Assembly (NCBI GenBank): GCA_000165345.1 | Contig: CM000430.1 | Span: forward strand, 800,001-864,000 | Length of the DNA stretch: 64,000 nt | Direction: 5' to 3' | In this document: positions 1 to 64,000 of the stretch, piece after piece | Layout: each line of letters opens with the position of its first letter | How positions within the stretch are numbered: position 1 is the first letter of the stretch | Position numbers and translations under genes: made by a program | Notes under the pieces: model-generated | The model's database searches: none | What the model saw: the letters and a program-made list of their open reading frames with translations, nothing else | Told to the model about the DNA's origin: nothing

Positions 1-420
1 AGTGGAGGTAATTTAAAGTTGATAATATAGGAATATTTTATTCTTTCTTATTCCTCTAAACTCTCTAAAAAATTTGCTTAATTGAGTTTCATAACACATT
101 TTAAAGGAGGAATAGCTAGTGATAAGCTTTTTCTATTCACGCTTTAAATACTGATAGAATATACAAAATAGCAGAGCAATTTTTTTCTTTTTTTTTTTGA
201 ATGCTGAGCTATTAAACAAGAACTTTACTTTTAAAATAAGAAAGAAAATAAAACTTCAAAGAAAAAGTCATCTATAGCTAATTTGAGCAAATAATTATAA
301 TCACCTATAAGTTACTTGTTAAAATAAATTAATATTCATTACATATGCCCATTACAAGAATACGAATATATGTATAAATCAACTTATTAAATTAAGATAA
401 TATTAGCTTAAAACAAAGTA

Positions 421-1899
421 ATGGAAGGAGTTAAGTATTCGAGAGGAGGAAAAGTTCACGTAGGTGAGGAAAGATCTCGTGGAGGCAGAGGAGGTTATGT
501 GGGGATGTTCGTAGATGGAAAGGGAAATGGACGTGGAGGAGGTACTTATAGGGGAAATAGATTTAGTAGAGGGAATAAAACAAAATCAGGATCAATTTAT
601 AGAGATCAGAATACCAAACTTGATTTTACAAGAAAGTTGCAGAGCTCTACAGAAACAACCGTAGGACCTGATGAGCTGGAGAAGAGCAGTGCATCAGCTG
701 ATTGTAGCAACAAAGTTGTCGTAGATACTAGTGACTTGCTAGCTAGTAGCTTTCGCATTCCACCGGAAAAGAAGTGCGATGAAAAGATTGGGGTAATACC
801 CAATGGAATTTCAAGCACCGAAGCTAGTGAGTATTGTAAAAGCCAGGGCTCAAGTCAGAATCCAAGCCCCTTAGGAGGCTGCCAAGAAAAGTTTAATACT
901 AGCTCAAATTTTTATGGTGATTCAAAACATTTCTCCAATTATAAACATTACAAGAAAAACCACTTCCAAAGCGCCTACCGGGGTAGAAGGAAAATGTTTA
1001 ATAAGACTCAAGGCGAAAAAGCTCTTGAAATGAATAGAGAACCTGAAAAGCAAGACTTAACTAGTCCTACTCCTAGTCCTGTGGAGCCAGCTCAGATAGA
1101 AGGGGTTGAAAGTATAAATACTAAAAAAGATGAACCAAAATTACCAACTTCTGATAAAAAAATCCCGAGTCAGGAAGATATTCTAGAAAGCCCAAGCAAA
1201 ATGCCTGATAAGAACTCGAAATGCACAGAGACTTTAATTAAGGACCAAGATAATAATATTAATTCCAATTCTCAGATGATTAGAGATGTAATTAACTGGA
1301 TGAAGGAACGCCAAGGAGAGGCAATTCAATGGCTCAAAGAAAATGGTAAGTATCCACAAGAAGAATATGTTCAGAACTCTGTTAGGAAGCCCCGGAAATT
1401 TTCCCAAGATGGAGGATTTAGGGAGAAAAAACAATCTTGGAATGGCAGCGAGCGAAATATAGAGGAGAAAAATCAGAGGTTCCCAGCAAAATACAAGGGC
1501 CAAAAGAAAGATACTCCCTCTTCTTATTCTCCTAAGACCCTAGTTAATCCAACAAATCAAGATAAGAGTAGCAATTCAACTTCAGAATGTTTAGAATTGT
1601 CAAAGTGCCGAGAAACTAGTAAACAATTTGGCGCCAATATTCCAAACAAAGACTTGGGTCAAAAGCTAGACTTGCGTGCAAAACAGAAATTTGAGTATAA
1701 TCGAAGATTCAGCAGGGAAAAAACTGGTAATTTTCATTTTCAAAACAAAACCAAGGAAGATGAGTCACGCCGCTCTACAGGAACAATAAATGACTCAAAA
1801 GATGGAGAGAAGAGTACTAACAGCAATAGTAACTTTAATACTCCTACCAAGTACAGAAATCAATACCACAAAAAGCAATCTGTTCAAAAAGATCTGTAA
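421..1899 (+). CDS. Hypothetical low-complexity protein with an N-terminal RGG/RG-rich box (possible RNA-binding or nucleolar protein)
   Basis: 492-codon ORF starting at an ATG. The N-terminus carries repeated RGG/RGGRGG/GRGGG motifs; the rest is Ser/Lys/Asn-rich low complexity. Codon usage matches neighbouring genes. Confidence 0.5.
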   Translation: MEGVKYSRGGKVHVGEERSRGGRGGYVGMFVDGKGNGRGGGTYRGNRFSRGNKTKSGSIYRDQNTKLDFTRKLQSSTETTVGPDELEKSSASADCSNKVVVDTSDLLASSFRIPPEKKCDEKIGVIPNGISSTEASEYCKSQGSSQNPSPLGGCQEKFNTSSNFYGDSKHFSNYKHYKKNHFQSAYRGRRKMFNKTQGEKALEMNREPEKQDLTSPTPSPVEPAQIEGVESINTKKDEPKLPTSDKKIPSQEDILESPSKMPDKNSKCTETLIKDQDNNINSNSQMIRDVINWMKERQGEAIQWLKENGKYPQEEYVQNSVRKPRKFSQDGGFREKKQSWNGSERNIEEKNQRFPAKYKGQKKDTPSSYSPKTLVNPTNQDKSSNSTSECLELSKCRETSKQFGANIPNKDLGQKLDLRAKQKFEYNRRFSREKTGNFHFQNKTKEDESRRSTGTINDSKDGEKSTNSNSNFNTPTKYRNQYHKKQSVQKDL

Positions 1900-2543
1900 T
1901 GCTATTATTACCAGAAACTCTCAAGCCTAAGTTAATATATGTATATATTTATTCTTATTTCTTATATTTATTATTGCGAATAATTCTCAAACTCTAATGC
2001 TTGAATAGAGTTGTTTTAATTTTCTTTAAATTTTTTCTAGTACGTGTTTTAAGTATTGACGTGTTTACATGCATTTTACTTTCTTTACATGTGGGGAGTT
2101 GCCGCCTTTCGATTTTTAGTGGAGAATATTCCAAGAAATAAAAAATCGTATTATTATGTTGGTGTGCATAAATGCATGTTTATATATATATACATATTTG
2201 GACTATTTGATATCTTAATTTTATAGTCTTTATCTCAAACTCATATTTTCTAACTATTTACAAAAACTCTGAATAAGAACCTATTCAGTATAGTCAATCT
2301 TTCTCTTTATTATTTACTCTATTACCATTTATAGGCTTTATAAATTGATATCTTCTAACATAATGATCACTAACCCACTTTCTTTCACTTTCTATAAACA
2401 TGAATAATTATTTTTTCAAAAAAGAAATAAAGATAAACAGCTAGTTCCCGCCAGCGGTATAATCCATTGTAATTAATTTACCAAGTATCGAGAAGGATTT
2501 GAGAGATAAATTATATCAATTCAGGGAAAAAATAGTCGGTTTT

Positions 2544-4205
2544 ATGGAAACTGAACTCGGACTATCAAAAGAGGAAAATGGAAGAACAGGAGTAAGAGGA
2601 GAGTTATTCTTAAACTTTGAGGAGGTTGGGAGGATTCAAAAATTTTTGATGGAGAATTCGGGTAGCTTTGGATTTGAGTTGTCGCCAGAGCCTGTAGTTG
2701 ATAGTAACAAAAAAAATTCAAAAAAGAAGTCAATATCAGGAGGAGCTAAAGCGAATCCTTCTGGTACTGTGATAGGAGAAAAGAGGAAATCTCGAAGTTC
2801 GCGTCCATCTTATTCAAGAGAGCTAAAGGCGCTTTTAGAAGATGGGATGAGTATTTTAGAATCAAGACATGATAATAAGGGAGGTAACTCCCAAAGTTCA
2901 GTAGGACAAAGAGGAAATGTTGAAGATTCACAAAAAAGACTTCCAGATTGGGCTAAAAGATTTCACAGAATTCTCAAAGTTATTTCTCAGCAAGAAGCCT
3001 TCTCTCCTTTTGTTTCAGCTGTCAATATTAAAAACTTTGACTTATATATAAAAGGAAATGCTCTTTTCTCTAGAGAAGGTGTTGAGGAAGAGACTTTTGA
3101 CGGTATATCTTCAAGTGAAAATAAGAAAAAAGAAATTGACCGACTCTTTTTAAACGCCGGACAATTCTTCAAATATATAGAAAGATGTAGTCCGATCAAA
3201 CCAATTTCTCTCAATTGTATCATTAGTAAGCTCGAAAACAACGAATATTTATCAGCAGCTCATGTATTTTCCGATATATATTCTGTATGGATTTGTGGCT
3301 TCCGATCAGTAGAACCTGGAAAAGCTTTATGGACTAAAGCAGTAGATGCCTCACTTAATCTTAATTTAAAGCTTTTAAATGAACCGCTACAAGATGATTT
3401 CCTACTCACTTTTCCAGGTGGCATTCCTAAAGGGTCCACCAAAAATGCTAAGTCAATTATCGACGGGTCGTCAGCCTTGGAGCCTCCAAAGAAGATCCAA
3501 AATACCGGAAAAAATACAGGTTCCTTACTCTTTGATGACTCTGGAAAAGACCCCAACTACCATACATTTGGTAAAAGTAAAAAATCAGCCTCTAACAATC
3601 AGTCATCCCAAAACTCCTCCAGCTCCAAGTCTGCAAAAACCCCAAAGAAACACTCACAAGCTTCATCCTCCTCATATGGTGCCAAAGGAATTACTGAGCC
3701 TGAAAGACACGAGTTCCAATCCCTTCTTAGCCAACTTTCACAAAATGACCATGTTGAATTATTCAACTCCTTCTTCTCCACTGCTCACTGGAAAGAAGTT
3801 AACTCTGGTGAAGTGGAACTTGATGACCAGCAAACTCCCCCTAATGTTTTCCGTGAAATGATTAAATGGTGTAAACTCAAACTTAATATTCCTATACTAG
3901 AAGGCACATCCAAAAAAGATTCATCCTCAAATAAAAATACATGCAAACGAGCCCGCCAACAGAAGGCGCCTTCAGGATTGCACTCGTCACAAAAGAAAAA
4001 ATCTCATTTATCAGCTAAGCAATTCTTTTCATCCGGAAGGGCATTTAGTTCTCCGTCATCATCGTCGGCTAGCGAAGATGAAGACGATATTTCCTTATCT
4101 GGAAACTTACAAATTTCCCAACAGTGGGCATCCACTTCTTCATCTGGTGAATCAGATACCGAGCCAGAACTGACTAGTTTTTACCCACATTTTAATTCTA
4201 AATAA
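2544..4205 (+). CDS. Protein with a divergent bromodomain-like segment
   Basis: The ORF track starts at a TTG at 2499; the first in-frame ATG is at 2544. The segment AFSPFVSAVN...PISLNCIISKLENNEYLSAAHVFSDIYSVWICGFRSVEPGKALWTKAVDASL loosely fits the bromodomain pattern (P-x-D/S-L, KLE..Y.S...F..D, N..g, a..l). The C-terminus is Ser-rich and acidic. The domain call is tentative. Confidence 0.4.
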   Translation: METELGLSKEENGRTGVRGELFLNFEEVGRIQKFLMENSGSFGFELSPEPVVDSNKKNSKKKSISGGAKANPSGTVIGEKRKSRSSRPSYSRELKALLEDGMSILESRHDNKGGNSQSSVGQRGNVEDSQKRLPDWAKRFHRILKVISQQEAFSPFVSAVNIKNFDLYIKGNALFSREGVEEETFDGISSSENKKKEIDRLFLNAGQFFKYIERCSPIKPISLNCIISKLENNEYLSAAHVFSDIYSVWICGFRSVEPGKALWTKAVDASLNLNLKLLNEPLQDDFLLTFPGGIPKGSTKNAKSIIDGSSALEPPKKIQNTGKNTGSLLFDDSGKDPNYHTFGKSKKSASNNQSSQNSSSSKSAKTPKKHSQASSSSYGAKGITEPERHEFQSLLSQLSQNDHVELFNSFFSTAHWKEVNSGEVELDDQQTPPNVFREMIKWCKLKLNIPILEGTSKKDSSSNKNTCKRARQQKAPSGLHSSQKKKSHLSAKQFFSSGRAFSSPSSSSASEDEDDISLSGNLQISQQWASTSSSGESDTEPELTSFYPHFNSK

Positions 4206-4798
4206 AAATCAAAAGCAAACTGGAGAACAAGTTCCCGCCTAATTTTTCTTAGCTAAGAAAATCAAACATTTTATACGTGTACATATAATTAGTTTAGAAA
4301 TGGCTAGTCCAGCCCGAATCCTCGTAGCAAGTAAATTATACAAAATAAGCATTATATATATCAATAGTATTACAATGTACTCGATATAATCCCGCTTAGA
4401 AATTCTTTGAAGCTACACTTCTTTTCATGTTCCTCGCATTATCAAAGTATTGTAATAGCTATTAAAACCATAAGAGCTCTGCTAGTACGATTCTCTCTCT
4501 ACTTAATTCTAACCAGATAAAAATTGTCAATCGACAATAATCATTACCTAATCAATAGCATGTATGCGTAATCTGCATATAAAAATGCATATTGAAATTG
4601 GGTAAAATGGAAATGGTCAAAGCAACCAAGTAATGCATTGTTAACTATTATTACTATAATTGTGTATTTTTGCATTCATTTAGTTAAGTTGTTTGAAATA
4701 AGATGACTATTTTATGTAACTGGCTTCTAAAATTCTTTCAGAAAAGAAGCAAACATAAAAGTCAATCTTGTTTTGTGACCAGTAGTTTTTCATTCAAT

Positions 4799-5770
4799 CT
4801 ACAATGATCTCTTCTCCAAAACAATCTTTAGATTTCGTGCATTTAGACAAATATCCTCAAATTTTGTGTTAATTAATGAAAGTTGTTTAAATAACTCATC
4901 TGGTGTTGGTGACTCCTTCATCTTAATAGTCTTAACCAAAGACTCTGAAAACTCTCTTCCAAGTATATGAACTGCCTCCATTTCAATAATAGAGTCACCT
5001 ATTGAAATAAGATTAGTAATAGTCTCTGAATCTAGCTTTTTTTGAATCTCCAGAAATGCATTAAATTTCCATTTGTGATATGCCCCTGGATATTTATGTT
5101 CATACTTTGACCTTGCTGAAATAACTGTTAATCTTGATAAAACATCAACAACTTCTGGCATATACATTTTAGCAGAATAATCAACCCATCCCTCTGAAGC
5201 ATTAGTTATTAAAAATACGTTTCCCATATCCATAGCTTTGATAAGTAACTCAACTACGCATTTTTGAATTTGATTCATAATCATTTGTACATCCTCGGGA
5301 AGAAAAGTAGACAAAAAGTTATCAGAGCACCCACCTTGGCATGCAATAATATCCTTCTCTAGTTTACCTTGAGCTGAATCATTCACAACTTGTTGTGAAT
5401 TTGAGCTTCCACTAATTCTATTCCTTTTAGTTATCTGATAATTTAAGAATGTGGTGCAAAGTAAGGTATCATCCCAATCAAAAATTATTGCAGTTTGGTG
5501 CTTTGGCGGCCTATGTGCTGAAGGAACCCAAATTTTCAAATAACTCAATTTTTCCAAGTACTTGAGCCTTGAAGAGTCATTTTGAGACAAGTCCAATAGT
5601 CTGAATAAGAAATCATCATGCTCTTTTACCTCGTCTGTAGAATCGCCACAAGACTTTTTGGAACTATGAATCATTGAACGGTCATGTCCTGAAGCGTGTA
5701 CTCTCCTTTCCCCATCATTTTTGGTAATCCCCAATCTTAAAATTAGCCTTTCTCTTACATTATCTTTCAT
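4799..5770 (-). CDS. HAD-superfamily phosphatase-like protein (DxDxT phosphatase)
   Basis: The minus-strand ORF has its ATG at 5770..5768. HAD motif I is FDWDDTL; motif II is a Thr/Ser in VFLITNASEGWV; motif III is a Lys in SAKMY/ARSKYEHKY; motif IV is IGDSIIEME. An E2F-like GGCGGGAAA sits about 175 bp upstream at 5941-5949. Confidence 0.6.
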   Translation of the reverse strand: MKDNVRERLILRLGITKNDGERRVHASGHDRSMIHSSKKSCGDSTDEVKEHDDFLFRLLDLSQNDSSRLKYLEKLSYLKIWVPSAHRPPKHQTAIIFDWDDTLLCTTFLNYQITKRNRISGSSNSQQVVNDSAQGKLEKDIIACQGGCSDNFLSTFLPEDVQMIMNQIQKCVVELLIKAMDMGNVFLITNASEGWVDYSAKMYMPEVVDVLSRLTVISARSKYEHKYPGAYHKWKFNAFLEIQKKLDSETITNLISIGDSIIEMEAVHILGREFSESLVKTIKMKESPTPDELFKQLSLINTKFEDICLNARNLKIVLEKRSL

Positions 5771-5948
5771 AATATCAAAAGCTGACTATTCCCACTACTA
5801 GCTTTGATTAGCAGTTATTTTTTAACTACTAATTCCCCTACTTCATACCAATTATATATAAAAATCCTCTTTTACTTTTCTTCAGTATCTTCTTTTCTTT
5901 ATATAATTCATTCCTTAATTACATTTTCTCTTGAGATTAGGCGGGAAA

Positions 5949-8093
5949 CTATTTTATTGGCAGTCGTTTTAAATATCTGCTACCGAAAAGGTATTCACAA
6001 ATTTCAAGAGAATTGTTTGCATTAACGGTTCCTTCTGTCATAACTATTAGAAGGTTAGGAATAGGTTTTTTCTTTTAAGAAATATTGTAAAACTTACCAG
6101 GAAGACCTCTAATTCGGGTAGCTCCTTTTAAAATACAATCTTTAATAGAATATATTGAGATATTTGGGAAGACTGAAAGCAAGACCCCAGCTATCCCAGT
6201 TATAATTGGGGCAGAGAATGAGCTACCATCCATACATCTATATTCTGTGTTGAGTGGATTTTAGTTAGAATTTGGGTTAATTTTGTATTTTTTAGATTTG
6301 CATGCATCTTACCTCCCTGTAGATATGTAGAGCAAATATTAACTCCAGGAGCTCCAATATGGACGGTCTTTCTTCCATAAGTTGCTCTTTCCATTAGTTC
6401 TCCATTACTTTAGGTGATGAATAAAGAAATGAATAGATAAAGTTTTTAATTAGAATGAAAATTAAAATTTATTACTTACCTTGTAATCGAAGTCACAGAA
6501 ATAATGTTTTCAGACCTGTGAATTAGTTAGTGAAATTCAATATAAAAGTTCAGAATGTTCTATTTATATGATTTCTTTTTAACTTACTTGAAAGATGAAG
6601 GGAAAGTTGGAACAATATCATTATTTCTATCGCTTTCATAATTACCAGAAGCTACAATTACCAACATTCCTTGATCTTCACTTCTTTTAATTGCAAGTCT
6701 TAATAATTCAATGCTTTTACTAAAGACAGTATTATTGATTTTTGATGTTCAGTATTTACACTAAAGGTACTTACCTTCTACTTCCATAGCTATGATTTGA
6801 TACTCTTACTCCTTTATCTAATGCATAGTCAATAGCTTCGACAAATCCTGATAGGAATCCTCTAATTTTTGAGTCCAAAACCTTTAATACCATGATTTGG
6901 CAAAACCAACAAATTCCTGAAATACCAACTTCCTTATTTGGGATTGCAGAAATGATGCCAGAAATATGAGTTCCATGTCCATTATTATCTACTGGTATTT
7001 TATTATTATCCACAAAATTCTAAAAGGGTTTGTTTAAATTATAAAAAGTTGTATATTAATAAAAACTTAACTTACCCATCCATAACAATCATCAACATAA
7101 CCATTCATATCATCATCAATTCCATCATTACAGTCAAACTCTCCAAAATTCCTCCATATTTTTCCTCTCAAATCAGGATGCTCAAAATCAATCCCAGAGT
7201 CAATAACTGCAATTACAACATTTCCCATTCCTTGATCCTTAAGTTCTGAAACTCTTTTCCACATTTTTGCTGACTTTATCCCAAATTTTGAATCATTATG
7301 AAACCATTGTCTTTCATAAATAGTTGAATAGTTTTCAGTAGTTATTGTTGGCCTGATGGAGTTATTTATTTTTGGTATCTCAAATGTACTTCTGTAATTG
7401 TTTTCTTCGAATCCAATAAACTCGTCCAAATACACTCCCTAATAAAAGTTACAAAAATCTAGACGTAGAATTATTATAACTTACCTGAATCAAATCTTGA
7501 AACAAGCTGACTTGATCCTTTATTACATTCAGGAATTTTGTCATCTGATCATTATCTTTAGTTTGTATAATCTCCATGCTTAAATTCTTTAAATACCTTG
7601 TTTTTGTATTGTTAAACTAATAGTTTTGAAGAATTAATTTGATAAAATGTTTCATTATCCTTCCCATACAAATTAAAATTGAACAAATATATGGGAATTA
7701 TGAAAGCTTAACTCACCTTGAGTATATTAAAAGCTCTTTCAATAATGTTTTTAAACCTCAATCTTAATCTTAAAAATAACTCACTTGAGCCACTATTACT
7801 ATCTTTATATACAAATATTATTCTATTCGAGTCTTGATATTGTGATTCATTAACTTTAATCTAAATACATGTGATATAAAGCAATGTTTTAATGAGAGTT
7901 ATTTTGAAATTTTAACAGGGATTTGTTACTAGTTACTTACCTTTTTTATCAAATCCGTTAACCTAGTACCAAGATTAGAATCCTGCCTTTTAGAAACTAA
8001 TTCAGCTCCATTTTCTATTCTAATCAAGTTCTGAGACCTAACTGTTATTATAATAGTTACCAGGATTTGAATTATCAGTAGTTTTGCCCTCAT
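5949..8093 (-). CDS. Subtilisin-like serine protease (peptidase S8), multi-exon (about 10 exons, 9 short introns)
   Basis: The ATG is at about 8093 and encodes the signal peptide MRAKLLIIQILVTIIITV. Hand-assembled minus-strand exons are approximately 8093-7941, 7860-7718, 7628-7486, 7441-7078 (catalytic Asp: VIAVIDSGIDFEHPDL), 7021-6774 (catalytic His: NNGHGTHISG), 6747-6617 (oxyanion Asn: IVASGNYESD), a short exon at 6538-6503, 6397-6283 (VHIGAPGVNICST), 6244-6098 (catalytic Ser: DGSSFSAPIITG) and a terminal exon ending in TAG near 5949. All introns start GTAAGT/GTGAGT, end YAG and are 60-100 bp. The ORF-track fragments 7067..7435, 6771..7013 and 6200..6394 are pieces of this gene. Confidence 0.6.
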
Positions 8094-8445
8094 TCGGAGC
8101 TATTGTTATTTTTTATATATTATATTTAAAAAAAAGAAATATATATTTTATATTATTTTCAATTAAAATATAATGAGCAAAAATTTCCTCTTCTTTTCCT
8201 ATCACCTATTATTGGAAAAAAAATATATTAAACTTTTAGTCAAATTGTTTTCTTTTATTTTTTTTCCCTCTGTTTACCTATATCTCATTATACTTATTCA
8301 AAATTCTTGCATTGTCTTTATAGATAACCCTAGTTTCTCCAACCTATATAATTAAACAACTTTATGTGTTTTTATATTTTTTACGTAATAATTTTAATGT
8401 GGACAATTGTTTCATATACCGGTGCTCCTATTACGTAAGAATAGT

Positions 8446-8483
8446 TTGCATGTAGTGCATGCAATTGAAATGCATGCATGAGC
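8446..8483. promoter_or_regulatory. Cluster of three GCATGC(A) palindromes (TTTGCATGTAGTGCATGCAATTGAAATGCATGCATGAGCG) upstream of the subtilisin gene
   Basis: About 350-390 bp 5' of the subtilisin ATG at about 8093 on the minus strand. An E2F-like half-site TTTTGCGGG follows at 8489-8497. Confidence 0.4.
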
Positions 8484-8625
8484 GAAATTTTGCGGGTTTG
8501 GAGAAGAAAAATAATGAACGCGAAAAATAGAGTTATTGGAAAGAGTAAGAAGCACTAATTATTCGAATTTTTAGTTTTTTTCCTTCCAAATTTGTGAATT
8601 TGAGAGGCTGAATTGAATCGTTTTT

Positions 8626-10710
8626 TTATTCAAGAACACTAGTATTATTTGTATCTTCATTGCTAAAACTACCATGAATGTTATTATTCGACTTTAAAAG
8701 TTGAATAAACTGATCATCTTCATTGTAAAGTCCTGACTGTACTAGAGACTCTATATTGTGTGTATAAACGTTATTACTTTTGTTGGAAGTAGGATGTGTT
8801 TCTTTCTCAGGGAATAAATGCACTGCAGCAGCTAAATGTTCAAACTGAGTCTTGTAATGATCTCTGGAAGCCCTCAATATCTGAACACTTTCCTTGAGCT
8901 GTAAGATTTGATCTTCAAATGACTGAATTAACTCATCTTTTCTAAGAAGTTCGTTTTTAAAATACAAATCAGATTTTCTACCAGTTTTTAGACTCTGAAT
9001 CTCTTTGTGAAGCTTTTCGTTAATTTCCTCTTCCTCGCTATATTTCTTGAACCATTTATTTTTTTCAAATTCTGCAATCTGAGTTTTCTTTTTTTCAAGC
9101 TCAAGTTTCATCTTAAACTCATTTTTTTGGGATTCAAGAAGTTTTGTTTGTTCAAATTGAAATAGTTTCATCTTTCTATTGTTTTCATCATTAATATTAT
9201 CTATTGAGTTTTCTTTATTCTTTAACTTAAGTATTTTATTGCTAACTAAATTCTCAAGTCTTCCAAGCTTATTGCTTTTTCTACTAATATCTCCAATGAA
9301 ATCTTTCATGATTGTTTCTTGTCTAATTAAAGTCAACTTTCTGAATTCTTCTTCCAAATTGTGAAGGTGTTGTACGAACCTTTCTTTCTCTGACCTCTTC
9401 CAAATCTCGAAGTTTACCTTTGAGGTATAATCATCGCTATTTTCAAGCCCTTGTTCATACAATTCATCATTATCAATTTCTTTTATGATAGTTTCTATTA
9501 GCTTATTTGAAAAATCAACATCTCCAACAGTGAAATATCCTATCTTTGAGCTAAAATCAGAAATTACGCCAGGGCTTCTAATATTGGAGTCTAATTTATC
9601 ATACATATTTCCAATTTTCAGAAACTCCAAGTCTTCTGGAGAAATAAATTCTTCATCATTACCCGGTTCGTACTTAACATTTCTTGACGTTCTTTGTGGA
9701 GAAAAACTCACTCTTTTGTCAGAAGGAGGGGTTTTGGGTCTGTTCCTTAAATTGTTCCTAGTCCTCTCATTTATTGGAGATTCATTTGTAGCACTTCCTG
9801 ACCTTGGCCTAGATCTAGATCTAGATCTAGATACAGATCTAGGTCTAGAGAATAAAGACGAGTTTTGATCTGTTTTAGTATTTAACGACTTCTGTCTAAT
9901 ACCAGGTGATGATCCATCTGAAATTGGTTGTTTCTTACAATCCTGCAATACTATATCAACCTCTATAAGTCCTATAGGCACGCTCTTTTCTTCTTCTGTT
10001 ACTGAATTCTTACTATTCTTATTTTTCGATTCGCCAGAATTTGGTTCTAATTCAGAATCAGAGAGTGAATCCAACTCATTTGAAGTGTTTTTATGGTCAT
10101 TGGGTACTTGAGATTTTGATGCTGGATATAGTAATATGCGTGTTGGCCAAATTCTGAATGTATTTGAACCAAAAATATAATTACCTGAAATAGTTGGATT
10201 GGTTTTTTCAGTCTGAATTAAAATATGCTTTAAATTGACATAACCCATGGAATGAAGTTCCTGGTCCCCAAAAGTACTAACTTTATAAGCCTCAATTTTT
10301 AAAGGCTCACAGTTTAATCTGTCAAATATATCCTTCCAGGAGCAGACTATTCTAGAAGTTATTTCTATTTCATGATCAGAAAAAATGGTCGTAGATCTTC
10401 TACATGGGTATGGTGGGCTTGTTTTTGGACATTTTGACGGAGATATCTCATTTGTGCTTTTAATTATTTTATACCAATTTGGAGCCTTAAAAATCACAGT
10501 AGCAGGGTCCTGCAAAGTGATTGATCTAAAATGAATAGAAAGGCTCCATATCAAAGATTCGGATGCCCCAAAACCTGCAATATCTGAATCATCATTTTTG
10601 TCTATTTCAATATTAAACCATCCAGATTCTTCTTTAAGTTCATCAAAGTTTAACTTTGTATTATCTAAGTTCTCTAAAGAATACCAATCAGTGTATTCTT
10701 CAGAATTCAT
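8626..10710 (-). CDS. Hypothetical protein with an RS-dipeptide repeat (SRSRSRSRPRS) and a C-terminal coiled-coil
   Basis: 694-aa ORF with ATG at 10710. It has an N-terminal globular region, a central Arg-Ser repeat encoded by the (AGATCT)n tandem at 9795-9850, and a heptad-rich Lys/Glu/Leu C-terminal half. An E2F-like TTTGGCGCCAAA lies about 175 bp upstream at 10883-10894. Confidence 0.55.
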   Translation of the reverse strand: MNSEEYTDWYSLENLDNTKLNFDELKEESGWFNIEIDKNDDSDIAGFGASESLIWSLSIHFRSITLQDPATVIFKAPNWYKIIKSTNEISPSKCPKTSPPYPCRRSTTIFSDHEIEITSRIVCSWKDIFDRLNCEPLKIEAYKVSTFGDQELHSMGYVNLKHILIQTEKTNPTISGNYIFGSNTFRIWPTRILLYPASKSQVPNDHKNTSNELDSLSDSELEPNSGESKNKNSKNSVTEEEKSVPIGLIEVDIVLQDCKKQPISDGSSPGIRQKSLNTKTDQNSSLFSRPRSVSRSRSRSRPRSGSATNESPINERTRNNLRNRPKTPPSDKRVSFSPQRTSRNVKYEPGNDEEFISPEDLEFLKIGNMYDKLDSNIRSPGVISDFSSKIGYFTVGDVDFSNKLIETIIKEIDNDELYEQGLENSDDYTSKVNFEIWKRSEKERFVQHLHNLEEEFRKLTLIRQETIMKDFIGDISRKSNKLGRLENLVSNKILKLKNKENSIDNINDENNRKMKLFQFEQTKLLESQKNEFKMKLELEKKKTQIAEFEKNKWFKKYSEEEEINEKLHKEIQSLKTGRKSDLYFKNELLRKDELIQSFEDQILQLKESVQILRASRDHYKTQFEHLAAAVHLFPEKETHPTSNKSNNVYTHNIESLVQSGLYNEDDQFIQLLKSNNNIHGSFSNEDTNNTSVLE
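9795..9850. repeat. (AGATCT)n tandem repeat, coding for the RS-dipeptide repeat of the 694-aa protein
   Basis: The sequence reads agatctagatctagatctagatacagatctaggtctagag. Confidence 0.7.
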
Positions 10711-10882
10711 TGCTCCAACTTGAATTGATAAATTAACATATTAATCACTATTTACACCACTATTTCATTGGCATTCATAATCTAACAAAATATATTGGAA
10801 TTTTTTTTAAGTATATGATTATTATTTATTTATTTATTAAATCCACTATTTTTTCATTAGTGTGGTGCTAAACTACATACAA

Positions 10883-10894
10883 TTTGGCGCCAAA
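10883..10894. promoter_or_regulatory. E2F-like palindromic site TTTGGCGCCAAA upstream of the 694-aa gene
   Basis: Perfect palindrome about 175 bp 5' of the ATG at 10710 on the minus strand. Confidence 0.4.
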
Positions 10895-11046
10895 CTGATT
10901 ATCATTAATAATTCTGGTAATATTTAAAATTGCATGCAATTTTTGCATGCGATAAATGGAGAAAAAAAAAGCAGGAAAGGGAGAAATTAGAGAAATGTAA
11001 AATTAGAGATAACTTAATAGAAAGATAATAATTGTGAAAAATAATA

Positions 11047-13245
11047 TTAGCCCCAGAGAATTAGGGATGGTTTTCCGTCTTTGTTAATTCCAGCTGTGAA
11101 TATCCAAGGTTGCCTTGGATGCCAAATAGCTGAGCTAATAAAAGAAAGCTCTCCTTTAATTACCTTTAGAGGGACAAAAACGGGATCACTCATTAGATCT
11201 GTGGGCATTCTGCAATGGAAAACATTAATAGTGCCATTTTTACTAGCAGAGAAAACCATAGATTTTCCTTGGTGGAATTGTACTTTTTTGATAGCTGATT
11301 CACTATATCTTAAAAGTTTATAAGGAGTATTTCCAAGATCCAGATCAAACCAGGCAATTCTTCCATTGGATTGTCCGACAAAGATATGTTTCCCTGAAGA
11401 ATCTAAAGAAATGGTTGTTGGATCTTCAATACCAATAAGTTTTTTGACCAAAGCTTTACCAGTATTTTGGTTACCAAGCTTCTTATTACCTGTTTTACTA
11501 GATGTTAGGTCAACAATCCTAATACATGTTTGAGTAGCAACAATAAGCCATGGGTTAGATGAGTGAAACTGAACAGATTTAACCAATCCACTAAGTTTTT
11601 TAAATGCAGTAATTGATGAGCATCTATTGATAGAATGAATAACAACTCTTTGTGAAGGTGAAATAGCTCTTGGAGATACTGCAGCTAAATACCCTCCTTT
11701 ACTATGCCAGGATAAATGTCTAATAGTAGATTGATGTTTAATTACAACAGCTGAGCTTAATTCTTTATTTAATTCAGAATTAGAATCCAAATTAATGCTA
11801 TTCCATGAAAGTAACTCCAATTTACTGGATTCTTTATTATAAGTATGGAGATCCTCAAATAATTCCAAAGAATGTTGATAATCTTTTATTGGGTCCTTTT
11901 CCTTGTTTTTAGAATTTTTAATTATTTCATCTGAATCCGAAGTTTCTTCCTGTTCAATATCAGTGGAAGCTTCAGAGTCTTCTGCAAAGCAAATGCTTGG
12001 AAGTTTCAGTACTAAAATAAAGAGATATTCCTCAACTCCACAAGCTAAAATAGGCAAATTAGGATGAAACGCTAGAGTTGTTATAGAGTTTGTGTTAGAT
12101 TCTTGTGTTTCATCACTAGAAGATGGTTCATCGTAGATATTTACTTGTTGAGCTAACTTTGATATATCCAATTTAAAAGCTATTCGTGAAGTAGATATTT
12201 CAAATACTGTCAATAGATTACCTACTCCCACAGCTAGCCAGAATCCATCAGATGATGCAGACATTTGTATATTTTTACTGTCAATAATTTGATCAAAGTC
12301 ATATCTAATTCTGATTGAAGTTGGATAAGGTTTCAAATCGCTTGTATCAATTGGGGGAGGCAAGATACTTTCAGGATCAACGTTCATTCTCATTTTCATA
12401 GCTCTAGGACACAAATAAAGATCCAAGCAACGCTCAAACCTTTCAGTAATGAGCTTGTCATAAGCTGGTACCCTTCTTAGACAATCAAATTTAGATGGTA
12501 TAAATGTATTTTCCAGTTCACCCTCTTTCTCAAGCTTAGAAATCTCATCCTCATCAAACAAGTACTCTTCTGGAGGATTATAGCTATGTTCATGAATTGG
12601 GAGTTCCATTCTTGGTGCTGGGATATGAGGAGGCCCTTTAGAAGTAGTTTCATCAACAACCGGATCCAAAATTGCATCTTCCCAAATATCAAATACTTCC
12701 GGTTCCTTCTTCTTAATAGGATGTAAAATCTTAAGCCTTATTAACTTAATTAGATGAGTAATTTTCTTTGCTTCCCATTTAGATGGTATAAATCCGCGCT
12801 TAGGTACTGGTCTGTTTGATACTGGGAATATTTTATCTTCTAGACTGTCATTTTCATAATGGTAGCTTTCCGCATCAAAGTCAGGATTAGCATAAGTTTG
12901 AGATGAAATTCTTCGGATTATGTCCAAATCCTCATCAGTAAGTCTAACTGAAGTCTGATTTTTTTGATCGTATATTGTTCTCCATGCATCTGGATCTGTT
13001 GAATTTAGTAGAGCTTGTAACTCAGAATCTAAAGAGAAAAATGTATTAAATATATTTCAATAAGTACTAAATATAGATCATTGAGTTAACTTACCTGACT
13101 TATTGAGTAGTTTTTTCAGCCTCTCACCGTCGATTGTATATCCTTGGTGATCAAATTCGTCATACCAATGTAAAGGTACATTTCCAACGCGATTTACCTC
13201 CTCATCCTCATCTGAAATGTACAAATTTTCATCGATATACTCCAT
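11047..13245 (-). CDS. BOP1: Ribosome biogenesis protein BOP1/Erb1 (BOP1NT domain plus WD40 repeats), 2 exons
   Basis: Exon 1 is 13245..13095 and encodes MEYIDENLYISDEDEEVNRVGNVPLHWYDEFDHQGYTIDGERLKKLLNKS, which matches the BOP1 N-terminal motif IGNVPLEWYDDYDH. A 66-bp intron (13094..13029) runs from GTAAGT to TTTAG. Exon 2 is 13028..11047 and stays in frame with ORF 11047..12927. BOP1NT signatures include HSYNPPEEYL and RCLDLYLCPR. The WD40 C-terminal half ends ...WHPRQPWIFTAG. An E2F-like AAAGGCGCCAAA lies about 125 bp upstream. Confidence 0.8.
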
Positions 13246-13368
13246 TGTACTTTTGATACTTTATTTACAGAGTATTTTTTTAATTCTATTTTCCCTACCT
13301 TTATCCACCTTTTTCTATGGTCTTTTTTTACCATTTATATGTTTATTGAAGTGGCGCTCAGTCACTTT

Positions 13369-13384
13369 AAAAGGCGCCAAATCT
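13369..13384. promoter_or_regulatory. E2F-like site AAAGGCGCCAAATC upstream of BOP1
   Basis: About 125 bp 5' of the ATG at 13245 on the minus strand. Confidence 0.4.
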
Positions 13385-13643
13385 TTTCTGCCTCTATAAT
13401 TCTCTTTTTCTTCTATTAGTAGGGTGCTGCTCCAGGTATTCAGTAATGATTAATTTTAAACTGTCTCGTGATTAGAATGAGTGCTTACTCATGTATTTTA
13501 CCACTCATGTAAGATATTTGCTTAGGTTTTTACCTTGTTGATGTTCTTCTTGGTTATCTCATTTTCTAATTTGTGTCTTTACATTCTCAGCATGCACGTT
13601 TTAATATATTAATATTTTGACACGTAAGTTTTAGTAATGAGTT

Positions 13644-13660
13644 GCATGCATTCATGCGCA
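13644..13660. promoter_or_regulatory. GCATGC motif pair TGCATGCATTCATGCGC upstream of the giant gene
   Basis: About 300 bp 5' of the ATG at 13951. There is also CATGCACG at 13591-13598. Confidence 0.35.
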
Positions 13661-13950
13661 AACTTTTTGTAAAACTACCGGTATTAGGAATTATATTATC
13701 ATTTTGAAACATCAAGACAGTAGAAAATTGCAAATAAGCTTACAAAATTAGAGCAAATCAATTAAATGATTTTTAACTCAATTCCTCTTTATTATCAACA
13801 ATGATGAGTGAAATATTACATTCTTCTCATTCTTTTAATGACTTTATAATGAGATAATATATTATTTTTGCCTTGCCGCCCCAAAGTTACGAAATATAAC
13901 ATGTATTGAAAATAAGAAAAAATAAATGTGACAAGGGTTTTGATATTAAA

Positions 13951-16900
13951 GCAATGAGAAATTGCGTTGAGGAAAATGGAGCAAATGGTGTGCAGAGCTT
14001 GATCAAGACATTTGTGAAAGAGGACCCTTCATTTGTGATTTTACAGTCCATTAAAAGTAGTAATTATTTGGAACTTACAGATGGAAGGCTTTTGGTATCG
14101 CATAACCCCAAATTAATAGCGAATTTGACAACTAAAGGTCAACTTAGTGTATTTCTAGATACTTCTAGAGGTGAAATTGAAAATATTGATACTAGACAGA
14201 AGGATATTGTTTTAAAGGAAATTAAATTGCCATTTTTAAAAGAGAAAACTGAGTCAAAAACTGTGATATCAGAAGCTATTTGGTGCAAGTCTATTATAAG
14301 AGAGGATCATCTCAGAGAGTATGAAGTTGCTCCAACTTTGGTTATTCTTGAAAAAACAACAGAGTATATCGAAAAAGACGTCAAATGCAAATACTGTAGT
14401 AAGTATTCAGGAAATCAGTTTTTGACAATAATACAGTTTTCTAGAATTGGAAACTTTGAGGATGGGGAATGTGAAATAATTGAATTGAATGCAAAGAATA
14501 ATTTGGAAAATGTAATCAACTTTAATAGGCCAATATCTATTGATTTTGAAGTTACAAATACTCATAAACCACCTATTTCAAATCAAATGAGAACAATAAT
14601 CAGGTACAGTCGAATTCCAATTATAGATATATTCAATACTTTTTCTAATAAGAAAGCCCAATTTTCCGAAAGCCATAAAACTTGTAAAAGCTGTTTCTCA
14701 TTTAATAATGCTCAAACTTTTGTTGATAACTCCATGGAATCAGGTTTTGTGATAATTATGGCTAATTTGATAGTATTATCTTTGGATTTTATTCAAGGTA
14801 ATTCTTTAATTCTAAAAAGAAGGTTTCTTATTCAAGATTTTCGAGATCCCCAGATTCGCTTTTCTGGTTTTACAATACAAAGTGGATGGCTTGTTTCAGT
14901 ATCTATTGATACTTTGGAGCTATTAATTTGGAACTATTATCAGGGAATAGCCTTTAGAATGGTTAAACTGAGTGAAGATTACTTTGATTTCACAGTTTCA
15001 AATGAGTCAAGAGTTGATGTTTTTGTTACTCTTTCATTTGGAAAAGATTTATCCAAGTTATTTTTAGTCTTTGATGGCTTAAATGAAAATGCTTCCAGTC
15101 ATATAAAACAAGTTGGGATGTATATAATTGATTTAAATGCTATTTTTAGTCAAATTTTCTGCTCTAATTGTATTTTAAAATACTTGATAGACACAAGAAA
15201 AACTTCTGAAATGAGAATATCTGATCCAGGAACTGAATTGAAGAAAAAGTTGCAAATAAGCTCAGGAAGTATACCTCACGTACAATTATATGAAGAGTAT
15301 TCATCGCTCACAGTTTATCCTGAAGCTTTCCATTTTGGAAAAGAACATAAAGCTTTGGAAAAAATCATGAAATGTCTTTCGGAAGAATCTTGTCAATATT
15401 TAGACTCTTTAGATTGGGCAAAAAGCTTGAATCTAAAGTTGGATTTAACAAAATATGAATTTGGATGGCCTCTTTTGTTTAACAAAAGTTGGTTTTATGG
15501 AGATCTATTTTGCAATTATAAGATGAATCAGATCATTATTACTACAATTGAAAATATCATTGCAAGAAACAGCATCGGAGAAGATTTCATAGATAATTTT
15601 GAAGAGCTAAGTAATAATATATATTTAAAGACAATTTCTAGCCATTTAAAAAAGGTTTTAGAAGGGATCCCTGAAATTTTATTTTCGAAAACAATAAGTC
15701 CTAAACAAAGTAATAAGAATTGCTCAGAAATACTTGGAAATCAAGAAACTGATAATCATTTTCAACGTAAATTGATATCTCACAAAACTAGCTTTATATA
15801 CAGTCATTTAATTCCAATTACCATTGATGAATTTCCAAATCATGAAGAATTTCAATACGAGATTAGTTTTATCGATATTATTCCATCATCTGATACAGTT
15901 TTAATACAATTTTCTATTCGAGATTTACCTAAGAAGCATCTAAGCTTTTACATTTCTGAAGAAAGCAAAAATCTTTTTATTAATCAGTTAAGCTTTGAAT
16001 GTGAATATACTACGTTGATTATGGGTTTAACTAAAGTTATAGATTGGCATTACTTTGCACTGAAAGATGTTAGAAGGGAGAAATCTTACCTTGGTCTTTT
16101 TTCAAAAACTATAAGCTTACTTGGGCTCATTTATTCCACTGTAAGGTACCAGGATATTGACAATTTGCAAAAAATTTGTGAGTATAACAATGTAGATCCA
16201 TGCATTATTCCATTAATACAATTGGAAATAGGATTCAAACATGAAGAATTAAAGCTTATTAGCCTTTCTTTGGAAAATACTCCAATGATACTTAATCTAG
16301 AAATGGTTAAACTAGCAAGAAATATGTTGCAAGATGCTAATTTGCATTTATCTTTGGATTTTACAAGAGAATCATCCAAGCTTTTCCTTGATTTTTGCCT
16401 GGACAAAATCAAATATTATTCCGAGAATGAGTCAACAGAGATTTCTGAAGAAAAAAACCAACAAAAGTGTAAGGTTGATGAGTTTCTACAAGAAATTTCT
16501 TACTATTTGTCAGAATTTAGAATGTATTTAAATAAGACTTCAGAATTGACAACCTATGTAAAAGTTTGTGACAACATACAAAAAGGTGATCAAAATTCAG
16601 AGGATGAATTGATTAACGAAACAAACAAAGTAGCTGATGAAGATGGAAGTAATCATGATAATGAGATTTTGAGTAAAAATGAGATATTTATAAGAGACCA
16701 GATAATAATGGGACATTATTCAAGTTTAATTGATTGGTATTTAAAAAGTAGCAAAGATAAAAACCCTCAAGTATTTAGATTAAAAGTTTTACATGATATT
16801 TATAGACTGATTTGTACTTTAAGTACGAATTCTTTAACATTATCAATCCATATGTTGAGACAAATTGGTGAGAATACAACACAGTATCTTAAAAGCATTC

Positions 16901-19900
16901 TGTATTATACAAGTAGAAGAGAAATTAGAAGAAGACTAATTAACCATTTAAAGCACTTTGGTGCCTTAAATGATGATGATATTGCTCTTATTCAATTCAG
17001 TAATGAATTGGAGAGTTACTATCCAAATAATTGTTATTCTGTGGAAAGAAATAGGATCTGGACATCATTATTTACTTATTCTATTCCATATAATGTTTTA
17101 TCAGATTGTAACTTGGAAAATGAGTTCAAGGTTAATACTGATAATGAACTAATCATTCAAGAAAGTATAGAAGGTGGAGTATCCATCAATGATTGTTTTG
17201 TTTCTAATGAAAATTTAGACGAATACTATTTCTATGGAGGTATTGATCAAGGAAGCCATGTAAACAATCCTATTTTTTCGGCAATGACTTATCCATTTGG
17301 TGGATTGCAAGCTTTAAAGTCCGGATTCAAAATAAACCAGGAGTATAATTTACAATATCTTGAGGATTGTAGGAGAATTAAAAGTGTTACCAGTATCTCA
17401 GCCAAGAAATTATCAAATAATAAGGATGATGGTTATAGAACAGAAAACAAAGAAAATGTTGAAATTAGTAACAGAGACTTCTTTTATTCAAACTTTTCTA
17501 CTGAAGCTATTGCTACTTGGGAAGGTTTAAAGTGTTTTGAAATAGAAGACTACGATTTAGAATTAAATAATGACCTTTATATACAAGAAGGAATTTCAAA
17601 AGGGCAAGAGGTTGAAAATGATAGAATTTCTGGCAAAAATATGAATACAGTAATTTCTAGTATTCCTGAGCAAGAAGGAAATGATTTTATTCGTCTTAAC
17701 AATGGTAGACTGGTTTCTATTAAGAATTCAAGCTGTAAACAGTGTTTAGATTTGAACGAAGATGAAGAGCTTGAAATTGAGGAGGAGTTACTCAATTATG
17801 AAAATGAATTTGGGCAATTATTATTATCCAAAAATGATTCAAAAGAAAGTTTTTCTATATCTTCTCAAAAGGAGCATATATCTTCAAATTCATCAATTAT
17901 ATTATCCCCAAGCCCAATATCAAGCTCATTAGAGAAGATTCAGCTAAATACTACCAATTTTGGAGATCATAATTCTAAGAGAGGTGATCTAACATGGCTC
18001 AGACTTCAAAGACAAAGAAGAGAAATGATTAACAACAATTTCAACAATTTTGGTTATTTAAATCATTCACTAAAATTTTTGAGTGAATGGTCGTTTGATG
18101 TTTCTATTAGAGTAGTCATTGAAAAAACTCACCTTCAGGTTTGCTTTGTTTGGAACCGACTATTAAGAGGATTCCAAACCCCTCCAAAGAGAAATGAAGC
18201 TTTAGTATATTCTCTTTTGAATTTAATCATCAGGAAGACTACAATACAACTTTCAAATAACTTGGATTATGAAATTAATTTGCAAGTTGCAAAGACAATT
18301 ACTTCTAGTATTTACATTGCAGTATTTGGATTTATTTTTTCTCATTTTGAATGGAAAAATATTCCAGCTTCAATGAACTATTTGGATAATACACTTTTTC
18401 TAATGTTCAAATATTTTAATGTGGAAGAATCCTACAAGTATGAATTATTGAATGAAATAATTCGTCTCAATTTTAAGTATAGTCCGAAATTTATTGTTGA
18501 AGTGTTTTTGAATTCTTTAGATTCATCTGGAATTGTTCCAATACATCACTTAAAGGCTGATTTGTTGCAAGAGAAGATCAATCAAATTGAGATTGACAGA
18601 TATAATAATGTTAAATATATTCTTGATAAATGCATCAGATATGGTAACTATGGAATTTATCTTTTTAGATACTACTTAATGAAATCCAATGAATTCACTT
18701 CTAAAGAATCATTACATACTTTTTTATCAGTAATTGAGAATTCTAGAGAAACCAATATTAAAGAAGAAAATCAACAAAATCAAGTGGATTATACTGATTA
18801 TTTAAATACTATATATGTTTATCTAGATAGAAAGCAAGATATAATTTTGCTTTCTCTAAAACAGACTTTCAATTCCCTTAAATCAAGTATTGATGAGAAT
18901 ATTTATTTATCTCTCCTAAATGGCTGTACTGAAAATGAGTTTGAAGTTAAGAAGGAAGAAATAGATCAATTTGACCTTAAAAAGTTGGATAGTCCAGGAT
19001 TCATATTAAATGTCTTAATAAGGTACTTTAATAACTACTATGAAAGCGTGCCTGGACCTGATGAGAGAGAAGAGGAGAAAAGGGAGGAAAAGAAAGAGGG
19101 AGAGGAGAAAGAGGAGGAAGAAAATGAGGAAAAGGAGGAGAAAGAGGAAAAGGAGGAGAAAGAGGAAAAGGAGGAGAAAGAGGAAAAGGAGGAGAAAGAG
19201 GAAAAGGAGGAAAATGAAGAAAATGAAACGAAAGAAGAAAATAAGGATAAAGATATCGAACAATCAGAGTTTAAAGGAAAAGATAAAAGGATCAAAATAA
19301 CCCCATATTATATTCTTTCAATTTTATTTTCATTGGATATACCCAGAAAAGAGATATATAATCAAGAATTCTACCAATTTCTTAGAAAATTCTTTCCCTC
19401 TTTAGTAAAAGTATTCAGGGAAGCATTTTTAAAAGAAAAAGTATGCATTGATCAGATTCAAGGAGATTGTTTTAATAAAATGAATGCAAATGATAATAAA
19501 GAATTGAATTCAGATTCTTCAACATCATTTAATATTACTCAGATAATAAAAATGACAGATAAAAACTCAGACTCTTTGATAAAATTGATGGAATTGTATC
19601 CAGAGTTAAGAGAGAAACTTAAAGAAAACCCTAATAATACGGATGAATTTTTTGAAATATTTTCTGAAAACCTAAAAAAAGTAATAGAAGAAGAAGAAAA
19701 AGAAGAAGAAACAGAAAAATCATTCGAAATTTCTGAAGATAAATTAAGCTTACCTATATTACATTATATATCAATAGGAAGACCATTTTTTGCATTTAAT
19801 CTTTTATGTATGAGACATGCAAAATTTCATAATAGTTTAGAGTATAAACAATTTAAAAAGGAGGATTTAAAGTTCCCAGAATTGTCAATGGAAGAAAAGA

Positions 19901-22900
19901 TTGAAATTTATGAATCAGTATATACATTAGCAATTCGAAACTTTACCAGAGATACTGTTGTTTGTAGTAGTGTAATATTTATTTCTATGTTAGAATTACC
20001 AACAGAACTCTTATGTACTGATATAAGAGTTGCAAGATGTATATATCTTCACCAAATTCATAAGAAAGATGAAGGAGACATTAAATCTAAAGTAAATTAT
20101 GATACAAAAGAAATGGATATTCAAATAGATTCAAAGAATTCTGGAAAGATTAATGAAATTTGGAATTTATTTCTTAAATTTGGACCTCCTAAAATAAGCT
20201 CATATTTGGAAAACAATGATGATTACAATGATCAAGATATTCTTAAAGAGTTTCAAGATAACCAAAAGTACTCTAGTTCCTTATTTTCAGTATTAAAGAT
20301 GCTTGAAGAAGCAGCTTGGGCAACTGGTGATATCATAACAGGAGGTAATAATAATGAAGAAAACAATTCTGTTTCAGATCAAGACAATCAAAGTATTGAA
20401 AATGTTGATTTACTTCCACATACTCCCATTTGGCATCTAGTAGCAACTTTCTGTAGAATTCATGGATTACCAAGATCTTTGACTTTATTACATGAATTAG
20501 CTAGAAGAGGAGAATGGGTAGCATTTCTACAAGAATGTGATTCTCAGAAATGTCCATTAGAAACTGTTGGGAATATTATTAATGAGTACATGTCAGAGAA
20601 TCCTGTTTTAAAGTTACATTTAAAGATTGCATTAAAAATTAATGATGATAATGATAATCAAGTTAAAAGTAAGAGCGAATTCTTATATGAATCTAACAAA
20701 GAAAGTGACTATATTATTAGTTTAGTACAATGGGACAAGTTATTTTATTCCTTAAAATTGGATAATGTTGAATATAAGTTGGATGAAGAGAAGATTTCTG
20801 AGTTTTATGAATGGTCAGTTAAACAAGTTTTTAAAGAGATAATACAAGAAATGAGTGTTAATAGAGTTATACTATATTATTCACTTTTTGAAGAGCATTA
20901 TTTGGACTTGGTTGAGAAATTTCCAAAGATGAAGAATAAATTCAAAGAATTAATAAATTCTTCAATTAATTCTTATTTATTAATAGAATTAATTAACACT
21001 TTATGTTATATTTCTATTAATGATAATATTGAAAACCTTCAAGATCATGATATATGGAAGGAAATCTTTGACTTTGAAATAATTCAGGGATTTGAAAACA
21101 TTCAAGGCTCAAATAATGAAATAAAACATCTTAAAAAGTTAGTACAAGAGTTTATATTATCAATTTTTCAAGGAAATAAGTTTGTTCAAATTCCAAATTC
21201 TTGTCAAGATAGAAATCAAATAATTTCAGATCATGAGACAGATATCAATTCAGATACTGATGAAGAAGATTTCTTATTAGAAGATAAAAGTGATTTGTTA
21301 TTAAATAGATTTGTTGAAGAAACTAAGGATGTTATGTTGAAGATGAATGAATTAAAACTAATCATAAGTTTAGATTCTTTGGATATACTTTTTAGGATTA
21401 TTGTTGATAATAATTGTGATGATGATACAAATCAAGATAGTTCAAGTTTAAGTATGACTGGAAAAACTTCAAAACTTATAAACAAAGATGAGACAACCAT
21501 ATTACTTTGGAAATTACTTTCTAATTTAAATGAAAGTGGATTGTTATGTAGGGCTTCAACTCTATTTTATGGAAAAGACACTCAAATAACAATGATTTTC
21601 AATACTATTGAAGCTTTATATTCATATGATGTGGAAAAAGCAACAGAGAATTTGAATAAAGTCTTAATTTGTAATCAATTCGATTTAGAAAGGAATAGAC
21701 AAATTTTTGGATTTTTACCACGTAAGGATTTAGTGAAAAATTACTTTGAGCAAGAGTTTTTGGGATTATATGGTAAAATAACAGTAGAAGATCATAGAAT
21801 ATTATGGAAGATTTTAAGCGAGTTAAGTTTGGAAAACAGATATCCAAAAAATGAAACTCTTTTTTTTGATATAGAAAACCATGGATATAGAAGACATATT
21901 ATAGATATATTATATTTGAATCTGGATGATTATCAAGTCACTTTTGAACAATTTGAAAATTGGTTATGTGTACCTGAGAAGACTCTATTAAAAGATTTTT
22001 ATCACCAGCAAAAGTATGCATTACTTTTAAAATATTTGGAGGAGTCATCTTCTGCATCATGTAGAACATTATTGAATGATGAAGAAGTTTTTAATTGGTT
22101 AGAAGGTTCATTTTTGAGTGATATTGCAAATGAATTGGAGATATTTTCAACAAATATTAACTTTAAGTCATCATTACAGAGAATAGAATTCATTAAGAGT
22201 TATTTTTGGTCTGAATTGAAGAATTTATCTATTTCAATTCAAAAGATCTCTATGGAATTGACTCCTTTATTTTTACTTAAGATCTCAATTTTTTGTTGGT
22301 ATTTCTTTGAAAAACTGGAAAGATGGCTTTCAACTTTTGACCAAGTTATCTTAATTTCTATTTCTATTCATTTTATATTGGAGACTTTAGAAATTATGGA
22401 CTTAAGAAAATCAATAGATTTCAAACCTTTGAATAATATGGAAAATGATTATGGAAATGATAACATGGATAATAATGACTACGGGAATGGTATTAATACT
22501 ACTAGTGATCAAACCAGTTACGAATATAGAAAAGAAGTTGAAAATATAAAAAGCAGAATATTAGAATTTGTTCCAAAGTATTTTGATCAGAAGTATGTTC
22601 AAGAGTGTCTAAAATATGCAAGTTATAAGCTATTTATGTTGCTTTTATCTAATATTAATATTCAAGATTTAAGAAAAAGTAAAGTAAAAACAATATTACA
22701 AGGATTAAGTGAATTAATTTCTCAAATAGGAAAAAATAAATTAAAATTCACAGATTTTGAATTTGAATATAATTCACAATATTTTGATTTACTTGAAGAA
22801 ATTTTCCTCTCTAGTAGAGGAAATCCAGTAATATTTACTCCATCTGGATATTTTAATTTCAAGAATGTAACCATAGAAGTCCCCTTTAGTATACAAATCC

Positions 22901-25800
22901 CAAGTAAAATTTCATTGGTTGATCATCCTGTTGATTCAAAGAATGTTCACAATTCTGTTGAAAATATTGTTAATTACATGTTTGATATTGATTTAGCATT
23001 TAACATTGGCATGAGATTTATTCCTAATATGAAAAACAAACTGGAAGTTTCTAAACAAAGATTTTATCGAAAATTCAAAATATTTACTCAAAAACTTTAC
23101 AATAATAATGATACAAAGTCTATGGATTCATCAGGGAATTCAGATTCAAATAATAATACTGATATTTTAAATCTAGAAAATACTTCAACCTCTTCTTCAA
23201 TTAATTTAAGTAGAAGCTTGCAAGCTTGGGATTCAATTACAGATTATTTGATTGAAATGTACTATATCTCTTCAATATTTACAAGAGTTATTTTTATATG
23301 GTTATTTCAAAGTTTTGGTAAAAGTCAATTAAATGATTTAATACATAAAGAGCTTGAAAATAGTAAATCTTCAGAAATAAATAATTTTAATAAATTTCTG
23401 ATCAAGTCTATTAAATATACAGAATCATCTTCATCACCTTCTTCTTCTAAATCAAATCAAAAAGAAAGTGTTAATATTGTTTGGAGAAGTTTTATGTTGG
23501 CTTTTAGTGAAGCTGAAGAACTTTCTTTATCTAATGTTACATATAGAATGAAATTACAATCAATTTTGACATTATTTCAATTTACCAATCAAGTTGATCA
23601 TATTTCAAGATCTAAATACTCATATTATATAGAAAGTATAAGAGAAAAAGTTATTGGAATACTTGAAGATTCTGGTTTTTCAGAAAATTACTTAATTGAA
23701 GATCTTAATAACTTGGGAAATTTTGATGAATCGAATTTATTAAAGATTTCAATATTTATACTTAAAATATTTTCATCAAATGAGGTTATTCCTATTTTCA
23801 AGAAGATATTGGAATTATCTATTCTTTTTGAATATATTCATACAGAAAATGATAAAACTCATATAATTAAATTTAAAACAGTACAAAAATGTCTTAAAGT
23901 TATATTAATAAATAATACTTATATAGAAAAAAAACAATTGGATAATATGCTTATAGAATTAATTAAAGAAATTATTGAACAATTTCATAACAAGCCTTTT
24001 ATAACATCAATATTATATCAAATATGCCAGTTAATTATGAATCCTGATACAGTAATGGAAACTTTGACAGAAGATATTGAATTAAATCAAATTAATAATG
24101 AAGTTGGAATAGTAAAGATTAGAGAATCAATATATTTACATTTAACAAGATATTATTTAGTAATGATAGATTTTCATGAAGAAGGTATTTCAAAAGATGA
24201 TGAATATAGTCAAAGAATAATAAATGATACAATTTCTAAAATAGATCAATTATTAACACATCATTCTAAACAAGAATTTGATTTGGTATTATTCACAAAT
24301 ATATTATTAGAGATTCCAGAAATTCCTTCACTTGAAGAATTAACTTCAAATCAAATTAATCAAGTTTTAATGAATCTTGATTTTGATACTAATAATGGAA
24401 CTTTACAAAATTCAAGTTCTCGTATATTACCTAGCAATTGGATTAGAGTATTAATTTCACAGCGTGTTTTAAATATATATAAAAAAAGAGAATTACAAGA
24501 TAAAAGTAATATTATTTTTGGATTATATAACAAACCAAATATAAATTTGATTGAAACAAAATTGAATAATCCTGATTTATTAGCAGAGTTTCTTGTAAAG
24601 AAATGTCTTTCAAATCAGTGGAAAACTGGCATAGATTTCATGTATTCAAAGTATGGTCAATATGATCTAATGATTGCATTACAAACTTTGATTGAGTCAT
24701 GTGAATTATTAAAGTTTACAGATTATCAGCAAACTTTTAGAGTTTATCAGAACTTAGCAGGACTATTTTCTTTACAACTTTATTTTGCTAGTTCCTATTC
24801 AAGAGTTAAGAATATTGATTTAAATTCTAATTTGGATAACTGTAAAACAATCCAAAATTTTTCAAATAATGGGATAATTAATCAAGAAACTAAAAAAAGT
24901 GTTTATGATCGGCTTTCTTGTATAGTTAAAAAAGAGGAATTGAATCAGCTTTTTGGAGATTTGTGCGAAACTAATAAGAGTAATAATAATGATATGGTTG
25001 GAAAAGGAACTTTGACTCAAGAAGATAGATATAGATTTGAAACAGAAAAGATTCGACTTCTCAATTTAGATCTGGTTGAATTGTTTGAAGTTGTATCAGA
25101 TCCACAAATTTGCTATAATCCAGCTATGATTATAGTAATATTAAATGGGTACGAGTCTATTTATGGACCTATAGTACATTCAGTATGGCCAAGAATATTA
25201 TTCATTCAATCAATCATTATAGGTAGGTTTAAGTTCTTGGATGATTATAAACACGAATTTGGAGCTTTGAACGAAGAGATTTTATTATCTATGATTAGAT
25301 TGTATAACAATTCACTTAATGAAGATAATGATGATAACTTGGAAAAAATCAATGGAATGACTTTTTATGACTTTATCAAGTCTAATGATGATGGTAATAA
25401 TAGTAGTATATTTGAAAGTTCTGAAGAAACTTTAAGAGTTGAATTTGATAGTCAGGAATTGGCATTTTACCATGGCTACTCAGATCTTGATCAAGATCTT
25501 GACCAAGATGAAGAACAAGATCCAGAACAAGAAGATTGCCATAACCCTAATATTTACGATTTAGCATTAAGTTGGAATGAGAGAGGGACTAGAGAAAAAC
25601 TTTCAAAGATGAAGAATGAAGAAATTCTCTCAAATTGGACAAAATTAATTCAAAACTACATAGAAGATTTACAACTTAGAATTTCTGTATGTAAAATGGT
25701 AGATGAGGATGGACTTTCAAATGTAATCCTTTTAAACAAGAAGTTATATAATGACAAGTCACTTTACAAGTTTAATTTGACAAACAATATTGATTGCTAG
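13951..25800 (+). CDS. Giant hypothetical protein (about 3950 aa), single exon, with an internal acidic (EEKEEK)n repeat
   Basis: An uninterrupted 11.9-kb ORF. The track starts it at a TTG at 13906; the first in-frame ATG is at 13951. No catalytic or Walker motifs were recognised. Composition suggests an N-terminal beta-rich region followed by a long alpha-helical body. The GAGGAGAAAGAGGAAAAG tandem at about 19069-19240 encodes the EEKEEK repeat. Confidence 0.7.
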   Translation, partial: AMRNCVEENGANGVQSLIKTFVKEDPSFVILQSIKSSNYLELTDGRLLVSHNPKLIANLTTKGQLSVFLDTSRGEIENIDTRQKDIVLKEIKLPFLKEKTESKTVISEAIWCKSIIREDHLREYEVAPTLVILEKTTEYIEKDVKCKYCSKYSGNQFLTIIQFSRIGNFEDGECEIIELNAKNNLENVINFNRPISIDFEVTNTHKPPISNQMRTIIRYSRIPIIDIFNTFSNKKAQFSESHKTCKSCFSFNNAQTFVDNSMESGFVIIMANLIVLSLDFIQGNSLILKRRFLIQDFRDPQIRFSGFTIQSGWLVSVSIDTLELLIWNYYQGIAFRMVKLSEDYFDFTVSNESRVDVFVTLSFGKDLSKLFLVFDGLNENASSHIKQVGMYIIDLNAIFSQIFCSNCILKYLIDTRKTSEMRISDPGTELKKKLQISSGSIPHVQLYEEYSSLTVYPEAFHFGKEHKALEKIMKCLSEESCQYLDSLDWAKSLNLKLDLTKYEFGWPLLFNKSWFYGDLFCNYKMNQIIITTIENIIARNSIGEDFIDNFEELSNNIYLKTISSHLKKVLEGIPEILFSKTISPKQSNKNCSEILGNQETDNHFQRKLISHKTSFIYSHLIPITIDEFPNHEEFQYEISFIDIIPSSDTVLIQFSIRDLPKKHLSFYISEESKNLFINQLSFECEYTTLIMGLTKVIDWHYFALKDVRREKSYLGLFSKTISLLGLIYSTVRYQDIDNLQKICEYNNVDPCIIPLIQLEIGFKHEELKLISLSLENTPMILNLEMVKLARNMLQDANLHLSLDFTRESSKLFLDFCLDKIKYYSENESTEISEEKNQQKCKVDEFLQEISYYLSEFRMYLNKTSELTTYVKVCDNIQKGDQNSEDELINETNKVADEDGSNHDNEILSKNEIFIRDQIIMGHYSSLIDWYLKSSKDKNPQVFRLKVLHDIYRLICTLSTNSLTLSIHMLRQIGENTTQYLKSILYYTSRREIRRRLINHLKHFGALNDDDIALIQFSNELESYYPNNCYSVERNRIWTSLFTYSIPYNVLSDCNLENEFKVNTDNELIIQESIEGGVSINDCFVSNENLDEYYFYGGIDQGSHVNNPIFSAMTYPFGGLQALKSGFKINQEYNLQYLEDCRRIKSVTSISAKKLSNNKDDGYRTENKENVEISNRDFFYSNFSTEAIATWEGLKCFEIEDYDLELNNDLYIQEGISKGQEVENDRISGKNMNTVISSIPEQEGNDFIRLNNGRLVSIKNSSCKQCLDLNEDEELEIEEELLNYENEFGQLLLSKNDSKESFSISSQKEHISSNSSIILSPSPISSSLEKIQLNTTNFGDHNSKRGDLTWLRLQRQRREMINNNFNNFGYLNHSLKFLSEWSFDVSIRVVIEKTHLQVCFVWNRLLRGFQTPPKRNEALVYSLLNLIIRKTTIQLSNNLDYEINLQVAKTITSSIYIAVFGFIFSHFEWKNIPASMNYLDNTLFLMFKYFNVEESYKYELLNEIIRLNFKYSPKFIVEVFLNSLDSSGIVPIHHLKADLLQEKINQIEIDRYNNVKYILDKCIRYGNYGIYLFRYYLMKSNEFTSKESLHTFLSVIENSRETNIKEENQQNQVDYTDYLNTIYVYLDRKQDIILLSLKQTFNSLKSSIDENIYLSLLNGCTENEFEVKKEEIDQFDLKKLDSPGFILNVLIRYFNNYYESVPGPDEREEEKREEKKEGEEKEEEENEEKEEKEEKEEKEEKEEKEEKEEKEEKEENEENETKEENKDKDIEQSEFKGKDKRIKITPYYILSILFSLDIPRKEIYNQEFYQFLRKFFPSLVKVFREAFLKEKVCIDQIQGDCFNKMNANDNKELNSDSSTSFNITQIIKMTDKNSDSLIKLMELYPELREKLKENPNNTDEFFEIFSENLKKVIEEEEKEEETEKSFEISEDKLSLPILHYISIGRPFFAFNLLCMRHAKFHNSLEYKQFKKEDLKFPELSMEEKIEIYESVYTLAIRNFTRDTVVCSSVIFISMLELPTELLCTDIRVARCIYLHQIHKKDEGDIKSKVNYDTKEMDIQIDSKNSGKINEIWNLFLKFGPPKISSYLENNDDYNDQDILKEFQDNQKYSSSLFSVLKMLEEAAWATGDIITGGNNNEENNSVSDQDNQSIENVDLLPHTPIWHLVATFCRIHGLPRSLTLLHELARRGEWVAFLQECDSQKCPLETVGNIINEYMSENPVLKLHLKIALKINDDNDNQVKSKSEFLYESNKESDYIISLVQWDKLFYSLKLDNVEYKLDEEKISEFYEWSVKQVFKEIIQEMSVNRVILYYSLFEEHYLDLVEKFPKMKNKFKELINSSINSYLLIELINTLCYISINDNIENLQDHDIWKEIFDFEIIQGFENIQGSNNEIKHLKKLVQEFILSIFQGNKFVQIPNSCQDRNQIISDHETDINSDTDEEDFLLEDKSDLLLNRFVEETKDVMLKMNELKLIISLDSLDILFRIIVDNNCDDDTNQDSSSLSMTGKTSKLINKDETTILLWKLLSNLNESGLLCRASTLFYGKDTQITMIFNTIEALYSYDVEKATENLNKVLICNQFDLERNRQIFGFLPRKDLVKNYFEQEFLGLYGKITVEDHRILWKILSELSLENRYPKNETLFFDIENHGYRRHIIDILYLNLDDYQVTFEQFENWLCVPEKTLLKDFYHQQKYALLLKYLEESSSASCRTLLNDEEVFNWLEGSFLSDIANELEIFSTNINFKSSLQRIEFIKSYFWSELKNLSISIQKISMELTPLFLLKISIFCWYFFEKLERWLSTFDQVILISISIHFILETLEIMDLRKSIDFKPLNNMENDYGNDNMDNNDYGNGINTTSDQTSYEYRKEVENIKSRILEFVPKYFDQKYVQECLKYASYKLFMLLLSNINIQDLRKSKVKTILQGLSELISQIGKNKLKFTDFEFEYNSQYFDLLEEIFLSSRGNPVIFTPSGYFNFKNVTIEVPFSIQIPSKISLVDHPVDSKNVHNSVENIVNYMFDIDLAFNIGMRFIPNMKNKLEVSKQRFYRKFKIFTQKLYNNNDTKSMDSSGNSDSNNNTDILNLENTSTSSSINLSRSLQAWDSITDYLIEMYYISSIFTRVIFIWLFQSFGKSQLNDLIHKELENSKSSEINNFNKFLIKSIKYTESSSSPSSSKSNQKESVNIVWRSFMLAFSEAEELSLSNVTYRMKLQSILTLFQFTNQVDHISRSKYSYYIESIREKVIGILEDSGFSENYLIEDLNNLGNFDESNLLKISIFILKIFSSNEVIPIFKKILELSILFEYIHTENDKTHIIKFKTVQKCLKVILINNTYIEKKQLDNMLIELIKEIIEQFHNKPFITSILYQICQLIMNPDTVMETLTEDIELNQINNEVGIVKIRESIYLHLTRYYLVMIDFHEEGISKDDEYSQRIINDTISKIDQLLTHHSKQEFDLVLFTNILLEIPEIPSLEELTSNQINQVLMNLDFDTNNGTLQNSSSRILPSNWIRVLISQRVLNIYKKRELQDKSNIIFGLYNKPNINLIETKLNNPDLLAEFLVKKCLSNQWKTGIDFMYSKYGQYDLMIALQTLIESCELLKFTDYQQTFRVYQNLAGLFSLQLYFASSYSRVKNIDLNSNLDNCKTIQNFSNNGIINQETKKSVYDRLSCIVKKEELNQLFGDLCETNKSNNNDMVGKGTLTQEDRYRFETEKIRLLNLDLVELFEVVSDPQICYNPAMIIVILNGYESIYGPIVHSVWPRILFIQSIIIGRFKFLDDYKHEFGALNEEILLSMIRLYNNSLNEDNDDNLEKINGMTFYDFIKSNDDGNNSSIFESSEETLRVEFDSQELAFYHGYSDLDQDLDQDEEQDPEQEDCHNPNIYDLALSWNERGTREKLSKMKNEEILSNWTKLIQNYIEDLQLRISVCKMVDEDGLSNVILLNKKLYNDKSLYKFNLTNNIDC
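19069..19240 (+). repeat. Coding tandem repeat (GAGGAGAAAGAGGAAAAG)n encoding an EEKEEK acidic repeat inside the giant ORF
   Basis: Direct 18-bp periodicity. It generates three mirror artefact ORFs in the track (19015..19263-, 19038..19295-, 19040..19300+). Confidence 0.8.
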
Positions 25801-25894
25801 TTCTAATTAACTAAAAAGACTTAATTTACAATAAAATCTATGGATCAAATCAAGAAGAAATATCAAAAGATACTTCATTACTTCTATAACAAAA

Positions 25895-26350
25895 ATTACC
25901 AAAAATGAAGCATTCCAAGACTAAGTACATTACCAATTAGTCCAAGAGATGCAAGAGCTAGAAATATATCATAATTTGTTAAATACTAAGATATTATTGG
26001 TGAATATTAATGAATCATAATCATTTTATATTTAACATTGACCAAACTTACATATAGTATTATAGAAACAAAAAATAATAATGTACTATAACTCAATATA
26101 TCCACATATTTTACATATACAGGCTTATTTTTACTCGCGATTGGACAATATTTATCCAATATTGCTTCATCATCAGACCCACAACTATCTGAATCAGTAA
26201 CATCTGAAAAAAATGCATATAAATTTATTAATTAAATAAATAATATATCTTGTTCTATTCTCACTATATAATTCCTTTCTCATTTTAATTTATATTATAT
26301 TACTTACCTGAAACTTCTATTTCTGTGTATCTTATCCTTCTTTTAATCAT
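25895..26350 (-). CDS. Candidate small 3-exon gene encoding a protein of about 95 aa with a two-helix membrane hairpin
   Basis: Hand-assembled minus-strand exons are about 26350-26308 (MIKRRIRYTEIEVS), 26203-26052 (DVTDSDSCGSDDEAILDKYCPIASKNKPVYVKYVDILSYSTLLFFVSIILY) and 25985-25895 (YLTNYDIFLALASLGLIGNVLSLGMLHFW*). Both introns start GTAAGT and end TTTCAG/TCTTAG. None of this is in the ORF track because each exon is shorter than 60 aa. Confidence 0.35.
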
Positions 26351-26888
26351 TTTGGCTTATTTTCACTTTAATTATTAATTTTGACAATTTTCAAAAAAAA
26401 AAGTTTTCCTTTTGCTTCTTTTTTTCCCTAAATTCTTAAATGCATGCATGCATTTTTTATTCTAATTAACGAAATAAAGGGGGGAGGTGTAACAGTGATG
26501 GCGGTGCTGGTTAAAATGCTCCTTTCAAATCCTTTAACTGATTTTCTTTTTAAAATAAAAAGTAACCCTTTAATTGTTAATATAACTTAAAAAATCTATT
26601 TTATTACTTACAAATCTTGCATTTAATTGAATATTTCACTCTAATATATATTTATCGTCCACATTAAAATTGCATGCGTTTTGGCGGGAAATCGTGGAAA
26701 TGCATTATTTATATTAATAGGATTAAAATTAAAATAAACTAATTGTTTTGGTTAGTATTTATTTCCTATGTTATTAAAGAAGATTTGAGCTAGATTAAAA
26801 AAACTTGAATTGAAAAATAAACAAAAGATACAATAATAAAAGTTAAATAACAATGCGAATTATATCAACAAAATGCATTGATAGTTTA

Positions 26889-29800
26889 TCAATTGTTAAT
26901 TACAATAGCTTCAGGAGTATTTGGAAGGGAGTCCATATAGTTAGTAGAAAGAGGAAAATCGTTGTCTGAATCATTAATTTCCTTGGAGTTATCCTTGGAT
27001 TCTTCCTCAAGCTTAATATTAGAATTGTTTTCTTGGATTTTACGATTAGAGGTATTACCCTTATTTTTTTGAGCCTTTGAATTTGACTTTCCTTTCTTCT
27101 TTACAGGTTGTAAAGTAGTGGCATTCTTTTGGTTCTTCTTACTTTTACTACTAGGATTACTATATAGGTAATCATCTTCATAATCGTCATTTTGGACACC
27201 ACTATCATCCTCCCCACCTTCTTCATCTTCCTTATCCTCCTCATTTTCATTTTCGTCTTCATCCTCATCCTCGTCCTCATCCTCATCCTCCCATTTCTGA
27301 CTACGAAGTTTACGCCCTTTAGTAACAGTATCTCTTCTTAAAACTCTTCTTGTCACACTGGAACAGTTGTCAAAGTCTTCAGCTTCTTCATCATCGCTAA
27401 AAGAAATGATCTTTCTCCTTTTTGACAAACTCTTATTATCTGAAGAAGATCCGTTCAAGTCAGGAGGAGGTGAATTTGAGGAATTAGAAGAAAAGTAAGC
27501 TGACGATTTTCGTCTCTCTTGTCTATCTTGTCTCTTAAAGGTTGAAATATTTCTCAAAGAGCCTCTTTTACCTCTCAATGATGATAATGAAAAAAGAGAG
27601 TTATTACCTTTTCCAATAAATTCTGAATTACTTTCGTTTGATAAAGAAGGAAGAGATCTCCTTCTCTTATTTGTCTCTTTTAGTAACTCTTTTGAAATAT
27701 CAGTAATTTCTCCTGCCTCGTATTTTTCCATTACTCTTAAAAAAGCTCTCTCACTAAGTCCTTCCACACATAGATAATCCTTATTTGATTTCCATCTTGA
27801 TTTTCTCTCTGATCTGTCCAAATCACGAATTTCATTCAAATTATTATCTTCAATACCTAATTCAGCATTCACCTCATTTGGTGGTCTTACAATCCAATCT
27901 GGAACTTCTTGCATCTTTATCATTCTTCCAGATTTCTCCAAACATTCAAGGTAAATCTTACTATCTTCCAATGTTAAAACTTCTTGAGATTTTGAATTCT
28001 CATTCTTTGATTCTCCTAAAACTTCTTCTTGAGATTCTTGTTCTTCCATTTGAATGCTTTTCTGTCTTCTTCCTGGTTTTTTTGGTCTCAAAGGAGATTT
28101 TGAAATATTCTGACCATACTTTAGTAAATTTGAATCAGTATCTTCATTATCCTTTTCTATTTCTTTAATATTCTTATTATTTGTTAATGATTTCTTTGTT
28201 ATATTCTTACTCCAATCCTGAATCTTTTGATATATATTCTTACCAAATGTTTTCTTATCCATCTCTTCAAAAGCCTTCAGTTCTTCATCATTTCTAGCCA
28301 AAAATTGGTTAATCTCTGATGGTGTTGTTACTCTTGAATCACTCTTATACTCCTCCTTACCAAATAACTCTTTAAGCCTATCCTCCCTCTCTTCCTCTTC
28401 AACTTGAGTTGAGTTAAACATTCCTGCTTGAATAATTTTATGATCAATCTCCAATTTCTTCTGAGCACGCTTTAAAACTAACTCTTCTACTCCTGAAATT
28501 GAAACAAAACGTAATACTCGAACTTCATTCTTTTGACCCATTCTATGAGCTCTACTTTGAGCCTGAAGATCTTGATGAGGATTCCAATCTGAGTCAAAAA
28601 TTATTACAGTATCAGCAGCTTGAAGATTTAAACCTAATCCTCCAGCTCTTGTTGATAAAACAAAAACAAACTTCTCAGAATCTGGAGAATTAAATTCATC
28701 CATTTTCTCCTTTCTTTCTTGTATTGTCATTGTTCCATCCAATCTATGATGTTCGATACCTCTATAATCTAAAAAGTCACCCAAAATATCCATTAACTGT
28801 GTCATTTGACAAAAAATTAGTACTTTATGACGAAAACGAATCAATTTTGGAAGCATTCTATCCAAAACTTCAAATTTACAACTCACTCTAAAGATATCAT
28901 CATCCTCTATTAAATACTCCTCCACAAATAGATATGGATGATTAACTATCTTTCTAAGCTGCATTATTGTATTACTAACTGATCTATATTGAATCTTCCC
29001 ACTTGAAAGATCCATAGAATGTACTGCTTTTTGTTTGATTTGATCATAAACAATCTTTTGCCAAGGAGTAAGCTCCATTCTAACAATATATTCCTTCTTT
29101 TCTGGTAGATCTTGTAATACATCTGACTTTACTCTTCTTAATAGAAATGGTCTCAAAATTGAATGTAATCTACTTATTACAAATAATCTCTCCTCTTCTG
29201 AAAGTTCTAAACTAGCTTCATTTGATGGAAGATCACTAAATGGTTTACTAAACCAAACTTGAAAATCTTCAACAGAATGAAAAACTTGTGGTAATAAGAA
29301 ATTAAGTAAAGACCATAATTCTGTAATACTATTCTGAAGTGGGGTACCGGTTAATAATAATCTATTTTCTGATTTAAAATCTGCTAATACTACATGAAAT
29401 TTGCTCTTTGAATTCTTTAAACGATGACCTTCATCTACTATAATATGTTTCCATTGCATTGATTGTAAAGCTCCACTTTCTCTGATAATGAAGTCAAATG
29501 TAGTCAAACATACATTAAATTTAGTTTGTCTCATTTCATAAATAAGTGATCTTCTTTCATATCTACTTCCTTTAAAACAAAGTATTTTCAATTCTGGACT
29601 CCAGATCTCAAACTCTTTTTGCCAATTTGGTAAAGTAGATAATGGTACAACAACAAGATGAGGACCTTGATTATCTTTATGTTCATATAAATATGTCAAT
29701 AATGCAATAGTTTGAACAGTCTTTCCAAGTCCCATTTCATCAGCTAGAATACCGTGTAATTTGTTATTATAAAGACTTAACATCCATTCAACTCCAATGA

Positions 29801-31547
29801 TTTGATATGGTAAAAGACTTCCTCCTTTAAGAAGTTTCATTGGTTTATCAGAAATACTTTCAGATACTGAATGAGCCATTGTATAATATGATGCCACGCT
29901 TGTAGTTTTTGGAATATTAATAAATTCTGAAGATTCATCAATATTAGCATTAGATACTCCAATCAGATCACCAGTTTCTCTTTGATCCCCTTCTATATTT
30001 GAATTCTGGACAAATCCACTTTCTGAGCCTACCATCTTTTGGTCTTGCACTCTAAGTCCAATATCTAATAGGAATCTATCAGTTTGGTTAATAAGCTCTT
30101 GTAATCTTCTATTTTTAGTTTCTTTCACAAGCTCTAAATAAGCCTCTAAATCATTTTCTCTTAATAGACGGAGTCTCTCTCTTTCTTTCCTTTCAAGATT
30201 AATTTGCTTTTGGGATTGAATAGAAACAACTTGTTTGGTAGCATTAACAGCTAAACGTCCTAAGAGAGCTTTTTTTCTTTTCTTTTCTCTAATCATCTTT
30301 TCTCTTTCAGTTGGTATTCCATCAATGATCATTTGGAATCTGTATTGATGAATTATTGGAGATTTGGATGACCAAAACTGAGAAAAACGATGACAAATTC
30401 TCTCAAGCATAGAATATCCTCTATCTTCAGGATCTATTGTTAATGATGGAATAAATATACCAGTTGAAGAAATACCCTCCAATATTGACTCTTGAAGAAT
30501 TTTAAGTTTTTCATCTTGTAATGATTTTTCTGGACAAGTATCAATAACGGGATTCTGACTCATGTTTAGATTTTGTTTAGTATTTGAAGATGATTGAATA
30601 TTAGGATCTTCCAAATTCTGAGCAAGAATCTGAGCAGAAACAGGATTTGAATCAAGATTTTCATTAAATTCTTTACTCTGGAGTATGCTTTTTTCAGTAA
30701 CCTGATAATACATTCCTCGTTCCTTGACCATATTTCTGACTCTATTTTGAATCTTTGAAAGCCTATTAAGTTTTTCATTAAGTGAAGCTCTATAAGATAC
30801 ATCAGCTGGAAGAGCAAGATACTTTCTTAGATTAGCTTCAGTATCAATATCTTTAAGACCGATTAAGAATTGTTTTTCCTGTTGAGTATATTTATTCCAT
30901 CTTGCTAAGAAATTGGACTCAATTTCAAATGATCCAGCAAATTTTAAAGGATTAATACGTAGTGAATTAATTTCAGAAAAGACCCTGGTAAGCTCTCCAG
31001 TAAGTAAAGAAGTCTTATTTCTGGGTATATTTTCCATGATATTTCCTGTTTTTTTGATTTTGTCTCTAAATACTTTCTTTGAATGACCAAAATAATCCTT
31101 TAAAACAAGAAACATTCGGGTTTCAGAGTCTAAAAGTTTTTCATTTTCTTTTTGTTCATTTTCTCCATATTTGAATAGATCAAATCCTCGTCTAACAATA
31201 AGATCATCCATCATTCCAAATAACTCCCCAAGTAATTTTTCTCCAGGAATTAAACCTCTACTTAACATTCTATAACATTGTATCAAGATTTTGAATCTAA
31301 GCTTTAATACATTAATTTCTGGAATTTCAACTCTATTTACAAGTTTAATCCCATGTTTTCTTAACTCTTGAAACTTTAAAGAGGTTTCCAAACATCTTCC
31401 AAATATTTCAGTAGAATTAGTAGAAGCTTCAACAATAACTCTTTCTAAACTAGGTTCAATTTTAAACTCATCAATTTCCATAGCTAAATAACCCTCCTCA
31501 TTTCCATATCCTGAAGCTTTGCTTTCTGAGCTTCTCAGACCTTCCAT
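26889..31547 (-). CDS. SNF2-family chromatin-remodelling ATPase, Snf2/Brahma/Sth1-like
   Basis: 1552 aa with ATG at 31547. The post-HSA-like segment is LRENDLEAYLELVKETKNRRLQELINQTDRFL. Helicase motif I is LADEMGLGKTVQTIALL; the DEGHRLKN box and LLTGTPLQN are present. The helicase-C motifs are LSTRAGGLGLNLQAADTVIIFDSDWNPHQDLQAQSRAHRMGQ. The tail is acidic (DEDEDEDEDEDENENEED). No bromodomain was seen. Confidence 0.9.
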   Translation of the reverse strand: MEGLRSSESKASGYGNEEGYLAMEIDEFKIEPSLERVIVEASTNSTEIFGRCLETSLKFQELRKHGIKLVNRVEIPEINVLKLRFKILIQCYRMLSRGLIPGEKLLGELFGMMDDLIVRRGFDLFKYGENEQKENEKLLDSETRMFLVLKDYFGHSKKVFRDKIKKTGNIMENIPRNKTSLLTGELTRVFSEINSLRINPLKFAGSFEIESNFLARWNKYTQQEKQFLIGLKDIDTEANLRKYLALPADVSYRASLNEKLNRLSKIQNRVRNMVKERGMYYQVTEKSILQSKEFNENLDSNPVSAQILAQNLEDPNIQSSSNTKQNLNMSQNPVIDTCPEKSLQDEKLKILQESILEGISSTGIFIPSLTIDPEDRGYSMLERICHRFSQFWSSKSPIIHQYRFQMIIDGIPTEREKMIREKKRKKALLGRLAVNATKQVVSIQSQKQINLERKERERLRLLRENDLEAYLELVKETKNRRLQELINQTDRFLLDIGLRVQDQKMVGSESGFVQNSNIEGDQRETGDLIGVSNANIDESSEFINIPKTTSVASYYTMAHSVSESISDKPMKLLKGGSLLPYQIIGVEWMLSLYNNKLHGILADEMGLGKTVQTIALLTYLYEHKDNQGPHLVVVPLSTLPNWQKEFEIWSPELKILCFKGSRYERRSLIYEMRQTKFNVCLTTFDFIIRESGALQSMQWKHIIVDEGHRLKNSKSKFHVVLADFKSENRLLLTGTPLQNSITELWSLLNFLLPQVFHSVEDFQVWFSKPFSDLPSNEASLELSEEERLFVISRLHSILRPFLLRRVKSDVLQDLPEKKEYIVRMELTPWQKIVYDQIKQKAVHSMDLSSGKIQYRSVSNTIMQLRKIVNHPYLFVEEYLIEDDDIFRVSCKFEVLDRMLPKLIRFRHKVLIFCQMTQLMDILGDFLDYRGIEHHRLDGTMTIQERKEKMDEFNSPDSEKFVFVLSTRAGGLGLNLQAADTVIIFDSDWNPHQDLQAQSRAHRMGQKNEVRVLRFVSISGVEELVLKRAQKKLEIDHKIIQAGMFNSTQVEEEEREDRLKELFGKEEYKSDSRVTTPSEINQFLARNDEELKAFEEMDKKTFGKNIYQKIQDWSKNITKKSLTNNKNIKEIEKDNEDTDSNLLKYGQNISKSPLRPKKPGRRQKSIQMEEQESQEEVLGESKNENSKSQEVLTLEDSKIYLECLEKSGRMIKMQEVPDWIVRPPNEVNAELGIEDNNLNEIRDLDRSERKSRWKSNKDYLCVEGLSERAFLRVMEKYEAGEITDISKELLKETNKRRRSLPSLSNESNSEFIGKGNNSLFSLSSLRGKRGSLRNISTFKRQDRQERRKSSAYFSSNSSNSPPPDLNGSSSDNKSLSKRRKIISFSDDEEAEDFDNCSSVTRRVLRRDTVTKGRKLRSQKWEDEDEDEDEDEDENENEEDKEDEEGGEDDSGVQNDDYEDDYLYSNPSSKSKKNQKNATTLQPVKKKGKSNSKAQKNKGNTSNRKIQENNSNIKLEEESKDNSKEINDSDNDFPLSTNYMDSLPNTPEAIVINN

Positions 31548-32017
31548 ATCTGGTTACCTTGTGGCTAAAATCCTACCCCACTTTCTTATTTGATAACAAT
31601 AGATTTGTTCAAAGGGTATCTATTTATATTCACTCTGGTAAATTCTTCTTTAATTTCTCAATTTGTTAAAAAACTTGCTCAATTTTCAAATTGGCTTTCT
31701 CTCTTTCTTTTGATCTCTCTTCATAAAAAAAAAAGTGAAAAAAAAGAAATATCAGAAACCTAATTTCACAACAAAGCAATATCCCTACTTAAATATTTGA
31801 GCTATGCTTATACCTGGCTAAATATACATATATAAATACACAAATGCTTCATTTGTATAAATATATGCCAATGTTTTCACTTCACTTCTTGTTATATTGT
31901 TTGTATTTATTTTTCTGGTATATATTTCCTTTACTTATTATCTTTATTGGCGCCAATAATAATTATATTAATTTGAATCACAAGATTTATCTTCATGAAA
32001 AGAACAAAAACGAGATC

Positions 32018-32037
32018 AAAAAAAAAAAAAAAAAAAA
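32018..32037. repeat. A20 homopolymer tract in the long divergent intergenic region
   Basis: Lies between the SNF2 gene (minus strand) and the gene at 32732 (plus strand). Confidence 0.7.
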
Positions 32038-32623
32038 TCAAGCAAGAGATTAAGGTGTAAAATGAACACAGGAATTTATAAACATAAGGTTTTGATTTTT
32101 TCTTTGAGAAAATAGTGGATTTATTTACACATTTTTTCTAATAATTAAAAAATTTAAATATATTTGCATGCTTTGCGCGCCAAAATACCTAGTGGTTTGA
32201 TAATACTAGTTTAAAATGACAATTTAATAAATGGAATAAAAGTAATAAAAAATGATAATAGACAAAAAATATTTGGAATTATTTGGTTCATAATAAGAAA
32301 CTTCAGTAAATAATGAAAAAAATTACTGAAAAAAGAGGACTAAATGAAAGTAAAGAAATAAATATATTATACTAATATTAAAAATTTTAGTATGCATGTA
32401 GAATACTGCACACACACAAAATGGCGAAAATTAAAAAAAAAAAATATGAAATAATGGAATTTCACGACATGTACGCTAAATTATAAAAAAAATTGGAAAA
32501 CAAGTTTTCAACGAGTTGATTAAGTTATAAACGGAAATATAGTGAAAAAGAGTGTGAGAAGAAATAAAGCTAAAGTTGGAAAATATAGTAAAGAAAGAAA
32601 TTAGGTCATTAAGCTTATATTGC

Positions 32624-32648
32624 TTGCATGCATATATGCATGAAATGT
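32624..32648. promoter_or_regulatory. GCATGC cluster CTTGCATGCATATATGCATGAAATG
   Basis: About 90 bp 5' of the ATG at 32732. Confidence 0.4.
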
Positions 32649-32731
32649 ATATGCTGTATAATATATAATAATATTTTGATTGAGAAAATAAATTAAGTTA
32701 ATATTGGTGAATAGTTTTTCTAGTAGAATAA

Positions 32732-34219
32732 ATGTATTTACATAATAAAGAAAGTAATGTTGAAAGGATTAGAATAAATTTTAAAGATGAGCTAGGAGTG
32801 GTTGCAACAAATATATTTAAGAGAGCATTTGTTAGTATATTGAAAAAGCATGATAAATTTCATAATGGGATAGTGACAGCAGAAAAATTTTGTAATTCAA
32901 TTAAAGAAACAGATGAATGTTTAAGAAAAGAGGATAATATTTGGGGTGTTATAGTGGATTCTGAAGATAAATGTAATGTATCATCCCCTATTATAACCTC
33001 AATAATGAGTTTAGTTCAAATAACAGAGGATAAGTACGTTAACTGTAAGCCTTTATATTTAGATGTTGAGAGAATAGTATCAACAGTATTGGTGAAGAAT
33101 CCATATAACGAGAGTACTATTATGGTAAGTCAAATACAAAGAACGTCTTTAGAAAAGGATCATGTAAAGTACTCAGTAAGATGTCCAAAAATGTTTTTGG
33201 AAGATTTGTATCCACCAGCTTTAGAATCAGCAAATAAATATAGTAATAAAAATAGACAAAATAGCATTTTTGAAATAAATAGAAAAGATTTTTCAGAAGA
33301 GAATGATACAGAAAAACAAGAAGAAAAACTTCCTCAGTTAAGAGCTCTTCCTCCTGATAAATTAGATGATTTCAGAAAGTTATATGCGATGTGGAATAGA
33401 TGTATGTTATCCGATGAAGATTTTATAATACATATGAAGAAGGATATTGGAATAGAACAGATTCCAAGAGAATTTTTGTTACAAGTTGCAAATAAAGGTC
33501 CAAGCAGAACTTTATCTTTTAGAGATGCAATCTGCTCCTTATTTATTAATGATGTTGATTCTTTAAGAAAATATAGACCAGATTTTTTAGTTCCTCAGCC
33601 AAGTAGAATTCCAATTGAAAGTGTTTATAACCCAGTAACACATGAAGATACTATTGATAAAAGCACTCAAAGAATTCTGGAATGCTGTAAAAAAGGTTAT
33701 GGAAAGATATTTAACTCTATTGATTCACTTAATGATGATATGCTTAATGATTTTAAATCATTTGGAAGAAGACATAAACAAAACTCTAGTGAATCTGCCA
33801 TTCTTAAGAAATCTATAGAAATTAATAATCAACTTAGTAACAAAAATGAGATCCAAGTATCTAGTTCTGATATAAGTTCAACTATATCTCCAAATCATTC
33901 AGAAAAACCCAAATTTGATTTTGTTATTAACGATATTGATTCTGATGAAGAGCGTGCGAAAATAAGAGGAAAACAGCTATCCAATTATCATAGATTAACT
34001 GTAACTATGCCTAATACCCTTCAAACTCAGCTTAAAAGATGCGCTGCTGGCGAAACTTCTGGTAATGCCATTAGGCAATACCTTAAATATTATGGTATAC
34101 CTATTTCTGTTTCTATGGATACTCTTCTAAGAAGAAGTGATGAAGATGGATCTGTCTCCTTTACTTCATTAATGAAAGAAGTCTATCATTCTATTAAAAA
34201 CATGCAATCTTCTTTATAG
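32732..34219 (+). CDS. Hypothetical protein (495 aa)
   Basis: Clean ORF starting at an ATG. It is preceded by a GCATGC cluster at 32624-32648, about 90 bp upstream. No domain was recognised. Confidence 0.55.
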   Translation: MYLHNKESNVERIRINFKDELGVVATNIFKRAFVSILKKHDKFHNGIVTAEKFCNSIKETDECLRKEDNIWGVIVDSEDKCNVSSPIITSIMSLVQITEDKYVNCKPLYLDVERIVSTVLVKNPYNESTIMVSQIQRTSLEKDHVKYSVRCPKMFLEDLYPPALESANKYSNKNRQNSIFEINRKDFSEENDTEKQEEKLPQLRALPPDKLDDFRKLYAMWNRCMLSDEDFIIHMKKDIGIEQIPREFLLQVANKGPSRTLSFRDAICSLFINDVDSLRKYRPDFLVPQPSRIPIESVYNPVTHEDTIDKSTQRILECCKKGYGKIFNSIDSLNDDMLNDFKSFGRRHKQNSSESAILKKSIEINNQLSNKNEIQVSSSDISSTISPNHSEKPKFDFVINDIDSDEERAKIRGKQLSNYHRLTVTMPNTLQTQLKRCAAGETSGNAIRQYLKYYGIPISVSMDTLLRRSDEDGSVSFTSLMKEVYHSIKNMQSSL

Positions 34220-34270
34220 CCAATTTACTATTCTTGCATTACATGCAAGTTACATGTTTAATAATTCGCA

Positions 34271-34287
34271 GTGGCGCCGGCGCCAAT
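34271..34287. promoter_or_regulatory. Tandem E2F-like site GTGGCGCCGGCGCCAAT
   Basis: About 140 bp 5' of the ATG at 34423. The GGCGCC core is duplicated. Confidence 0.4.
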
Positions 34288-34422
34288 ATGATTTTATATT
34301 TATATTTGTTAATTTACAATAATAGACTTTTAGGCTTATTTGATTAATTTGTGATTACCAACAACTATAGAGTCAATAAGAGATTTTTTTTTGAGTAAGT
34401 ATCTGCGGATTCATTTTGCAGA

Positions 34423-35065
34423 ATGGCAGATCAACAGGATGTGGAGATGGCCCAAAGTGATCATCAAAACGTACCAGATACTATAAATGAACTAGTTTTG
34501 AAGGAAGAGAAAAACATATCAGAAAAATCAAAAATAAAAGAGTATTGTAAATCTGTGCTTGAAAAAGATTTAGATCATTCAATTAATTGTGATATTATTG
34601 ATCAAAGTGAGGTTTCTGAGTTTCGATCACAAGTCAATAAAATGAAAATGTGGCCAAGCTTTGATCATATCTTTAAAGCTGCTAGAAGGGACAATAAATG
34701 GTATCTGAGATCACAGCCTTTAAGAGGTATAAATAAGATTTTATTTGAAGAGCAGAAACTAATTAACATTTCGAAGGTAAGAAATCTGGCCATTATTTGT
34801 TTTTTTTTCTTACTAATTATTTAACTTTATTCTTTCAATTTGAATTATCAACTAGGCAATGTATAAGGGCTTGGCCATCGCCCCAATTCCAGAAGGAGTC
34901 ATTGAAACAGCTGTTCAAACTATTATAAACAGTAATGATGTCCTTCCTGAAATATCTGATTTTGTAAGTTCAACTCCAAATAGTTTATTATGATCCAAAA
35001 CTTATCTTCATTTTCAGACTGTCAAATGTAAAGACTCGAAACACATAAAAACAACATTAAGTTAG
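34423..35065 (+). CDS. Hypothetical small protein, 3 exons (about 170 aa)
   Basis: Exons are 34423-34776, 34856-34963 and 35018-35065. The introns run from GTAAGA to CAACTAG and from GTAAGT to TTTTCAG, and the exon phases are consistent. An E2F-like GTGGCGCCGGCGCCAAT lies about 140 bp upstream. The track shows only the read-through ORF 34423..34824. Confidence 0.45.
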
Positions 35066-35409
35066 AAGTTCTTTCTGCTATTATTCTAATATTTAAATAT
35101 ATTATATATAAGTCCATATTTAAAATTTAATAAAACGTATATAAATGTTTTTTATCTATTCTCAATCATTCCCGTTTATTCTTCGTCCAAATTCCTCTAC
35201 AAAAAATTCAACCTTAATGATATTATAGGAAATAGAGATCAGGGAGGGAATATTAAGTGCAAATAAAAACAAAGTACAAACAAAATTTAGGACTACTAAG
35301 CTGCCCCACTAGAACTAAGAAGTATGGAAATACAAATTTGACCAACTTCTAACTTCTCTCTGTAAAAGTATAATTCGGAGTTCTGGTGAAAACGAGCAAA
35401 GCGATAGGC

Positions 35410-36216
35410 TTAACTAGCCAAAGATAAAAACATTGCGGAGCTGTGAGCGAAGTTAATACGCTTAGCAAAAGCATGAGTACCCGGTACCAATAAAGACATG
35501 AAGTAGGAGCTTGACTCAAACTTGAATATTTGGGGGATAGAACTAACATTGAAAGCTAGCTCTCTGAGACCTTTAAAGTTAGAAATGACACATCCTGAAG
35601 ATACATTTTCAATGAAGAGGATCAGATTATATGCTATTAAATCGTTGAATGAAACTTTGTTACCCATCAAAAATTTGTGTTCTGTAGAAGCGAAGGTGTC
35701 ATTCAAAACCTTCAAAGTTTGATAAATATTCTCATTAGTAAGAAGTTTTGAACAAGTCAAAGTCTTTGAGGAATCTAAAATCTTGGTAGTTTTCTTAATG
35801 TAACTCCTAGCAATGGAAGAAAGCTGGATTGAAATTGTATGTAACAACAAATTCTTTGAAAATAGTTCTTTGTTATATGAAAGAATAATATAACTTAAAA
35901 CTGCTTCATCAGTACTGAGGTATTGAACATTCTTTGCAGTATCGCTGATCATTGGAATTGATGGTTGAAGGAATCCAGACTTGATAATTTCTTTGAAAAG
36001 CTTAGCCTGAGATTCTGAATCTTTCTTAAATCTAGTTTCAGTAAATGCAAGACCAGAGTAAACAAGAACAGTTCTAACCAAATGATTGCTATCTAGTTCC
36101 TTAGTTGAATAGAGTGTAATTGGAACAATACTTGCCTTGGCTTTTACTGACTCCACTGAAGTAGAGAAAAGTGCAAGAAAAGCAAAAACTGAAGCTAATA
36201 AACTTATGGACTTCAT
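35410..36216 (-). CDS. Secreted hypothetical protein with a signal peptide
   Basis: The track starts at a TTG at 36222; the first ATG is at about 36216. The N-terminus MKSISLLASVFAFLALFSTSVESVKA is a classical signal peptide. An E2F-like TTTCCCGCC lies about 130 bp upstream at 36342-36350. Confidence 0.5.
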   Translation of the reverse strand: MKSISLLASVFAFLALFSTSVESVKAKASIVPITLYSTKELDSNHLVRTVLVYSGLAFTETRFKKDSESQAKLFKEIIKSGFLQPSIPMISDTAKNVQYLSTDEAVLSYIILSYNKELFSKNLLLHTISIQLSSIARSYIKKTTKILDSSKTLTCSKLLTNENIYQTLKVLNDTFASTEHKFLMGNKVSFNDLIAYNLILFIENVSSGCVISNFKGLRELAFNVSSIPQIFKFESSSYFMSLLVPGTHAFAKRINFAHSSAMFLSLAS

Positions 36217-36656
36217 ATTCAACTAATTCTTGAATTGAAATTTTTTAAATGAGATAAATTGCAAGAGAATATTTCAAAAATTTCGGTAATAATCCACAGT
36301 TTTATTAGTTACTTCTTCGAGAGAAATAAGATTTCCCGCCTTATAATTTATGAATAGTGGTCTTTATCATTACGTATATTTTGTGAAAAAGATAACTTTG
36401 ATTAATTAGGGTATCTAATTGAACAAAAGACATTAGACTGAAGTATAATGATACTTAATTACTACTATATATTTTTGATGATGATCTACTTTCAAGTAAC
36501 TTTAACTTACTATCTCATGATAATAAATATAAATATGAATGGCGGGAAATGTTTGAAATTAAGTAAGCATGTATAAAAATAATATATAATATAATAAAGA
36601 AGATATTGAAATATTTCCTCGGAAGATCGTTTTACTGTGATTATATTGTTAAATTT

Positions 36657-38045
36657 TTAAAAGTATTCTCCACTACTTCCGCTTTGCTCACTACTATCAT
36701 CTTGACTTTCTGAGGTACTTTGATCTTGAAGATCATCAGTATTTTGGGAATTATCCGTACTATCTTCAGTTTCATAGTATCCATCAGTGCCAGAACTTCC
36801 ACTTTCTTCAGATTTGCTATGTTCGTATCTTGATGATTCCTCATCTGTTTCTGAGAGATTACTACCAACTGAACTTTCAACTTCTTCGTCTTTATCTGAC
36901 TGTGTTCTGTTGGTTGATTCACTCTTGCCAGCTTCTTGACCTTTATCATTAAAGCTTATATGTTCGTTGTCTGTACTATTTGGTTCATTAAGTACAGATA
37001 CAGATTTAAACCTTTTTTTTTCTTTATACTTTCCACCAATTATAGAATCTTTAATGTTTATAGATTCAAAATCCATGAACTCTGATTCAGATAACATACC
37101 AGAAGAACTTTCAGAAGAATCAAATATATCCAGTTTCTCATCAACAATTTCATCTTCAATTACTGAATCTCTACTTTTAATGCTAGACTCAGATTCTTCT
37201 TTAAATAATTCATCAATTGCAACGATTTGACTTTCAGGTGCATTAGTGGAGTAGTCTATTCTTATTTCTCTTGGCTGTGGTTCTATCTGTGGCAATGGCA
37301 TTTTAACATAGTTCATATGCATGGGAAGAACTTTTGGAACTAAGAGTAAAAGTGAATCGTGTTTTAATATAAATTTTTCTGTTTCTTCAATAAGTGGAAT
37401 TTCATTTTCATCGAGGTATTCATCATATGAACTATATGGAAGAATATATTTAACAATTTCTGATTCTTCATCAGATTGAGAAGTTTGATTTTGATCAGCT
37501 GCAAGAGCTGATTTAAAGCTTTCTCCTAAATTAAAGCTATTACCCAAAATACTATCCGCTTCATTTTCGAATTTTGAGGAATAGAAGTCATTGAGCCTTA
37601 ATCCAGAATTGGGTTCTGAACTGGTTTCTTCAGTGAACTTCCGTAGTTCTTCAAGTTCTTCTTTCTTGAAACTTAATGGGTCACTTGCTGTAGCAAGTTT
37701 TCTACATTGTTCTTGATAATTTTTTAATCTTTTTTCAAAAAAAAATTTTACTATTTTATCTTTCATAGTGGCTTTGCCATCCAACATATTACGTACTGAC
37801 TTTTTACATTTTTTTAAATTATAACGTACATTAAATGCAACAGATTTACTTTCAAAAATTTCATCAATCCACGTGATTATCAACTTTTGTTGTTCTTGTT
37901 TCAACCTTCGATGATCCTTACAAATTTTCAAAATATTATATGAAAATTCAGTCATATCTTTCTGTATTTGACCTAGAATCCCCGATCCAGACAACAGGTA
38001 AAATATATAAAGAAAGAATGTTAAGACTTTCCGATTACGGAACAT
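36657..38045 (-). CDS. Secreted acidic low-complexity protein (signal peptide plus a Ser/Asp/Glu-rich C-terminus)
   Basis: ATG at 38045. The signal/TM segment is MFRNRKVLTFFLYIFYLLSGSGILG. The C-terminal 150 aa are Ser/Glu/Asp-rich (SESQDDSSEQSGSSGEYF). An E2F-like TGGCGGGAAAAA lies about 165 bp upstream at 38208-38219. Confidence 0.55.
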   Translation of the reverse strand: MFRNRKVLTFFLYIFYLLSGSGILGQIQKDMTEFSYNILKICKDHRRLKQEQQKLIITWIDEIFESKSVAFNVRYNLKKCKKSVRNMLDGKATMKDKIVKFFFEKRLKNYQEQCRKLATASDPLSFKKEELEELRKFTEETSSEPNSGLRLNDFYSSKFENEADSILGNSFNLGESFKSALAADQNQTSQSDEESEIVKYILPYSSYDEYLDENEIPLIEETEKFILKHDSLLLLVPKVLPMHMNYVKMPLPQIEPQPREIRIDYSTNAPESQIVAIDELFKEESESSIKSRDSVIEDEIVDEKLDIFDSSESSSGMLSESEFMDFESINIKDSIIGGKYKEKKRFKSVSVLNEPNSTDNEHISFNDKGQEAGKSESTNRTQSDKDEEVESSVGSNLSETDEESSRYEHSKSEESGSSGTDGYYETEDSTDNSQNTDDLQDQSTSESQDDSSEQSGSSGEYF

Positions 38046-38207
38046 TTCTATTTTTCACTTGTCCTAAACCATATGATTTTCTTAACTATTTCAAATAATC
38101 CAAGTTAAACTGTTTAATTCATTCTTTAATAAATGCGTTGTTTACTTCTATAACTTAAACTTTTCTCTTTTTCAACAAATAAATAAATATTGATAGATCA
38201 ATGCATG

Positions 38208-38219
38208 TGGCGGGAAAAA
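38208..38219. promoter_or_regulatory. E2F-like site TGGCGGGAAAAA next to a CATGCA, in the divergent promoter between the genes at 36657..38045 and 38690..40927
   Basis: GGCGGGAAA core. It is immediately preceded by ATGCATG at 38201-38207. Confidence 0.4.
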
Positions 38220-38689
38220 CATGCAGAACACCCCACATTGTAATACTTTCTTACGTGTCATTGTCATGCAATAACTTAAGTCAGGCCTAAAACAAAAACA
38301 AATGGAATTCAAGTTTTAATACAGGGAAAAATACTGTTTGAATAAGTATTAATTTTTAACGAATTGAATTTTGAAAAGTTATTCATAAATACATTAATAG
38401 CTCGAAATAAAGGTTGAGATTTCTATTAAATTGACAAATATAAGAAAACAGAAATAGAATTAATGGTAAAATATAGTAAAGAATATCCTGAGTGTAAGAA
38501 CCAAGTAATAAAGATAATTTTAAATTGAGATATTTAATAATTCAGTTTTTAATTGATTACGCCGCAAAAGACCTTTATTAGTGTATTACACACGGCTTAA
38601 CACACAAATGTGTATTTGAGAAGGGTATGAAATAATTCTGTGAATTAAAAGAACAAAATTACAAAGCAAAAGAGGCTCCAATTAAGGAA

Positions 38690-40927
38690 ATGGAGTCTTC
38701 CAGTAGAGATATTTTAGAACTTGAAGGAATATTGGAACTTTATAATTGGGTTCAAAAGTATGATCAATCAAAGGTACCTACAAAAAGAAGTATATTTCTC
38801 GTAATAAAAAGTAAACTTAATTTAAAAGTAGTAAATAAAAATAGTCTTTCTACACCAAAAGCTATTGGATTGTCAAAAAATGGAAATTCTAAGACCTTCT
38901 TTAAACAAGGTGAAAATTTGAGTGAAAAAAGATACTTTCCAAATAGGTCTCAAAATTACATGGGAGGTTTGATAGGCTCCGGAATATATGGGTCAAGTAT
39001 TGGAAGAAGATCAAGGCCATCAACTCTTTGTTCAATTTATCCAATTTCAGCGTTTTCTAGAATTCATGAGACTCTTTTAGATGCAAGTTACAAGAATAGT
39101 AGAATTTGTGACTATAGCAATTCTTCGGATGGAAATGAAAGCAGTGAAGATTATAGAACTTATATGAATGAAGAAGAACTAAAAGCTGATTATGATTCAA
39201 ACAGTCGATACCAGGAAGCTAAATGTAAAAGTTTGGAAAGAGGATCAGGAAAATCTATTGTAGAAAAAAATATTCAAGTGAGTGAAACAGAGTTTGATGA
39301 AGAAAATTATAATAGTAAATATCGTCACGAAATTGATACAAAGTCTTTGAACCATTTAATAATATACCTCAGGAATATTATCAAGGCACGAATTAGTAGT
39401 CATTACGTAAATGATGGTGAGGATTTAATTAGAGGTAATAACTTTTGTTTTTTAACACTTTGGAAGAAGATTGAAGAACTCACACAACAAAAAGCTAGTG
39501 AATTAAATGAAGAAATGATTGTTTGGCAACAACTTAGAGATGTTTTACTATTAACAGGAATGTCATTAAAGTATCCAACATGGTCTGGAGAACAATTGAC
39601 TAATATAATATCCAGAGTTATTCCAAAAAAAATGTTGAATATAATTATTGAAAATGGTAGAAATAGTCTTCAAACAAATACTGATAAGAATAAAAAATGT
39701 AATCAAGGGTTATCTGAGCTATATTATACTTTCATTGAAAGTTCAAAAACCATTTTTGATTTACTTACTGTAAGTAAACTAATTCAAGAGAGTTTGTCAA
39801 AGTATATAAATACAATTAAAAATTTGAAAGTTGATAAACAATTAACATTTATAATAAGTAAAGAAGCTGTTGATATAGGATTTGAAAATCATCAACTATC
39901 TTCTGAAGAAGAAGATTTCTTAGAGGTGATAACAACATATAGTACTTGTGGAGAATATGGATTTGACGAAGATGATGGATATGCGAGTGTTGTAGAGTCA
40001 GAATATAATGAATTTTCTTCAACTAATAAAGCTTCAGATTTGAATGGAAGAGAATTTAAATTAATTGATTCCCTTGGCCTATTTGTGAATTTGAGCGATG
40101 TAAAAAGGCCATTAATAAATGATTATACTTCTAGTAAAGTTAATAATGGCATTGGGTTTTCAAATAGAACTAATATAGAAAATTCAAATACTACCATTAT
40201 GACATCAACTACTACTACAGTAACCACAGCTAATACTAAAAATGAGAGTAGTAGTAATGGAAAATTCATTCATTCTGATACCGATATCAGTGATTATGAT
40301 GATAGAAAGACTAGTTTTGAGTTTAATATTAGTAATTCAGTACAGCAAATAGGTGAGAATGTTATTAACTTGGGGATTTCAAGGAGGAATCTTCAAGATT
40401 TAGTAAGTGGAACAATAATCAGGAATTCATCATCATCTTCTTCAGTATATATTGAAAAGGAAATATTAATAGGCATGTGCAAAGCTATTGACGATTGTAT
40501 TTACCATTCGAATTCAATTCTAGAACATTGCAATAAAAACAAAGTGGTTAAGGGTAAAAACTCATCAAGACGAACTCTGATGTGGTTTTCTATTTCAATA
40601 ATTATTGTGTTACTTAACATTTTTATTGGAGAATATAATAAGTCAGTTATAGAGTCTATAAAAAGATCAACTACTACTCCTTGCAATCAGAGTTTTGGAT
40701 CAGAAAAAATATCCATTAGGTCACTTAATTCAAAAGATAAGTTAGAGATTTATGATGCAGATAATTCTTACTCTGAAAGCAATTTAAATTTGATCAATGC
40801 ATCCGATTGTATTTTATCTAAAGACAAAAATCAAAGTGGTGTGAATTCTGATATTTGTAATGTGATTGGAGATATTACTGTAATTCAAAAGTGTTTTACA
40901 AATATAAATAAATCTCATAGAAATTAA
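38690..40927 (+). CDS. Hypothetical protein (745 aa) with a poly-Thr stretch and one C-terminal transmembrane segment
   Basis: ORF-track coordinates. A hydrophobic helix LMWFSISIIIVLLNIFIGEY lies near the C-terminus. There is a Thr-rich stretch (TSTTTTVTTANT). Confidence 0.55.
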   Translation: MESSSRDILELEGILELYNWVQKYDQSKVPTKRSIFLVIKSKLNLKVVNKNSLSTPKAIGLSKNGNSKTFFKQGENLSEKRYFPNRSQNYMGGLIGSGIYGSSIGRRSRPSTLCSIYPISAFSRIHETLLDASYKNSRICDYSNSSDGNESSEDYRTYMNEEELKADYDSNSRYQEAKCKSLERGSGKSIVEKNIQVSETEFDEENYNSKYRHEIDTKSLNHLIIYLRNIIKARISSHYVNDGEDLIRGNNFCFLTLWKKIEELTQQKASELNEEMIVWQQLRDVLLLTGMSLKYPTWSGEQLTNIISRVIPKKMLNIIIENGRNSLQTNTDKNKKCNQGLSELYYTFIESSKTIFDLLTVSKLIQESLSKYINTIKNLKVDKQLTFIISKEAVDIGFENHQLSSEEEDFLEVITTYSTCGEYGFDEDDGYASVVESEYNEFSSTNKASDLNGREFKLIDSLGLFVNLSDVKRPLINDYTSSKVNNGIGFSNRTNIENSNTTIMTSTTTTVTTANTKNESSSNGKFIHSDTDISDYDDRKTSFEFNISNSVQQIGENVINLGISRRNLQDLVSGTIIRNSSSSSSVYIEKEILIGMCKAIDDCIYHSNSILEHCNKNKVVKGKNSSRRTLMWFSISIIIVLLNIFIGEYNKSVIESIKRSTTTPCNQSFGSEKISIRSLNSKDKLEIYDADNSYSESNLNLINASDCILSKDKNQSGVNSDICNVIGDITVIQKCFTNINKSHRN

Positions 40928-41173
40928 TATAATCTAATTTAAGGCGCCATATACAAATAGCTTCTATAAAAGAAAATTACATGCATGGGGGACAATGCTA
41001 ATTAATTATTGGTGCCCGCCAAGTACCGAAAATTAATGGAAAAATCACTCAAAAAAAAATGTAGTGAAGAATAGAGGGTAATTTAACAATCAAGAAAACC
41101 AATATTATGTAATCGAGCTAAAACAACTGAGAGCTGAATATACTTTTACATACTAATTTATTAATGATTGAAG

Positions 41174-41626
41174 ATGATTCAAGTTGTTTGCATTAGTATC
41201 GTTGATAGAAGTAACCAACCTTTATTTTTTAGAACATTGGAAAATGAATCACTTGATTCACTTCATTTTGCAGTTTATTCTGCATTGGATATCATTGAAA
41301 GAAAGGCCAGCGGTGATGCAATGGAAGGATCTTTGGACCCATATTTGGGTTATTTAGGACCTGCAATTAGTTTAAGTTATGAATATGAAATTTATGGCTT
41401 CCTAAGTTTCTCTCACGTGAAAATTATTGTAGTACTACAAGATCATCCTGAAAATGAAATCGAGCTCCGAAATTTCTTCCACAATGTATATAAAGCTTAC
41501 GTGGATTCTATATGTAATCCTTTTTTATTAAGAACAATAGAAACACCTAAATTAATTGGAAAGATTGATAGGTTAATTTCGAGTGCTCGGGAAGTTAATA
41601 TTCATATAGACAAGGGTCAATCATGA
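41174..41626 (+). CDS. TRAPPC2L: TRAPP complex subunit 2-like protein (sedlin / TRAPPC2L / Tca17 family)
   Basis: The track starts at a TTG at 41168; the ATG is at 41174. The sequence aligns to the sedlin family: MIQVVCISIVDRSNQPLFFR matches VCIAVIAKENYPLYIR, HVKIIVVLQD matches KVKFVMVVD, and RNFFHNVYKAYVDSICNPF matches the family CNPFY motif. An E2F-like TGCCCGCCAA lies about 145 bp upstream. Confidence 0.75.
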   Translation: MIQVVCISIVDRSNQPLFFRTLENESLDSLHFAVYSALDIIERKASGDAMEGSLDPYLGYLGPAISLSYEYEIYGFLSFSHVKIIVVLQDHPENEIELRNFFHNVYKAYVDSICNPFLLRTIETPKLIGKIDRLISSAREVNIHIDKGQS

Positions 41627-42113
41627 ATAAAGTGAACATATTTTCTTATAGAAATGATAAAATTGAAGATTTATAAAAAAAATATACATTGTAGAAATAT
41701 ACACCTTTTTTTTCTTTCAAATGATCCTGCAGTTTTGTGGGATTTATTATAAGTTTTAGCTTGCTAATTTATAATTTTATAGATAGATAAAAATATATTT
41801 TGTTTATAATGAATCATTAAATGTTTCTATTAAAGCAAATTACTTTGAAGAGACAGTTGGCGCCCATGCAATCAAAATTATTAATATAATGCAAATGTAA
41901 AAAGTTTGGACTTAATATGTTTTCAGGAGCGGTAAAAAGATAAAATATTACAGAAAACAATTCCATAAACACTTTGGTGATAGAAAAGGTAGTGATTAGA
42001 CCTAAATTGAATTATATGCATTTAATTAACTATTCTTTGATCTAATTGCGGTATTTACTAGTTAACTTTTTTAATACAAGTAATATTTAACTCAATTTCG
42101 AGTCCCCACAAAT

Positions 42114-42128
42114 TCGGCGCCAAAAAAT
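42114..42128. promoter_or_regulatory. E2F-like site TTCGGCGCCAAAAAA
   Basis: About 180 bp 5' of the ATG at 42302. A second site, TTGGCGCCCATGCAATC, lies at 41858-41874. Confidence 0.35.
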
Positions 42129-42301
42129 CAAATATTAATATATTTATTTTAATGTTTTAGAAGGTAAAAGGCAACATTAGAAATAAAAAGGGAGAAGTAA
42201 AGGGTGAAAATTGCCATAATATATTTCAACCTTCTGTCCTTAAGTATAATTTTAGATAAGGAAGGTATTGTTGGGGTTTTGTAAATTAGGAAGGGGCAAA
42301 T

Positions 42302-43432
42302 ATGGAAATTTTAAATCAAGTTGATATGAGCGTAGTAACAACTACTGCATCAAATTCTGAGTTTGTCGATTATTCAGCTTCAAATAATGCAAAGACATCT
42401 AGAGGTGAAGATAACGATTTGAGTAATTATTTGGAATCAAATAAAGAAAATTTGACATTAGATGAAACAAATATTAATGATTCTGACAATTTGCTATTTG
42501 AAAAGGATTTTCTGAGTGATAATAACAGGGAGAGCTTTTCTGAATATAATGGAAGTGATACAGAAATGGAAGGTTGTGAAGAGTTAGTTATGATGGTTCC
42601 AGATTTAGATTCTACACTTAAGTTTAAACATGATACTGAAAGATTCTTTATGACGTTATCGATCGCAGAGGCCGAATTGGATCTAGCAAAATCAGCCTCT
42701 AGAACATCAAAACTTGCTATGGGAGATGATTTTGATATTAGTAGCCGAGGTGGAACAAATTGTTTAAAAGAAATTAGAAACTATGTAGAAGAGTTGTTGG
42801 ATACTGTCAACGATGTCAGGGACTCTAATTTTGGAATTCAACGTATTGTTGAGGAATGTAATGAGATTTTACAACAAAGTGTTTCTCAAAGTAATCTTTC
42901 TCAGATCGATACTATGGATATGAACACTATCACTGATCAGAATCTAGTTTCTATTGAAAGACTAAAACTTCTTTGTGAAGCAATTTCTGAAGAAAATTCA
43001 AGATTAAAAAAAGAAATTGATATCTTAAATAATGAAAATGAGTTTTTGATTCATAAAGTAGACCATGAAGAGGAGTCTAGCTTACAAGAAGAGAAAAGGC
43101 CTTATAATTATTTTAGGAATAATCCTATCATGAGATTATTCTTTTTTATATTTGTTTTAGCAATGTTTAGTCCTGCTAATATTTCAAATGGTTTCCAGAA
43201 AGCCCAGGTATTCGAACAGCAATCTGGTTTTTCTGAAATTGCTCCAGAATTCCCTGATAGAGACTACAAATTTTCAAAAATCAATACTTTGCAACTACTC
43301 GAGAAGTCTCTTAAAGGACTCAAATTTGAGGATATTTCCTCACAAGGTCATCCAGATACTATTTCTATATGTTCCATTCTGTCTGAGTTGGATGTTTTAG
43401 AAAAATGTTTTACAAGAATCAGACTTTCTTAG
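42302..43432 (+). CDS. Hypothetical coiled-coil protein with a hydrophobic segment near the C-terminus
   Basis: 376 aa with an ATG start. The middle is heptad-rich (LKLLCEAISEENSRLKKEIDILNNENEFL). A TM-like segment is LFFFIFVLAMFSPANI. The E2F-like TTCGGCGCCAAAAAA lies about 180 bp upstream at 42114-42128. Confidence 0.5.
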   Translation: MEILNQVDMSVVTTTASNSEFVDYSASNNAKTSRGEDNDLSNYLESNKENLTLDETNINDSDNLLFEKDFLSDNNRESFSEYNGSDTEMEGCEELVMMVPDLDSTLKFKHDTERFFMTLSIAEAELDLAKSASRTSKLAMGDDFDISSRGGTNCLKEIRNYVEELLDTVNDVRDSNFGIQRIVEECNEILQQSVSQSNLSQIDTMDMNTITDQNLVSIERLKLLCEAISEENSRLKKEIDILNNENEFLIHKVDHEEESSLQEEKRPYNYFRNNPIMRLFFFIFVLAMFSPANISNGFQKAQVFEQQSGFSEIAPEFPDRDYKFSKINTLQLLEKSLKGLKFEDISSQGHPDTISICSILSELDVLEKCFTRIRLS

Positions 43433-44158
43433 AACATGCAACATCATTATATAAATATATATACGTGCACAGTATATATTATATTTATTATTTCTATAAT
43501 AGGTTAGAAATTATCTTAAAAAAAAAAAAACGTTATATTTTTTCCCTTCCCACTTAATATATATATATATATTTCTTATTTTTTTCTCCTTCAGTCATGA
43601 ACAACATAATTGATATAATAATGAAAAAAGAAAAGTTACACGCATTTCATAAGTATTTTATTAAGAGAATCAGCTTAATAGTCAGCTGTGCGCGCCTAAT
43701 TATTCAATTACATGCAAATTAAAATGCAAATTTTTCTCCCATTATTTTTTTTTTTTCATGCAATGAATTTACTGATGTCTGTTTTCATTTTAAAAACAAC
43801 AAAATAATTATTTTATTTCCCGCTCATCTCGAATAATTTATTAGGCGGGCTATTTGCGAATTTTAATAGTAACAATAGAAGTAGGGCTCGAAGATGATTA
43901 TCGAGTCCAAATATAAATAATGAAATGATATTTAAATGGTTAGGTTTTTAGTAATGATATTAATAGAAATAATAAAATCTCTCCATCAAAAAATTGCAAA
44001 TTAGTGTTAAATTTATGTTTGATTTTTTCATACATTAAAAAAAAAGAAATAGTAAATTTTTATTATTTTAAAAATCGTTGAAGTTAAAAAAAAAAAAAAA
44101 ATTAGAAAGAAATTGTAAATAAATATTTATTTAAAGAAGATAATAGTAAGGAAGAAAA

Positions 44159-46078
44159 ATGGCTAATAGATTTCTTATTTTGAATATCATCTTATTGTTA
44201 ACCGGGGTATTATCACAAGATTCATTAAGGTAGTGTTTAAATTATTATAAAAACCATTTATGTATCATTTGATTACAAAATGGTTTAAAATTCTTTTTTT
44301 TTCTTTTTTAACTGGGGTTTATCTTTTAATATCTTATTTGAATTTAAATAAATTCTAGATCATCAAATGAATCTTTACAATTACTTGACGAGGCTATTAA
44401 CACAAATGATACATTCTTTGATACAAATAATGATACATCATTACATCAAAGTAAGTTTTCCTTAGTTTATTATTAATTAATTGAATAATTAACAAAAAAA
44501 ATTAAAGATTTCACCTTAGATAAAGTAAAAATTAAAAATAAAATAAATAGCGATAATGAAAATAAGAACAAAACCAGCATTAAAACCAAAATTGAAGAAG
44601 AATCTGATGAATCTTTGACAAATTTGGAGTATAATTCCGAAAATAATAATACCAATTTTATAATGCCTTTCCAAAATAATATTTTAAAACTAATTGATCA
44701 TCTTAGCATTAATATTGGAAAGATCAGTTTTGAAGGACTTAAGAATGTTATTAAAGGAAAATACGTTATTAATCCAATTATTAGCACAGAAAAAGAAACA
44801 ACTTTGGTAGATCAGAATACTGTGAGCGATGGTTTTGAAGGGGATTCATCAACTTCTTCTAATGGTACTGCTGAGCCAAAACCAGAATTATCTAAATATC
44901 CTGATGTTACTGTATTACCAACAGAAGTCTTCATTCCAGAAAATACCAAATCTTTTGAACCTGCTCATGCAAGAGGAGCTCTTGGTGTTATGCCATTGCC
45001 AATGCAACTACCACCACAACCACCAGCATCTCATTCTGAAGACAATTCACAAATTTCAACAATTATTATCAATGAATCAAACAACCATGGTGAACATATT
45101 CCCGAGACTGAAACAGCTTCAGAACAAGGTTTTGGTGGAAGGGATGATACATATGGACCAAATAATAAATATCATCATCATCATCATCATCATCATCCTT
45201 CTTATAATCATCATCATAAACATCATCACCAACACCGTCCACACCATCCACCATTTAATGGAGACAATTCCAGTTCATCATCGACATCAACTTCTTCTAC
45301 CTCTACTTCAACTTCAACTTCAACAACATCAACATCAACATCAACAACTACAACTACAACTACTACAACAACTACAACAACTACAACTACAACAAACGAA
45401 GAAGTGAATGCAGTTAAAAATATTGCTCAAAAGAGAAATTTAAGAAGATTAAAGAAAGTAGTTTTAGAAGATGAGGAAGATGAAGATGATGAATATCTAG
45501 ATGAAATTGAACAAGAAAGAGAAGACTCTAAAGAGGGTAATCAAGTAACTGAAGTTGGATTACAAATAACAATGCCTATAATAACTTTAATTGCTTCAGA
45601 AACTAAATATTGCGGAAATGGAGTTGAATATTTGAACGAATTATCTCTTAAATTTAGAGAAACAATTGGAAAATTATTTGATTTATCTTATGAAGAAGTA
45701 TTTATTGTTAAAATGACTTCTACAAATAAATCATTTGTAAATTGCAATGACAAGAATGCAGTACAAAAGGACAAATCTGGAGTTAAATTCACCTTTGTGT
45801 AAGTTTGTTTGATATATTTAATAACATTTCTAACATCAAATTTGTAGGATTGGAACAAAAATGGAAGGCTCACACATATTTAAAGTTTTGGAATTAGCAA
45901 TCAAGGATAAAGAATCTTTCCTTGTAAAAGAATTTGGAAAGGTAAGTTTTGTTCATAAAGAAGAATTTAAAGAAAATAATTCTTCTTATTTAAAATGATT
46001 AATTTTATTATTTTTACTAAATTATACTGAAAATTTCAATAGATTGGCTTCATTCAAATCTCTAAAAATATCGCATAA
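44159..46078 (+). CDS. Secreted His-rich / Thr-Ser-rich mucin-like protein, 5 exons
   Basis: Exon 1 (44159-44229) encodes the signal peptide MANRFLILNIILLLTGVLSQ. Exon 2 is 44359-44450. Exon 3 is about 44508-45798 and holds the body of ORF 44615..45802, with HHHHHHHHH, HHKHHHQHRPHH, (ST)n and a poly-Thr run. Exon 4 is 45848-45941 and exon 5 is 46043-46078. All introns run GTAAGT to YAG and phases are consistent. Confidence 0.5.
45172..45400 (+). repeat. Coding microsatellites: (CAT)n for poly-His, (TCAACA/ACTTCA)n for a Ser-Thr repeat, (ACAACT)n for poly-Thr
   Basis: Direct repeats in exon 3 of the mucin-like gene. Confidence 0.7.
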
Positions 46079-46799
46079 TTTGGTTTCATCATACGCATTA
46101 ACATAACTAATATGATGACCCCTTCCCACAAGAAATTCCCGCCTAAACGAGATGTCAATAACTACATATTTTTTTTTCTAATTTTATCGAGAAGAAATTG
46201 ATTTTTTTAAAAAATTGTTTTCATTCTCAATAAATTGAAAGTTTTTTGACGTAAATTTGTGTCCAAATAACTCAATTATTTTAGAAATGGCTTTTTAAAT
46301 AAAATATTGTGGGTTAATGTTGATTTGTTTGTTTATGTTTTCTTTTTTAATTAATTACTGTATTCCAAATTCGTGATGCTACTATTACATGCATTTTTAA
46401 TAGGAATAGTTGTTAAAGAGTATTATTAAAGCCCGCCCCACATATAGAAACATGCATGTATTTAAAGCGCCAAATATGAAGGAATATTTAAAAAAAAAAA
46501 AATAAATGCGAGTGCATAAATATAGTAAAAATGGTAATTTGAACAATAAAATGAAATAAGAAGCAATATATATAAGTATTAGCCAAATATTTAATTGTAG
46601 ATCTTCAATTATTAAGAGTTGAATTAATTTAGTTATAATGGGAGTGTAAGGTAAAGAATAAGAGAAAAAAGAAAATAAACAAAAGTAAAATAAAATAATT
46701 ATATTAAAAATAAATTAAATAATAAAAAAAAAAATACTGAAATAGCATAATTTATAAAATTATATTAAATCTCAACATCCATAATTCTTATTGATCCTC

Positions 46800-47114
46800 T
46801 CAAGAGTGTTGATTATTACTTTCATTGTTATGATGAGCATGAGAGTTATTTGTTACAAAATTGGAATATTCATGAAATGAAATAGTTCCAGAGTTATCAA
46901 CATCAATTTCCCAGAAAAATTGATGTAGCTCTTGTAAAGTTACAGAAGTTCTTATAATTCGAATTTCTTGAGCATCTATATACCCATCACGGTTTAAATC
47001 AAATTCTGAAAACTCTTTTTCAGTTTGAGAAAGTTCCGACTTGACACCATCAATTACTTGATTTATTACCAACAATATTGCAAAAAACAAATATGTCAAA
47101 AATCCTTTCGTCAT
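46800..47114 (-). CDS. Small EF-hand calcium-binding protein with an N-terminal signal/anchor
   Basis: The first ATG gives MTKGFLTYLFFAILLVINQVI; the track begins upstream at a TTG at 47168. Two canonical EF-hand loops are present: DLNRDGYIDAQE and DVDNSGTISFHE. An E2F-like TTTGGCGCCAAATT lies at 47353-47366 upstream. Confidence 0.6.
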   Translation of the reverse strand: MTKGFLTYLFFAILLVINQVIDGVKSELSQTEKEFSEFDLNRDGYIDAQEIRIIRTSVTLQELHQFFWEIDVDNSGTISFHEYSNFVTNNSHAHHNNESNNQHS

Positions 47115-47352
47115 TTTACTTGAATCTTTTTGCAATAAAATAACACCTTGAAGAATGCTTTTACTCAAATTTCATATGAAAGCAAAATCTTGGAAATAAA
47201 CACGTACATATATAAGTGTATATACTTATATTTAAATATACATATATATGCCCAGATATTTTAAAATATATTTTTATAAATATATTTTCTTAATTTATTT
47301 TTTCTGTCAATATCCTTCACTCACAAATTTGCCCCTTATTCTATATTGTCAA

Positions 47353-47366
47353 TTTGGCGCCAAATT
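47353..47366. promoter_or_regulatory. E2F-like site TTTGGCGCCAAATT upstream of the EF-hand gene
   Basis: Lies in the 220-bp spacer between the genes at 46800..47114 and 47392..48501. Confidence 0.4.
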
Positions 47367-47391
47367 AGCGCAATGCTACCGCCTATATTAA

Positions 47392-48501
47392 TTAATTATT
47401 ACCATTTTTGTTGGCTAGTTTATATATAATTGATTTAAATAACATTTGATTTCTTCCAGAATTTCCCGTTTGTTTTTCAAAATTTTCGATAATTTTTGAA
47501 ACTCGATTCCAGTCTATATCTTCAAGAGAGGATTGGAGGTTGTTGTTGACTTTAATTTTGTTAGATTCCACACAAGTCTCACTGTTGTTTTTATCTAAAC
47601 TATTATTATTTGTTTCTTCTTTTGATTCGCATAATGGATTATGGTCTGATATATTTGTCTCGGATTTTTTCCTCTCAGATTTTCCTGGAGGGACTAATTC
47701 ATTTTCTTTATCACAACTTAATTCGTTCAAATTTTTATTATTTTGAATGTAAGGATTTGCATTCTCATAGTTATTAAGTGGTGGATTTTCAAATTGAAGT
47801 TCCTTATTACCAGGAGTTTCATTCTCGATATTAAAGTTTCCTTTATTGATTTGTTTTTCTTCTTGGATTCCAAATAAATTTTCAGAAATGCTATTTTTCT
47901 TTGTTTCAATAATTTGTTCAGGATCTTTTTCCTCCCTATAATAAGCTTCTTCTTTCTGGAGCAAAATATCCTCCTCACCTTGAACTAATCCTATCTTTTT
48001 TTCTTCTTCTTCTTCATATCTTTCATCTTCTCCATTATTTGTTTTTCTATTTGATCTAGATAAAGAAAATATATCTTCATTACTTTCAAATTTGTTATCC
48101 ATTTCAAAATCATCATTAAATTCATTTCCATTCAAATTATTATTAAACTCATGAAAATCAATTCCTCCTACCATGGCAAAAGCATTACTAATTCTTTTCT
48201 GATTTGATTTCATAATATCAACTTTGTCTCCTATTTCATCTTCTCTTTTTCTTTCTATTCCAAAAATTACTTCATCCTCCCTGTTTTCGTCTTCAAAAGG
48301 ATTCCTTTCCTTATTATAACTGCTATTAAATAATGATTCACTATTACTTATTCTTTTTTCATCAACTGAAAATATATCTTCTTCTTCATTTACTTTCTCA
48401 GTTTCATCATCTCCACCCAGTAAATCATCAAAAATATTCGGTCTTTTATTTATTTCCATTCTATTCATATTACTAATAATATCATCATCAAAATACTCCA
48501 T
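47392..48501 (-). CDS. Hypothetical acidic low-complexity protein (369 aa)
   Basis: ATG at 48501. The protein is Glu/Asp/Asn-rich with no recognisable domain. An E2F-like GCCCGCCTAA lies about 210 bp upstream at 48709-48718. Confidence 0.5.
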   Translation of the reverse strand: MEYFDDDIISNMNRMEINKRPNIFDDLLGGDDETEKVNEEEDIFSVDEKRISNSESLFNSSYNKERNPFEDENREDEVIFGIERKREDEIGDKVDIMKSNQKRISNAFAMVGGIDFHEFNNNLNGNEFNDDFEMDNKFESNEDIFSLSRSNRKTNNGEDERYEEEEEKKIGLVQGEEDILLQKEEAYYREEKDPEQIIETKKNSISENLFGIQEEKQINKGNFNIENETPGNKELQFENPPLNNYENANPYIQNNKNLNELSCDKENELVPPGKSERKKSETNISDHNPLCESKEETNNNSLDKNNSETCVESNKIKVNNNLQSSLEDIDWNRVSKIIENFEKQTGNSGRNQMLFKSIIYKLANKNGNN

Positions 48502-49264
48502 TTTTCAAATCACTTATATTAACGTTAAATTCTTCACTTCTTGATTTAACCTTCTCTAAATCTTCTTCTATCACCCTGAAATCCACTTTTCTATTGATTT
48601 CTCCTTATTCCCTTTTAATTAGTATTTTTATTTTACACCAAATTTCACTTTTGCATATAAATTAATAATTATTGGATCTTCTTTAAACAATTTTAGCTAT
48701 TAACAAAAGCCCGCCTAATGGTAACTTAAATTGCATGTACTATTGGTAGCAACAATATAATAATAATTACATTAATATTAATATTAGCAAAAATTGATCA
48801 GTATCTCACTAGTACTTTGAAAAACTAAATTCTTAGTTAAGTTTATGAAACTTTAGAATTTATCACTGAATTAAAGTAAAAATTGTTTTCATTGCCACTT
48901 TTTTTCTGAATATATATTTGTTTATTAATAATAAAAAAAAATTACAGCCTATTTAACATGCATGCAGATTTGAATTAAAAATAAAATAGTTGCCAAATTT
49001 TAATAATACTAAAATTCGAGATTGAAATGCTGTATATTTTAATTTGTGTTACATAAATATATATATTTCAATGATAAATATATATAATTTCATCTTGATT
49101 TTAAGCTAGCCAAATTTCAATGCAATTTTCAGGGTAATAATGCATTATCTCTGTATGCTAGATAACAAAGTTAAATCCCTAATGGAATTAATTGTCTAAT
49201 TAATACTAAATAGTAATAGTTGTATTATTATCAAAGACAAAATTCAGTTTTTATTAAAGCAAAT

Positions 49265-50792
49265 ATGAGTAAAAGTTCTTCTAAAGAACTTAAAGTAGTA
49301 CACTCCAAAGAAAAGCTAAATAATAAGTTATTTCATGAGTTTAATTCCCATACAATTTCTACAAATGATTCGAGAGATAATGAAGATTCTTTATTAGCAA
49401 TTTCATCTATTAATGCAATACCTACATCACTTAAAATATCAAAAAAACATACAACTTCAAAAATAAATAATCAAATTGTCAATAACTCTTATAACTCAGT
49501 TATAGGAGAAGAAAATGAAGAAAAAGAATACTCTTATAATAAATTTAAGAGTCAAGAGTTAGATCATCAAGAAATCAAAAAGAGTAATACAGGACAAAAA
49601 AAAAAGAAATGGCATCAAAAATTCAAACTTTCTTTTTTACTTTTTAGTTATAACAAGAATATTGAAAAAAATAAAGTTAAGTCTATTAAAGACAATTCAA
49701 ATATAAATAAAATGGAACAAAACAAAGAAAATATGAATAGTTATAACCATAAGCATAGTTGGACTTTACCACTTAAAGATTTTACTTCAAGTACGAAAAA
49801 AGAAAATTTTGAATCAAATAACTCCAATTTGAGTATTGGAAACAATCATATTGCTTTTTCTACTCAAACTTGTTCATCTTCATTACCTAAATCTTTGAAC
49901 TCACATATATCTTACATTCCCACAACCAAATCTCCTACATCATTTACAAATACTTCTTATATATCATCTTCACCATCGTCATCATCATCTTCATCCTCCT
50001 CATCATCATCTTCTTCTTCCTCAGCTTCATTTTTAACACCATCATCATCAACTCAGTTATTTTCACCAAAAATGTCTTTAATATCGTCTTATATTACTCA
50101 AGAAGAAGAAGTATTAGAAGCAGGAATTTACGATAAAGATAATTTAGGTAGGAATGGTTTTAGTTTAAGAAGTATTACTGGCGATAGGGAAAGTATTATA
50201 TATGATGAAGACTATGAGTCTTATTTAGAAAGTACAATTAAAGAACCATTTTTGGAACCACAAAGAAGAGAATATATTGGAAGGAAGACTCTAGTTTTGG
50301 ATCTAGATGAAACTTTAATTCATAGCTCATTCCAGCCAATCAGAAATGCTTCTTTTACTATCAATATTGAGATTGATGGAGATTATTACGATGTATACGT
50401 ATTAAAAAGGCCAGGAGTTGATAAATTTTTGAATATTGTTTCAGCAATATTTGAGGTTGTTATTTTTACTGCTAGCTTATCAAAATATGCTAATCCACTT
50501 TTGGATAGACTTGACCCAATGAATAAATGCCCTTATCGTCTATTTAGAGAGAATTGTACTGTAGAGGGAAATTCCTATATCAAAGATTTATCTAAGCTTG
50601 GAAGACCTCTTAAAGATATAATAATTATTGATAACTCACCTATATCATATATTCTTCAACCTGAAAATGCTATCCCAATTTCATCATGGTAAGATTTTAA
50701 TTTTCACCTTAATTAATTAACTTAAGCTTGAAATCTTTAGGTTTAGTGACGAAAGTGACACTCAGTTGATTGACCTTATTCCTCTTCTTGAA
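49265..50792 (+). CDS. NIF/FCP1-homology CTD-like small phosphatase (at least 2 exons; 3' end uncertain)
   Basis: The track ORF 49220 starts at a TTG; the ATG is at about 49265. The NIF motif I is [16 protein letters not shown], followed by the core ...[12 protein letters not shown]...FTAS...NSP. Exon 1 ends at ...SSW with a GTAAGA donor at 50689. Exon 2 (50741-50792) encodes [17 protein letters not shown], typical of the NIF C-terminus. A further short exon may follow. Confidence 0.7.
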
Positions 50793-51220
50793 GTAAGTTT
50801 ACTATCGATTCTAATAATAATATGAAAAAAAGTGTGAGAGTAGTATATATAATTTGTAACTCATTAAAACACTATTCAATAGATACAGCAATATATATAT
50901 GTTGTATTTATAGTCTTTTGCATTATATTAGAATCATCATTAATATATATATAATTCTAAATTACTCATTAAAGATGATTGCTCAAGGACATCCAACCTT
51001 ATCTACTTCATTTGGAAGTATAAGTGATTATTATATATCTGATAATAGTAATAATAAAGAGCAGACAGAACTTATTGAATTTAGCAGTTCTTCTACAATC
51101 TATGTTGAATCATCATTTTATCATCCAAAAGAACTCTACTATTATTGACTTTACTCAATAAAATCTACATTAATTTAATATAATATAATTGATTTACAAT
51201 GGGTTCTACTAGTTTCCTCA

Positions 51221-51637
51221 CTATTTTATAAAGTTCTTTATTAAATTACTAACTGCAATAATTTTATATGCTACATTCATATACTTATTTAGTTGTATTT
51301 TACAATATTTACATGATTCCTTTGTTTTTTGTATTTCAATACTTTCCTCATCGTCTAAATCTGATGTATCCTTATTCCATTCTTTTACCAATTTATTAAA
51401 TATCTAAAAGTTTAATTAAAATAAAAATTAATCAAATATTTGTAAATGTTTAATAATTATTGTTTCTTTCCAAGTGTAATTCTAGGCTTGCACAAAATTG
51501 ACAAAAAGCCACTTTTGGCGCCAATGTTATATAAATATATATATAAAATTGCACAAATGCATGCAAACCTGAATTAATGAAAAACTTACCCCAGAAAAGT
51601 CTTCAGGATCTTTCGACTCTTTAATCACCTTTTTCAT
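51221..51637 (-). CDS. Candidate small 2-exon gene (about 77 aa, CKYC motif), or alternatively the 3' exons of the upstream 601-aa gene
   Basis: ATG at 51637..51635. Exon 1 (51637-51590) encodes MKKVIKESKDPEDFSG. An intron runs from GTAAGT to CTTTTAG. Exon 2 (51403-51221) encodes IFNKLVKEWNKDTSDLDDEESIEIQKTKESCKYCKIQLNKYMNVAYKIIAVSNLIKNFIK*. Confidence 0.25.
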
Positions 51638-51799
51638 TCTAAGATAGCAGTAAATACTAATTTCATCAGGAATACCCTGTAAATATAAATTTTGTTAGTT
51701 ATTGTTAATGAAAAAAAAATTGTGGCTTCCCGCCAAAAAATGCAATTTACATGCAATATAGAATAAAGAGGGAAAACCAATAGAATAGTGGGGTAGATA

Positions 51800-53605
51800 T
51801 TATAAATATAAACTTACGCTTGGGAATGCGTTGTTAATTGAAAATTCACTTGTAGCAGATTCTACAATTGCTTCAAACATATCATCTTCTTCATTTCCTG
51901 TATAATCATTTTCTTCAGCACCATGAAAATGGTCACTATTTGCACATTTTGCAAAATCTGATGATAATTCAGAGCTATCTCTTTTGCGTTTCCCGCCTGT
52001 TCCTGTTGTAGAACCACCAAAAGAATTTTGTTGACCTCTAATTATTTGACCTGTCAATTTTGAATAAAGAGTGTATAGTTTCTCAATAATTAAGTCTGTA
52101 TTGATTTTAGAGGGTAAACTATTATTAGGATTTGATTGTTCTGAATATTCTAGTAGTTTAAAATCTATTTCATTAATTCTTTGTATAATTGCAAGAATAT
52201 AGTGAATATAATTTAGTTTAGGAATTTCATCTTGGCTTTTTGAGAAAGTATCAATAATCTGATTAAAATCAACTTTTTGAATGTTGAAATCTTCATTTGT
52301 ACAACCAAAAATCGATTCTTTGTGATTATTAACTTCATTAATAAGATCCTGACAGTTTTGTAATAAATTATTAGAATCTTGCATTGGAATTTTTGAGTTT
52401 TCAAGATTAACATTAGAATTCTGTAAAAAAGATATTCTAAGTGCATTTTCAACTAACGAGGAAATAATATCATTCAAAATAAAGCTGAAAAGTTGAAGGG
52501 AATTAGATGGTATTTGAGAAACTTTAGTTTCTTTAAGCCCATTATTATATGTAGTATTCCAAGTAATTGAGAGCCATTCCTGCAGAGTGTTTATAGAAGG
52601 TCTAAAATTCTTTTCTCTTAACATTGCAAATTCTTTATAAATCTCTGCTGACATATTTTTGGTTCTTATATCTCTTAGTTTAAGTCGATCTTCAAACCTT
52701 TTATCAATATTAATCATCATATTTGAGGGTAAATTATTATTATTATTAAAGTCAACACCATCATTTTCATCTAAATCATTTATTGCATCATCTTCTTTAA
52801 CTACTGAAGAAATACCTGTAATATCAGGATCTGTACCTTGAATCATACCATTTTCAGTATTTGAATTCATTCCTACATGTCTATGTGCTGATTTATTAAT
52901 TAATGTGTCATAATCAAATTTGCTTACTTCTTGTTTGTAGTATTCACTAAAATGTTTCTTTATCATACTATTTGTAAGTTTATTTGAAACTTTTTTTTTC
53001 TTTGAGTTGTTAATTAGGGAATTCCAAAATAGTGATATCCAAATATTTAAATAGGATTGTACTAACCTTACACTTTTTTCTTGACAATCTTTATTCTTTA
53101 AAAAAGGTCTGATATCACCTGCAATATACATTGTTCTAGATATTACAGAGTTTATCGGAGAAAATGTAGATACCATTAATTCTTGAAATATCTTATTTGA
53201 GTATAAGGATTGTGATGACAAACAAATTTCATCTTGATTTCCTTTTTCTGATTTTATAGTTGTTTCCTTATTTGCTTCTATTTCTAAAGGAATACATCTT
53301 GGATGAACAATTGAGGTTTCATTTTGGTTTTGACCCTTTATTGGAGAAGACGAAGAAATTTGCGAATCATCATTAACAATTTCAGTTTTTGATTTGTTAG
53401 GAGTGTTTTCTTTTGGATCTTCACTAACAGAATTGTTATTTTGAGTTGAGTTAGCTTTTTTATTTGATAGAATTGCAATCAGTTCTGACTTAATTCCAGT
53501 CGGAAGCTCACTAATAATTTTTGGCCAGGAGCTTTTTGGACATTTCAATAATTCCTCATGAATTTGAGAACTATTTAAGCCTTGAAACTTTGATAAATCT
53601 GCCAT
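51800..53605 (-). CDS. Hypothetical protein (601 aa); the 3' end may extend through two further exons
   Basis: ATG at 53605. The ORF ends at a TAA that overlaps a canonical donor (CCAAGC|GTAAGT at about 51818). In-frame candidate downstream exons lie at 51676-51590 and 51403-51221 (see findings). Confidence 0.55.
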   Translation of the reverse strand: MADLSKFQGLNSSQIHEELLKCPKSSWPKIISELPTGIKSELIAILSNKKANSTQNNNSVSEDPKENTPNKSKTEIVNDDSQISSSSPIKGQNQNETSIVHPRCIPLEIEANKETTIKSEKGNQDEICLSSQSLYSNKIFQELMVSTFSPINSVISRTMYIAGDIRPFLKNKDCQEKSVRLVQSYLNIWISLFWNSLINNSKKKKVSNKLTNSMIKKHFSEYYKQEVSKFDYDTLINKSAHRHVGMNSNTENGMIQGTDPDITGISSVVKEDDAINDLDENDGVDFNNNNNLPSNMMINIDKRFEDRLKLRDIRTKNMSAEIYKEFAMLREKNFRPSINTLQEWLSITWNTTYNNGLKETKVSQIPSNSLQLFSFILNDIISSLVENALRISFLQNSNVNLENSKIPMQDSNNLLQNCQDLINEVNNHKESIFGCTNEDFNIQKVDFNQIIDTFSKSQDEIPKLNYIHYILAIIQRINEIDFKLLEYSEQSNPNNSLPSKINTDLIIEKLYTLYSKLTGQIIRGQQNSFGGSTTGTGGKRKRDSSELSSDFAKCANSDHFHGAEENDYTGNEEDDMFEAIVESATSEFSINNAFPSVSLYL

Positions 53606-54252
53606 TTATTATTAAATGTTTTTAACTATCTAACTAAAACATTCCAATCAGAATTCAATTAATATATCAAAACATATTCAATAATTAGATTCCTTCCAAT
53701 TCTTTTCATATAAACGAAAATAAACAATGTGAAGTAATGATATGAATACTTTCTGCTTTATCTAAAAATTCTTTCTTTTTACTTTTTATTTTTTTTTAAA
53801 TATTATTAAACTTTTCTGTATATTATTTATTTCTAATATTAGTAAACTTTGTTTAATTGTTTTGGTCAGATATTACTTTTTAACCAGTAAAAATAAATAA
53901 AAAAAATAATTATTCCAATCTTTTCAATAATAATTAACGTCGAATTATTGCAAATAGATATATAAATTTCAAATGATTAATGTTAAAGTCTAAAACTTAA
54001 TATTATTATTGATTAAAAAAAAAAAAATTTTATATAAATTTATTTATATATAATTATAATAAATTTATATATTAAATATTGTTTCCTATACCGGTGTTTT
54101 ATGTACGCCACGTAATTGATTTTTTTTTTTAATTAATAAATATTCACACGTGTACAAATAATATATTTATTTAAAAAAAGCCCAGATATTTTTATTGTTA
54201 GAAATGAAGCTTTTTATTGTTAATGAAATAGATATATGATGTATTATTATAA

Positions 54253-55332
<1,080 letters not shown>

Positions 55333-55441
55333 TTATATTATATTTATATTAACAATATGAAATATATATTTATACATTTAAAAATATTATCACAGCAACA
55401 TATTTTTTTTTTTAAGGTTTACTTACGTGTATAAAATTACA

Positions 55442-55466
55442 CATGCAAATTAGTAATTTGCATGTA
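55442..55466. promoter_or_regulatory. Perfect inverted repeat ACATGCAAATT-AGT-AATTTGCATGT (11-bp arms) built on CATGCA
   Basis: The palindrome is visible directly. It lies in the spacer between 54253..55332 and the formin-like gene. Confidence 0.4.
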
Positions 55467-55660
55467 ATTTAAACTACATTTATTAATTTCAACAAATTTT
55501 GCTCAATAATTAAAAACAAAGAAAAGGTATTTCAAACATTTAAGATTAGAATTTCTCTATTTTATATATTTGTTTCTTTTGTATATAGTTTTACTTTCTC
55601 CACTAAATTCTTTTTTTTTTTTTTTTTTTTTTTATCCAAAAGTTATTTATGAATAATATT

Positions 55661-55680
55661 GCCACGTGCGCACACGTGTA
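55661..55680. promoter_or_regulatory. Double E-box/G-box element CACGTG-CGCA-CACGTG
   Basis: Two CACGTG palindromes 4 bp apart, about 390 bp 5' of the formin-like ATG. They are immediately preceded by a T23 tract at 55611-55633. Confidence 0.35.
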
Positions 55681-56063
55681 TTTTCCCCACACTATAAAAA
55701 TATATTTTTTTAAAATTAATATTAAATACCCGGTATGCTATTTAATATTAATTTTTTTACTAAAAATAATAATTGTTTGTTTAATTATTACTATTATTTT
55801 TGACAAAAACAGCTAAAATAAGAACAAGAGGGCGTATTTAAAGAAGAAGTTAGTGAGAGATAAAGGAAAATAAAGATTAATTGGGGTTTCTTGGAACCAA
55901 CCCTTGTTTTAAGCTATCTTCTTCTTTTCTAGTGACATTGTTATTGATTTAAAATATAATTCACTTTGATTTGTTAAAATCAAAGTGCCAAGTATTTAGA
56001 GAGAAGGTCAATCTATCTAAGAAAGTCCTGGAGAAGAAAAAGTAAGATATAAATATAATTAAT

Positions 56064-59633
<3,570 letters not shown>

Positions 59634-60097
59634 TTTGCATGCAACTTTGGCGCCGGTAATTTTCCTCTATTAATTTTAATAATTGCAAATGGCATGTAAA
59701 GAATGAATGGGGAATTGGCGGGAAGTAACATGATTAAATCTAAAAATAGTTTAGGAAAGAAATTGAGTTAAATATTAAGGTAAATTTTTTTTTAATTTTT
59801 CTTTTTTGAATGGAATTCTAATAATAAAATAGTAATATTAATAACAATATTATAATTGTCAAATATTTAAGATCTTTCCAAATCTAAGTGTTTGCTAATA
59901 TTTTTAATAAAATTTTGATTCAAAAAGAAGAGGGTGCAAATTTTAAGAATAAGTTTGACTTAATATTTGGAAATTCCCAAAAAAAAAAAAAAGATTCCTG
60001 TAAGCTTAAGACGAGTAGTAGAAAAGCAAATATTGAATAAATTAGTTTTAGTTAAAGAGTAAATACATAGTTTATAAAAAGCATAAAAGAGGAGGGG

Positions 60098-61672
60098 ATG
60101 CCACAAAAAACATTGGTAACTCATATTTCTCACCAAGATTTGGACACAGTTCAAAGAGGAACAGAAGAATGGAATCTTTTGGAGCATTATCTTCAGGTTT
60201 GCTGTAGATCATCTAGATCTCTAATTCAGCAGATATGGCATGTTAATATAGGTAGTATTTCAACATCATTTGATAGAAGGACTCAAGACAAGTTGGTATT
60301 GTATTGTTGGGTAGATACAAATGAACTTGATCAGAATAATTCAATTCAAGATGTATCTAGAAGGGGGTTCAAAATTCCATCCAGTGGGATGAAGTTTACT
60401 TCAGGTAATATTAGACTTCCAGGAGTTCCTCAAGCCTCACATAATGGAGGAACTTCAGTGAATAGTAGGGATTTGCAACAAGCAAATAACACTAGATCTA
60501 ATAGTATGTTTGAATCTGATTATACTCCAGCAACAAGAAGGTTATTTGAGTTTTTCCTATGCAAAGTTGGCGTAGGATGCTCAGTTGTAAAAAATGATGA
60601 GAGTGAAGCAGATGGTGATAGATTTCCGATACCCCCAGAATATGATACGGTTTTTTTGAGAAATAAACAAATTAATCCTCCTTCTATGATAAATTCAAAA
60701 GTAGCAATGGATAGTGAATTAAAAGCAAATGAATTTAATTTATCATCAGCATTAGCATTATCAGCAGGTGTATTACCTCAACATACATTTAAACATGAAT
60801 ATATTATATATGATAGCTTTCAAGTAGTACCAGAATATTTAATACAATTTGAATATGATTCTTCATCACCAGAACTATTTGCTGTTCCTTGGTGTGATGA
60901 ATGTCAGGATTCACCAGCAATATTATGGTGTCAAGCTGATACTGCAAGATTATGTGATTCATGTGATGAAAGAACTCATAGACATAATAAATTAGTAACA
61001 AGACATATAAGAATCCCAATAAATCAAATGCCAAGAAATTCGGGAAATTGTCCAGTTCATACAATGGATAGTTTAGAAGAGTTTTGTACATTATGTCATG
61101 TACCGATGTGCAGACTATGTAGGCCATCACATACACATGCAGATGAAAAGACTCCTTCTATGATTATGCCGATTAGCAGAGCATATAGGGCTCAGTTAGA
61201 GAGGCATAATAAACCGCATCCATGTTTAAATTCAAGAAAGATGGAATTATTAGAAAAGCTTGAATCTCAGCAATTAATTTTCAATGATGTTCGAGCTAAT
61301 ATGTTTGAAGTAGAACAAAGAATTTACTCAATTTTAGAAAGCTCAATTACACAGTTACAAATTGCTACAGAATCAAAAATGAATAAAATTTTGTGTGAAC
61401 AACTTATTTTAAATCAGTTATTGCAACAAGTTGAATGGTCCGAGGGATTTCTTCAATATTTACAATCAATTCTCCCGCCTGCAGATTTTTTATTTGCATG
61501 GCTTAAACATTGCCATTACAGAGAAGAAGTTTTTCAACTTTGTGATATTTTAACTAGTAATGAACAATTTTTCCCTGATTCAAGACTTGTTGGAAGAGTT
61601 GATATTCTTTCAGAATCTGCTCTTAAACACAATAAACATCATAAACACGCAAAGAGTGACTTATTTACTTAA
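60098..61672 (+). CDS. B-box zinc-finger / coiled-coil protein (TRIM-like, no RING)
   Basis: ATG at 60098. There are two B-box-like Cys/His clusters: CDECQDSPAILWCQADTARLCDSCDERTHRHNKLVTRH and CPVHTMDSLEEFCTLCHVPMCRLCRPSHTH. A coiled-coil follows (LEKLESQQLIFNDVRANMFEVEQRIYSILE). Confidence 0.65.
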   Translation: MPQKTLVTHISHQDLDTVQRGTEEWNLLEHYLQVCCRSSRSLIQQIWHVNIGSISTSFDRRTQDKLVLYCWVDTNELDQNNSIQDVSRRGFKIPSSGMKFTSGNIRLPGVPQASHNGGTSVNSRDLQQANNTRSNSMFESDYTPATRRLFEFFLCKVGVGCSVVKNDESEADGDRFPIPPEYDTVFLRNKQINPPSMINSKVAMDSELKANEFNLSSALALSAGVLPQHTFKHEYIIYDSFQVVPEYLIQFEYDSSSPELFAVPWCDECQDSPAILWCQADTARLCDSCDERTHRHNKLVTRHIRIPINQMPRNSGNCPVHTMDSLEEFCTLCHVPMCRLCRPSHTHADEKTPSMIMPISRAYRAQLERHNKPHPCLNSRKMELLEKLESQQLIFNDVRANMFEVEQRIYSILESSITQLQIATESKMNKILCEQLILNQLLQQVEWSEGFLQYLQSILPPADFLFAWLKHCHYREEVFQLCDILTSNEQFFPDSRLVGRVDILSESALKHNKHHKHAKSDLFT

Positions 61673-62756
61673 AATGAAATCAATCTAACTATTTAGAGAT
61701 GATTTTCTGAATGAATGTATGCTTATGTGTGTTTTTTTTAATATTTAATTTCCTTTTTCTGAAGAATTTCTTTGAAAAATCAAGTATAGCAATAAACAAA
61801 AAAAATCATATATTATTGGGAAAAGATTATTTAGGTAAATAAAAAATATTTATATATATATTTTTTAATATTTATTGTAAATCGAATTTTACATTTTTTC
61901 CCCTAATTTATATTAGTTTTTTGTCAATCCACATGCAAACATGCATATACAGTTTCTGTTACATGCAATAAAAATTGCCAATATTAACTTAAAATTTTGA
62001 TGTGGACGACCGGTATTTAAAGTTTGCATGCAATTATGTAAAAAAAAATTTCTACAAATATTAACACGTGTCAAAAATATTAAATTGAAAAAATGATGAA
62101 TTTATGAATGTTTCAATATTTTGTTAATTAAAAAAAGCAAACAAAAAATTTTTTTGTGTATCAGTACAAAATAAAGAATAAAATAAAAAATAAGTAAAAT
62201 ATTAACAAAGGTATTTTTGTGTGAGTTATAAAAATAAAACAACTATTTTGGAAGCTAATAAAACAAGAAAGAAAGTAAAAATACAAGTTAGAGCTGAAGA
62301 GCTTTAATAGACAGGAAATAAATGTAAATAAAGGAAAAATTTAACAGTTGTAAGAAAAAAAGTGGTATATATTTAAGATAATCCTTATACTTAAAATCTT
62401 GTCAAATATTAGTCATTAACTTGTTTAAGGGGAAATTTGTTTAATTTACAAGGCACATTGTTTTGTTCAAATTAAAACAATGTCTTTAAATTGCAAGGCG
62501 CCATTTCGATTTTGAATTAAAGATTATTTTATGAAAAAGATAGGGACAAGAAAAGTGTGAAAGCAAATAATATCATTATCATTATTATTACTATTATTAT
62601 TATTACTGTTACTATCATTACTACTATTATTATTTTTAATACTGGACTAAATAACAAATAAGAGAGATAAAAAGAAAGTAAACTGTAATGTTGAAATCTG
62701 ATAATAACATTTCTTTTTAGCAAGTGTTAAAAAAAAAGAAGCTAAAAGCTCAAATA

Positions 62757-64000
62757 ATGCAGGGGGGTTCAAACGAAGATGTACAAAAATTAAATCCCAA
62801 AGATCATGATTCAATATATAAGCCAAAAAGATGGTTTCATGCTTTTTCTCCTAGATATTTAAGTTTTGGTTTTATTTCCCCATATATGAAACTGAAAGAT
62901 AAAGAATTAATGAAAGAGGAGGATCTACCAGAAATACCTTCAAAGGATGATCCATTTATATTGGGGAGACATTTAGAACAAGCATTGAGAAGAGAGGAAA
63001 GAGATGCGATTCTGGGTGAAAGAGAGCCAAGTTTAATGAGGGCTTTATTGAGAGCATATTATCCATTTATTTTAATATGCATTTTTTCATTAACAATAAT
63101 AGATGTGATTCGTTTTTCAGTTGGATTTATTATTAAAAGCATTGTGGCAGATTTACAAAAGCCTATGCCACTTAATGATGCTAGCAAGGTGAATTCAGTT
63201 ATTAATTTCTTATTGGTTTTTTTTATAATGCTGTTTTCATCTATATCAATACCGCATATAGTTTTTTTTCAATACAGGTATATTTTTAGAATATATTCAA
63301 GTTTAGCAACAAATATATTATGGAGAGGTTTGAAAAAGTCTGGAGGTCTGTTGGTTCGAAAAAGTATTGACAAGAATGGTTTAATACCTCCAACAGTAAT
63401 GGATATGAATTTAATTGAAAAGATGAATAAAGATCATAATAATTCAAAGAAATTTTTTAAATTATCAGCATTAAGTTTTTTTAAGAAAAAATCATCATCA
63501 TCATCTAAAGAAATTGAAATGAAAGATTCACTTAAGAAAGAATTCAGTATTTCAAATTATAATGGAGGTGAAAGTTTTAGTAACTTAAAAGATTACCAAA
63601 GTCATGCAATCAGATTAAACTATATTAATATATACAATGTAATGATGGGAGATTTATTTCCATGTTCTATTCTATTGGGAAATTTAATCAGCTTAATATT
63701 ATTTCCTCTTAGAGTAATACTAGCCAGTTATGCAATCACCATTATATTAAAATCATCATTACATAATGGAGAAAATCATTTGGATTGGATAATCAATGTA
63801 TCATTAATATCATGTATTACAACTTTGACTTTATTTATATCAATCAGTGCAATATTTCAAATAAAAAGTGGATTTTTAAGAAAACCATTATTTTTTGCAA
63901 AAGATTGCCGATTAGACGAGTTACGATATATACTATCAAATATTAGAACAATTAAGCTCTTAAATTGGGAAAGCTTTGTTTACAAGAATTTAGTCGAATT
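62757..64000 (+). CDS. ABC transporter, ABCC/MRP-like, 5' part (runs off the window)
   Basis: ATG at about 62757. There is no stop before the window end, which is why the track lacks it. The N-terminal TMD pattern KPKRWFHAFSPRYLSFGFISPYMKLKDKELMKEEDLP...REPSLMRALLRAYYPFIL and the motif DELRYILSNIRTIKLLNWESFVYKNLVE match the MRP-family TMD1 signature R.k.mnEiL.GIK.LKLYAWE.aF. Confidence 0.55.
   Translation, partial: MQGGSNEDVQKLNPKDHDSIYKPKRWFHAFSPRYLSFGFISPYMKLKDKELMKEEDLPEIPSKDDPFILGRHLEQALRREERDAILGEREPSLMRALLRAYYPFILICIFSLTIIDVIRFSVGFIIKSIVADLQKPMPLNDASKVNSVINFLLVFFIMLFSSISIPHIVFFQYRYIFRIYSSLATNILWRGLKKSGGLLVRKSIDKNGLIPPTVMDMNLIEKMNKDHNNSKKFFKLSALSFFKKKSSSSSKEIEMKDSLKKEFSISNYNGGESFSNLKDYQSHAIRLNYINIYNVMMGDLFPCSILLGNLISLILFPLRVILASYAITIILKSSLHNGENHLDWIINVSLISCITTLTLFISISAIFQIKSGFLRKPLFFAKDCRLDELRYILSNIRTIKLLNWESFVYKNLVE

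Follow-up and report, generated by a model that had tools for sequence, protein, structure and literature searches.

The promoters of Cryptosporidium parvum were described by Oberstaller et al. (2013; PMC3734150), whose motif consensus sequences include two E2F/DP-like motifs, motif 3 (DTTGSCGCCH) and motif 4 (TTTGGCGGGAAV), and BGCATGCAH, the ApiAP2 motif AP2_1, which is bound in vitro by the AP2 domain of cgd2_3490. In that study, 163 of 200 expression clusters, which together covered 2,379 of 3,281 genes, contained genes preceded by E2F-like motifs. The introns of the species have a mean length of 99 bp and 22% GC, and its spliced genes comprise 2-10 exons (Isaza et al., 2015; PMC4637869). 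The share of genes that contain introns has been put at 4.3% in 2004, 10.8% in 2015 (PMC4637869), 11.1% (PMC8767354) and, in the IOWA-ATCC annotation, 18.9% (PMC10438818, Table 1), with RNA-seq support stated for 100% of the IOWA-ATCC introns (PMC8744675).

Identity and gene content of the window

The stretch analyzed here (the window, 64,000 nucleotides) had been assigned from its letters alone, in an earlier note, to a Cryptosporidium-type genome. That was right, and protein and DNA identity show it to be C. parvum itself: the window corresponds to a part of chromosome 2 with genes from about cgd2_3630 to cgd2_3870, its DNA is 100% identical to CP044421.1 and CP029781.1 over the compared or overlapping stretches, and proteins encoded in it have identical counterparts among the Iowa II and IOWA-ATCC entries of C. 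parvum. In current annotations its gene content is 25, tightly packed. Gene order and spliced genes are alike in the current models of cgd2_3630-3870 (IOWA-ATCC CP044421.1; CP029781.1; CM109962.1; CP141119.1), and five of the seven genes with introns give identical protein products. The formin gene is present as a 1189-aa allele, whereas two assemblies have 1183 or 1187 aa, and the annotations disagree among themselves over the NIF phosphatase, a small membrane protein gene and two alternative acceptors.

Promoter motifs in the intergenic spacers

GGCGCC occurs 14 times in the window, GGCGGG/CCCGCC 17 times, GCATGC 17 times and the palindrome TGCATGCA 12 times. How far do these totals exceed chance? 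Against dinucleotide shuffles of the whole window, the 50 strand-hits of GGCGSS compare with 2.0 expected and the 12 copies of TGCATGCA with 0.4, and neither count was reached by any shuffle. Most sites are intergenic, namely 24 of the 31 E2F-like sites (GGCGCC, GGCGGG), 14 of the 17 GCATGC sites and 10 of the 12 copies of TGCATGCA. The intergenic DNA amounts to 13.3 kb (24% GC; coding DNA, 31%), and E2F-like and GCATGC sites are about 20-fold denser there than in coding DNA. When each spacer was shuffled separately (n = 1000), 0.36 intergenic E2F-like and 1.22 GCATGC sites were expected for the 24 and 14 observed, and 0 of 1000 shuffles were as high in either case.

Start codons lie 97-449 bp downstream of 21 intergenic E2F-like sites, 18 of which fall within the 90-400 bp given in the earlier note. 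Its figure of at least 12 GCATGC(A) clusters was slightly overstated, as the 14 intergenic copies of GCATGC group into about 10, at 92-731 bp from a start, with 10 of the 14 sites at 90-400 bp. An E2F-like site is found in the 5′ spacer of 20 of the 25 genes, and GCATGC in that of 11. A few well-formed E2F-like sites fall elsewhere, inside 3′ introns, at the 3′ ends of coding regions or in convergent spacers.

Some motif sites are positionally conserved upstream of the orthologs in C. bovis and C. muris. For instance, the promoter spacer of the 694-aa gene (10711-11046) has TTTGGCGCCAAA at 10886, TGCATGCA at 10932 and GCATGC at 10945, and the C. bovis ortholog has GGCGCC 184 bp upstream; the divergent spacer between BOP1 and the 3948-aa gene (13246-13953) has GGCGCCAAA at 13373 and GCATGCA at 13590 and 13644, with GGCGCC 176 bp upstream of C. 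bovis BOP1. The subtilisin spacer (8094-8625) carries TGCATGCA at 8457 and 8472, and the C. muris subtilisin has TGCATGCA 189 bp upstream. Divergent spacers also separate the SNF2 and 495-aa genes (31548-32731; TTGGCGCCAA at 31949, TGCATGCTTTGCGCGCCAAA at 32165-32184, TGCATGCA at 32626), the 462-aa and 745-aa genes (38046-38689; TGGCGGGAAA at 38209) and the 369-aa and NIF genes (48502-49264; CCCGCC at 48710, TGCATGCA at 48960). Composite sites are present upstream of the small membrane protein gene (26351-26888; GCATGCGTTTTGGCGGGAAA at 26672-26691, together with TGCATGCATGCA at 26442/26446) and of the B-box gene (59634-60097; TGCATGCAACTTTGGCGCC at 59636-59654, together with GGCGGGAA at 59717). 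The remaining promoter spacers are those of the bromodomain gene (1900-2543; CCCGCC at 2447, 97 bp upstream), the 323-aa gene (5771-5948; GGCGGGAAA at 5940), cgd2_3720 (34220-34422; tandem GGCGCC at 34273 and 34279), the GST-C-like gene (36217-36656; CCCGCC at 36335, GGCGGGAAA at 36541), the sedlin/TRAPPC2L and 376-aa genes (40928-42301, a range that includes the sedlin coding region at 41174-41626; GGCGCC at 40943, 41859 and 42116, CCCGCC at 41015), the mucin-like gene (43433-44158; GGCGCG at 43691, GGCGGG at 43844), the EF-hand gene (47115-47391; TTTGGCGCCAAA at 47356) and the 1928-aa gene (61673-62756; TGCATGCA at 62026, GGCGCC at 62497).

Judged by their sequences, these motifs are those of the E2F/DP and ApiAP2 promoter code already published for C. 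parvum. The cores and flanks of motifs 3 and 4 match those of the window, as exemplified by TTTGGCGCCAAA at 10886 and 47356 and TTTTGGCGGGAAA at 26683, and in both cases upstream confinement is strong and most genes carry the motif, leaving no substantive difference. AP2_1 likewise agrees with the palindromic TGCATGCA of the window, often paired and in non-coding upstream DNA, again with no substantive difference. A feature of the window relative to the AP2_1 description is that three sites each have an E2F-like site joined to them at a constant spacing of 10-12 bp, and we found no description of this fused arrangement. The short 5′ spacers carry the two best-known promoter elements of C. parvum, mostly 100-450 bp upstream of starts: a putative E2F/DP site (TTTGGCGCC or TTTGGCGGGAA) and a putative palindromic ApiAP2 site (TGCATGCA). 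Going by the literature, E2F/DP heterodimers and ApiAP2 proteins would bind these sites and set transcription.

Spliced genes and their introns

Seven of the 25 genes are spliced in IOWA-ATCC, and six of 26 in two other annotation sets. The earlier note had counted at least eight of about 26; its list of spliced genes was accurate, including the introns it attributed to each, but it named only seven. We modeled 22 introns, all canonical GT-AG, of 46-186 bp (mean 85 bp; 21% GC), with a GTAAGT donor in 17 of the 22, so that in size, GC content and range of exon number (2-10 per gene) they are typical of canonical Cryptosporidium introns (PMC4637869). For five of the spliced genes (seven isoforms), the reconstructed products equal the annotated proteins exactly.

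The subtilisin gene cgd2_3660 (Peptidase_S8; 5949-8093, minus strand) was resolved by a splice-model search into 10 exons, the maximum reported for the species (PMC4637869). Its nine introns lie at 7861-7940, 7617-7716, 7439-7484, 7020-7075, 6720-6774, 6516-6587, 6408-6479, 6245-6312 and 6044-6097 (or, with an alternative acceptor, 6032-6097), and splicing yields products of 513 and 509 aa that are identical to QOY42863.1 and KAL5370161.1. Six of its intron positions are identical, phase included, in C. parvum, C. bovis and C. muris, and two are held in common with a Neospora homolog. The BOP1/Erb1 gene cgd2_3680 (11047-13245, minus strand; two exons) has a single fitting model with one intron of 66 bp (13029-13094), also unchanged in position and phase in C. 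muris and C. bovis. Its 710-aa product equals QOY42861.1, and once the intron is removed, the match to the Pfam profile BOP1NT covers its full length and scores 281.5 bits instead of 216.9. Identical introns were already annotated in the reference and in orthologs, which the earlier note had named as grounds for not considering them unusual.

Four other spliced genes have two introns each and one has four. The small membrane protein gene 2g3695 (25896-26350, minus strand) encodes 94 aa with introns 26204-26307 and 25986-26051; IOWA-ATCC has the first intron only, giving 79 aa and an end at 26007, and each of the two products has an exact counterpart among annotated proteins (KAL5370165.1/WKS76668.1 and QOY42859.1). 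The three-exon gene cgd2_3720 (34423-35065, plus strand; introns 34777-34855 and 34964-35017) has a single fitting model whose 169-aa product equals KAL5370168.1/WKS76671.1. In cgd2_3830 (51221-53605, minus strand; three exons), the "601-aa gene" of the earlier note, introns of 141 bp (51677-51817) and 186 bp (51404-51589), both with GTAAGT donors in the best model, yield a 685-aa product identical to QOY42846.1/KAL5370179.1. The NIF/CTD-like phosphatase gene, presumably cgd2_3810 plus cgd2_3820 (49265-51148, plus strand), encodes 549 aa in IOWA-ATCC, and its span exceeds what this product requires by 234 bp, implying introns of that total length; the best model places one intron at 50689-50740 and the second probably at 50793-50974. 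With the first removed, the NIF Pfam match scores 190.8 bits instead of 165.6 and reaches over positions 1-155 of the 160 in the profile, compared with 1-134 before. In two other annotations the locus is divided between two unspliced genes, of 475 aa and 108 aa. For the gene of a mucin-like Ser/Thr/His-rich secreted protein, probably cgd2_3780 (44159-46078, plus strand; five exons), exactly one canonical model with at most four introns (44230-44358, 44451-44507 or -44519, 45799-45847, 45942-46042) is compatible with the span and the length of the product (527 or 523 aa) in the annotations. An exact-sequence look-up returned no match for the mucin-like and NIF model products, which is weak evidence because the SNF2 protein, standing in another index, was missed as well.

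Intron share of the window and competing explanations

A major question is whether the intron share is unusual. It had been called far above the reported 5-15%, but that benchmark is outdated, and the apparent excess results from the comparison with it. Relative to 18.9%, seven of 25 gives P = 0.18 and six of 26 gives P = 0.37 (binomial); relative to the 10.8% of 2015, the same seven of 25 is a nominal excess (P = 0.014, binomial). The share lies within sampling noise of the roughly 19% found genome-wide, and by our models one gene, the subtilisin, provides nine of the 22 introns. About 4.5-4.8 introns would be expected in these 25 genes from the 2015 annotation, several-fold fewer than the 22 modeled, and a mild local excess may therefore exist.

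Do the reference annotations still miss small exons here, leaving the real intron density above that annotated? We consider this unlikely. Under-calling, one of the options offered in the earlier note, did affect the annotation of 2004 (4.3%), where the subtilisin was a 321-aa partial model, BOP1 a 669-aa partial model and cgd2_3830 a 601-aa single exon (EAK88649.1), but this has since been corrected. The historical rise to 18.9% speaks for the idea, as do the present disagreements on the NIF phosphatase, on the small membrane protein and on the alternative acceptors in the subtilisin and mucin-like genes. However, for each gene that the earlier note listed as spliced, one or more current annotations already include splicing, the remaining 18 genes are ORFs without interruption that span three times their product length plus a stop codon, and no ORF of at least 70 aa was found in the six long spacers checked. 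Slightly less probable still is a true local hotspot of intron-containing genes, reflecting non-random intron retention along chromosome 2. The 28% of genes spliced, the 22 introns in 64 kb, a gene at the species maximum of exons and the splicing of three of nine genes in the syntenic C. muris block are compatible with such an atypical neighborhood, but the excess is not significant relative to 18.9%, nine introns belong to one gene, and the window was chosen post hoc for looking intron-rich. That the window derives from an intron-richer relative, another Cryptosporidium species or a gregarine, is refuted and has practically no probability left: some other Cryptosporidium annotations report 20-24% spliced genes (PMC10438818) and the idea otherwise had the first impression of a high intron share behind it, but the DNA is that of C. 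parvum chromosome 2, several proteins equal Iowa II entries, and the C. hominis, C. tyzzeri and C. meleagridis orthologs differ in sequence while belonging to the same clusters.

We conclude that the promoter motifs and the seven spliced genes are genuine, yet already described and annotated, and the window is in all probability a normal segment of C. parvum chromosome 2, with the usual promoter elements, ordinary spliceosomal introns and no significant intron excess relative to the current genome-wide share. Its introns are genuine and old, several of their positions being genus-wide and two common with a coccidian homolog.

Species identity and gene content

The window belongs to the nuclear genome of Cryptosporidium parvum and lies on chromosome 2, from approximately cgd2_3630 to cgd2_3870. 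Stretches of 11.9-24.7 kb are 100% identical to loci of CP029781.1 and CP044421.1, and over the last 14 kb identity to the same loci is 99.87-99.98%, with single short indels as the sole differences. By exact look-up, the ORFs of 492, 495, 745 and 524 aa are EAK88664.1, EAK88657.1, EAK88658.1 and EAK88648.1 of C. parvum Iowa II; the orthologues of C. hominis, C. tyzzeri, C. meleagridis and other species are separate, non-identical cluster members, mostly of other lengths. The SNF2 ORF and four further proteins are encoded on ~992-kb contigs of the four annotated C. parvum assemblies we used (CP029781.1, CP044421.1 (IOWA-ATCC), CM109962.1 and CP141119.1), whose annotated genes tile the window in matching order, with the locus tags 2g3630, 2g3650, Cgd2_3680, 2g3695, 2g3720 and 2g3830 anchoring the numbering. 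The earlier note had recognised a Cryptosporidium-type genome, and this was borne out in the strongest sense, as both DNA and protein identity show the window to be C. parvum itself. Because of that same identity, an intron-richer relative, which the note had considered as the source of the DNA, is excluded.

The window has a GC content of 29% and is densely filled with long ORFs. Combining the annotated genes of the assemblies gives 25 protein-coding genes, and divides the window into 48.9 kb that is coding, 1.9 kb intronic and 13.3 kb intergenic. Pfam matches identify a bromodomain protein, a subtilisin, BOP1/Erb1, an SNF2 ATPase, a GST-C-like protein, sedlin/TRAPPC2L, an EF-hand protein, a NIF phosphatase, a formin and a B-box protein. 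Neither a tRNA nor any Rfam family turned up when the whole window was scanned. The formin gene (56064-59633) encodes 1183, 1187 or 1189 aa depending on the C. parvum assembly (1189 aa in the window), and a 3-nt intergenic indel also distinguishes the assemblies at about 53606-54252; these length differences are presumed to be repeat-length variation.

Promoter motifs of the E2F and ApiAP2 types

E2F-like sites are far more frequent in the window than its composition would predict. There are 14 GGCGCC and 17 GGCGGG/CCCGCC sites, and GGCGSS gave 50 strand-hits against 2.0 expected from whole-window shuffles. Taken with their flanks, these 31 sites include the consensus [C/G]GCGC[G/C] or GGCGGG with a TTT/AAA flank. 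Twenty-four of them are intergenic, compared with 0.36 expected from dinucleotide shuffles made inside each spacer (n=1000), and none of the 1000 shuffles came near the observed number. The extended intergenic forms are still more strongly enriched: TTGGCGCC/GGCGCCAA was observed 11 times against 0.06 expected, and GGCGGGAA/TTCCCGCC nine times against 0.03. A start codon is faced at 97-449 bp by 21 E2F-like sites (18 of these at 90-400 bp), which agrees with the earlier count of at least 20 such sites upstream of start codons, and the 5′ spacers of 20 of the 25 genes hold at least one.

The window also contains 17 copies of GCATGC and 12 of TGCATGCA (0.4 expected for the latter from whole-window shuffles), which include the palindromic core [T/C]GCATGC[A/G]. 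All but three of the GCATGC sites (14/17) are intergenic, where the per-spacer shuffles predicted 1.22 and 0/1000 came near 14; for intergenic TGCATGCA the figures were 10 observed and 0.18 expected. Only one GCATGC occurs in the 48.9 kb of coding sequence, and 11 of the 25 genes have the motif in their 5′ spacer. The enrichment claimed in the earlier note thus stands, while its figure of at least 12 clusters was slightly high, the 14 intergenic sites forming ~10 clusters. Although intergenic DNA has a lower GC content (24%) than coding DNA (31%), E2F-like and GCATGC sites are ~20-fold denser in the former.

These motifs were already known from the literature as promoter elements of C. parvum. 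Oberstaller et al. (2013; PMC3734150) found the E2F-like DTTGSCGCCH and TTTGGCGGGAAV to be the commonest upstream motifs of C. parvum, in 163 of 200 expression clusters representing 2,379 genes, and the ApiAP2 motif BGCATGCAH to be likewise over-represented upstream. The genome encodes three putative E2F and two DP1 proteins, and the AP2 domain of cgd2_3490 bound [T/C]GCATGC[A/G] in vitro on a protein-binding microarray (PMC3734150). We infer from this literature that E2F/DP and ApiAP2 proteins would occupy, and function at, the sites in the window.

Only some of the sites are positionally conserved in C. bovis and C. muris, as judged from the blocks syntenic with the window. In C. bovis, BOP1 is preceded by a GGCGCC at 176 bp and the counterpart of the 694-aa gene by another at 184 bp; in C. 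muris, a TGCATGCA is found 189 bp ahead of the subtilisin gene. Motif density also differs between the species: the C. muris locus has one E2F-like site and one GCATGC in 2.8 kb of spacer and the C. bovis locus two E2F-like sites and no GCATGC in 4.0 kb, both clearly sparser than the corresponding C. parvum spacers, with about five E2F-like and six GCATGC sites in roughly 3.4 kb.

Motifs within genes and convergent spacers, and a composite motif

What might be the role of the sites that do not lie upstream of a gene? Nine of ten E2F-like or GCATGC sites in gene bodies (1630, 3952, 3965, 6300, 51517-51992 and 61474) fall at a relative position of 0.68-0.88 of the host gene, the exception being that at 5339 (0.44). 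Several are in cgd2_3830 (51221-53605, minus strand), whose two 3′ introns (51404-51817) are unusually long at 186 and 141 bp and carry TTTTGGCGCCAAT at 51517, TGCATGCA at 51559 and TTTGGCGGGAAGC at 51729 (reverse strand), with a CCCGCC at 51992 in an exon of the same gene. The intronic sites could be an internal or antisense promoter. Four other genes also have well-formed E2F or TGCATGCA sites, at their 3′ ends. In addition, E2F-like sites with good flanks occur at 4234, 46138 and 46432 in the convergent spacers 4206-4798 and 46079-46799, which no start codon faces. The second of these spacers, 3′ of the mucin-like gene, is long for its type (721 bp) and has no ORF of at least 35 aa; it may hold an unannotated non-coding transcript.

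Collectively, the intronic, 3′-end and convergent-spacer sites may indicate antisense or internal promoters that are missing from the annotation. According to Li et al. (2021; PMC7840661), the starts of antisense lncRNAs lie close to gene 3′ ends, with these two motifs upstream, and promoters of antisense lncRNAs seem to us the likeliest explanation of the intragenic and convergent sites. A search of the supplements of that study by CPATCC gene IDs and six 15-mers in both orientations found no lncRNA at these sites, a weak negative, as the FASTA is incomplete and line breaks may split the probes.

An arrangement in which TGCATGC is followed, at 10-12 bp start-to-start, by TTTGGCG or TTTGCGCGCC occurs three times (26672-26691, 32165-32184 and 59636-59654), with second halves of TTTGGCGGG, TTTGCGCGCC or TTTGGCGCC. 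By a rough estimate, made post hoc on a small sample, some 0.16 such pairs would be expected if the sites were placed at random in the 13.3 kb of spacer. This fixed-spacing composite, TGCATGC-N-TTTGGCG, could be a combined ApiAP2/E2F module.

Spliced genes, intron density and intron age

Spliced genes were singled out by comparing the annotated span with three times the product length in IOWA-ATCC, and their models were obtained by an exhaustive, memoised search for GT/GC-AG introns, limited to the annotated span and length, and were translated. Seven of the 25 genes are spliced in IOWA-ATCC and six of 26 in other annotation sets. Every gene-level call of splicing in the earlier note proved correct, although the count is 7/25 and not the at least 8 of about 26 given there.

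For five genes, the reading frame obtained by taking out the introns is uninterrupted and encodes exactly the annotated product. These are the subtilisin gene cgd2_3660 (5949-8093, minus strand), with nine introns and exact matches for isoforms of 513 and 509 aa; the BOP1 gene cgd2_3680 (11047-13245, minus strand), with a single intron whose removal lifts the Pfam BOP1NT score from 216.9 to 281.5 bits and completes the profile; the small TM gene 2g3695 (25896-26350, minus strand), with one or two introns giving exactly matched isoforms of 79 and 94 aa, respectively; cgd2_3720 (34423-35065, plus strand), with two introns; and cgd2_3830, with two introns and a product of 685 aa, which is the "601-aa gene" of the earlier note. 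The models of the remaining two fit the annotated product lengths. The mucin-like gene (44159-46078, plus strand; inferred to be cgd2_3780) has four introns, in the sole canonical model with no more than four that fits the annotated span and length. The NIF phosphatase gene (49265-51148, plus strand; inferred to be cgd2_3810 plus cgd2_3820) has one intron, the first, whose removal raises the Pfam NIF score from 165.6 to 190.8 bits, and probably a second at 50793-50974 according to the best model. Neither the mucin-like product (523 or 527 aa) nor that of NIF (549 aa) was matched by exact-sequence look-up. As the same look-up missed the SNF2 protein, which is present in 51 blocks of another index, these misses are weak evidence and not a refutation.

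All 22 introns are GT-AG, with donors of GTAAGT (17), GTAAGA (3), GTGAGT (1) and GTAGTG (1). They are 46-186 bp long (mean 85) with a GC content of 0.14-0.29 (21% overall) and are typical of the species when compared with published C. parvum introns (99 bp, 22% GC; PMC4637869). The introns of IOWA-ATCC are stated to be 100% supported by RNA-seq (PMC8744675).

Current annotations still differ in this region. The NIF phosphatase is a spliced gene of 549 aa in one set and two unspliced genes of 475 and 108 aa in two others; the small TM gene product is 79 or 94 aa; alternative acceptors 12 bp apart give 513 or 509 aa for the subtilisin (6032-6097) and 527 or 523 aa for the mucin-like protein (44451-44519); and cgd2_3720 is annotated as 169 aa or as a 167-aa "partial" product without the terminal stop codon. 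A similar discrepancy lies outside the window, roughly 0.8-5.4 kb to the left of where it begins, at 4172-8763 of the neighbouring locus L008, where IOWA-ATCC has a WD40 gene of 1353 aa with ~530 bp of intron and two other assemblies have two unspliced genes (279 and 956 aa); at the syntenic place C. muris has one spliced gene of 1256 aa (17059-21027 of its locus, L022).

Is the intron density of the window unusual? The proportion of C. parvum genes reported as spliced has grown with every annotation. That of 2004 put it at 4.3% and that of 2015 at 10.8%, spliced genes having 2-10 exons in the latter (PMC4637869); it is 11.1% for Iowa II in CryptoDB (PMC8767354) and 18.9% for IOWA-ATCC (PMC10438818, Table 1). 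The binomial tail probability of seven spliced genes in 25 is 0.0001 relative to 4.3% and 0.014 relative to 10.8%, and it rises to 0.18 relative to 18.9% (0.37 for 6/26), so that by either count the share in the window is not significantly above the current genome-wide one. The assertion that the window is far above a norm of roughly 5-15% rested, therefore, on an outdated benchmark, and the introns of the window already stand in current annotations, which is what the earlier note had itself named as refuting its claim. That the window is intron-rich only against the old figures can be seen in the older models of its own genes, which comprised a 321-aa partial subtilisin, a 669-aa partial BOP1, a single-exon cgd2_3830 of 601 aa, and cgd2_3810 and cgd2_3820 as separate genes. 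The 64 kb do hold 22 introns, including those of the most exon-rich gene of the species, a number some fivefold that given by the per-gene mean of 2015, with nine of the 22 in one gene; there may be a mild local excess of introns. We consider it improbable that the stretch represents, all together, a genuine local cluster of intron-retaining genes, a set of unannotated antisense or internal promoters and an ApiAP2/E2F module.

For the subtilisin and BOP1 genes, intron positions and phases were compared between species by placing annotated orthologous proteins exactly on their loci. The subtilisin gene has nine introns in C. parvum, nine in C. bovis and eight in C. muris, and six fall at the same alignment column, in the same phase, in each of these species. 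Two of these six, after ...DDCYGW (phase 0) and at ...HSYGS (phase 2), are common to the Neospora caninum homologue, the best non-Cryptosporidium apicomplexan match. The BOP1 intron lies after codon 50, in phase 1, in all three Cryptosporidium species. On the evidence of these alignments, the conserved introns are retained ancestral introns and not annotation artefacts or recent gains. After its Cryptosporidium orthologues, the best-scoring relatives of the subtilisin are bacterial S8 peptidases (41-44% identity), whose scores are slightly above those of the apicomplexan proteins (38% identity for Neospora). A recent bacterial origin is nevertheless rejected, because the two intron positions shared with Neospora argue for vertical descent with intron retention.

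We conclude that the window represents known biology in a reference genome, its motifs and introns having been described already. The observation in the earlier note was confirmed, and its interpretation was right as to the genus and the intron calls and wrong as to novelty. This matters little for discovery, but reading the DNA without tools sufficed to recognise Cryptosporidium by its promoter motifs and to call introns correctly gene by gene. For C. parvum, about 19% of genes spliced is now the figure to use in place of 5-15%, and the cgd2_3660 subtilisin gene handily illustrates how ancient introns are kept in a genome that otherwise has few.

What the first reader, a model, noticed from the sequence alone, without database searches (positions are those of the whole stretch)
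5949..8093. Subtilisin gene split into about 10 exons by nine 60-100-bp introns in an otherwise intron-poor, compact genome
The catalytic Asp (VIDSGID), His (HGTHISG), oxyanion Asn (SGNYESD) and Ser (GSSFSAP) each sit on a different short exon. Every junction has GTAAGT/GTGAGT donors, YAG acceptors and a consistent phase. The gene starts with a clean signal peptide. Cryptosporidium-type genomes average well under one intron per gene, so nine in a gene of about 2.1 kb is exceptional. That points to a lineage-specific or recently acquired architecture, and it also explains why this gene would be fragmented or missed by ORF-based annotation. A secreted S8 protease is biologically interesting because it is a candidate invasion or egress enzyme.
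Basis: partly seen in the sequence, partly recalled or inferred. Interest (0 to 1): 0.6.

Follow-up and report, generated by a model that had tools for sequence, protein, structure and literature searches.

The report
Intron-rich subtilase gene of Cryptosporidium parvum
This is a real but already annotated Cryptosporidium parvum gene (cgd2_3660) for a secreted subtilisin-type protease; its nine short introns are unusual for this genome, but they are old rather than recently acquired, and the gene is switched on in female gametes rather than in invasive stages.

Summary
On the minus strand of 5949-8093, ten exons joined across nine GT-AG introns give a clean 1542-nt ORF. Intron lengths are 46-100 nt, not 60-100. 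The 513-aa product has a signal peptide, a pro-region and a complete S8 catalytic domain (D223, H279, N372, S442, on exons 4, 5, 6 and 9).

My model is residue-for-residue identical to the public C. parvum IOWA-ATCC protein QOY42863.1 (CPATCC_000546, 'Subtilase family', cgd2_3660), so the gene and its structure are already known. Ten exons is the maximum reported for C. parvum. The rest of the window is intron-poor, and the SUB1-like subtilase paralogue is intronless.

The 'lineage-specific or recently acquired' reading is not supported:
- All nine positions and phases are conserved from C. parvum to C. muris.
- Introns 4 and 5, with the 245-nt exon between them, sit at exactly the same positions in Toxoplasma and Neospora SUB3.
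- The most likely explanation is ancestral introns that escaped the genome-wide intron loss.

The 'invasion or egress' suggestion is also weak. Published RNA-seq shows no expression in asexual stages and about 44-fold higher expression in female gametes, in a set of genes linked to oocyst wall formation. The Eimeria orthologues are upregulated in gametocytes.

Verdict: real, correctly described and a modest curiosity, but already known.

The parts
5949..8093 (-). Whole coding span of the subtilase gene (cgd2_3660 / CPATCC_000546): 10 exons, 9 introns, 513 codons plus stop
   Evidence: Spliced ORF. Exact protein identity to QOY42863.1. Pfam S8.
7941..8093 (-). Exon 1 (aa 1-51): start codon, signal peptide MRAKLLIIQILVTIIITVRS, start of the pro-region
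   Evidence: The public name includes 'signal peptide'.
7861..7940 (-). Intron 1, 80 nt, GTAAGT..TAG, phase 0
   Evidence: Position conserved across Cryptosporidium species.
7717..7860 (-). Exon 2 (aa 52-99), pro-region
7617..7716 (-). Intron 2, 100 nt, GTGAGT..TAG, phase 0
7485..7616 (-). Exon 3 (aa 100-143), pro-region, including the conserved RYLxxLxMEII motif
7439..7484 (-). Intron 3, 46 nt, GTAAGT..TAG, phase 0
7076..7438 (-). Exon 4 (aa 144-264): end of the pro-region, a linker, and the start of the catalytic domain with catalytic Asp223 (codon 7201-7199)
7020..7075 (-). Intron 4, 56 nt, GTAAGT..TAG, phase 0 (GW|NF). Same position and phase in T. gondii and N. caninum SUB3.
6775..7019 (-). 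Exon 5 (aa 265-345), 245 nt, with catalytic His279 (codon 6977-6975). The exon has the same length in Toxoplasma and Neospora SUB3.
6720..6774 (-). Intron 5, 55 nt, GTAAGT..TAG, phase 2. Same position and phase in T. gondii and N. caninum SUB3.
6588..6719 (-). Exon 6 (aa 346-389) with oxyanion-hole Asn372 (codon 6643-6641)
6516..6587 (-). Intron 6, 72 nt, GTAAGT..CAG, phase 2
6480..6515 (-). Exon 7 (36 nt, aa 390-401)
   Evidence: Also 36 nt in all Cryptosporidium species examined.
6408..6479 (-). Intron 7, 72 nt, GTAAGT..AAG (the one acceptor that is not YAG), phase 2
6313..6407 (-). Exon 8 (aa 402-433)
6245..6312 (-). Intron 8, 68 nt, GTAAGA..CAG, phase 1. Contains a TGCATGCA motif at 6299-6306.
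6098..6244 (-). Exon 9 (147 nt, aa 434-482) with catalytic Ser442 (codon 6221-6219)
6044..6097 (-). Intron 9, 54 nt, GTAAGT..TAG, phase 1. An in-frame alternative acceptor 12 nt downstream (exon then starts at 6031) gives the 509-aa public variant.
   Evidence: The VMTEG peptide is conserved in C. canis and C. bovis, with VMG in C. muris.
5949..6043 (-). Exon 10 (aa 483-513 plus TAG stop at 5951-5949), with the conserved C-terminal GTVNA..SL motif
8456..8478 (.). Two palindromic TGCATGCA motifs, 363-385 nt upstream of the ATG. These are candidate AP2-binding promoter elements.
   Evidence: The motif occurs 12 times in the window against 0.4 expected. Upstream copies are conserved in C. hominis, C. 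canis and C. muris. The motif is bound by the AP2 domains of cgd2_3490 and cgd1_3520 (PMC4117751). A role at this gene is inferred, not shown.

Best explanation
The region is the Cryptosporidium parvum chromosome-2 gene cgd2_3660 (CPATCC_000546). It encodes a 513-aa secreted pre-pro-subtilase of family S8A.

The primary transcript is spliced at nine short GT-AG spliceosomal introns. The product has a signal peptide, a pro-region of about 120 residues predicted to fold as beta-alpha-beta-beta-alpha-beta like a subtilisin propeptide, a flexible linker, and a complete catalytic domain (Asp223, His279, Asn372, Ser442).

By analogy with other subtilases, the prodomain would chaperone folding, be cut off autocatalytically and then be released. 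That step is inferred.

The gene belongs to the apicomplexan SUB3-type orthologue group: T. gondii and N. caninum SUB3, and E. tenella subtilisin 4 and ETH_00009270. It is transcribed in female gametes and not in asexual stages. Its most likely job is therefore processing secreted proteins during oocyst wall formation or another sexual-stage step. That is inferred from expression and from work on Eimeria.

The intron-rich structure is old. All nine introns predate the split of the intestinal and gastric Cryptosporidium clades, and at least two predate the split from coccidia. The gene is therefore best seen as one that escaped the massive intron loss of this lineage, not one that gained introns recently.
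For: Gene model and identity:
- The spliced ORF is clean.
- The 513-aa product is identical to QOY42863.1/WRK31158.1, and the 509-aa alternative-acceptor variant is identical to KAL5370161.1.
- The neighbouring ORF is 100% identical to C. parvum EAK88662.1.
- Baptista et al. 2022 state that the introns of that annotation are 100% supported by RNA-seq (PMC8744675).

The introns are real:
- Against C. canis, exons are 78% identical and introns about 54%, with many indels and different lengths.
- dN/dS between C. parvum and C. hominis is 0.031.

Protease features:
- Pfam S8 at E=1.3e-48.
- Best solved relatives by sequence are deseasin MCP-01 and Plasmodium SUB1.
- The AlphaFold model has mean pLDDT 87.5, with strand 64-69, helix 77-98, strand 104-108, strand 113-117, helix 121-133 and strand 142-147 before the catalytic domain, and a low-confidence linker at 157-168.
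- The best fold matches are pro-enzyme structures of PfSUB1 and PvSUB1 aligned over 475-514 columns, and pro-subtilisin E.

Age of the introns:
- All nine positions and phases are shared across five Cryptosporidium species.
- Introns 4 and 5 and the 245-nt exon between them are shared with Neospora and Toxoplasma SUB3.
- The chance of two or more exact coincidences is about 4e-4 under uniform random placement.

Contrast with a paralogue: the SUB1-like subtilase is a single exon.

Expression (Tandel et al. 2019, PMC6877471):
- Mean log2 CPM is 0.96 in asexual stages (the floor value), 6.43 in females in vitro and 6.55 in females in vivo, with a log fold change of 5.47.
- The gene is listed in the protease set of female genes with a probable oocyst-wall role.
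- The Eimeria orthologues ETH_00006825 and ETH_00009270 are upregulated in gametocytes.
Against: - No transcript reads could be examined here. Junction support rests on published annotation statements and on comparative evidence.
- Public annotations disagree on the intron 9 acceptor (513 versus 509 aa).
- Pfam does not recognise the pro-region as I9. The prodomain fold is a prediction.
- No substrate or localisation is known. Cryptosporidium wall proteins differ from the Eimeria GAM56/GAM82 substrates, so the oocyst-wall role is only an analogy.
- Seven of the nine introns have so far been seen only in Cryptosporidium, so gain in the stem lineage is not excluded for those.
- SUB1 (cgd6_4840) is also female-enriched in the same data set. 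Female expression alone therefore does not separate wall formation from other roles.
Confidence: 0.85

Rival explanations
1. The introns were gained recently or specifically in this lineage. For example, a burst of intron insertion could have hit this one gene.
For: Seven of the nine positions are not seen in Toxoplasma or Neospora SUB3. An unidentified compact eukaryote (L011) has an uninterrupted ORF across sites 1-7. Gain in the Cryptosporidium stem lineage cannot be excluded for those seven.
Against: All nine introns are present at identical positions and phases in C. muris, C. bovis, C. canis and C. hominis, so none is recent. Introns 4 and 5 are shared exactly with coccidian SUB3. Introns 8 and 9 have near-coincident phase-1 counterparts bounding an exon of the same 147-nt length in L011. 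The introns show no similarity to one another or to repeats that would suggest a burst; I read this from the sequence and did not test it formally.
Confidence: 0.1
2. The protein is an invasion or egress protease of the invasive stages (sporozoites, merozoites), working like Plasmodium or Cryptosporidium SUB1.
For: The closest solved folds are Plasmodium SUB1. It is a secreted subtilase with a prodomain.
Against: Transcripts are at floor level in sorted asexual stages. A second table gives nine values for this gene: six low values followed by three near 5.8. I did not read that table's column headings, so I cannot say which stages they represent. The true SUB1-like gene of Cryptosporidium is a different, intronless paralogue with a NIDO domain, cgd6_4840 (its counterpart in Cryptosporidium sp. 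chipmunk genotype I is P0147), which shares only about 44% identity over about half the length.
Confidence: 0.1
3. The gene was recently transferred from a bacterium and then acquired introns.
For: After the Cryptosporidium orthologues, the best database hits to the catalytic domain are bacterial S8 peptidases at about 40% identity.
Against: The same gene, with the same pro-region motifs (RYLxxLxMEII), occurs in coccidia and gregarines. It shares two intron positions with coccidia. Synteny (BOP1, unknown gene, subtilase, HAD-like gene) is conserved from C. parvum to C. muris. Any bacterial ancestry would therefore predate the apicomplexan radiation.
Confidence: 0.03
4. It is a decaying pseudogene, and the apparent introns are frameshifted junk.
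For: No ORF in the region exceeds 122 aa. The first public model was partial.
Against: Canonical splice sites restore one frame through all ten exons. dN/dS is 0.031. All catalytic residues are intact. The gene is expressed in females. Exon lengths of 245, 132, 36, 95 and 147 nt are conserved across the genus.
Confidence: 0.01

Closest known systems
C. parvum cgd2_3660 / CPATCC_000546 'Subtilase family' (QOY42863.1) and its Cryptosporidium orthologues
   Same: It is the same gene. The protein is 100% identical, with the same 10-exon structure as the C. hominis model.
   Different: Nothing differs, apart from the choice between two in-frame acceptors for intron 9 (513 versus 509 aa).
Toxoplasma gondii, Neospora caninum and Besnoitia SUB3, and Eimeria tenella subtilisin 4 (ETH_00006825) and ETH_00009270 (OrthoMCL group OG5_149677)
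   Same: These are the closest non-Cryptosporidium eukaryotic relatives that carry a name. They share pro-region and catalytic motifs. Two intron positions and the 245-nt exon are identical. The Eimeria members, like this gene, are expressed in female or gametocyte stages.
   Different: Identity is about 31-38%. The coccidian proteins are longer (691-989 aa), with N- and C-terminal extensions. They have 5-6 much longer introns, three of them at other positions, and lack Cryptosporidium introns 1-3 and 6-9.
Plasmodium SUB1 (PDB 8pol, 4tr2, 4lvn) and Cryptosporidium SUB1 (cgd6_4840)
   Same: S8A catalytic domain plus an N-terminal prodomain. These are the best structural matches over nearly the whole model.
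   Different: This is a different paralogue. Cryptosporidium SUB1 is about 1,190-1,320 aa, carries a NIDO domain and is intronless. SUB1 has documented egress and processing roles; no role has been shown for this gene.
Bacterial thermitase- and deseasin-type S8 peptidases
   Same: Catalytic domain about 40% identical, with the same triad and the same calcium-binding DGIDDDxNGYVDD-type insert.
   Different: These are prokaryotic genes without introns. Their N-terminal pro-regions (Pfam PF22148) and C-terminal domains are different.

Membership tests
Peptidase family S8 (subtilases), subfamily S8A | Sequence match to the family profile above the curated threshold | tested here: met
   PF00082, 166.2 bits against a cut-off of 21.8, E=1.3e-48, aa 216-476
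Peptidase family S8 (subtilases), subfamily S8A | Catalytic triad in the order Asp-His-Ser, plus the oxyanion-hole Asn, in the canonical motifs | tested here: met
   D223 (DSG), H279 (HGTH), N372 (GN) and S442 (G-S-S-F-S-A-P). D223 and H279 are invariant, and N372 and S442 at least 90% conserved, in 83 homologues. They align to deseasin MCP-01.
Peptidase family S8 (subtilases), subfamily S8A | Subtilisin alpha/beta fold | tested here: met
   Model with mean pLDDT 87.5. Foldseek gives TM 0.85-0.88 (normalised to the target) and rmsd 2.2-3.2 A to solved subtilases. This is a prediction, not a solved structure.
Peptidase family S8 (subtilases), subfamily S8A | Proteolytic activity | not testable with these tools
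   Needs recombinant enzyme or parasite genetics
Subtilisin propeptide / inhibitor I9 | Sequence match to Pfam Inhibitor_I9 (PF05922) | tested here: not met
   No hit even at E<=10 for the N-terminal 194 residues, or for the Neospora and C. bovis proteins
Subtilisin propeptide / inhibitor I9 | Beta-alpha-beta-beta-alpha-beta domain directly N-terminal to the catalytic domain | tested here: inconclusive
   Predicted elements: strand 64-69, helix 77-98, strand 104-108, strand 113-117, helix 121-133, strand 142-147, at pLDDT about 90. The whole chain aligns to pro-SUB1 and pro-subtilisin E. The domain was not searched on its own, and this is only a prediction.
U2-type spliceosomal introns | GT...AG boundaries whose removal restores one reading frame | tested here: met
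   Nine GT-AG introns give a 1542-nt ORF. Every intron, if retained, introduces stops or a frameshift.
U2-type spliceosomal introns | Positions conserved between species while intron sequence and length drift | tested here: met
U2-type spliceosomal introns | Spliced transcripts observed | not testable with these tools
   Only indirect: the identical public model comes from an annotation whose introns are stated to be 100% supported by RNA-seq (PMC8744675)
Apicomplexan SUB3-type orthologue group (OG5_149677) | Closest eukaryotic relatives outside the genus are the SUB3-type genes, with the pro-region shared | tested here: met
   Neospora SUB3-type protein P0029 is the best non-Cryptosporidium eukaryotic hit that carries a name. 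Its own best hits are Toxoplasma and Besnoitia SUB3, then gregarine proteins. The RYLxxLxMEII pro-region motif is shared. The OrthoMCL grouping with E. tenella genes comes from the PMC6877471 supplement. No full phylogeny was made.
Apicomplexan SUB3-type orthologue group (OG5_149677) | Shared intron positions | tested here: met
   2 of 9 are exact, together with the 245-nt exon
SUB1 (egress and maturation subtilase) orthologue | Orthology to Cryptosporidium or Plasmodium SUB1 | tested here: not met
   A separate SUB1-like paralogue exists in the genus: 1188 aa, NIDO domain, single exon. cgd6_4840 is listed separately from cgd2_3660.

The most novel reading that the evidence does not exclude
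The gene may be a 'living fossil' of the intron density that preceded genome reduction in Cryptosporidium. Most or all of its nine introns would then be ancestral apicomplexan introns, kept either because a low-level, female-gamete-only transcript rarely supplied cDNA for reverse-transcriptase-mediated intron loss, or because some introns now carry regulatory function. One example of possible function is the AP2-type TGCATGCA motif in intron 8. If so, this gene would be a natural handle on why particular genes escape genome-wide intron loss.
Probability: 0.2. Interest if true: 0.45.

Novelty: already known. Interest (0 to 1): 0.2.

Why it matters
The gene and its ten-exon structure are already in the current C. 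parvum and C. hominis annotations, and its female-specific expression is published. Nothing here changes the catalogue.

Three things have some value.
- The gene sits at the maximum exon count reported for this intron-poor genome. Its introns can be shown to be old: conserved across the genus, with two shared with Toxoplasma. That makes it a clear example of intron retention rather than gain.
- Several public orthologue models are demonstrably wrong and could be corrected from the conserved structure. The C. muris and C. bovis models have the wrong last exon, the C. ubiquitum model is a fusion, and the old Iowa II entry is partial.
- A conserved, secreted, female-specific protease with gametocyte-expressed Eimeria orthologues is a reasonable candidate for blocking oocyst formation and transmission. 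That idea already follows from published work.

Tried and rejected
- A first AlphaFold run on a 6-sequence alignment gave pLDDT 39 and was discarded. A run on 83 sequences worked.
- A Pfam search for an I9 prodomain found nothing, even at E<=10.
- A full-text search for 'cgd2_3660' found no paper. The gene appears only in supplementary tables.
- I followed the Plasmodium PIMMS2 paper as a possible orthologue lead. It concerns a Plasmodium-specific pseudo-subtilase and says nothing about this gene.
- Profile and Neospora-seeded homologue searches were meant to fetch intron-rich outgroups with genomic DNA. Most eukaryotic hits were transcriptome-derived (EukProt GHV* entries, gregarine rnaSPAdes nodes, short Logan contigs), so intron positions could not be read.
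- Contig L010 carries an uninterrupted 786-aa homologue, but I could not tell whether it is genomic or a transcript.
- Contig L011 is genomic and informative, but its organism is unidentified.
- Roy & Penny 2006 on apicomplexan intron loss is not held in the library.
- The pseudogene, recent bacterial transfer and SUB1-orthologue readings were considered and rejected, for the reasons given under the rival explanations.
Full report
**What is in the sequence**

The feature lies on the minus strand. No ORF in 5500-8600 exceeds 122 aa. Three-frame translation shows subtilase motifs spread over different frames, and nine GTRAGT sites lie on the minus strand of the region, one of them (7784) inside exon 2.

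Joining ten exons gives a 1542-nt ORF of 513 codons ending in TAG. The exons are 8093-7941, 7860-7717, 7616-7485, 7438-7076, 7019-6775, 6719-6588, 6515-6480, 6407-6313, 6244-6098 and 6043-5949.

- The nine introns are 80, 100, 46, 56, 55, 72, 72, 68 and 54 nt long, at 18-29% G+C.
- Donors are 7 GTAAGT, 1 GTGAGT and 1 GTAAGA.
- Acceptors are 6 TAG, 2 CAG and 1 AAG.
- Phases are 0,0,0,0,2,2,2,1,1.
- The unspliced reading is full of stops.

The intron size range, and the claim that every junction is GTAAGT/GTGAGT and YAG, need small corrections.

**What the product is**

The protein matches Pfam Peptidase_S8 at E=1.3e-48 over aa 216-476. Asp223, His279, Asn372 and Ser442 lie on exons 4, 5, 6 and 9. 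They are invariant or nearly so among 83 homologues. The nearest solved proteins by sequence are deseasin MCP-01 and Plasmodium SUB1.

Pfam finds no I9 domain in the N-terminal part. An AlphaFold model built on a deep alignment has mean pLDDT 87.5 and pTM 0.87. It predicts:

- a signal-peptide helix;
- a beta-alpha-beta-beta-alpha-beta unit at residues 64-147;
- a low-confidence linker at 157-168;
- the subtilisin fold.

Its best Foldseek matches are the pro-enzyme structures of PfSUB1 and PvSUB1, aligned over 475-514 columns, and pro-subtilisin E. The protein is thus a pre-pro-subtilase. Autocatalytic prodomain removal is inferred from what is established for the family.

**Whose gene it is**

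- The best database hit is a C. hominis 'putative serine protease' (98% identity, full length), followed by orthologues in C. canis, C. ubiquitum, C. bovis, C. ryanae and C. muris.
- The window is 97.4% identical in DNA to C. hominis chromosome CM098019.1 over 18 kb.
- An exact-sequence look-up shows that my 513-aa model is identical to C. parvum QOY42863.1/WRK31158.1 (CPATCC_000546, 'Subtilase family').
- The variant that uses an acceptor 12 nt further downstream is identical to KAL5370161.1/WKS76664.1.
- The downstream ORF 4799-5770 is 100% identical to the C. parvum HAD-like protein EAK88662.1 / CPATCC_000547. This is cgd2_3650 in the published tables, where the adjacent entry cgd2_3660 is 'Subtilase family'.

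The finding is therefore the known gene cgd2_3660 on C. parvum chromosome 2.

**Are the introns real**

I could not inspect reads. The supporting evidence is indirect:

- The identical public model comes from the IOWA-ATCC re-annotation, whose authors state that its introns are 100% supported by RNA-seq (PMC8744675).
- Against C. canis, exons are 78% identical with few indels. Introns align at only about 54%, with many indels and different lengths, while their boundaries are kept.
- dN/dS between C. parvum and C. hominis is 0.031 (Isaza et al. supplement).
- The gene is transcribed.

**Is nine introns unusual**

Yes.

- Isaza et al. 2015 report 688 introns in 3,865 genes, introns in 10.8% of genes, a mean intron of 99 nt at 22% G+C, and 2 to 10 exons per intron-containing gene (PMC4637869). 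This gene sits at that maximum.
- In the window, ORFs of at least 120 aa cover 70.5% of the sequence, and the largest gap between them is this gene. Seven of the 18 minus-strand GTAAGT sites fall inside it.
- A crude donor/acceptor scan finds about five other candidate introns in the remaining 62 kb.
- In the syntenic C. hominis annotation, six of seven neighbouring genes are intronless and one has a single 66-nt intron.
- The SUB1-like subtilase paralogue (1188 aa, with a NIDO domain) is one uninterrupted exon.

**How old the introns are**

I mapped each public protein back onto its genomic locus with an exact splice mapper and projected the intron positions onto protein alignments.

- C. hominis and C. 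canis share all nine positions and phases.
- The C. bovis and C. muris public models share eight. Their true last exons (VMTEGSVNAYNSLEIC... and VMGSRIINAYKAY...) lie just downstream, behind a GTAAGT donor at the same phase-1 position. The ninth intron is therefore conserved too, and those public models are wrong at the 3' end.
- Exon lengths of 245, 132, 36, 95 and 147 nt are identical from C. parvum to C. muris.
- Outside the genus, N. caninum (691 aa) and T. gondii SUB3 (969 aa) have introns at exactly the positions and phases of introns 4 (GW|NF, phase 0) and 5 (SYGSR, phase 2), enclosing an exon of the same 245 nt.
- With about 840 possible sites, two or more exact coincidences are expected with a probability of about 4e-4.
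- Their three other introns in the catalytic region are at different positions.

An unidentified compact eukaryotic contig (L011: ENA ERZ25067493, 49% G+C, 36-38-nt introns) encodes a homologue that is uninterrupted across sites 1-7. It has two phase-1 introns one codon upstream of Cryptosporidium introns 8 and 9, bounding an exon of the same 147 nt. That is suggestive of homology but not proof.

The conclusion is that none of the nine introns is recent and at least two predate the Cryptosporidium-coccidia split. The other five to seven are either ancestral introns lost elsewhere or gains in the Cryptosporidium stem lineage. The accepted picture that this lineage reduced its genome by intron loss (PMC8744675 introduction; Roy & Penny 2006 and 2007, cited from memory and from the reference list) makes retention the simpler reading.

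**What it probably does**

Tandel et al. 2019 sorted asexual and female C. parvum.

- cgd2_3660 has a mean log2 CPM of 0.96 in asexual stages, which is the floor value shared with unexpressed genes. It reaches 6.43 in females in vitro and 6.55 in females in vivo, a log fold change of 5.47.
- The gene is in the 'Protease' list of their code for the 69 female genes with a probable oocyst-wall role. The text names subtilases among these.
- Their cross-species table pairs it (OG5_149677) with E. tenella ETH_00006825 (subtilisin 4) and ETH_00009270. Both are upregulated in gametocytes (PMC4345034 Table 2).
- In Eimeria, subtilisin-type inhibitor profiles block processing of the wall precursor GAM56 (PMC3770453).

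I therefore favour a sexual-stage, oocyst-wall-related processing role over invasion or egress. The role is inferred, and no substrate or localisation is known.

**Verdict**

The organism guess and the 'exceptional for this genome' point are right. The evolutionary reading (recent or lineage-specific gain) and the functional guess (invasion or egress) are not supported. The gene, its structure and its expression are already in public resources, so the finding is not new. The intron-age analysis and the errors in the orthologue models are small additions.

Noticed in passing
window 25895-26358 (minus strand): A small three-exon gene with two GTAAGT introns (donors at 26307 and 26051). It reads MIKRRIRYTEIEVS / DVTDSDSCGSDDEAILDKYCPIASKNKPVYVKYVDILSYSTLLFFVSIILY / ALASLGLIGNVLSLGMLHFW*, apparently a tiny membrane protein. 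It would be invisible to ORF-based scanning.
   Followed up: partly
window 8456-8463, 8471-8478, 6299-6306, and nine other sites: The palindrome TGCATGCA occurs 12 times in the window against 0.4 expected, mostly in intergenic regions. Two copies lie about 370 nt upstream of the subtilase ATG, and upstream copies are conserved in C. hominis, C. canis and C. muris. One copy lies inside intron 8. This is the motif bound by the AP2 domains of cgd2_3490 and cgd1_3520 (PMC4117751).
   Followed up: partly
L002 8078-8220 (C. muris) and L003 5155-5520 (C. bovis): The public models of the orthologues mis-call the 3' end. C. muris (474 aa) reads through the intron 9 donor, and C. bovis (531 aa) uses a wrong acceptor. 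The conserved last exons lie 52 nt and 249 nt downstream of the donor, giving corrected proteins of 496 and 557 aa.
   Followed up: yes
P0003 (C. ubiquitum, 790 aa); window 4799-8093: The C. ubiquitum public model fuses the subtilase to the downstream HAD-like gene (cgd2_3650 orthologue) and skips part of exon 3. Some C. hominis entries of 806 aa look like similar fusions.
   Followed up: partly
window 6031-6043: Intron 9 has two in-frame acceptors 12 nt apart (TAG before 6043, AAG before 6031). Public C. parvum annotations use one or the other, giving 513 or 509 aa. The VMTE peptide is conserved in C. canis and C. bovis, which favours the upstream site. Alternative splicing is possible.
   Followed up: partly
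L011 (ENA ERZ25067493, contig ctg103841), 2446-4400: An unidentified compact eukaryote (49% G+C, neighbours encoding Alba, NOB1 and RRM proteins) carries a SUB3-type subtilase with very short introns of 36-38 nt. Two of them lie one codon from Cryptosporidium introns 8 and 9. The organism was not identified.
   Followed up: partly
window 13029-13094 (minus strand): The BOP1-like gene (ORF 11047-12609 and upstream) has a single 66-nt GTAAGT intron. This matches the C. hominis model, which codes 710 aa over 2199 nt. Other single candidate introns have donors at 45799 (+), 51817 (-) and 36510 (-).
   Followed up: no

What the first reader, a model, noticed from the sequence alone, without database searches (positions are those of the whole stretch)
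13951..25800. An 11.9-kb intronless ORF (about 3950 aa) with no recognisable enzymatic motifs takes up about 19% of the window
No P-loop, kinase, BEACH, chorein, FYVE or RING signatures were found by eye. Composition suggests an N-terminal beta-rich (propeller-like) region followed by a very long helical solenoid. A short acidic EEKEEK expansion is encoded by an 18-bp tandem. Proteins with this architecture in other eukaryotes (spatacsin-like, HPS/BLOC-like, Nup188/192-like, HEAT/ARM scaffolds) are trafficking or nuclear-pore scaffolds. The identity here is unknown and worth remote-homology analysis.
Basis: inference. Interest (0 to 1): 0.5.

Follow-up and report, generated by a model that had tools for sequence, protein, structure and literature searches.

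The report
Cryptosporidium's oversized spatacsin (SPG11) gene
The 11.9-kb intronless gene is real and encodes a very divergent, 60% enlarged version of spatacsin (SPG11), the scaffold protein that works with the AP-5 vesicle-adaptor complex in other eukaryotes, so it is a recognisable member of a known family rather than a mystery protein.

Summary
The ORF is real: stop-to-stop 13906-25800 (+), first ATG 13954, 3948 aa, with no stop codon where chance would give about 1e-149. Full-length orthologues exist in 10 other Cryptosporidium species. BOP1 and SNF2 flank it in the window and also in C. ryanae. Pfam and PDB sequence searches of the protein, and of an 8-orthologue profile, found nothing.

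An exhaustive profile search with the central tile found 94 relatives. These include proteins that sources name spatacsin (Branchiostoma, Selaginella), plant proteins with strong Pfam Spatacsin_C domains, and Vitrella and Toxoplasma homologues. Vitrella's protein carries Spatacsin_C (E 1e-30) and matches human spatacsin (PDB 8yad_B) at E 1e-19.

Profile-profile comparisons show collinear homology:
- window 730-1028 and 1937-2228 to canonical spatacsins (E 1e-10 and 7e-17);
- window 908-2228 to Vitrella (E 2e-47);
- window ~3533-3785 to the distal part of Vitrella's and Toxoplasma's Spatacsin_C.

The parts
13954..25800 (+). Complete intronless coding sequence of the spatacsin (SPG11) orthologue: 3948 aa plus stop
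   Evidence: ORF list and translation. Orthologues in 10 other Cryptosporidium species. Conserved synteny.
14032..16101 (+). N-terminal WD40-type beta-propeller region (aa ~27-716). About 27-28 predicted strands, consistent with seven blades.
15133..15795 (+). Helical insertion plus linker inside the propeller (aa ~394-614: helices 394-570, low-confidence linker 573-607). It follows 19 strands, so it probably sits between strands c and d of blade V.
   Evidence: Secondary-structure order in the model. Human SPG11 has a ~100-residue, partly helical insertion at blade V c/d (bioRxiv 10.1101/2024.06.14.598999). The placement is inferred from strand counts, not from coordinates.
16141..17037 (+). 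First conserved alpha-solenoid block (aa 730-1028), homologous to residues 500-840 of amphioxus spatacsin
   Evidence: hhalign of 11 Cryptosporidium against 4 canonical spatacsins: 97% probability, E 1.3e-10. HMM match to Vitrella 1045-1196, E 6e-33, and to Toxoplasma and Besnoitia.
16675..20637 (+). Long collinear solenoid region (aa 908-2228) aligned to Vitrella spatacsin 1046-2281
   Evidence: hhalign probability 100%, E 1.8e-47 over 1058 columns.
19102..19253 (+). 18-bp tandem repeat encoding the acidic EEKEEK run (aa 1717-1767): a lineage-specific low-complexity insert
   Evidence: Tandem Repeats Finder: period 18, 8.6 copies, 83% matches. Lowest conservation and 60% gaps among orthologues. 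It is the source of all spurious Pfam and PDB hits.
19762..20637 (+). Central spatacsin signature region (aa 1937-2228), homologous to amphioxus spatacsin 1258-1474 and to human SPG11 ~1182-1410
   Evidence: hhalign 98.8% probability, E 6.7e-17. Exhaustive hmmsearch hits centre on this block. Vitrella to human mapping.
20425..20634 (+). Near-invariant core motif (aa 2158-2227): PIWHLVATFCRIHGLPRSLTLLHELARRGEWVAFLQECDSQKCP...
   Evidence: 94% mean identity to the window sequence across 8 orthologues over aa 2151-2200. BLASTP to human SPG11 1343-1408: 29% identity, E 1e-8. Multi-species alignment of the motif.
24550..25323 (+). Divergent distal part of the Spatacsin_C domain (aa ~3533-3790), followed by a ~160-aa tail
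   Evidence: C-terminal tile HMM hits Vitrella (full E 2e-12) at 3272-3325 and 3437-3496, inside its Pfam Spatacsin_C (3115-3492), and also Toxoplasma and Digyalum. hhalign window 3733-3784 to Vitrella 3441-3491, E 8.6e-6. Iteration 2 reaches amphioxus 2494-2578, E 5e-5. The direct comparison to canonical proteins is weak (E 0.004), and Pfam itself does not hit.

Best explanation
The ORF encodes the Cryptosporidium orthologue of spatacsin (SPG11), enlarged to 3948 aa from ~2300-2650 aa in animals and plants. Shown here: it has the family's three-part layout in the family's order. That layout is an N-terminal seven-blade-type WD40 propeller with a helical insertion, a very long alpha-solenoid carrying the family's signature block (W-LV--FCR-H-L--S---L--LA----W--F), and a divergent distal Spatacsin_C region. 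Inferred from the human complex: the propeller docks and assembles the AP-5 adaptor (zeta/beta5/mu5). The solenoid intertwines with an SPG15-like partner whose FYVE domain binds PI3P. Together they would form a non-clathrin coat or scaffold that tubulates and sorts membrane at a late-endosome-like compartment. In this parasite that compartment probably feeds post-Golgi or secretory-organelle traffic. The extra ~1500 aa are spread along the protein (about +230 before the first block, +490 between the blocks, +400 before the C-terminal domain, +160 as a tail) and include lineage-specific low-complexity inserts such as the EEKEEK run.
Confidence: 0.85

Rival explanations
1. It descends from spatacsin but has been repurposed. 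Enlarged by ~1500 aa, in a cell that lacks AP-3, sigma5 and a classical lysosome, it would act as an AP-5-independent or SPG15-independent scaffold, for example in secretory-organelle or feeder-organelle biogenesis.
For: The protein is 60% longer than canonical spatacsins. The Spatacsin_C region is so divergent that Pfam misses it. Large stretches (aa 2230-3530) have no detectable counterpart outside Cryptosporidium. Woo et al. 2015 report sigma5 missing and suggest AP-5 in cryptosporidia may be in the course of being lost.
Against: The propeller, which is the AP-5-binding module in human, and the central solenoid block are under strong constraint across 11 species. AP-5 zeta, beta5 and mu5 are retained in cryptosporidia. 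Hirst 2011 found that SPG11 co-occurs with AP-5 across eukaryotes.
Confidence: 0.12
2. It is an unrelated WD40-plus-solenoid scaffold (nucleoporin, HPS/BLOC, HEAT/ARM protein) and the similarity to spatacsin is convergent or spurious.
Against: Sequence-level homology is specific and collinear in four or five separate blocks, with E-values down to 1e-47. Every full-length, source-named hit is a spatacsin or a Spatacsin_C-containing protein. No other family appeared in any search.
Confidence: 0.02
3. The long frame is a non-functional relic or an assembly or annotation artefact.
For: None beyond its unusual size and its low-complexity insert.
Against: The chance of such an open frame is about 1e-149. 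Intact orthologues of 3552-3903 aa exist in 10 other species at 27-89% identity, with many invariant residues. Synteny is conserved.
Confidence: 0.01

Closest known systems
Human spatacsin (SPG11, 2443 aa; PDB 8yad, 8yab, 8yah)
   Different: The window protein is 1500 aa longer. Its Spatacsin_C is too divergent for Pfam. It has lineage-specific acidic and Asn/Asp-rich inserts and a ~160-aa tail after the C-terminal domain. The link to the human sequence is significant only for the core block or through intermediates.
Alveolate giant spatacsins: Vitrella brassicaformis CEM20910 (3554 aa), Toxoplasma TGME49_224870 and Besnoitia BESB_061820 (~7600 aa)
   Same: They are similarly enlarged. They are collinear with the window protein over aa 908-2228 (E 2e-47) and at the N- and C-terminal blocks. 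The LPRSLTLLHELAR core is nearly identical.
   Different: Vitrella and Toxoplasma still score on Pfam Spatacsin_C (E 1e-30 and 3e-26), whereas Cryptosporidium does not. The coccidian proteins are about twice as long again.
Clathrin heavy chain and COPI alpha/beta' (proto-coatomer architecture)
   Different: No sequence-level homology to these was found here. Spatacsin works as a heterodimer with SPG15 rather than as a cage-forming triskelion.

Membership tests
Spatacsin (SPG11) family | Significant, collinear sequence homology to bona fide spatacsins along the solenoid, including the central W-LV--FCR-H...W--F signature block | tested here: met
   A Cryptosporidium-only profile hits named spatacsins in a 1.84-billion-protein library at E 1e-8 to 5e-4. 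hhalign to canonical spatacsins: 98.8% probability, E 7e-17, and 97%, E 1e-10. To Vitrella spatacsin: E 2e-47. BLASTP to the human segment: E 1e-8.
Spatacsin (SPG11) family | C-terminal region homologous to the Spatacsin_C domain (Pfam PF14649) | tested here: met
   Met only for the distal ~2/3 and only through intermediates. The window 3300-3948 profile hits Vitrella at 3272-3325 and 3437-3496 (full E 2e-12), inside its PF14649 match (3115-3492, E 1e-30), and also Toxoplasma and Digyalum. hhalign gives E 8.6e-6. Iteration 2 reaches amphioxus Spatacsin_C at E 5e-5. Caveats: PF14649 itself gives no hit on the window protein or its orthologues at E<=1 (E<=10 for the window protein). Direct hhalign to canonical proteins is weak (E 0.004). 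The proximal third was not detected.
Spatacsin (SPG11) family | N-terminal seven-bladed WD40 propeller, with a helical insertion in blade V, followed by a helical linker | tested here: met
Spatacsin (SPG11) family | Co-occurrence with the AP-5 adaptor complex in the same genome | not testable with these tools
   This rests on literature only. Woo et al. 2015 (PMC4501334) report that cryptosporidia have AP-5 lacking only sigma5. The Cryptosporidium proteome could not be queried here with AP-5 sequences.
Spatacsin (SPG11) family | A heterodimer partner, SPG15/spastizin (FYVE-containing alpha-solenoid), present and bound | not tested
   No SPG15 query sequence was available. No FYVE protein is encoded in this window. 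Binding needs experiments or complex modelling.
   No such Pfam domain at E<=10. None of these families appears among the 94 exhaustive-search hits that were named or scanned.

The most novel reading that the evidence does not exclude
Cryptosporidium keeps a 60% enlarged spatacsin together with a sigma5-less AP-5 in a cell that has lost AP-3 and has no classical lysosome. The complex may therefore have been rewired into a parasite-specific coat, for example for microneme, rhoptry, dense-granule or feeder-organelle traffic. The ~1300 aa between the signature block and the C-terminal domain, which have no detectable counterpart outside the genus, could carry new interaction modules.
Probability: 0.15. 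Interest if true: 0.55.

Novelty: new member of a known kind. Interest (0 to 1): 0.3.

Why it matters
This gives a name and a testable function to one of the largest unannotated genes of an important diarrhoeal parasite. Close relatives label it only 'WD repeat' or 'Armadillo-like helical'. It also supplies a missing piece of the AP-5 story in Apicomplexa: the 2015 survey that found AP-5 in Cryptosporidium did not look for SPG11 or SPG15. The result shows that Pfam's Spatacsin_C model misses this lineage, so surveys of AP-5/SPG11 loss that rely on it will produce false negatives. The near-invariant core block, shared from humans to Cryptosporidium, marks a functionally critical surface of a human disease protein (hereditary spastic paraplegia type 11). 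None of this changes what is known about the family.

Tried and rejected
Searches that found nothing useful:
- Pfam on the protein and on all 8 orthologues gave only sub-threshold hits to the acidic repeat.
- PDB sequence search with the protein and with the 8-sequence profile gave nothing.
- The word-indexed 5.8-billion-protein search, run with the single sequence and with the alignment, returned only the same 7 Cryptosporidium orthologues. The third allowed search was not used.
- Pfam on eight of the ~1200-aa metagenomic hits and on C. muris gave nothing.

Structure work that fell short:
- The AF2 model of the central tile aa 1870-3050 with 8 sequences was too poor (pLDDT 49) to justify a fold search.
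- The afdb50 fold library was unavailable, so the model could not be compared with AlphaFold models of spatacsins.

Literature searches:
- 'Cryptosporidium + spatacsin', 'AP-5 + Chromera + Cryptosporidium' and 'TGME49_224870' each returned no papers.
- Hirst 2011 did not sample Cryptosporidium.

Alternatives considered and rejected for lack of any hit: nucleoporin, HPS/BLOC, BEACH, VPS13, PIKK, APC1, DMXL/rabconnectin.

Full report
**Observation.** The + strand carries an open frame from 13906 to 25800. It yields a 3948-aa product, and the C. meleagridis orthologue begins with the same MRNC(V/L)EENG sequence. The window is 29% G+C, so 8.3% of random codons would be stops. The chance of 3964 stop-free codons is about 1e-149. 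No ORF of at least 150 aa overlaps it on the other strand. Tandem Repeats Finder confirms the 18-bp repeat (GAGGAGAAAGAGGAAAAG, 8.6 copies, 19102-19253), which encodes the EEKEEK run at aa 1717-1767. This is the least conserved and most gapped segment among orthologues. It also produced all the spurious sub-threshold Pfam and PDB hits. The flanking genes are BOP1 (11047-12927, -) and an SNF2-family ATPase (26889-31547, -). The same order is present in C. ryanae, one of the two most distant intestinal-clade orthologues recovered. Composition, lack of introns and the hit list place the window in the genus Cryptosporidium. The closest protein in the database is from C. meleagridis at 88% identity, so a C. 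parvum/hominis-group species is likely; this is inference.

**Why it looked unknown.** Pfam finds no domain in the protein or in any of its seven closest orthologues. A PDB sequence search with the protein, and with an 8-sequence profile, finds nothing. The word-indexed search of 5.8 billion proteins returns only seven Cryptosporidium orthologues at 37-88% identity, named 'WD repeat' or 'Armadillo-like helical'. Conservation mapping showed several strongly constrained blocks. The strongest is aa 2151-2200, at 94% mean identity to the window sequence across 8 orthologues.

**Identification.** I used the single exhaustive HMMER search on a profile of the central tile (aa 1870-3050), built from Cryptosporidium sequences only (alignment A2). 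It returned 94 proteins at E <= 1e-3 from 1.84 billion. Nearly all share the block around aa 2154-2222.
- Hits that sources name: C. muris and C. andersoni (3550 aa), Vitrella brassicaformis (3554 aa), Toxoplasma TGME49_224870, Besnoitia and Polarella, all 'Spatacsin C-terminal domain-containing protein' in UniRef; Branchiostoma 'spatacsin-like' (E 7e-6) and Selaginella 'spatacsin' (5e-4); plus Diphasiastrum (1e-8) and wheat (4e-6), which are not so named but whose wheat cluster mates are.
- The amphioxus, Selaginella, wheat and Diphasiastrum proteins carry Pfam Spatacsin_C at E 1e-69 to 1e-104. Toxoplasma scores 3e-26 and Vitrella 1e-30.
- Vitrella's protein matches human spatacsin (PDB 8yad_B) at E 1.2e-19 in eight collinear segments. 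The best segment holds the motif WALVVQFCRLHNMKLSISYLRECAKANDWLQF, the counterpart of the window's WHLVATFCRIHGLPRSLTLLHELARRGEWVAF.
- BLASTP of the window block against that human segment gives 29% identity and E 1e-8. A multi-species alignment shows the motif conserved from human to Cryptosporidium.

**Extent of homology.** hhalign of an 11-species Cryptosporidium alignment against four canonical spatacsins gives two collinear matches. Window 1937-2228 aligns to 1258-1474 (98.8% probability, E 7e-17), and window 730-1028 aligns to 500-840 (97%, E 1e-10). Against Vitrella the match runs from 908 to 2228 (100%, E 2e-47). Further collinear matches lie at 283-461 (E 2e-5), 3533-3609 (E 0.0075) and 3733-3784 (E 9e-6). 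Vitrella in turn aligns with canonical spatacsins over 1908 columns (E 4e-71).

A profile of the window's C-terminal 650 aa hits Vitrella at full-sequence E 2e-12, in two blocks that lie inside Vitrella's Pfam Spatacsin_C domain. It also hits Toxoplasma and the apicomplexan Digyalum. One iteration reaches the amphioxus Spatacsin_C at E 5e-5. The direct profile-profile link from this region to canonical proteins is weak (E 0.004, 8% probability). It is nonetheless collinear and shows a shared YG...W...G-F--(F/Y)LDDY pattern. I conclude that the distal two-thirds of Spatacsin_C are present but highly divergent. The proximal third was not detected.

The strand count of 27-28 fits seven blades. 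The insertion after 19 strands would fall between strands c and d of blade V. That is where the human structure has its ~100-residue, partly helical insertion (bioRxiv 10.1101/2024.06.14.598999). This placement is inferred from strand order, not from coordinates. The central-tile model was poor (pLDDT 49) but entirely helical.

**Mechanism.** Shown: the protein has the spatacsin layout and no catalytic domain. Inferred from the human complex: the propeller-hairpin bridges the zeta/sigma5 and beta5/mu5 halves of AP-5. The solenoid coils around SPG15, whose FYVE domain binds PI3P. The hexamer senses curvature and remodels late-endosomal or lysosomal membrane. Woo et al. 2015 report that cryptosporidia lack AP-3 but keep AP-5 except sigma5; they did not examine SPG11 or SPG15 (PMC4501334). 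Hirst et al. 2011 showed that SPG11 and SPG15 co-occur with AP-5, but they did not sample Cryptosporidium (PMC3191125). The gene therefore fits as the outer-scaffold partner of a retained AP-5 pathway. Whether an SPG15 exists in Cryptosporidium was not tested.

**Differences from known spatacsins.** The protein is about 1500 aa longer than animal or plant spatacsins. The excess is spread along its length and includes low-complexity inserts. About 1300 aa between the signature block and the C-terminal domain have no detectable counterpart outside the genus. Pfam's model misses the C-terminal domain across the whole genus.

**Verdict.** This is a real gene. It is a new, enlarged and divergent member of the known spatacsin family. 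By its own criterion the finding becomes routine. Interest is modest. The result is useful for annotation, for the AP-5 story in Apicomplexa, and as a warning about false negatives from Pfam-based surveys.

Noticed in passing
Related proteins P0010-P0027; locus L002 10001-13645: About 18 unnamed metagenomic proteins of ~1000-1400 aa carry the spatacsin signature block at about aa 740-870. Their E-values (1e-31 to 1e-25) are as good as or better than Toxoplasma's. The eight that were scanned have no Pfam domain, including no Spatacsin_C. P0010 lies on a compact, intron-poor eukaryotic contig next to SMC, V-ATPase E and ADA2 genes, 870 bp from the contig end. These may be truncated gene models, or a short spatacsin-like form in unsampled protists.
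   Followed up: partly
window 56064-59633 (+), 49220-50692 (+), 60098-61672 (+), 35410-36222 (-): Other recognisable genes in the window are a formin (FH2, E 3e-17), an NIF/CTD-like phosphatase (E 9e-49), a B-box zinc-finger protein (E 4e-9) and a GST C-terminal-domain protein (E 6e-9).
   Followed up: partly
window 421-1899, 2499-4205, 4799-5770, 8626-10710, 32732-34219, 36657-38045, 38690-40927, 42302-43432, 44615-45802, 47392-48501, 51800-53605, 54253-55332: Twelve further ORFs of 323-745 aa have no Pfam hit at E<=1e-5. Like the spatacsin gene, some may be divergent members of known families that need profile-level searches.
   Followed up: no
window 13600-13660 (upstream of the gene): The shared intergenic region between BOP1 and the spatacsin gene contains palindromic GCATGC/TGCATGCA motifs. 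I recall such motifs being described in Cryptosporidium upstream regions. This was seen by eye only and not tested.
   Followed up: no
Pfam PF14649 against Cryptosporidium proteins: The current Pfam Spatacsin_C model gives no hit at E<=1 even on C. muris, although UniRef names that protein 'Spatacsin C-terminal domain-containing protein'. Either the name comes from another signature or an older model, or the model's sensitivity for this lineage has changed.
   Followed up: no
Toxoplasma TGME49_224870 cluster members: In different T. gondii strain annotations the spatacsin locus is split into 2-4 partial gene models (A-D, 880-7673 aa). Its true length of ~7600 aa, as in Besnoitia, is probably under-annotated in several strains.
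   Followed up: no

Follow-up and report, generated by a model that had tools for sequence, protein, structure and literature searches.

What kind of protein is encoded at positions 44159-46078 (+) of the window, a 64,000-nucleotide stretch of Cryptosporidium parvum Iowa II chromosome 2 (CM000430 800,001-864,000)? The original prediction read the locus as a single five-exon gene for a secreted, mucin-like surface antigen akin to gp40/15 or gp900. The locus is, with virtual certainty, cgd2_3780. The coordinates given for that gene in CryptoDB (CM000430:844159-846078(+), 527 aa, 58.9 kDa; via the PMC11039866 supplement) equal the window coordinates plus 800,000, and the mass computed for the 527-aa product, 58,927 Da, agrees with the CryptoDB value. 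The qRT-PCR primers used for cgd2_3780 by Mauzy 2012 map to 45016-45036 and 45132-45152, inside exon 3, and GST3, a neighbour of the locus, is cgd2_3730. The surrounding genes are ordinary housekeeping genes and not a subtelomeric effector cluster. Because the locus matches an annotated gene, the gene model is not new and adds nothing to CryptoDB. Public records for cgd2_3780 hold no function, domain or localisation, the spliced 527-aa protein had no exact match in the protein collection looked up, and literature searches with Q5CTA6, CTYZ_00002630 and FG379_002206 gave no hits. What our analysis tentatively adds is a predicted SEA-like domain at the end of the protein, together with faint signs of cleavage into two pieces.

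Gene structure and conservation

The spliced exons form a 1584-nt open frame of 527 codons followed by TAA:

44159-44229 (+): exon 1, 71 nt, with the ATG at 44159-44161 and a phase 2 end; signal peptide MANRFLILNIILLLTGVLS/Q, then DSLR
44230-44358 (+): intron 1, 129 nt, GTAGTG..TCTAG, 17.8% GC; the GTAGTG donor is also found in L002
44359-44450 (+): exon 2, 92 nt; acidic segment rich in N-glycosylation sequons, SSNESLQLLDEAINTNDTFFDTNNDTSLHQ
44451-44507 (+): intron 2, 57 nt, GTAAGT..TAAAG, 14% GC
44508-45798 (+): exon 3, 1291 nt; residues 55-485, the body of the protein, including the 395-aa TTG ORF
45799-45847 (+): intron 3, 49 nt, GTAAGT..TGTAG; position and phase shared with L002 and C. bovis (L003)
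45848-45941 (+): exon 4, 94 nt; helix alpha-2 of the predicted C-terminal domain and peptide VLELAIK
45942-46042 (+): intron 4, 101 nt, GTAAGT..CAATAG
46043-46078 (+): exon 5, 36 nt including the TAA at 46076-46078; IGFIQISKNIA, predicted last beta-strand of the C-terminal domain

Each of the four introns follows the GT..AG rule; they measure 49-129 nt and have a GC content of 14-20%, compared with 26-31% GC in the exons. A stop is met within 1-19 codons when any of them is read through, and in-frame stops lie immediately 5' of the ATG. The reading frame, the splice sites, the CryptoDB entry and the exon structure of the orthologues thus agree on a single five-exon gene at 44159-46078, as predicted. 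The internal 395-aa ORF with its TTG start is found at 44615-45802, and the peptides quoted with the original prediction (MANRFLILNIILLLTGVLSQ; ...VIGTKMEGSHIFKVLELAIKDKESFLVKEFGK joined to IGFIQISKNIA and the stop) match exactly. The signal peptide had been assigned to the two upstream exons jointly; it is present, but lies wholly in exon 1, and exon 2 encodes the sequon-rich segment.

The five exons, their phases and their splice sites are common to C. parvum, C. tyzzeri, C. canis, Cryptosporidium sp. L002 and C. bovis, exon 1 among them. When placed on C. tyzzeri DNA, the C. parvum exons yield precisely the deposited protein TRY52792.1, and exon 2 is 100% identical between these two species, with homologous exons in L002 and C. 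bovis. For L002 and C. bovis all five exons could be reconstructed, and their canonical splice sites agree in position and phase with those of C. parvum; the synteny of the locus is kept in C. tyzzeri, L002 and C. bovis. The deposited C. bovis gene model is truncated at both ends, as seen by orthologue comparison. Relative to C. tyzzeri, the exons carry indels of 15, 3 and 33 nt, all within the His and Ser/Thr tracts described below, and the introns carry indels of 3, 1, 5, 1, 3 and 5 nt, the first three of them in intron 1.

Orthologues are confined to the genus Cryptosporidium, where the gene is single-copy; an exhaustive HMMER search with the C-terminal domain returned orthologues only and no paralogs. 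Word-indexed protein searches gave almost no matches with the C-terminal domain or the N-terminal region, and an initial search of this kind was swamped by low-complexity words. Constraint is concentrated at two places, the first of which is the following:

44663-44824 (+): conserved N-terminal motif, residues 107-160, MPFQNNILKLIDHLSINIGKISFEGLKNVIKGKY.NP..EK..T..DQN

This motif is nearly invariant in four species, still recognisable in C. bovis, and has a dN/dS of 0.04 against C. tyzzeri. Judged by sequence comparison, the N-terminal motif and the C-terminal domain are under purifying selection. For the whole protein, dN/dS against C. tyzzeri is 0.27, similar to the neighbour genes, and diversifying selection as a general feature was rejected on this basis; residues 161-275 show 9 nonsynonymous changes and 1 synonymous change, too few to call. 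AF2 predicts two short helices for the N-terminal region at a pLDDT of 45.8, with no confident fold.

Secretion and the low-complexity tracts

The N-terminus resembles a signal peptide, with an arginine at position 4, a 15-residue hydrophobic core, VLS/Q at its end and a hydropathy of 1.78 over residues 5-23. The signal peptide of the original prediction is further borne out by the name of the C. canis orthologue, 'Signal peptide-containing protein', and by the DeepLoc output quoted for cgd2_3780 in PMC11039866, 'Extracellular, soluble'. The N-terminal part holds 10 N-glycosylation sequons, and cgd2_3780 is very probably a secreted glycoprotein. The anchoring implied by a surface antigen finds no counterpart in the sequence. 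Outside the signal peptide no Kyte-Doolittle window exceeds 1.2, so that no transmembrane segment is seen, and the C-terminus (...GKIGFIQISKNIA) is not hydrophobic and carries no GPI signal.

Two tracts of biased composition lie in the middle of the protein:

45173-45247 (+): His-rich tract, residues 277-301 (HHHHHHHHPSYNHHHKHHHQHRPHH), mostly a CAT trinucleotide repeat
45269-45394 (+): Ser/Thr tract, residues 309-350, imperfect 6/9/15-nt repeats; candidate O-GalNAc (mucin-type) region

The His-rich tract consists of an 8xHis run plus HHHKHHHQHRPHH; the predicted His run is thus real, but is one residue shorter than the nine reported. The Ser/Thr tract, downstream of the signal peptide, comprises 42 uninterrupted Ser or Thr residues, the last 17 of them all Thr. 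Both tracts vary in length, as had been expected of coding repeats: C. tyzzeri has a 15-nt deletion in the first and deletions of 3 and 33 nt in the second, and two C. canis isolates compared with each other encode proteins of 592 and 672 aa. A metagenome scan with the repeat flank, run for isolate comparison, found no match. The Ser/Thr tract is present in C. tyzzeri, C. canis, in a far longer and different version, and L002. It is absent from the C. bovis orthologue, where the longest Ser/Thr run is 3 residues and 41 N-glycosylation sequons stand where the tract would be. A glycosylated stalk may therefore be kept in C. bovis by other means, and the family's conserved core cannot be described as 'mucin', since C. 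bovis lacks the tract.

These data also bear on a more modest account, in which the two tracts are coding microsatellites that evolve neutrally within a disordered linker and function is limited to the N-terminal motif and the C-terminal domain. The tracts are indeed encoded by CAT and ACN/TCN repeats, their lengths change freely, and C. bovis manages with no Ser/Thr tract. However, all five species keep a His-rich composition although the sequence itself turns over, and the sequons of C. bovis replace the Ser/Thr tract, which makes the neutral account rather doubtful. In the original prediction the His-rich stretches suggested putative metal or heme binding. Plasmodium HRP2 and vertebrate histidine-rich glycoprotein likewise have His runs broken by few other residues, but the tract of cgd2_3780 is only about 25 residues long and contains no repeat unit like AHH. 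Cryptosporidium is not known to digest haemoglobin.

Whether the Ser/Thr tract is a mucin hallmark, as first proposed, receives a divided answer. The 42-residue tract itself is there, and the O-GalNAc transferases of C. parvum nearly saturate consecutive Thr/Ser on Gp40 and Gp20 (PMC5549699). On the other hand, the tract is not conserved in C. bovis, and the O-GalNAc glycopeptide supplements to that study, whose sampling was admittedly limited, do not list cgd2_3780; nor do the supplements of the DG8 paper. Gp20 resembles cgd2_3780 as a secreted acidic protein with consecutive Thr; on Gp20 these arrays are nearly saturated with O-GalNAc (PMC5549699). It differs in its size of about 20 kDa and in lacking comparable conserved domains, and the O-glycosylation of cgd2_3780 is a prediction.

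Expression and detection of the protein

The original prediction would have fallen if the locus were silent, and it had called for a search of sporozoite or oocyst-wall proteomes. The gene is transcribed in vitro, and the C-terminus of its product is found at the protein level in sporozoite-shed material. In the qRT-PCR series of Mauzy 2012, which followed in-vitro development, cgd2_3780 transcripts stay level at about 1e-5 over 2-48 h and reach their minimum at 72 h. Two peptides have been published (PMC11039866 supplement), VLELAIK from exon 4 (ion score 49) and IGFIQISK from exon 5 (ion score 26), each as a single PSM, for a coverage of 3%. They come from material shed by excysted sporozoites, in which gp60 was detected too, and both occur only in the eighth of nine small-EV gel slices, which otherwise holds proteins of 17-25 kDa. 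Peptide IGFIQISK requires the splice between exons 4 and 5 because an in-frame TAG precedes the first exon 5 codon in the genome.

This low, flat profile is unlike that of invasion genes and of oocyst-wall genes. Transcripts of gp60 peak at 2-7e-3 at 12 h, and cgd2_3780 lies 100-700 times below that peak; COWP1 transcripts rise 100-1000-fold at 48-72 h. We weighed against these values the original reading in its fullest form, a gp40/15- or gp900-type mucin that is membrane-bound, heavily O-glycosylated and abundant on the zoite surface. In its favour are the signal peptide followed by the 42-residue tract, the variation in repeat length between species and isolates, and the detection together with gp60 in shed material. 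It is nevertheless unlikely, given transcripts that lack both the abundance and the 12-h peak of gp60, a protein with neither transmembrane nor GPI signal, its absence from the O-GalNAc glycopeptides (PMC5549699), an orthologue in C. bovis that has no Ser/Thr tract, and an overall dN/dS like that of the neighbours. Kinship with gp40/15 or gp900 likewise finds no support, given a family confined to Cryptosporidium with no paralogs and Pfam GP40 (PF11025), which gives no match in cgd2_3780 even at E <= 1.

An oocyst-wall or sporozoite-tether glycoprotein, His-rich like the COWPs and mucin-like as proposed for tethers, would suit the combined His- and Ser/Thr-rich composition and the detection in excysted-oocyst material, and six unnamed mucin-like oocyst glycoproteins have been enriched by MPA lectin (PMC5549699). 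This assignment is very unlikely, however: the transcript minimum of cgd2_3780 falls at 72 h, at the time of the COWP1 rise, and since the protein has only 2 Cys in total, COWP-type Cys-rich repeats are excluded.

A candidate processing site

Directly after the tracts lie two charged segments:

45431-45451 (+): basic motif KRNLRRL, residues 363-369; candidate furin/subtilisin-type (R-x-x-R) site
45467-45493 (+): acidic run EDEEDEDDE, residues 375-383, within an acidic linker that reaches about residue 396

KRNLRRL lies precisely between stalk and folded domain. Four species carry the motif as KR[NS]LRRL and C. bovis carries it as KRSLKTL; the acidic linker is common to four species. A C-terminal fragment starting at KRNLRRL has a computed mass of 18.0-18.7 kDa, which fits the gel slice of the only peptides detected. 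A furin-like protease is responsible for the cleavage of gp40/15 (PMC5549699). We judge the chances that cgd2_3780 is proteolytically processed to be about even. The corresponding N-terminal fragment is unobserved because no N-terminal peptide was found anywhere, although the N-terminal half offers at least 6 good tryptic peptides.

The same peptides could also come from an unprocessed protein, with the 17-25 kDa slice reflecting degradation or gel trailing of the full-length 59-kDa glycoprotein, and KRNLRRL conserved for another reason, such as a binding site. Just two PSMs are involved, and in the same experiment the large proteins cgd1_3690 (88 kDa), cgd3_1540 (185 kDa) and cgd7_3120 (64 kDa) likewise appear in low-mass slices. 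Against this stand the confinement of both peptides to the C-terminus and to that one slice, with the suitable N-terminal peptides never seen, the agreement of the predicted fragment mass with the slice, and the placement of an R-x-x-R match exactly at the boundary of stalk and domain. An intact protein is thus possible, though we find it the less convincing account.

A cut at the same motif might have another meaning. In a host-targeted effector, the RRL of KRNLRRL would be a TEXEL/PEXEL-like element, cleaved by a plasmepsin V/ASP5-like aspartyl protease for export to the host cell, like MEDLE2. Four species share an unchanged RRL. C. parvum possesses three PMV/ASP5-like proteases, and in MEDLE2 processing takes place at a leucine (PMC8687662). 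Yet C. bovis has KTL instead of RRL, the fifth motif position is not E, Q or D, and the gene lies in a housekeeping neighbourhood rather than an effector cluster. Moreover, a folded domain follows the motif, and export of MEDLE2 is blocked by folded reporters (PMC8687662). Export of this kind is highly improbable for cgd2_3780.

The C-terminal domain

The second conserved part of the protein follows the Ser/Thr tract, basic motif and acidic linker, with no transmembrane helix behind it:

45578-46075 (+): C-terminal globular domain, residues about 412-527, from the end of exon 3 and exons 4 and 5

The predicted topology is beta-alpha-beta-beta-alpha-beta, with exons 4 and 5 providing helix alpha-2 and the final strand (AF2 pLDDT 76.7, obtained with the 99%-identical C. 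tyzzeri segment as input and a 3-sequence alignment). Both cysteines of the protein, C423 and C467, are invariant and lie in this domain. The modelled fold is somewhat more probably SEA-like than not, and sequence and structure searches supply no independent match. Foldseek of the AF2 model against the PDB gave no significant hit (best E 0.057, with the MUC16 SEA domain at rank 44), Pfam SEA (PF01390) did not match at E <= 10, a PDB profile search with the domain returned chance eIF2-alpha matches only, and Pfam searches with the whole protein or with the domain alone gave only low-complexity noise below the cut-offs (New_glue, NAM-associated). We found no paper linking Cryptosporidium with a SEA domain.

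Metazoan SEA modules (MUC1, MUC16, TMPRSS6, ADGRG6, dystroglycan, PCDH15 MAD12) are 6-15% identical to the domain and differ from it in several respects. The autoproteolysis motif G/S[VI]VV is absent, and with it the G/SVVV cleavage of SEA modules; beta-3 is preceded by G-V-K-F-T-F (D-V in L002), which contains no Ser/Thr/Cys nucleophile at the site. The tight hairpin of SEA is replaced by a 20-residue loop before beta-3 that is predicted to bear a disulfide, and no transmembrane helix follows. The likeness to SEA may, by analogy, be convergence on a common ferredoxin-like fold, as argued earlier for bacterial SEAL domains. It is conceivable, but rather doubtful, that cgd2_3780 carries a true SEA-type domain on a glycosylated stalk and is split at KR-x-L-R-R into a mucin-like and an about 18 kDa piece, both remaining on the surface of the parasite or within the material it sheds.

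Proposed mechanism and implications

Taken together, a secreted, glycosylated and cleaved protein with a SEA-like end is the picture we consider probable. The N-terminal signal peptide would direct the protein to the secretory pathway, where its N-terminal part could be N-glycosylated at the 10 sequons and the 42-residue Ser/Thr array densely modified with O-GalNAc by the parasite's four O-GalNAc transferases. This array, with the Pro-rich and His-rich stretches, would form an extended glycosylated stalk. A furin/subtilisin-like protease may then cut the conserved KR-x-L-R-R right after the stalk, as in gp40/15, to give a glycosylated N-terminal fragment with a peptide mass of about 38 kDa and an acidic C-terminal fragment of about 18 kDa, the latter a putative SEA-like alpha/beta domain with a disulfide. 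With no membrane anchor, the products would be either soluble or held only peripherally, at the surface of the parasite or the interface with the host. A role in adhesion or in a protective coat is a tentative suggestion.

In this picture cgd2_3780 resembles gp40/15 (gp60, cgd6_1080) of C. parvum and C. hominis in its signal peptide, its homopolymeric Ser/Thr array, its repeat-length polymorphism and a basic site between a glycosylated N-terminal part and a small C-terminal part. It differs in having no sequence similarity and no GPI signal, in its five exons, in its flat and much lower expression, and in possessing a His-rich tract and a predicted folded C-terminal domain.

cgd2_3780 is an uncharacterised, genus-specific secreted protein of a major diarrhoeal pathogen for which there is no vaccine. 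Its two coding repeats vary from one close species to another and from one C. canis isolate to another, and could serve as a typing marker on chromosome 2. If both the SEA-like domain and a gp40/15-like cleavage are true, the zoite coat or the host interface would gain a tractable candidate in this protein. A true SEA-type domain, together with the split at KR-x-L-R-R, would mean that a mucin-SEA architecture exists beyond animals, in an apicomplexan, and would make cgd2_3780 a second two-piece glycoprotein in the style of gp40/15, with length-variable His/Thr tracts that could be an antigen or typing target.

Gene model and identity of the locus

Within the eukaryotic, AT-rich DNA of the window (GC 24-35%), five open segments at 44159-46078 on the forward strand are separated by four GT..AG introns of 129, 57, 49 and 101 nt (GC 14-20%). 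The spliced frame comprises 1584 nt and encodes 527 residues followed by TAA. In-frame stops precede the ATG at 44159, and read-through of each intron meets a stop after 1-19 codons. The five-exon gene of the original prediction is borne out, and its coordinates are those of the public gene model; the internal 395-aa ORF with a TTG start is also present as claimed. The locus is the annotated C. parvum gene cgd2_3780, which places the window on chromosome 2 of C. parvum Iowa II at 800,001-864,000. Its published qRT-PCR primers (Mauzy et al. 2012) each map to one position, inside exon 3, the neighbouring GST is cgd2_3730 (PMC7683740), and the spliced product has a computed mass of 58,927 Da. The best database match is C. 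tyzzeri CTYZ_00002630, which is 93% identical and shares its N- and C-termini. The gene model is correct but already known.

When the exon coordinates are projected onto C. tyzzeri DNA, the translation equals the deposited protein exactly. Exon indels between the two (15, 3 and 33 nt) are confined to the His and Ser/Thr tracts, and intron indels (3, 1, 5, 1, 3 and 5 nt) leave every splice site intact. All five exons could also be reconstructed, with canonical splice sites and unchanged positions and phases, in two syntenic ortholog loci, a Logan contig from Cryptosporidium sp. (L002, 524 aa) and C. bovis VHIT02000028.1:543259-550866 (L003, 760 aa). The tryptic N-terminus of the published peptide IGFIQISK requires the exon 4-5 splice, because its start is the first codon of exon 5 and an in-frame TAG directly precedes it in the genome. 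The fold predicted for the C-terminus likewise draws its helix alpha-2 and final strand from exons 4 and 5. A Logan ORF call (P0004) covering window 45861-46100 reads through intron 4 with Trp at the window's TGA, which evidently reflects the gene caller's different genetic code and is genomic rather than transcript evidence.

In the public C. bovis annotation the gene model FG379_002206 / KAH7648736.1 (535 aa) is truncated at both ends, and a separate 194-aa gene is called across the region of exons 4-5. The rebuilt 760-aa protein has a signal peptide and a complete C-terminal domain.

Exons of the C. bovis gene (L003, 2304-4963)
2304-2389, exon 1
2479-2636, exon 2
2696-4604, exon 3
4772-4865, exon 4
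4928-4963, exon 5

Architecture and conservation

Order of segments in the protein
Signal peptide
Acidic segment with many N-glycosylation sequons
Almost invariant motif, residues 107-160
Variable Pro-rich linker
His-rich tract
Ser/Thr tract
Invariant KR[NS]LRRL motif (KRSLKTL in C. bovis)
Acidic linker
C-terminal domain (about 115 residues, two invariant Cys)

Exon 1 alone encodes the signal peptide, which had been placed across two upstream exons, and the reported 9xHis run is 8 residues long. The Ser/Thr repeat and poly-Thr run are present, their precise extent being 42 uninterrupted Ser/Thr residues, the last 17 of them Thr. No second hydrophobic segment or GPI-type tail was found in the 527-aa product, and Pfam gave nothing over threshold and no GP40 match. 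In an exhaustive HMMER search of 1.84 billion representatives, the C-terminal domain matched nothing but its Cryptosporidium orthologs, one spurious repeat protein aside, and the family is therefore genus-restricted and without paralogs. The C. bovis ortholog lacks the Ser/Thr tract (longest run, 3 residues) and carries 41 N-glycosylation sequons; judged from sequence, the conserved feature seems to be a glycosylated stalk rather than the mucin tract itself.

Against C. tyzzeri, dN/dS is 0.27 overall (0.21-0.45 in five neighbouring genes) and 0.04 in the N-motif, and the C-terminal domain has two substitutions; by these comparisons both regions are strongly constrained. The Pro-rich linker, residues 161-275 (window 44988-45330), has nine nonsynonymous changes and one synonymous change, too few for calling positive selection, and the conserved parts flanking it show almost no differences. 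Length differences fall mostly in the His and Thr/Ser repeats, in the comparison of C. parvum with C. tyzzeri as in that of two C. canis isolates. The variability expected across isolates was indeed seen in the latter: of the proteins KAJ1610828.1 and KAJ1615381.1, one has 592 aa and the other 672 aa, and the 80-aa difference lies in the Thr-rich repeats and His tract. In one C. canis annotation the exon 2/3 junction carries an additional RLISENNVD, suggesting another splice choice by the annotator.

The neighbourhood consists of housekeeping genes (bromodomain, BOP1, GST3, Sedlin, EF-hand, NIF phosphatase, formin and B-box), and cgd2_3780 does not lie within a subtelomeric secreted-gene cluster.

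Other features in the window
13906-25800, forward strand: 3964-aa ORF with no Pfam match at E <= 0.001
46800-47168, reverse strand: small EF-hand protein (Pfam EF-hand_7 and others), downstream neighbour of cgd2_3780

The EF-hand gene adjoins the cgd2_3780 ortholog in C. tyzzeri, L002 and C. bovis. An internal Met would give it a signal-peptide-like start, MTKGFLTYLFFAILLVINQVIDG, and its product could be a calcium-binding protein that is secreted. By eye, both intergenic flanks of cgd2_3780 contain GGCGGG/CCCGCC and TGCATG-type motifs (43846, 46138, 46432, ~43720-43740 and ~46450), which may correspond to the E2F-like and AP2-like motifs of Cryptosporidium promoters.

The C-terminal fold

AlphaFold2 was run, with a 3-sequence alignment, on the corresponding segment of C. 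tyzzeri (99% identity to the window protein). The C-terminal model (pLDDT 76.7, pTM 0.72) has the predicted order beta-alpha-beta-beta-alpha-(alpha)-beta; for the N-region, confidence was too low to assign a fold (pLDDT 45.8). Foldseek returned no significant match for the C-terminal model: the best E value was 0.057, the folds listed were generic ferredoxin-like ones, and the MUC16 SEA domain stood at a non-significant rank 44. Sequence-profile searches of the domain gave no SEA signal. Where SEA domains have the G|SVVV self-cleavage hairpin, cgd2_3780 instead has a 20-residue loop bearing one Cys. We hold with moderate confidence that the modelled domain is SEA-like. This likeness may be convergent, as has likewise been argued for bacterial SEAL domains. 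Our literature search found no paper connecting Cryptosporidium with SEA domains.

Expression, and possible processing and glycosylation

In three of four series, cgd2_3780 stays at ~1-2e-5 of the 18S rRNA level between 2 and 48 h and falls at 72 h, whereas in the same table gp60 reaches 2-7e-3 at 12 h and COWP1 1e-3-2e-2 at 48-72 h (Mauzy et al. 2012). The gene is not highly expressed, and by this profile it therefore looks unlike classical merozoite invasion or oocyst-wall genes. In sporozoite proteomics the protein was detected in one fraction alone, the small extracellular vesicles of excysted sporozoites (PMC11039866).

The only published peptides, VLELAIK (exon 4) and IGFIQISK (exon 5), are single-PSM identifications, one with an ion score of 26, and both come from gel slice 8 of 9; slice 8 otherwise holds 17-25 kDa proteins, and 70-100 kDa proteins lie in slices 2-3 (PMC11039866). 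The fragment from KRNLRRL (residues 363-369) onward has a predicted mass of 18.0-18.7 kDa and pI of 4.7-4.9, RNLR matches the minimal R-x-x-R site, and a furin-like protease cuts gp40/15 (PMC5549699). Some large proteins likewise turn up in low-mass slices (PMC11039866). Supplementary table 1 of that study (gel slices S10-S18) lists cgd1_3690, an aspartyl protease of 88 kDa, in low-mass slices only, as it does several further large secreted proteins of the small-EV sample, reflecting either widespread processing of secreted proteins or a partly degraded sample. Slice position, fragment mass and motif favour cleavage at KRNLRRL without proving it, and we consider the matter evenly balanced.

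In C. parvum, consecutive Thr residues of Gp20 and consecutive Ser residues of Gp40 are modified almost to saturation by the O-GalNAc transferases (PMC5549699), which makes the 42-residue Ser/Thr tract (residues 309-350) a plausible substrate; by this analogy, we infer that the tract may be occupied. The supplementary tables of that study, whose authors acknowledge limited sampling, do not include cgd2_3780.

The description of a secreted, Ser/Thr- and His-rich, length-variable protein stands. Its assignment as a gp40/15- or gp900-like surface mucin antigen is unproven and partly contradicted by the missing anchor, the lack of homology, the low, flat expression and the absence of the tract in C. 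bovis; metal or heme binding by the His-rich tract is likewise unproven. Secretion itself is highly probable. Most likely, cgd2_3780 would act as a secreted, glycosylated, modular protein, in which cleavage at the conserved basic site would separate a stalk fragment from a small domain with an SEA-like fold.
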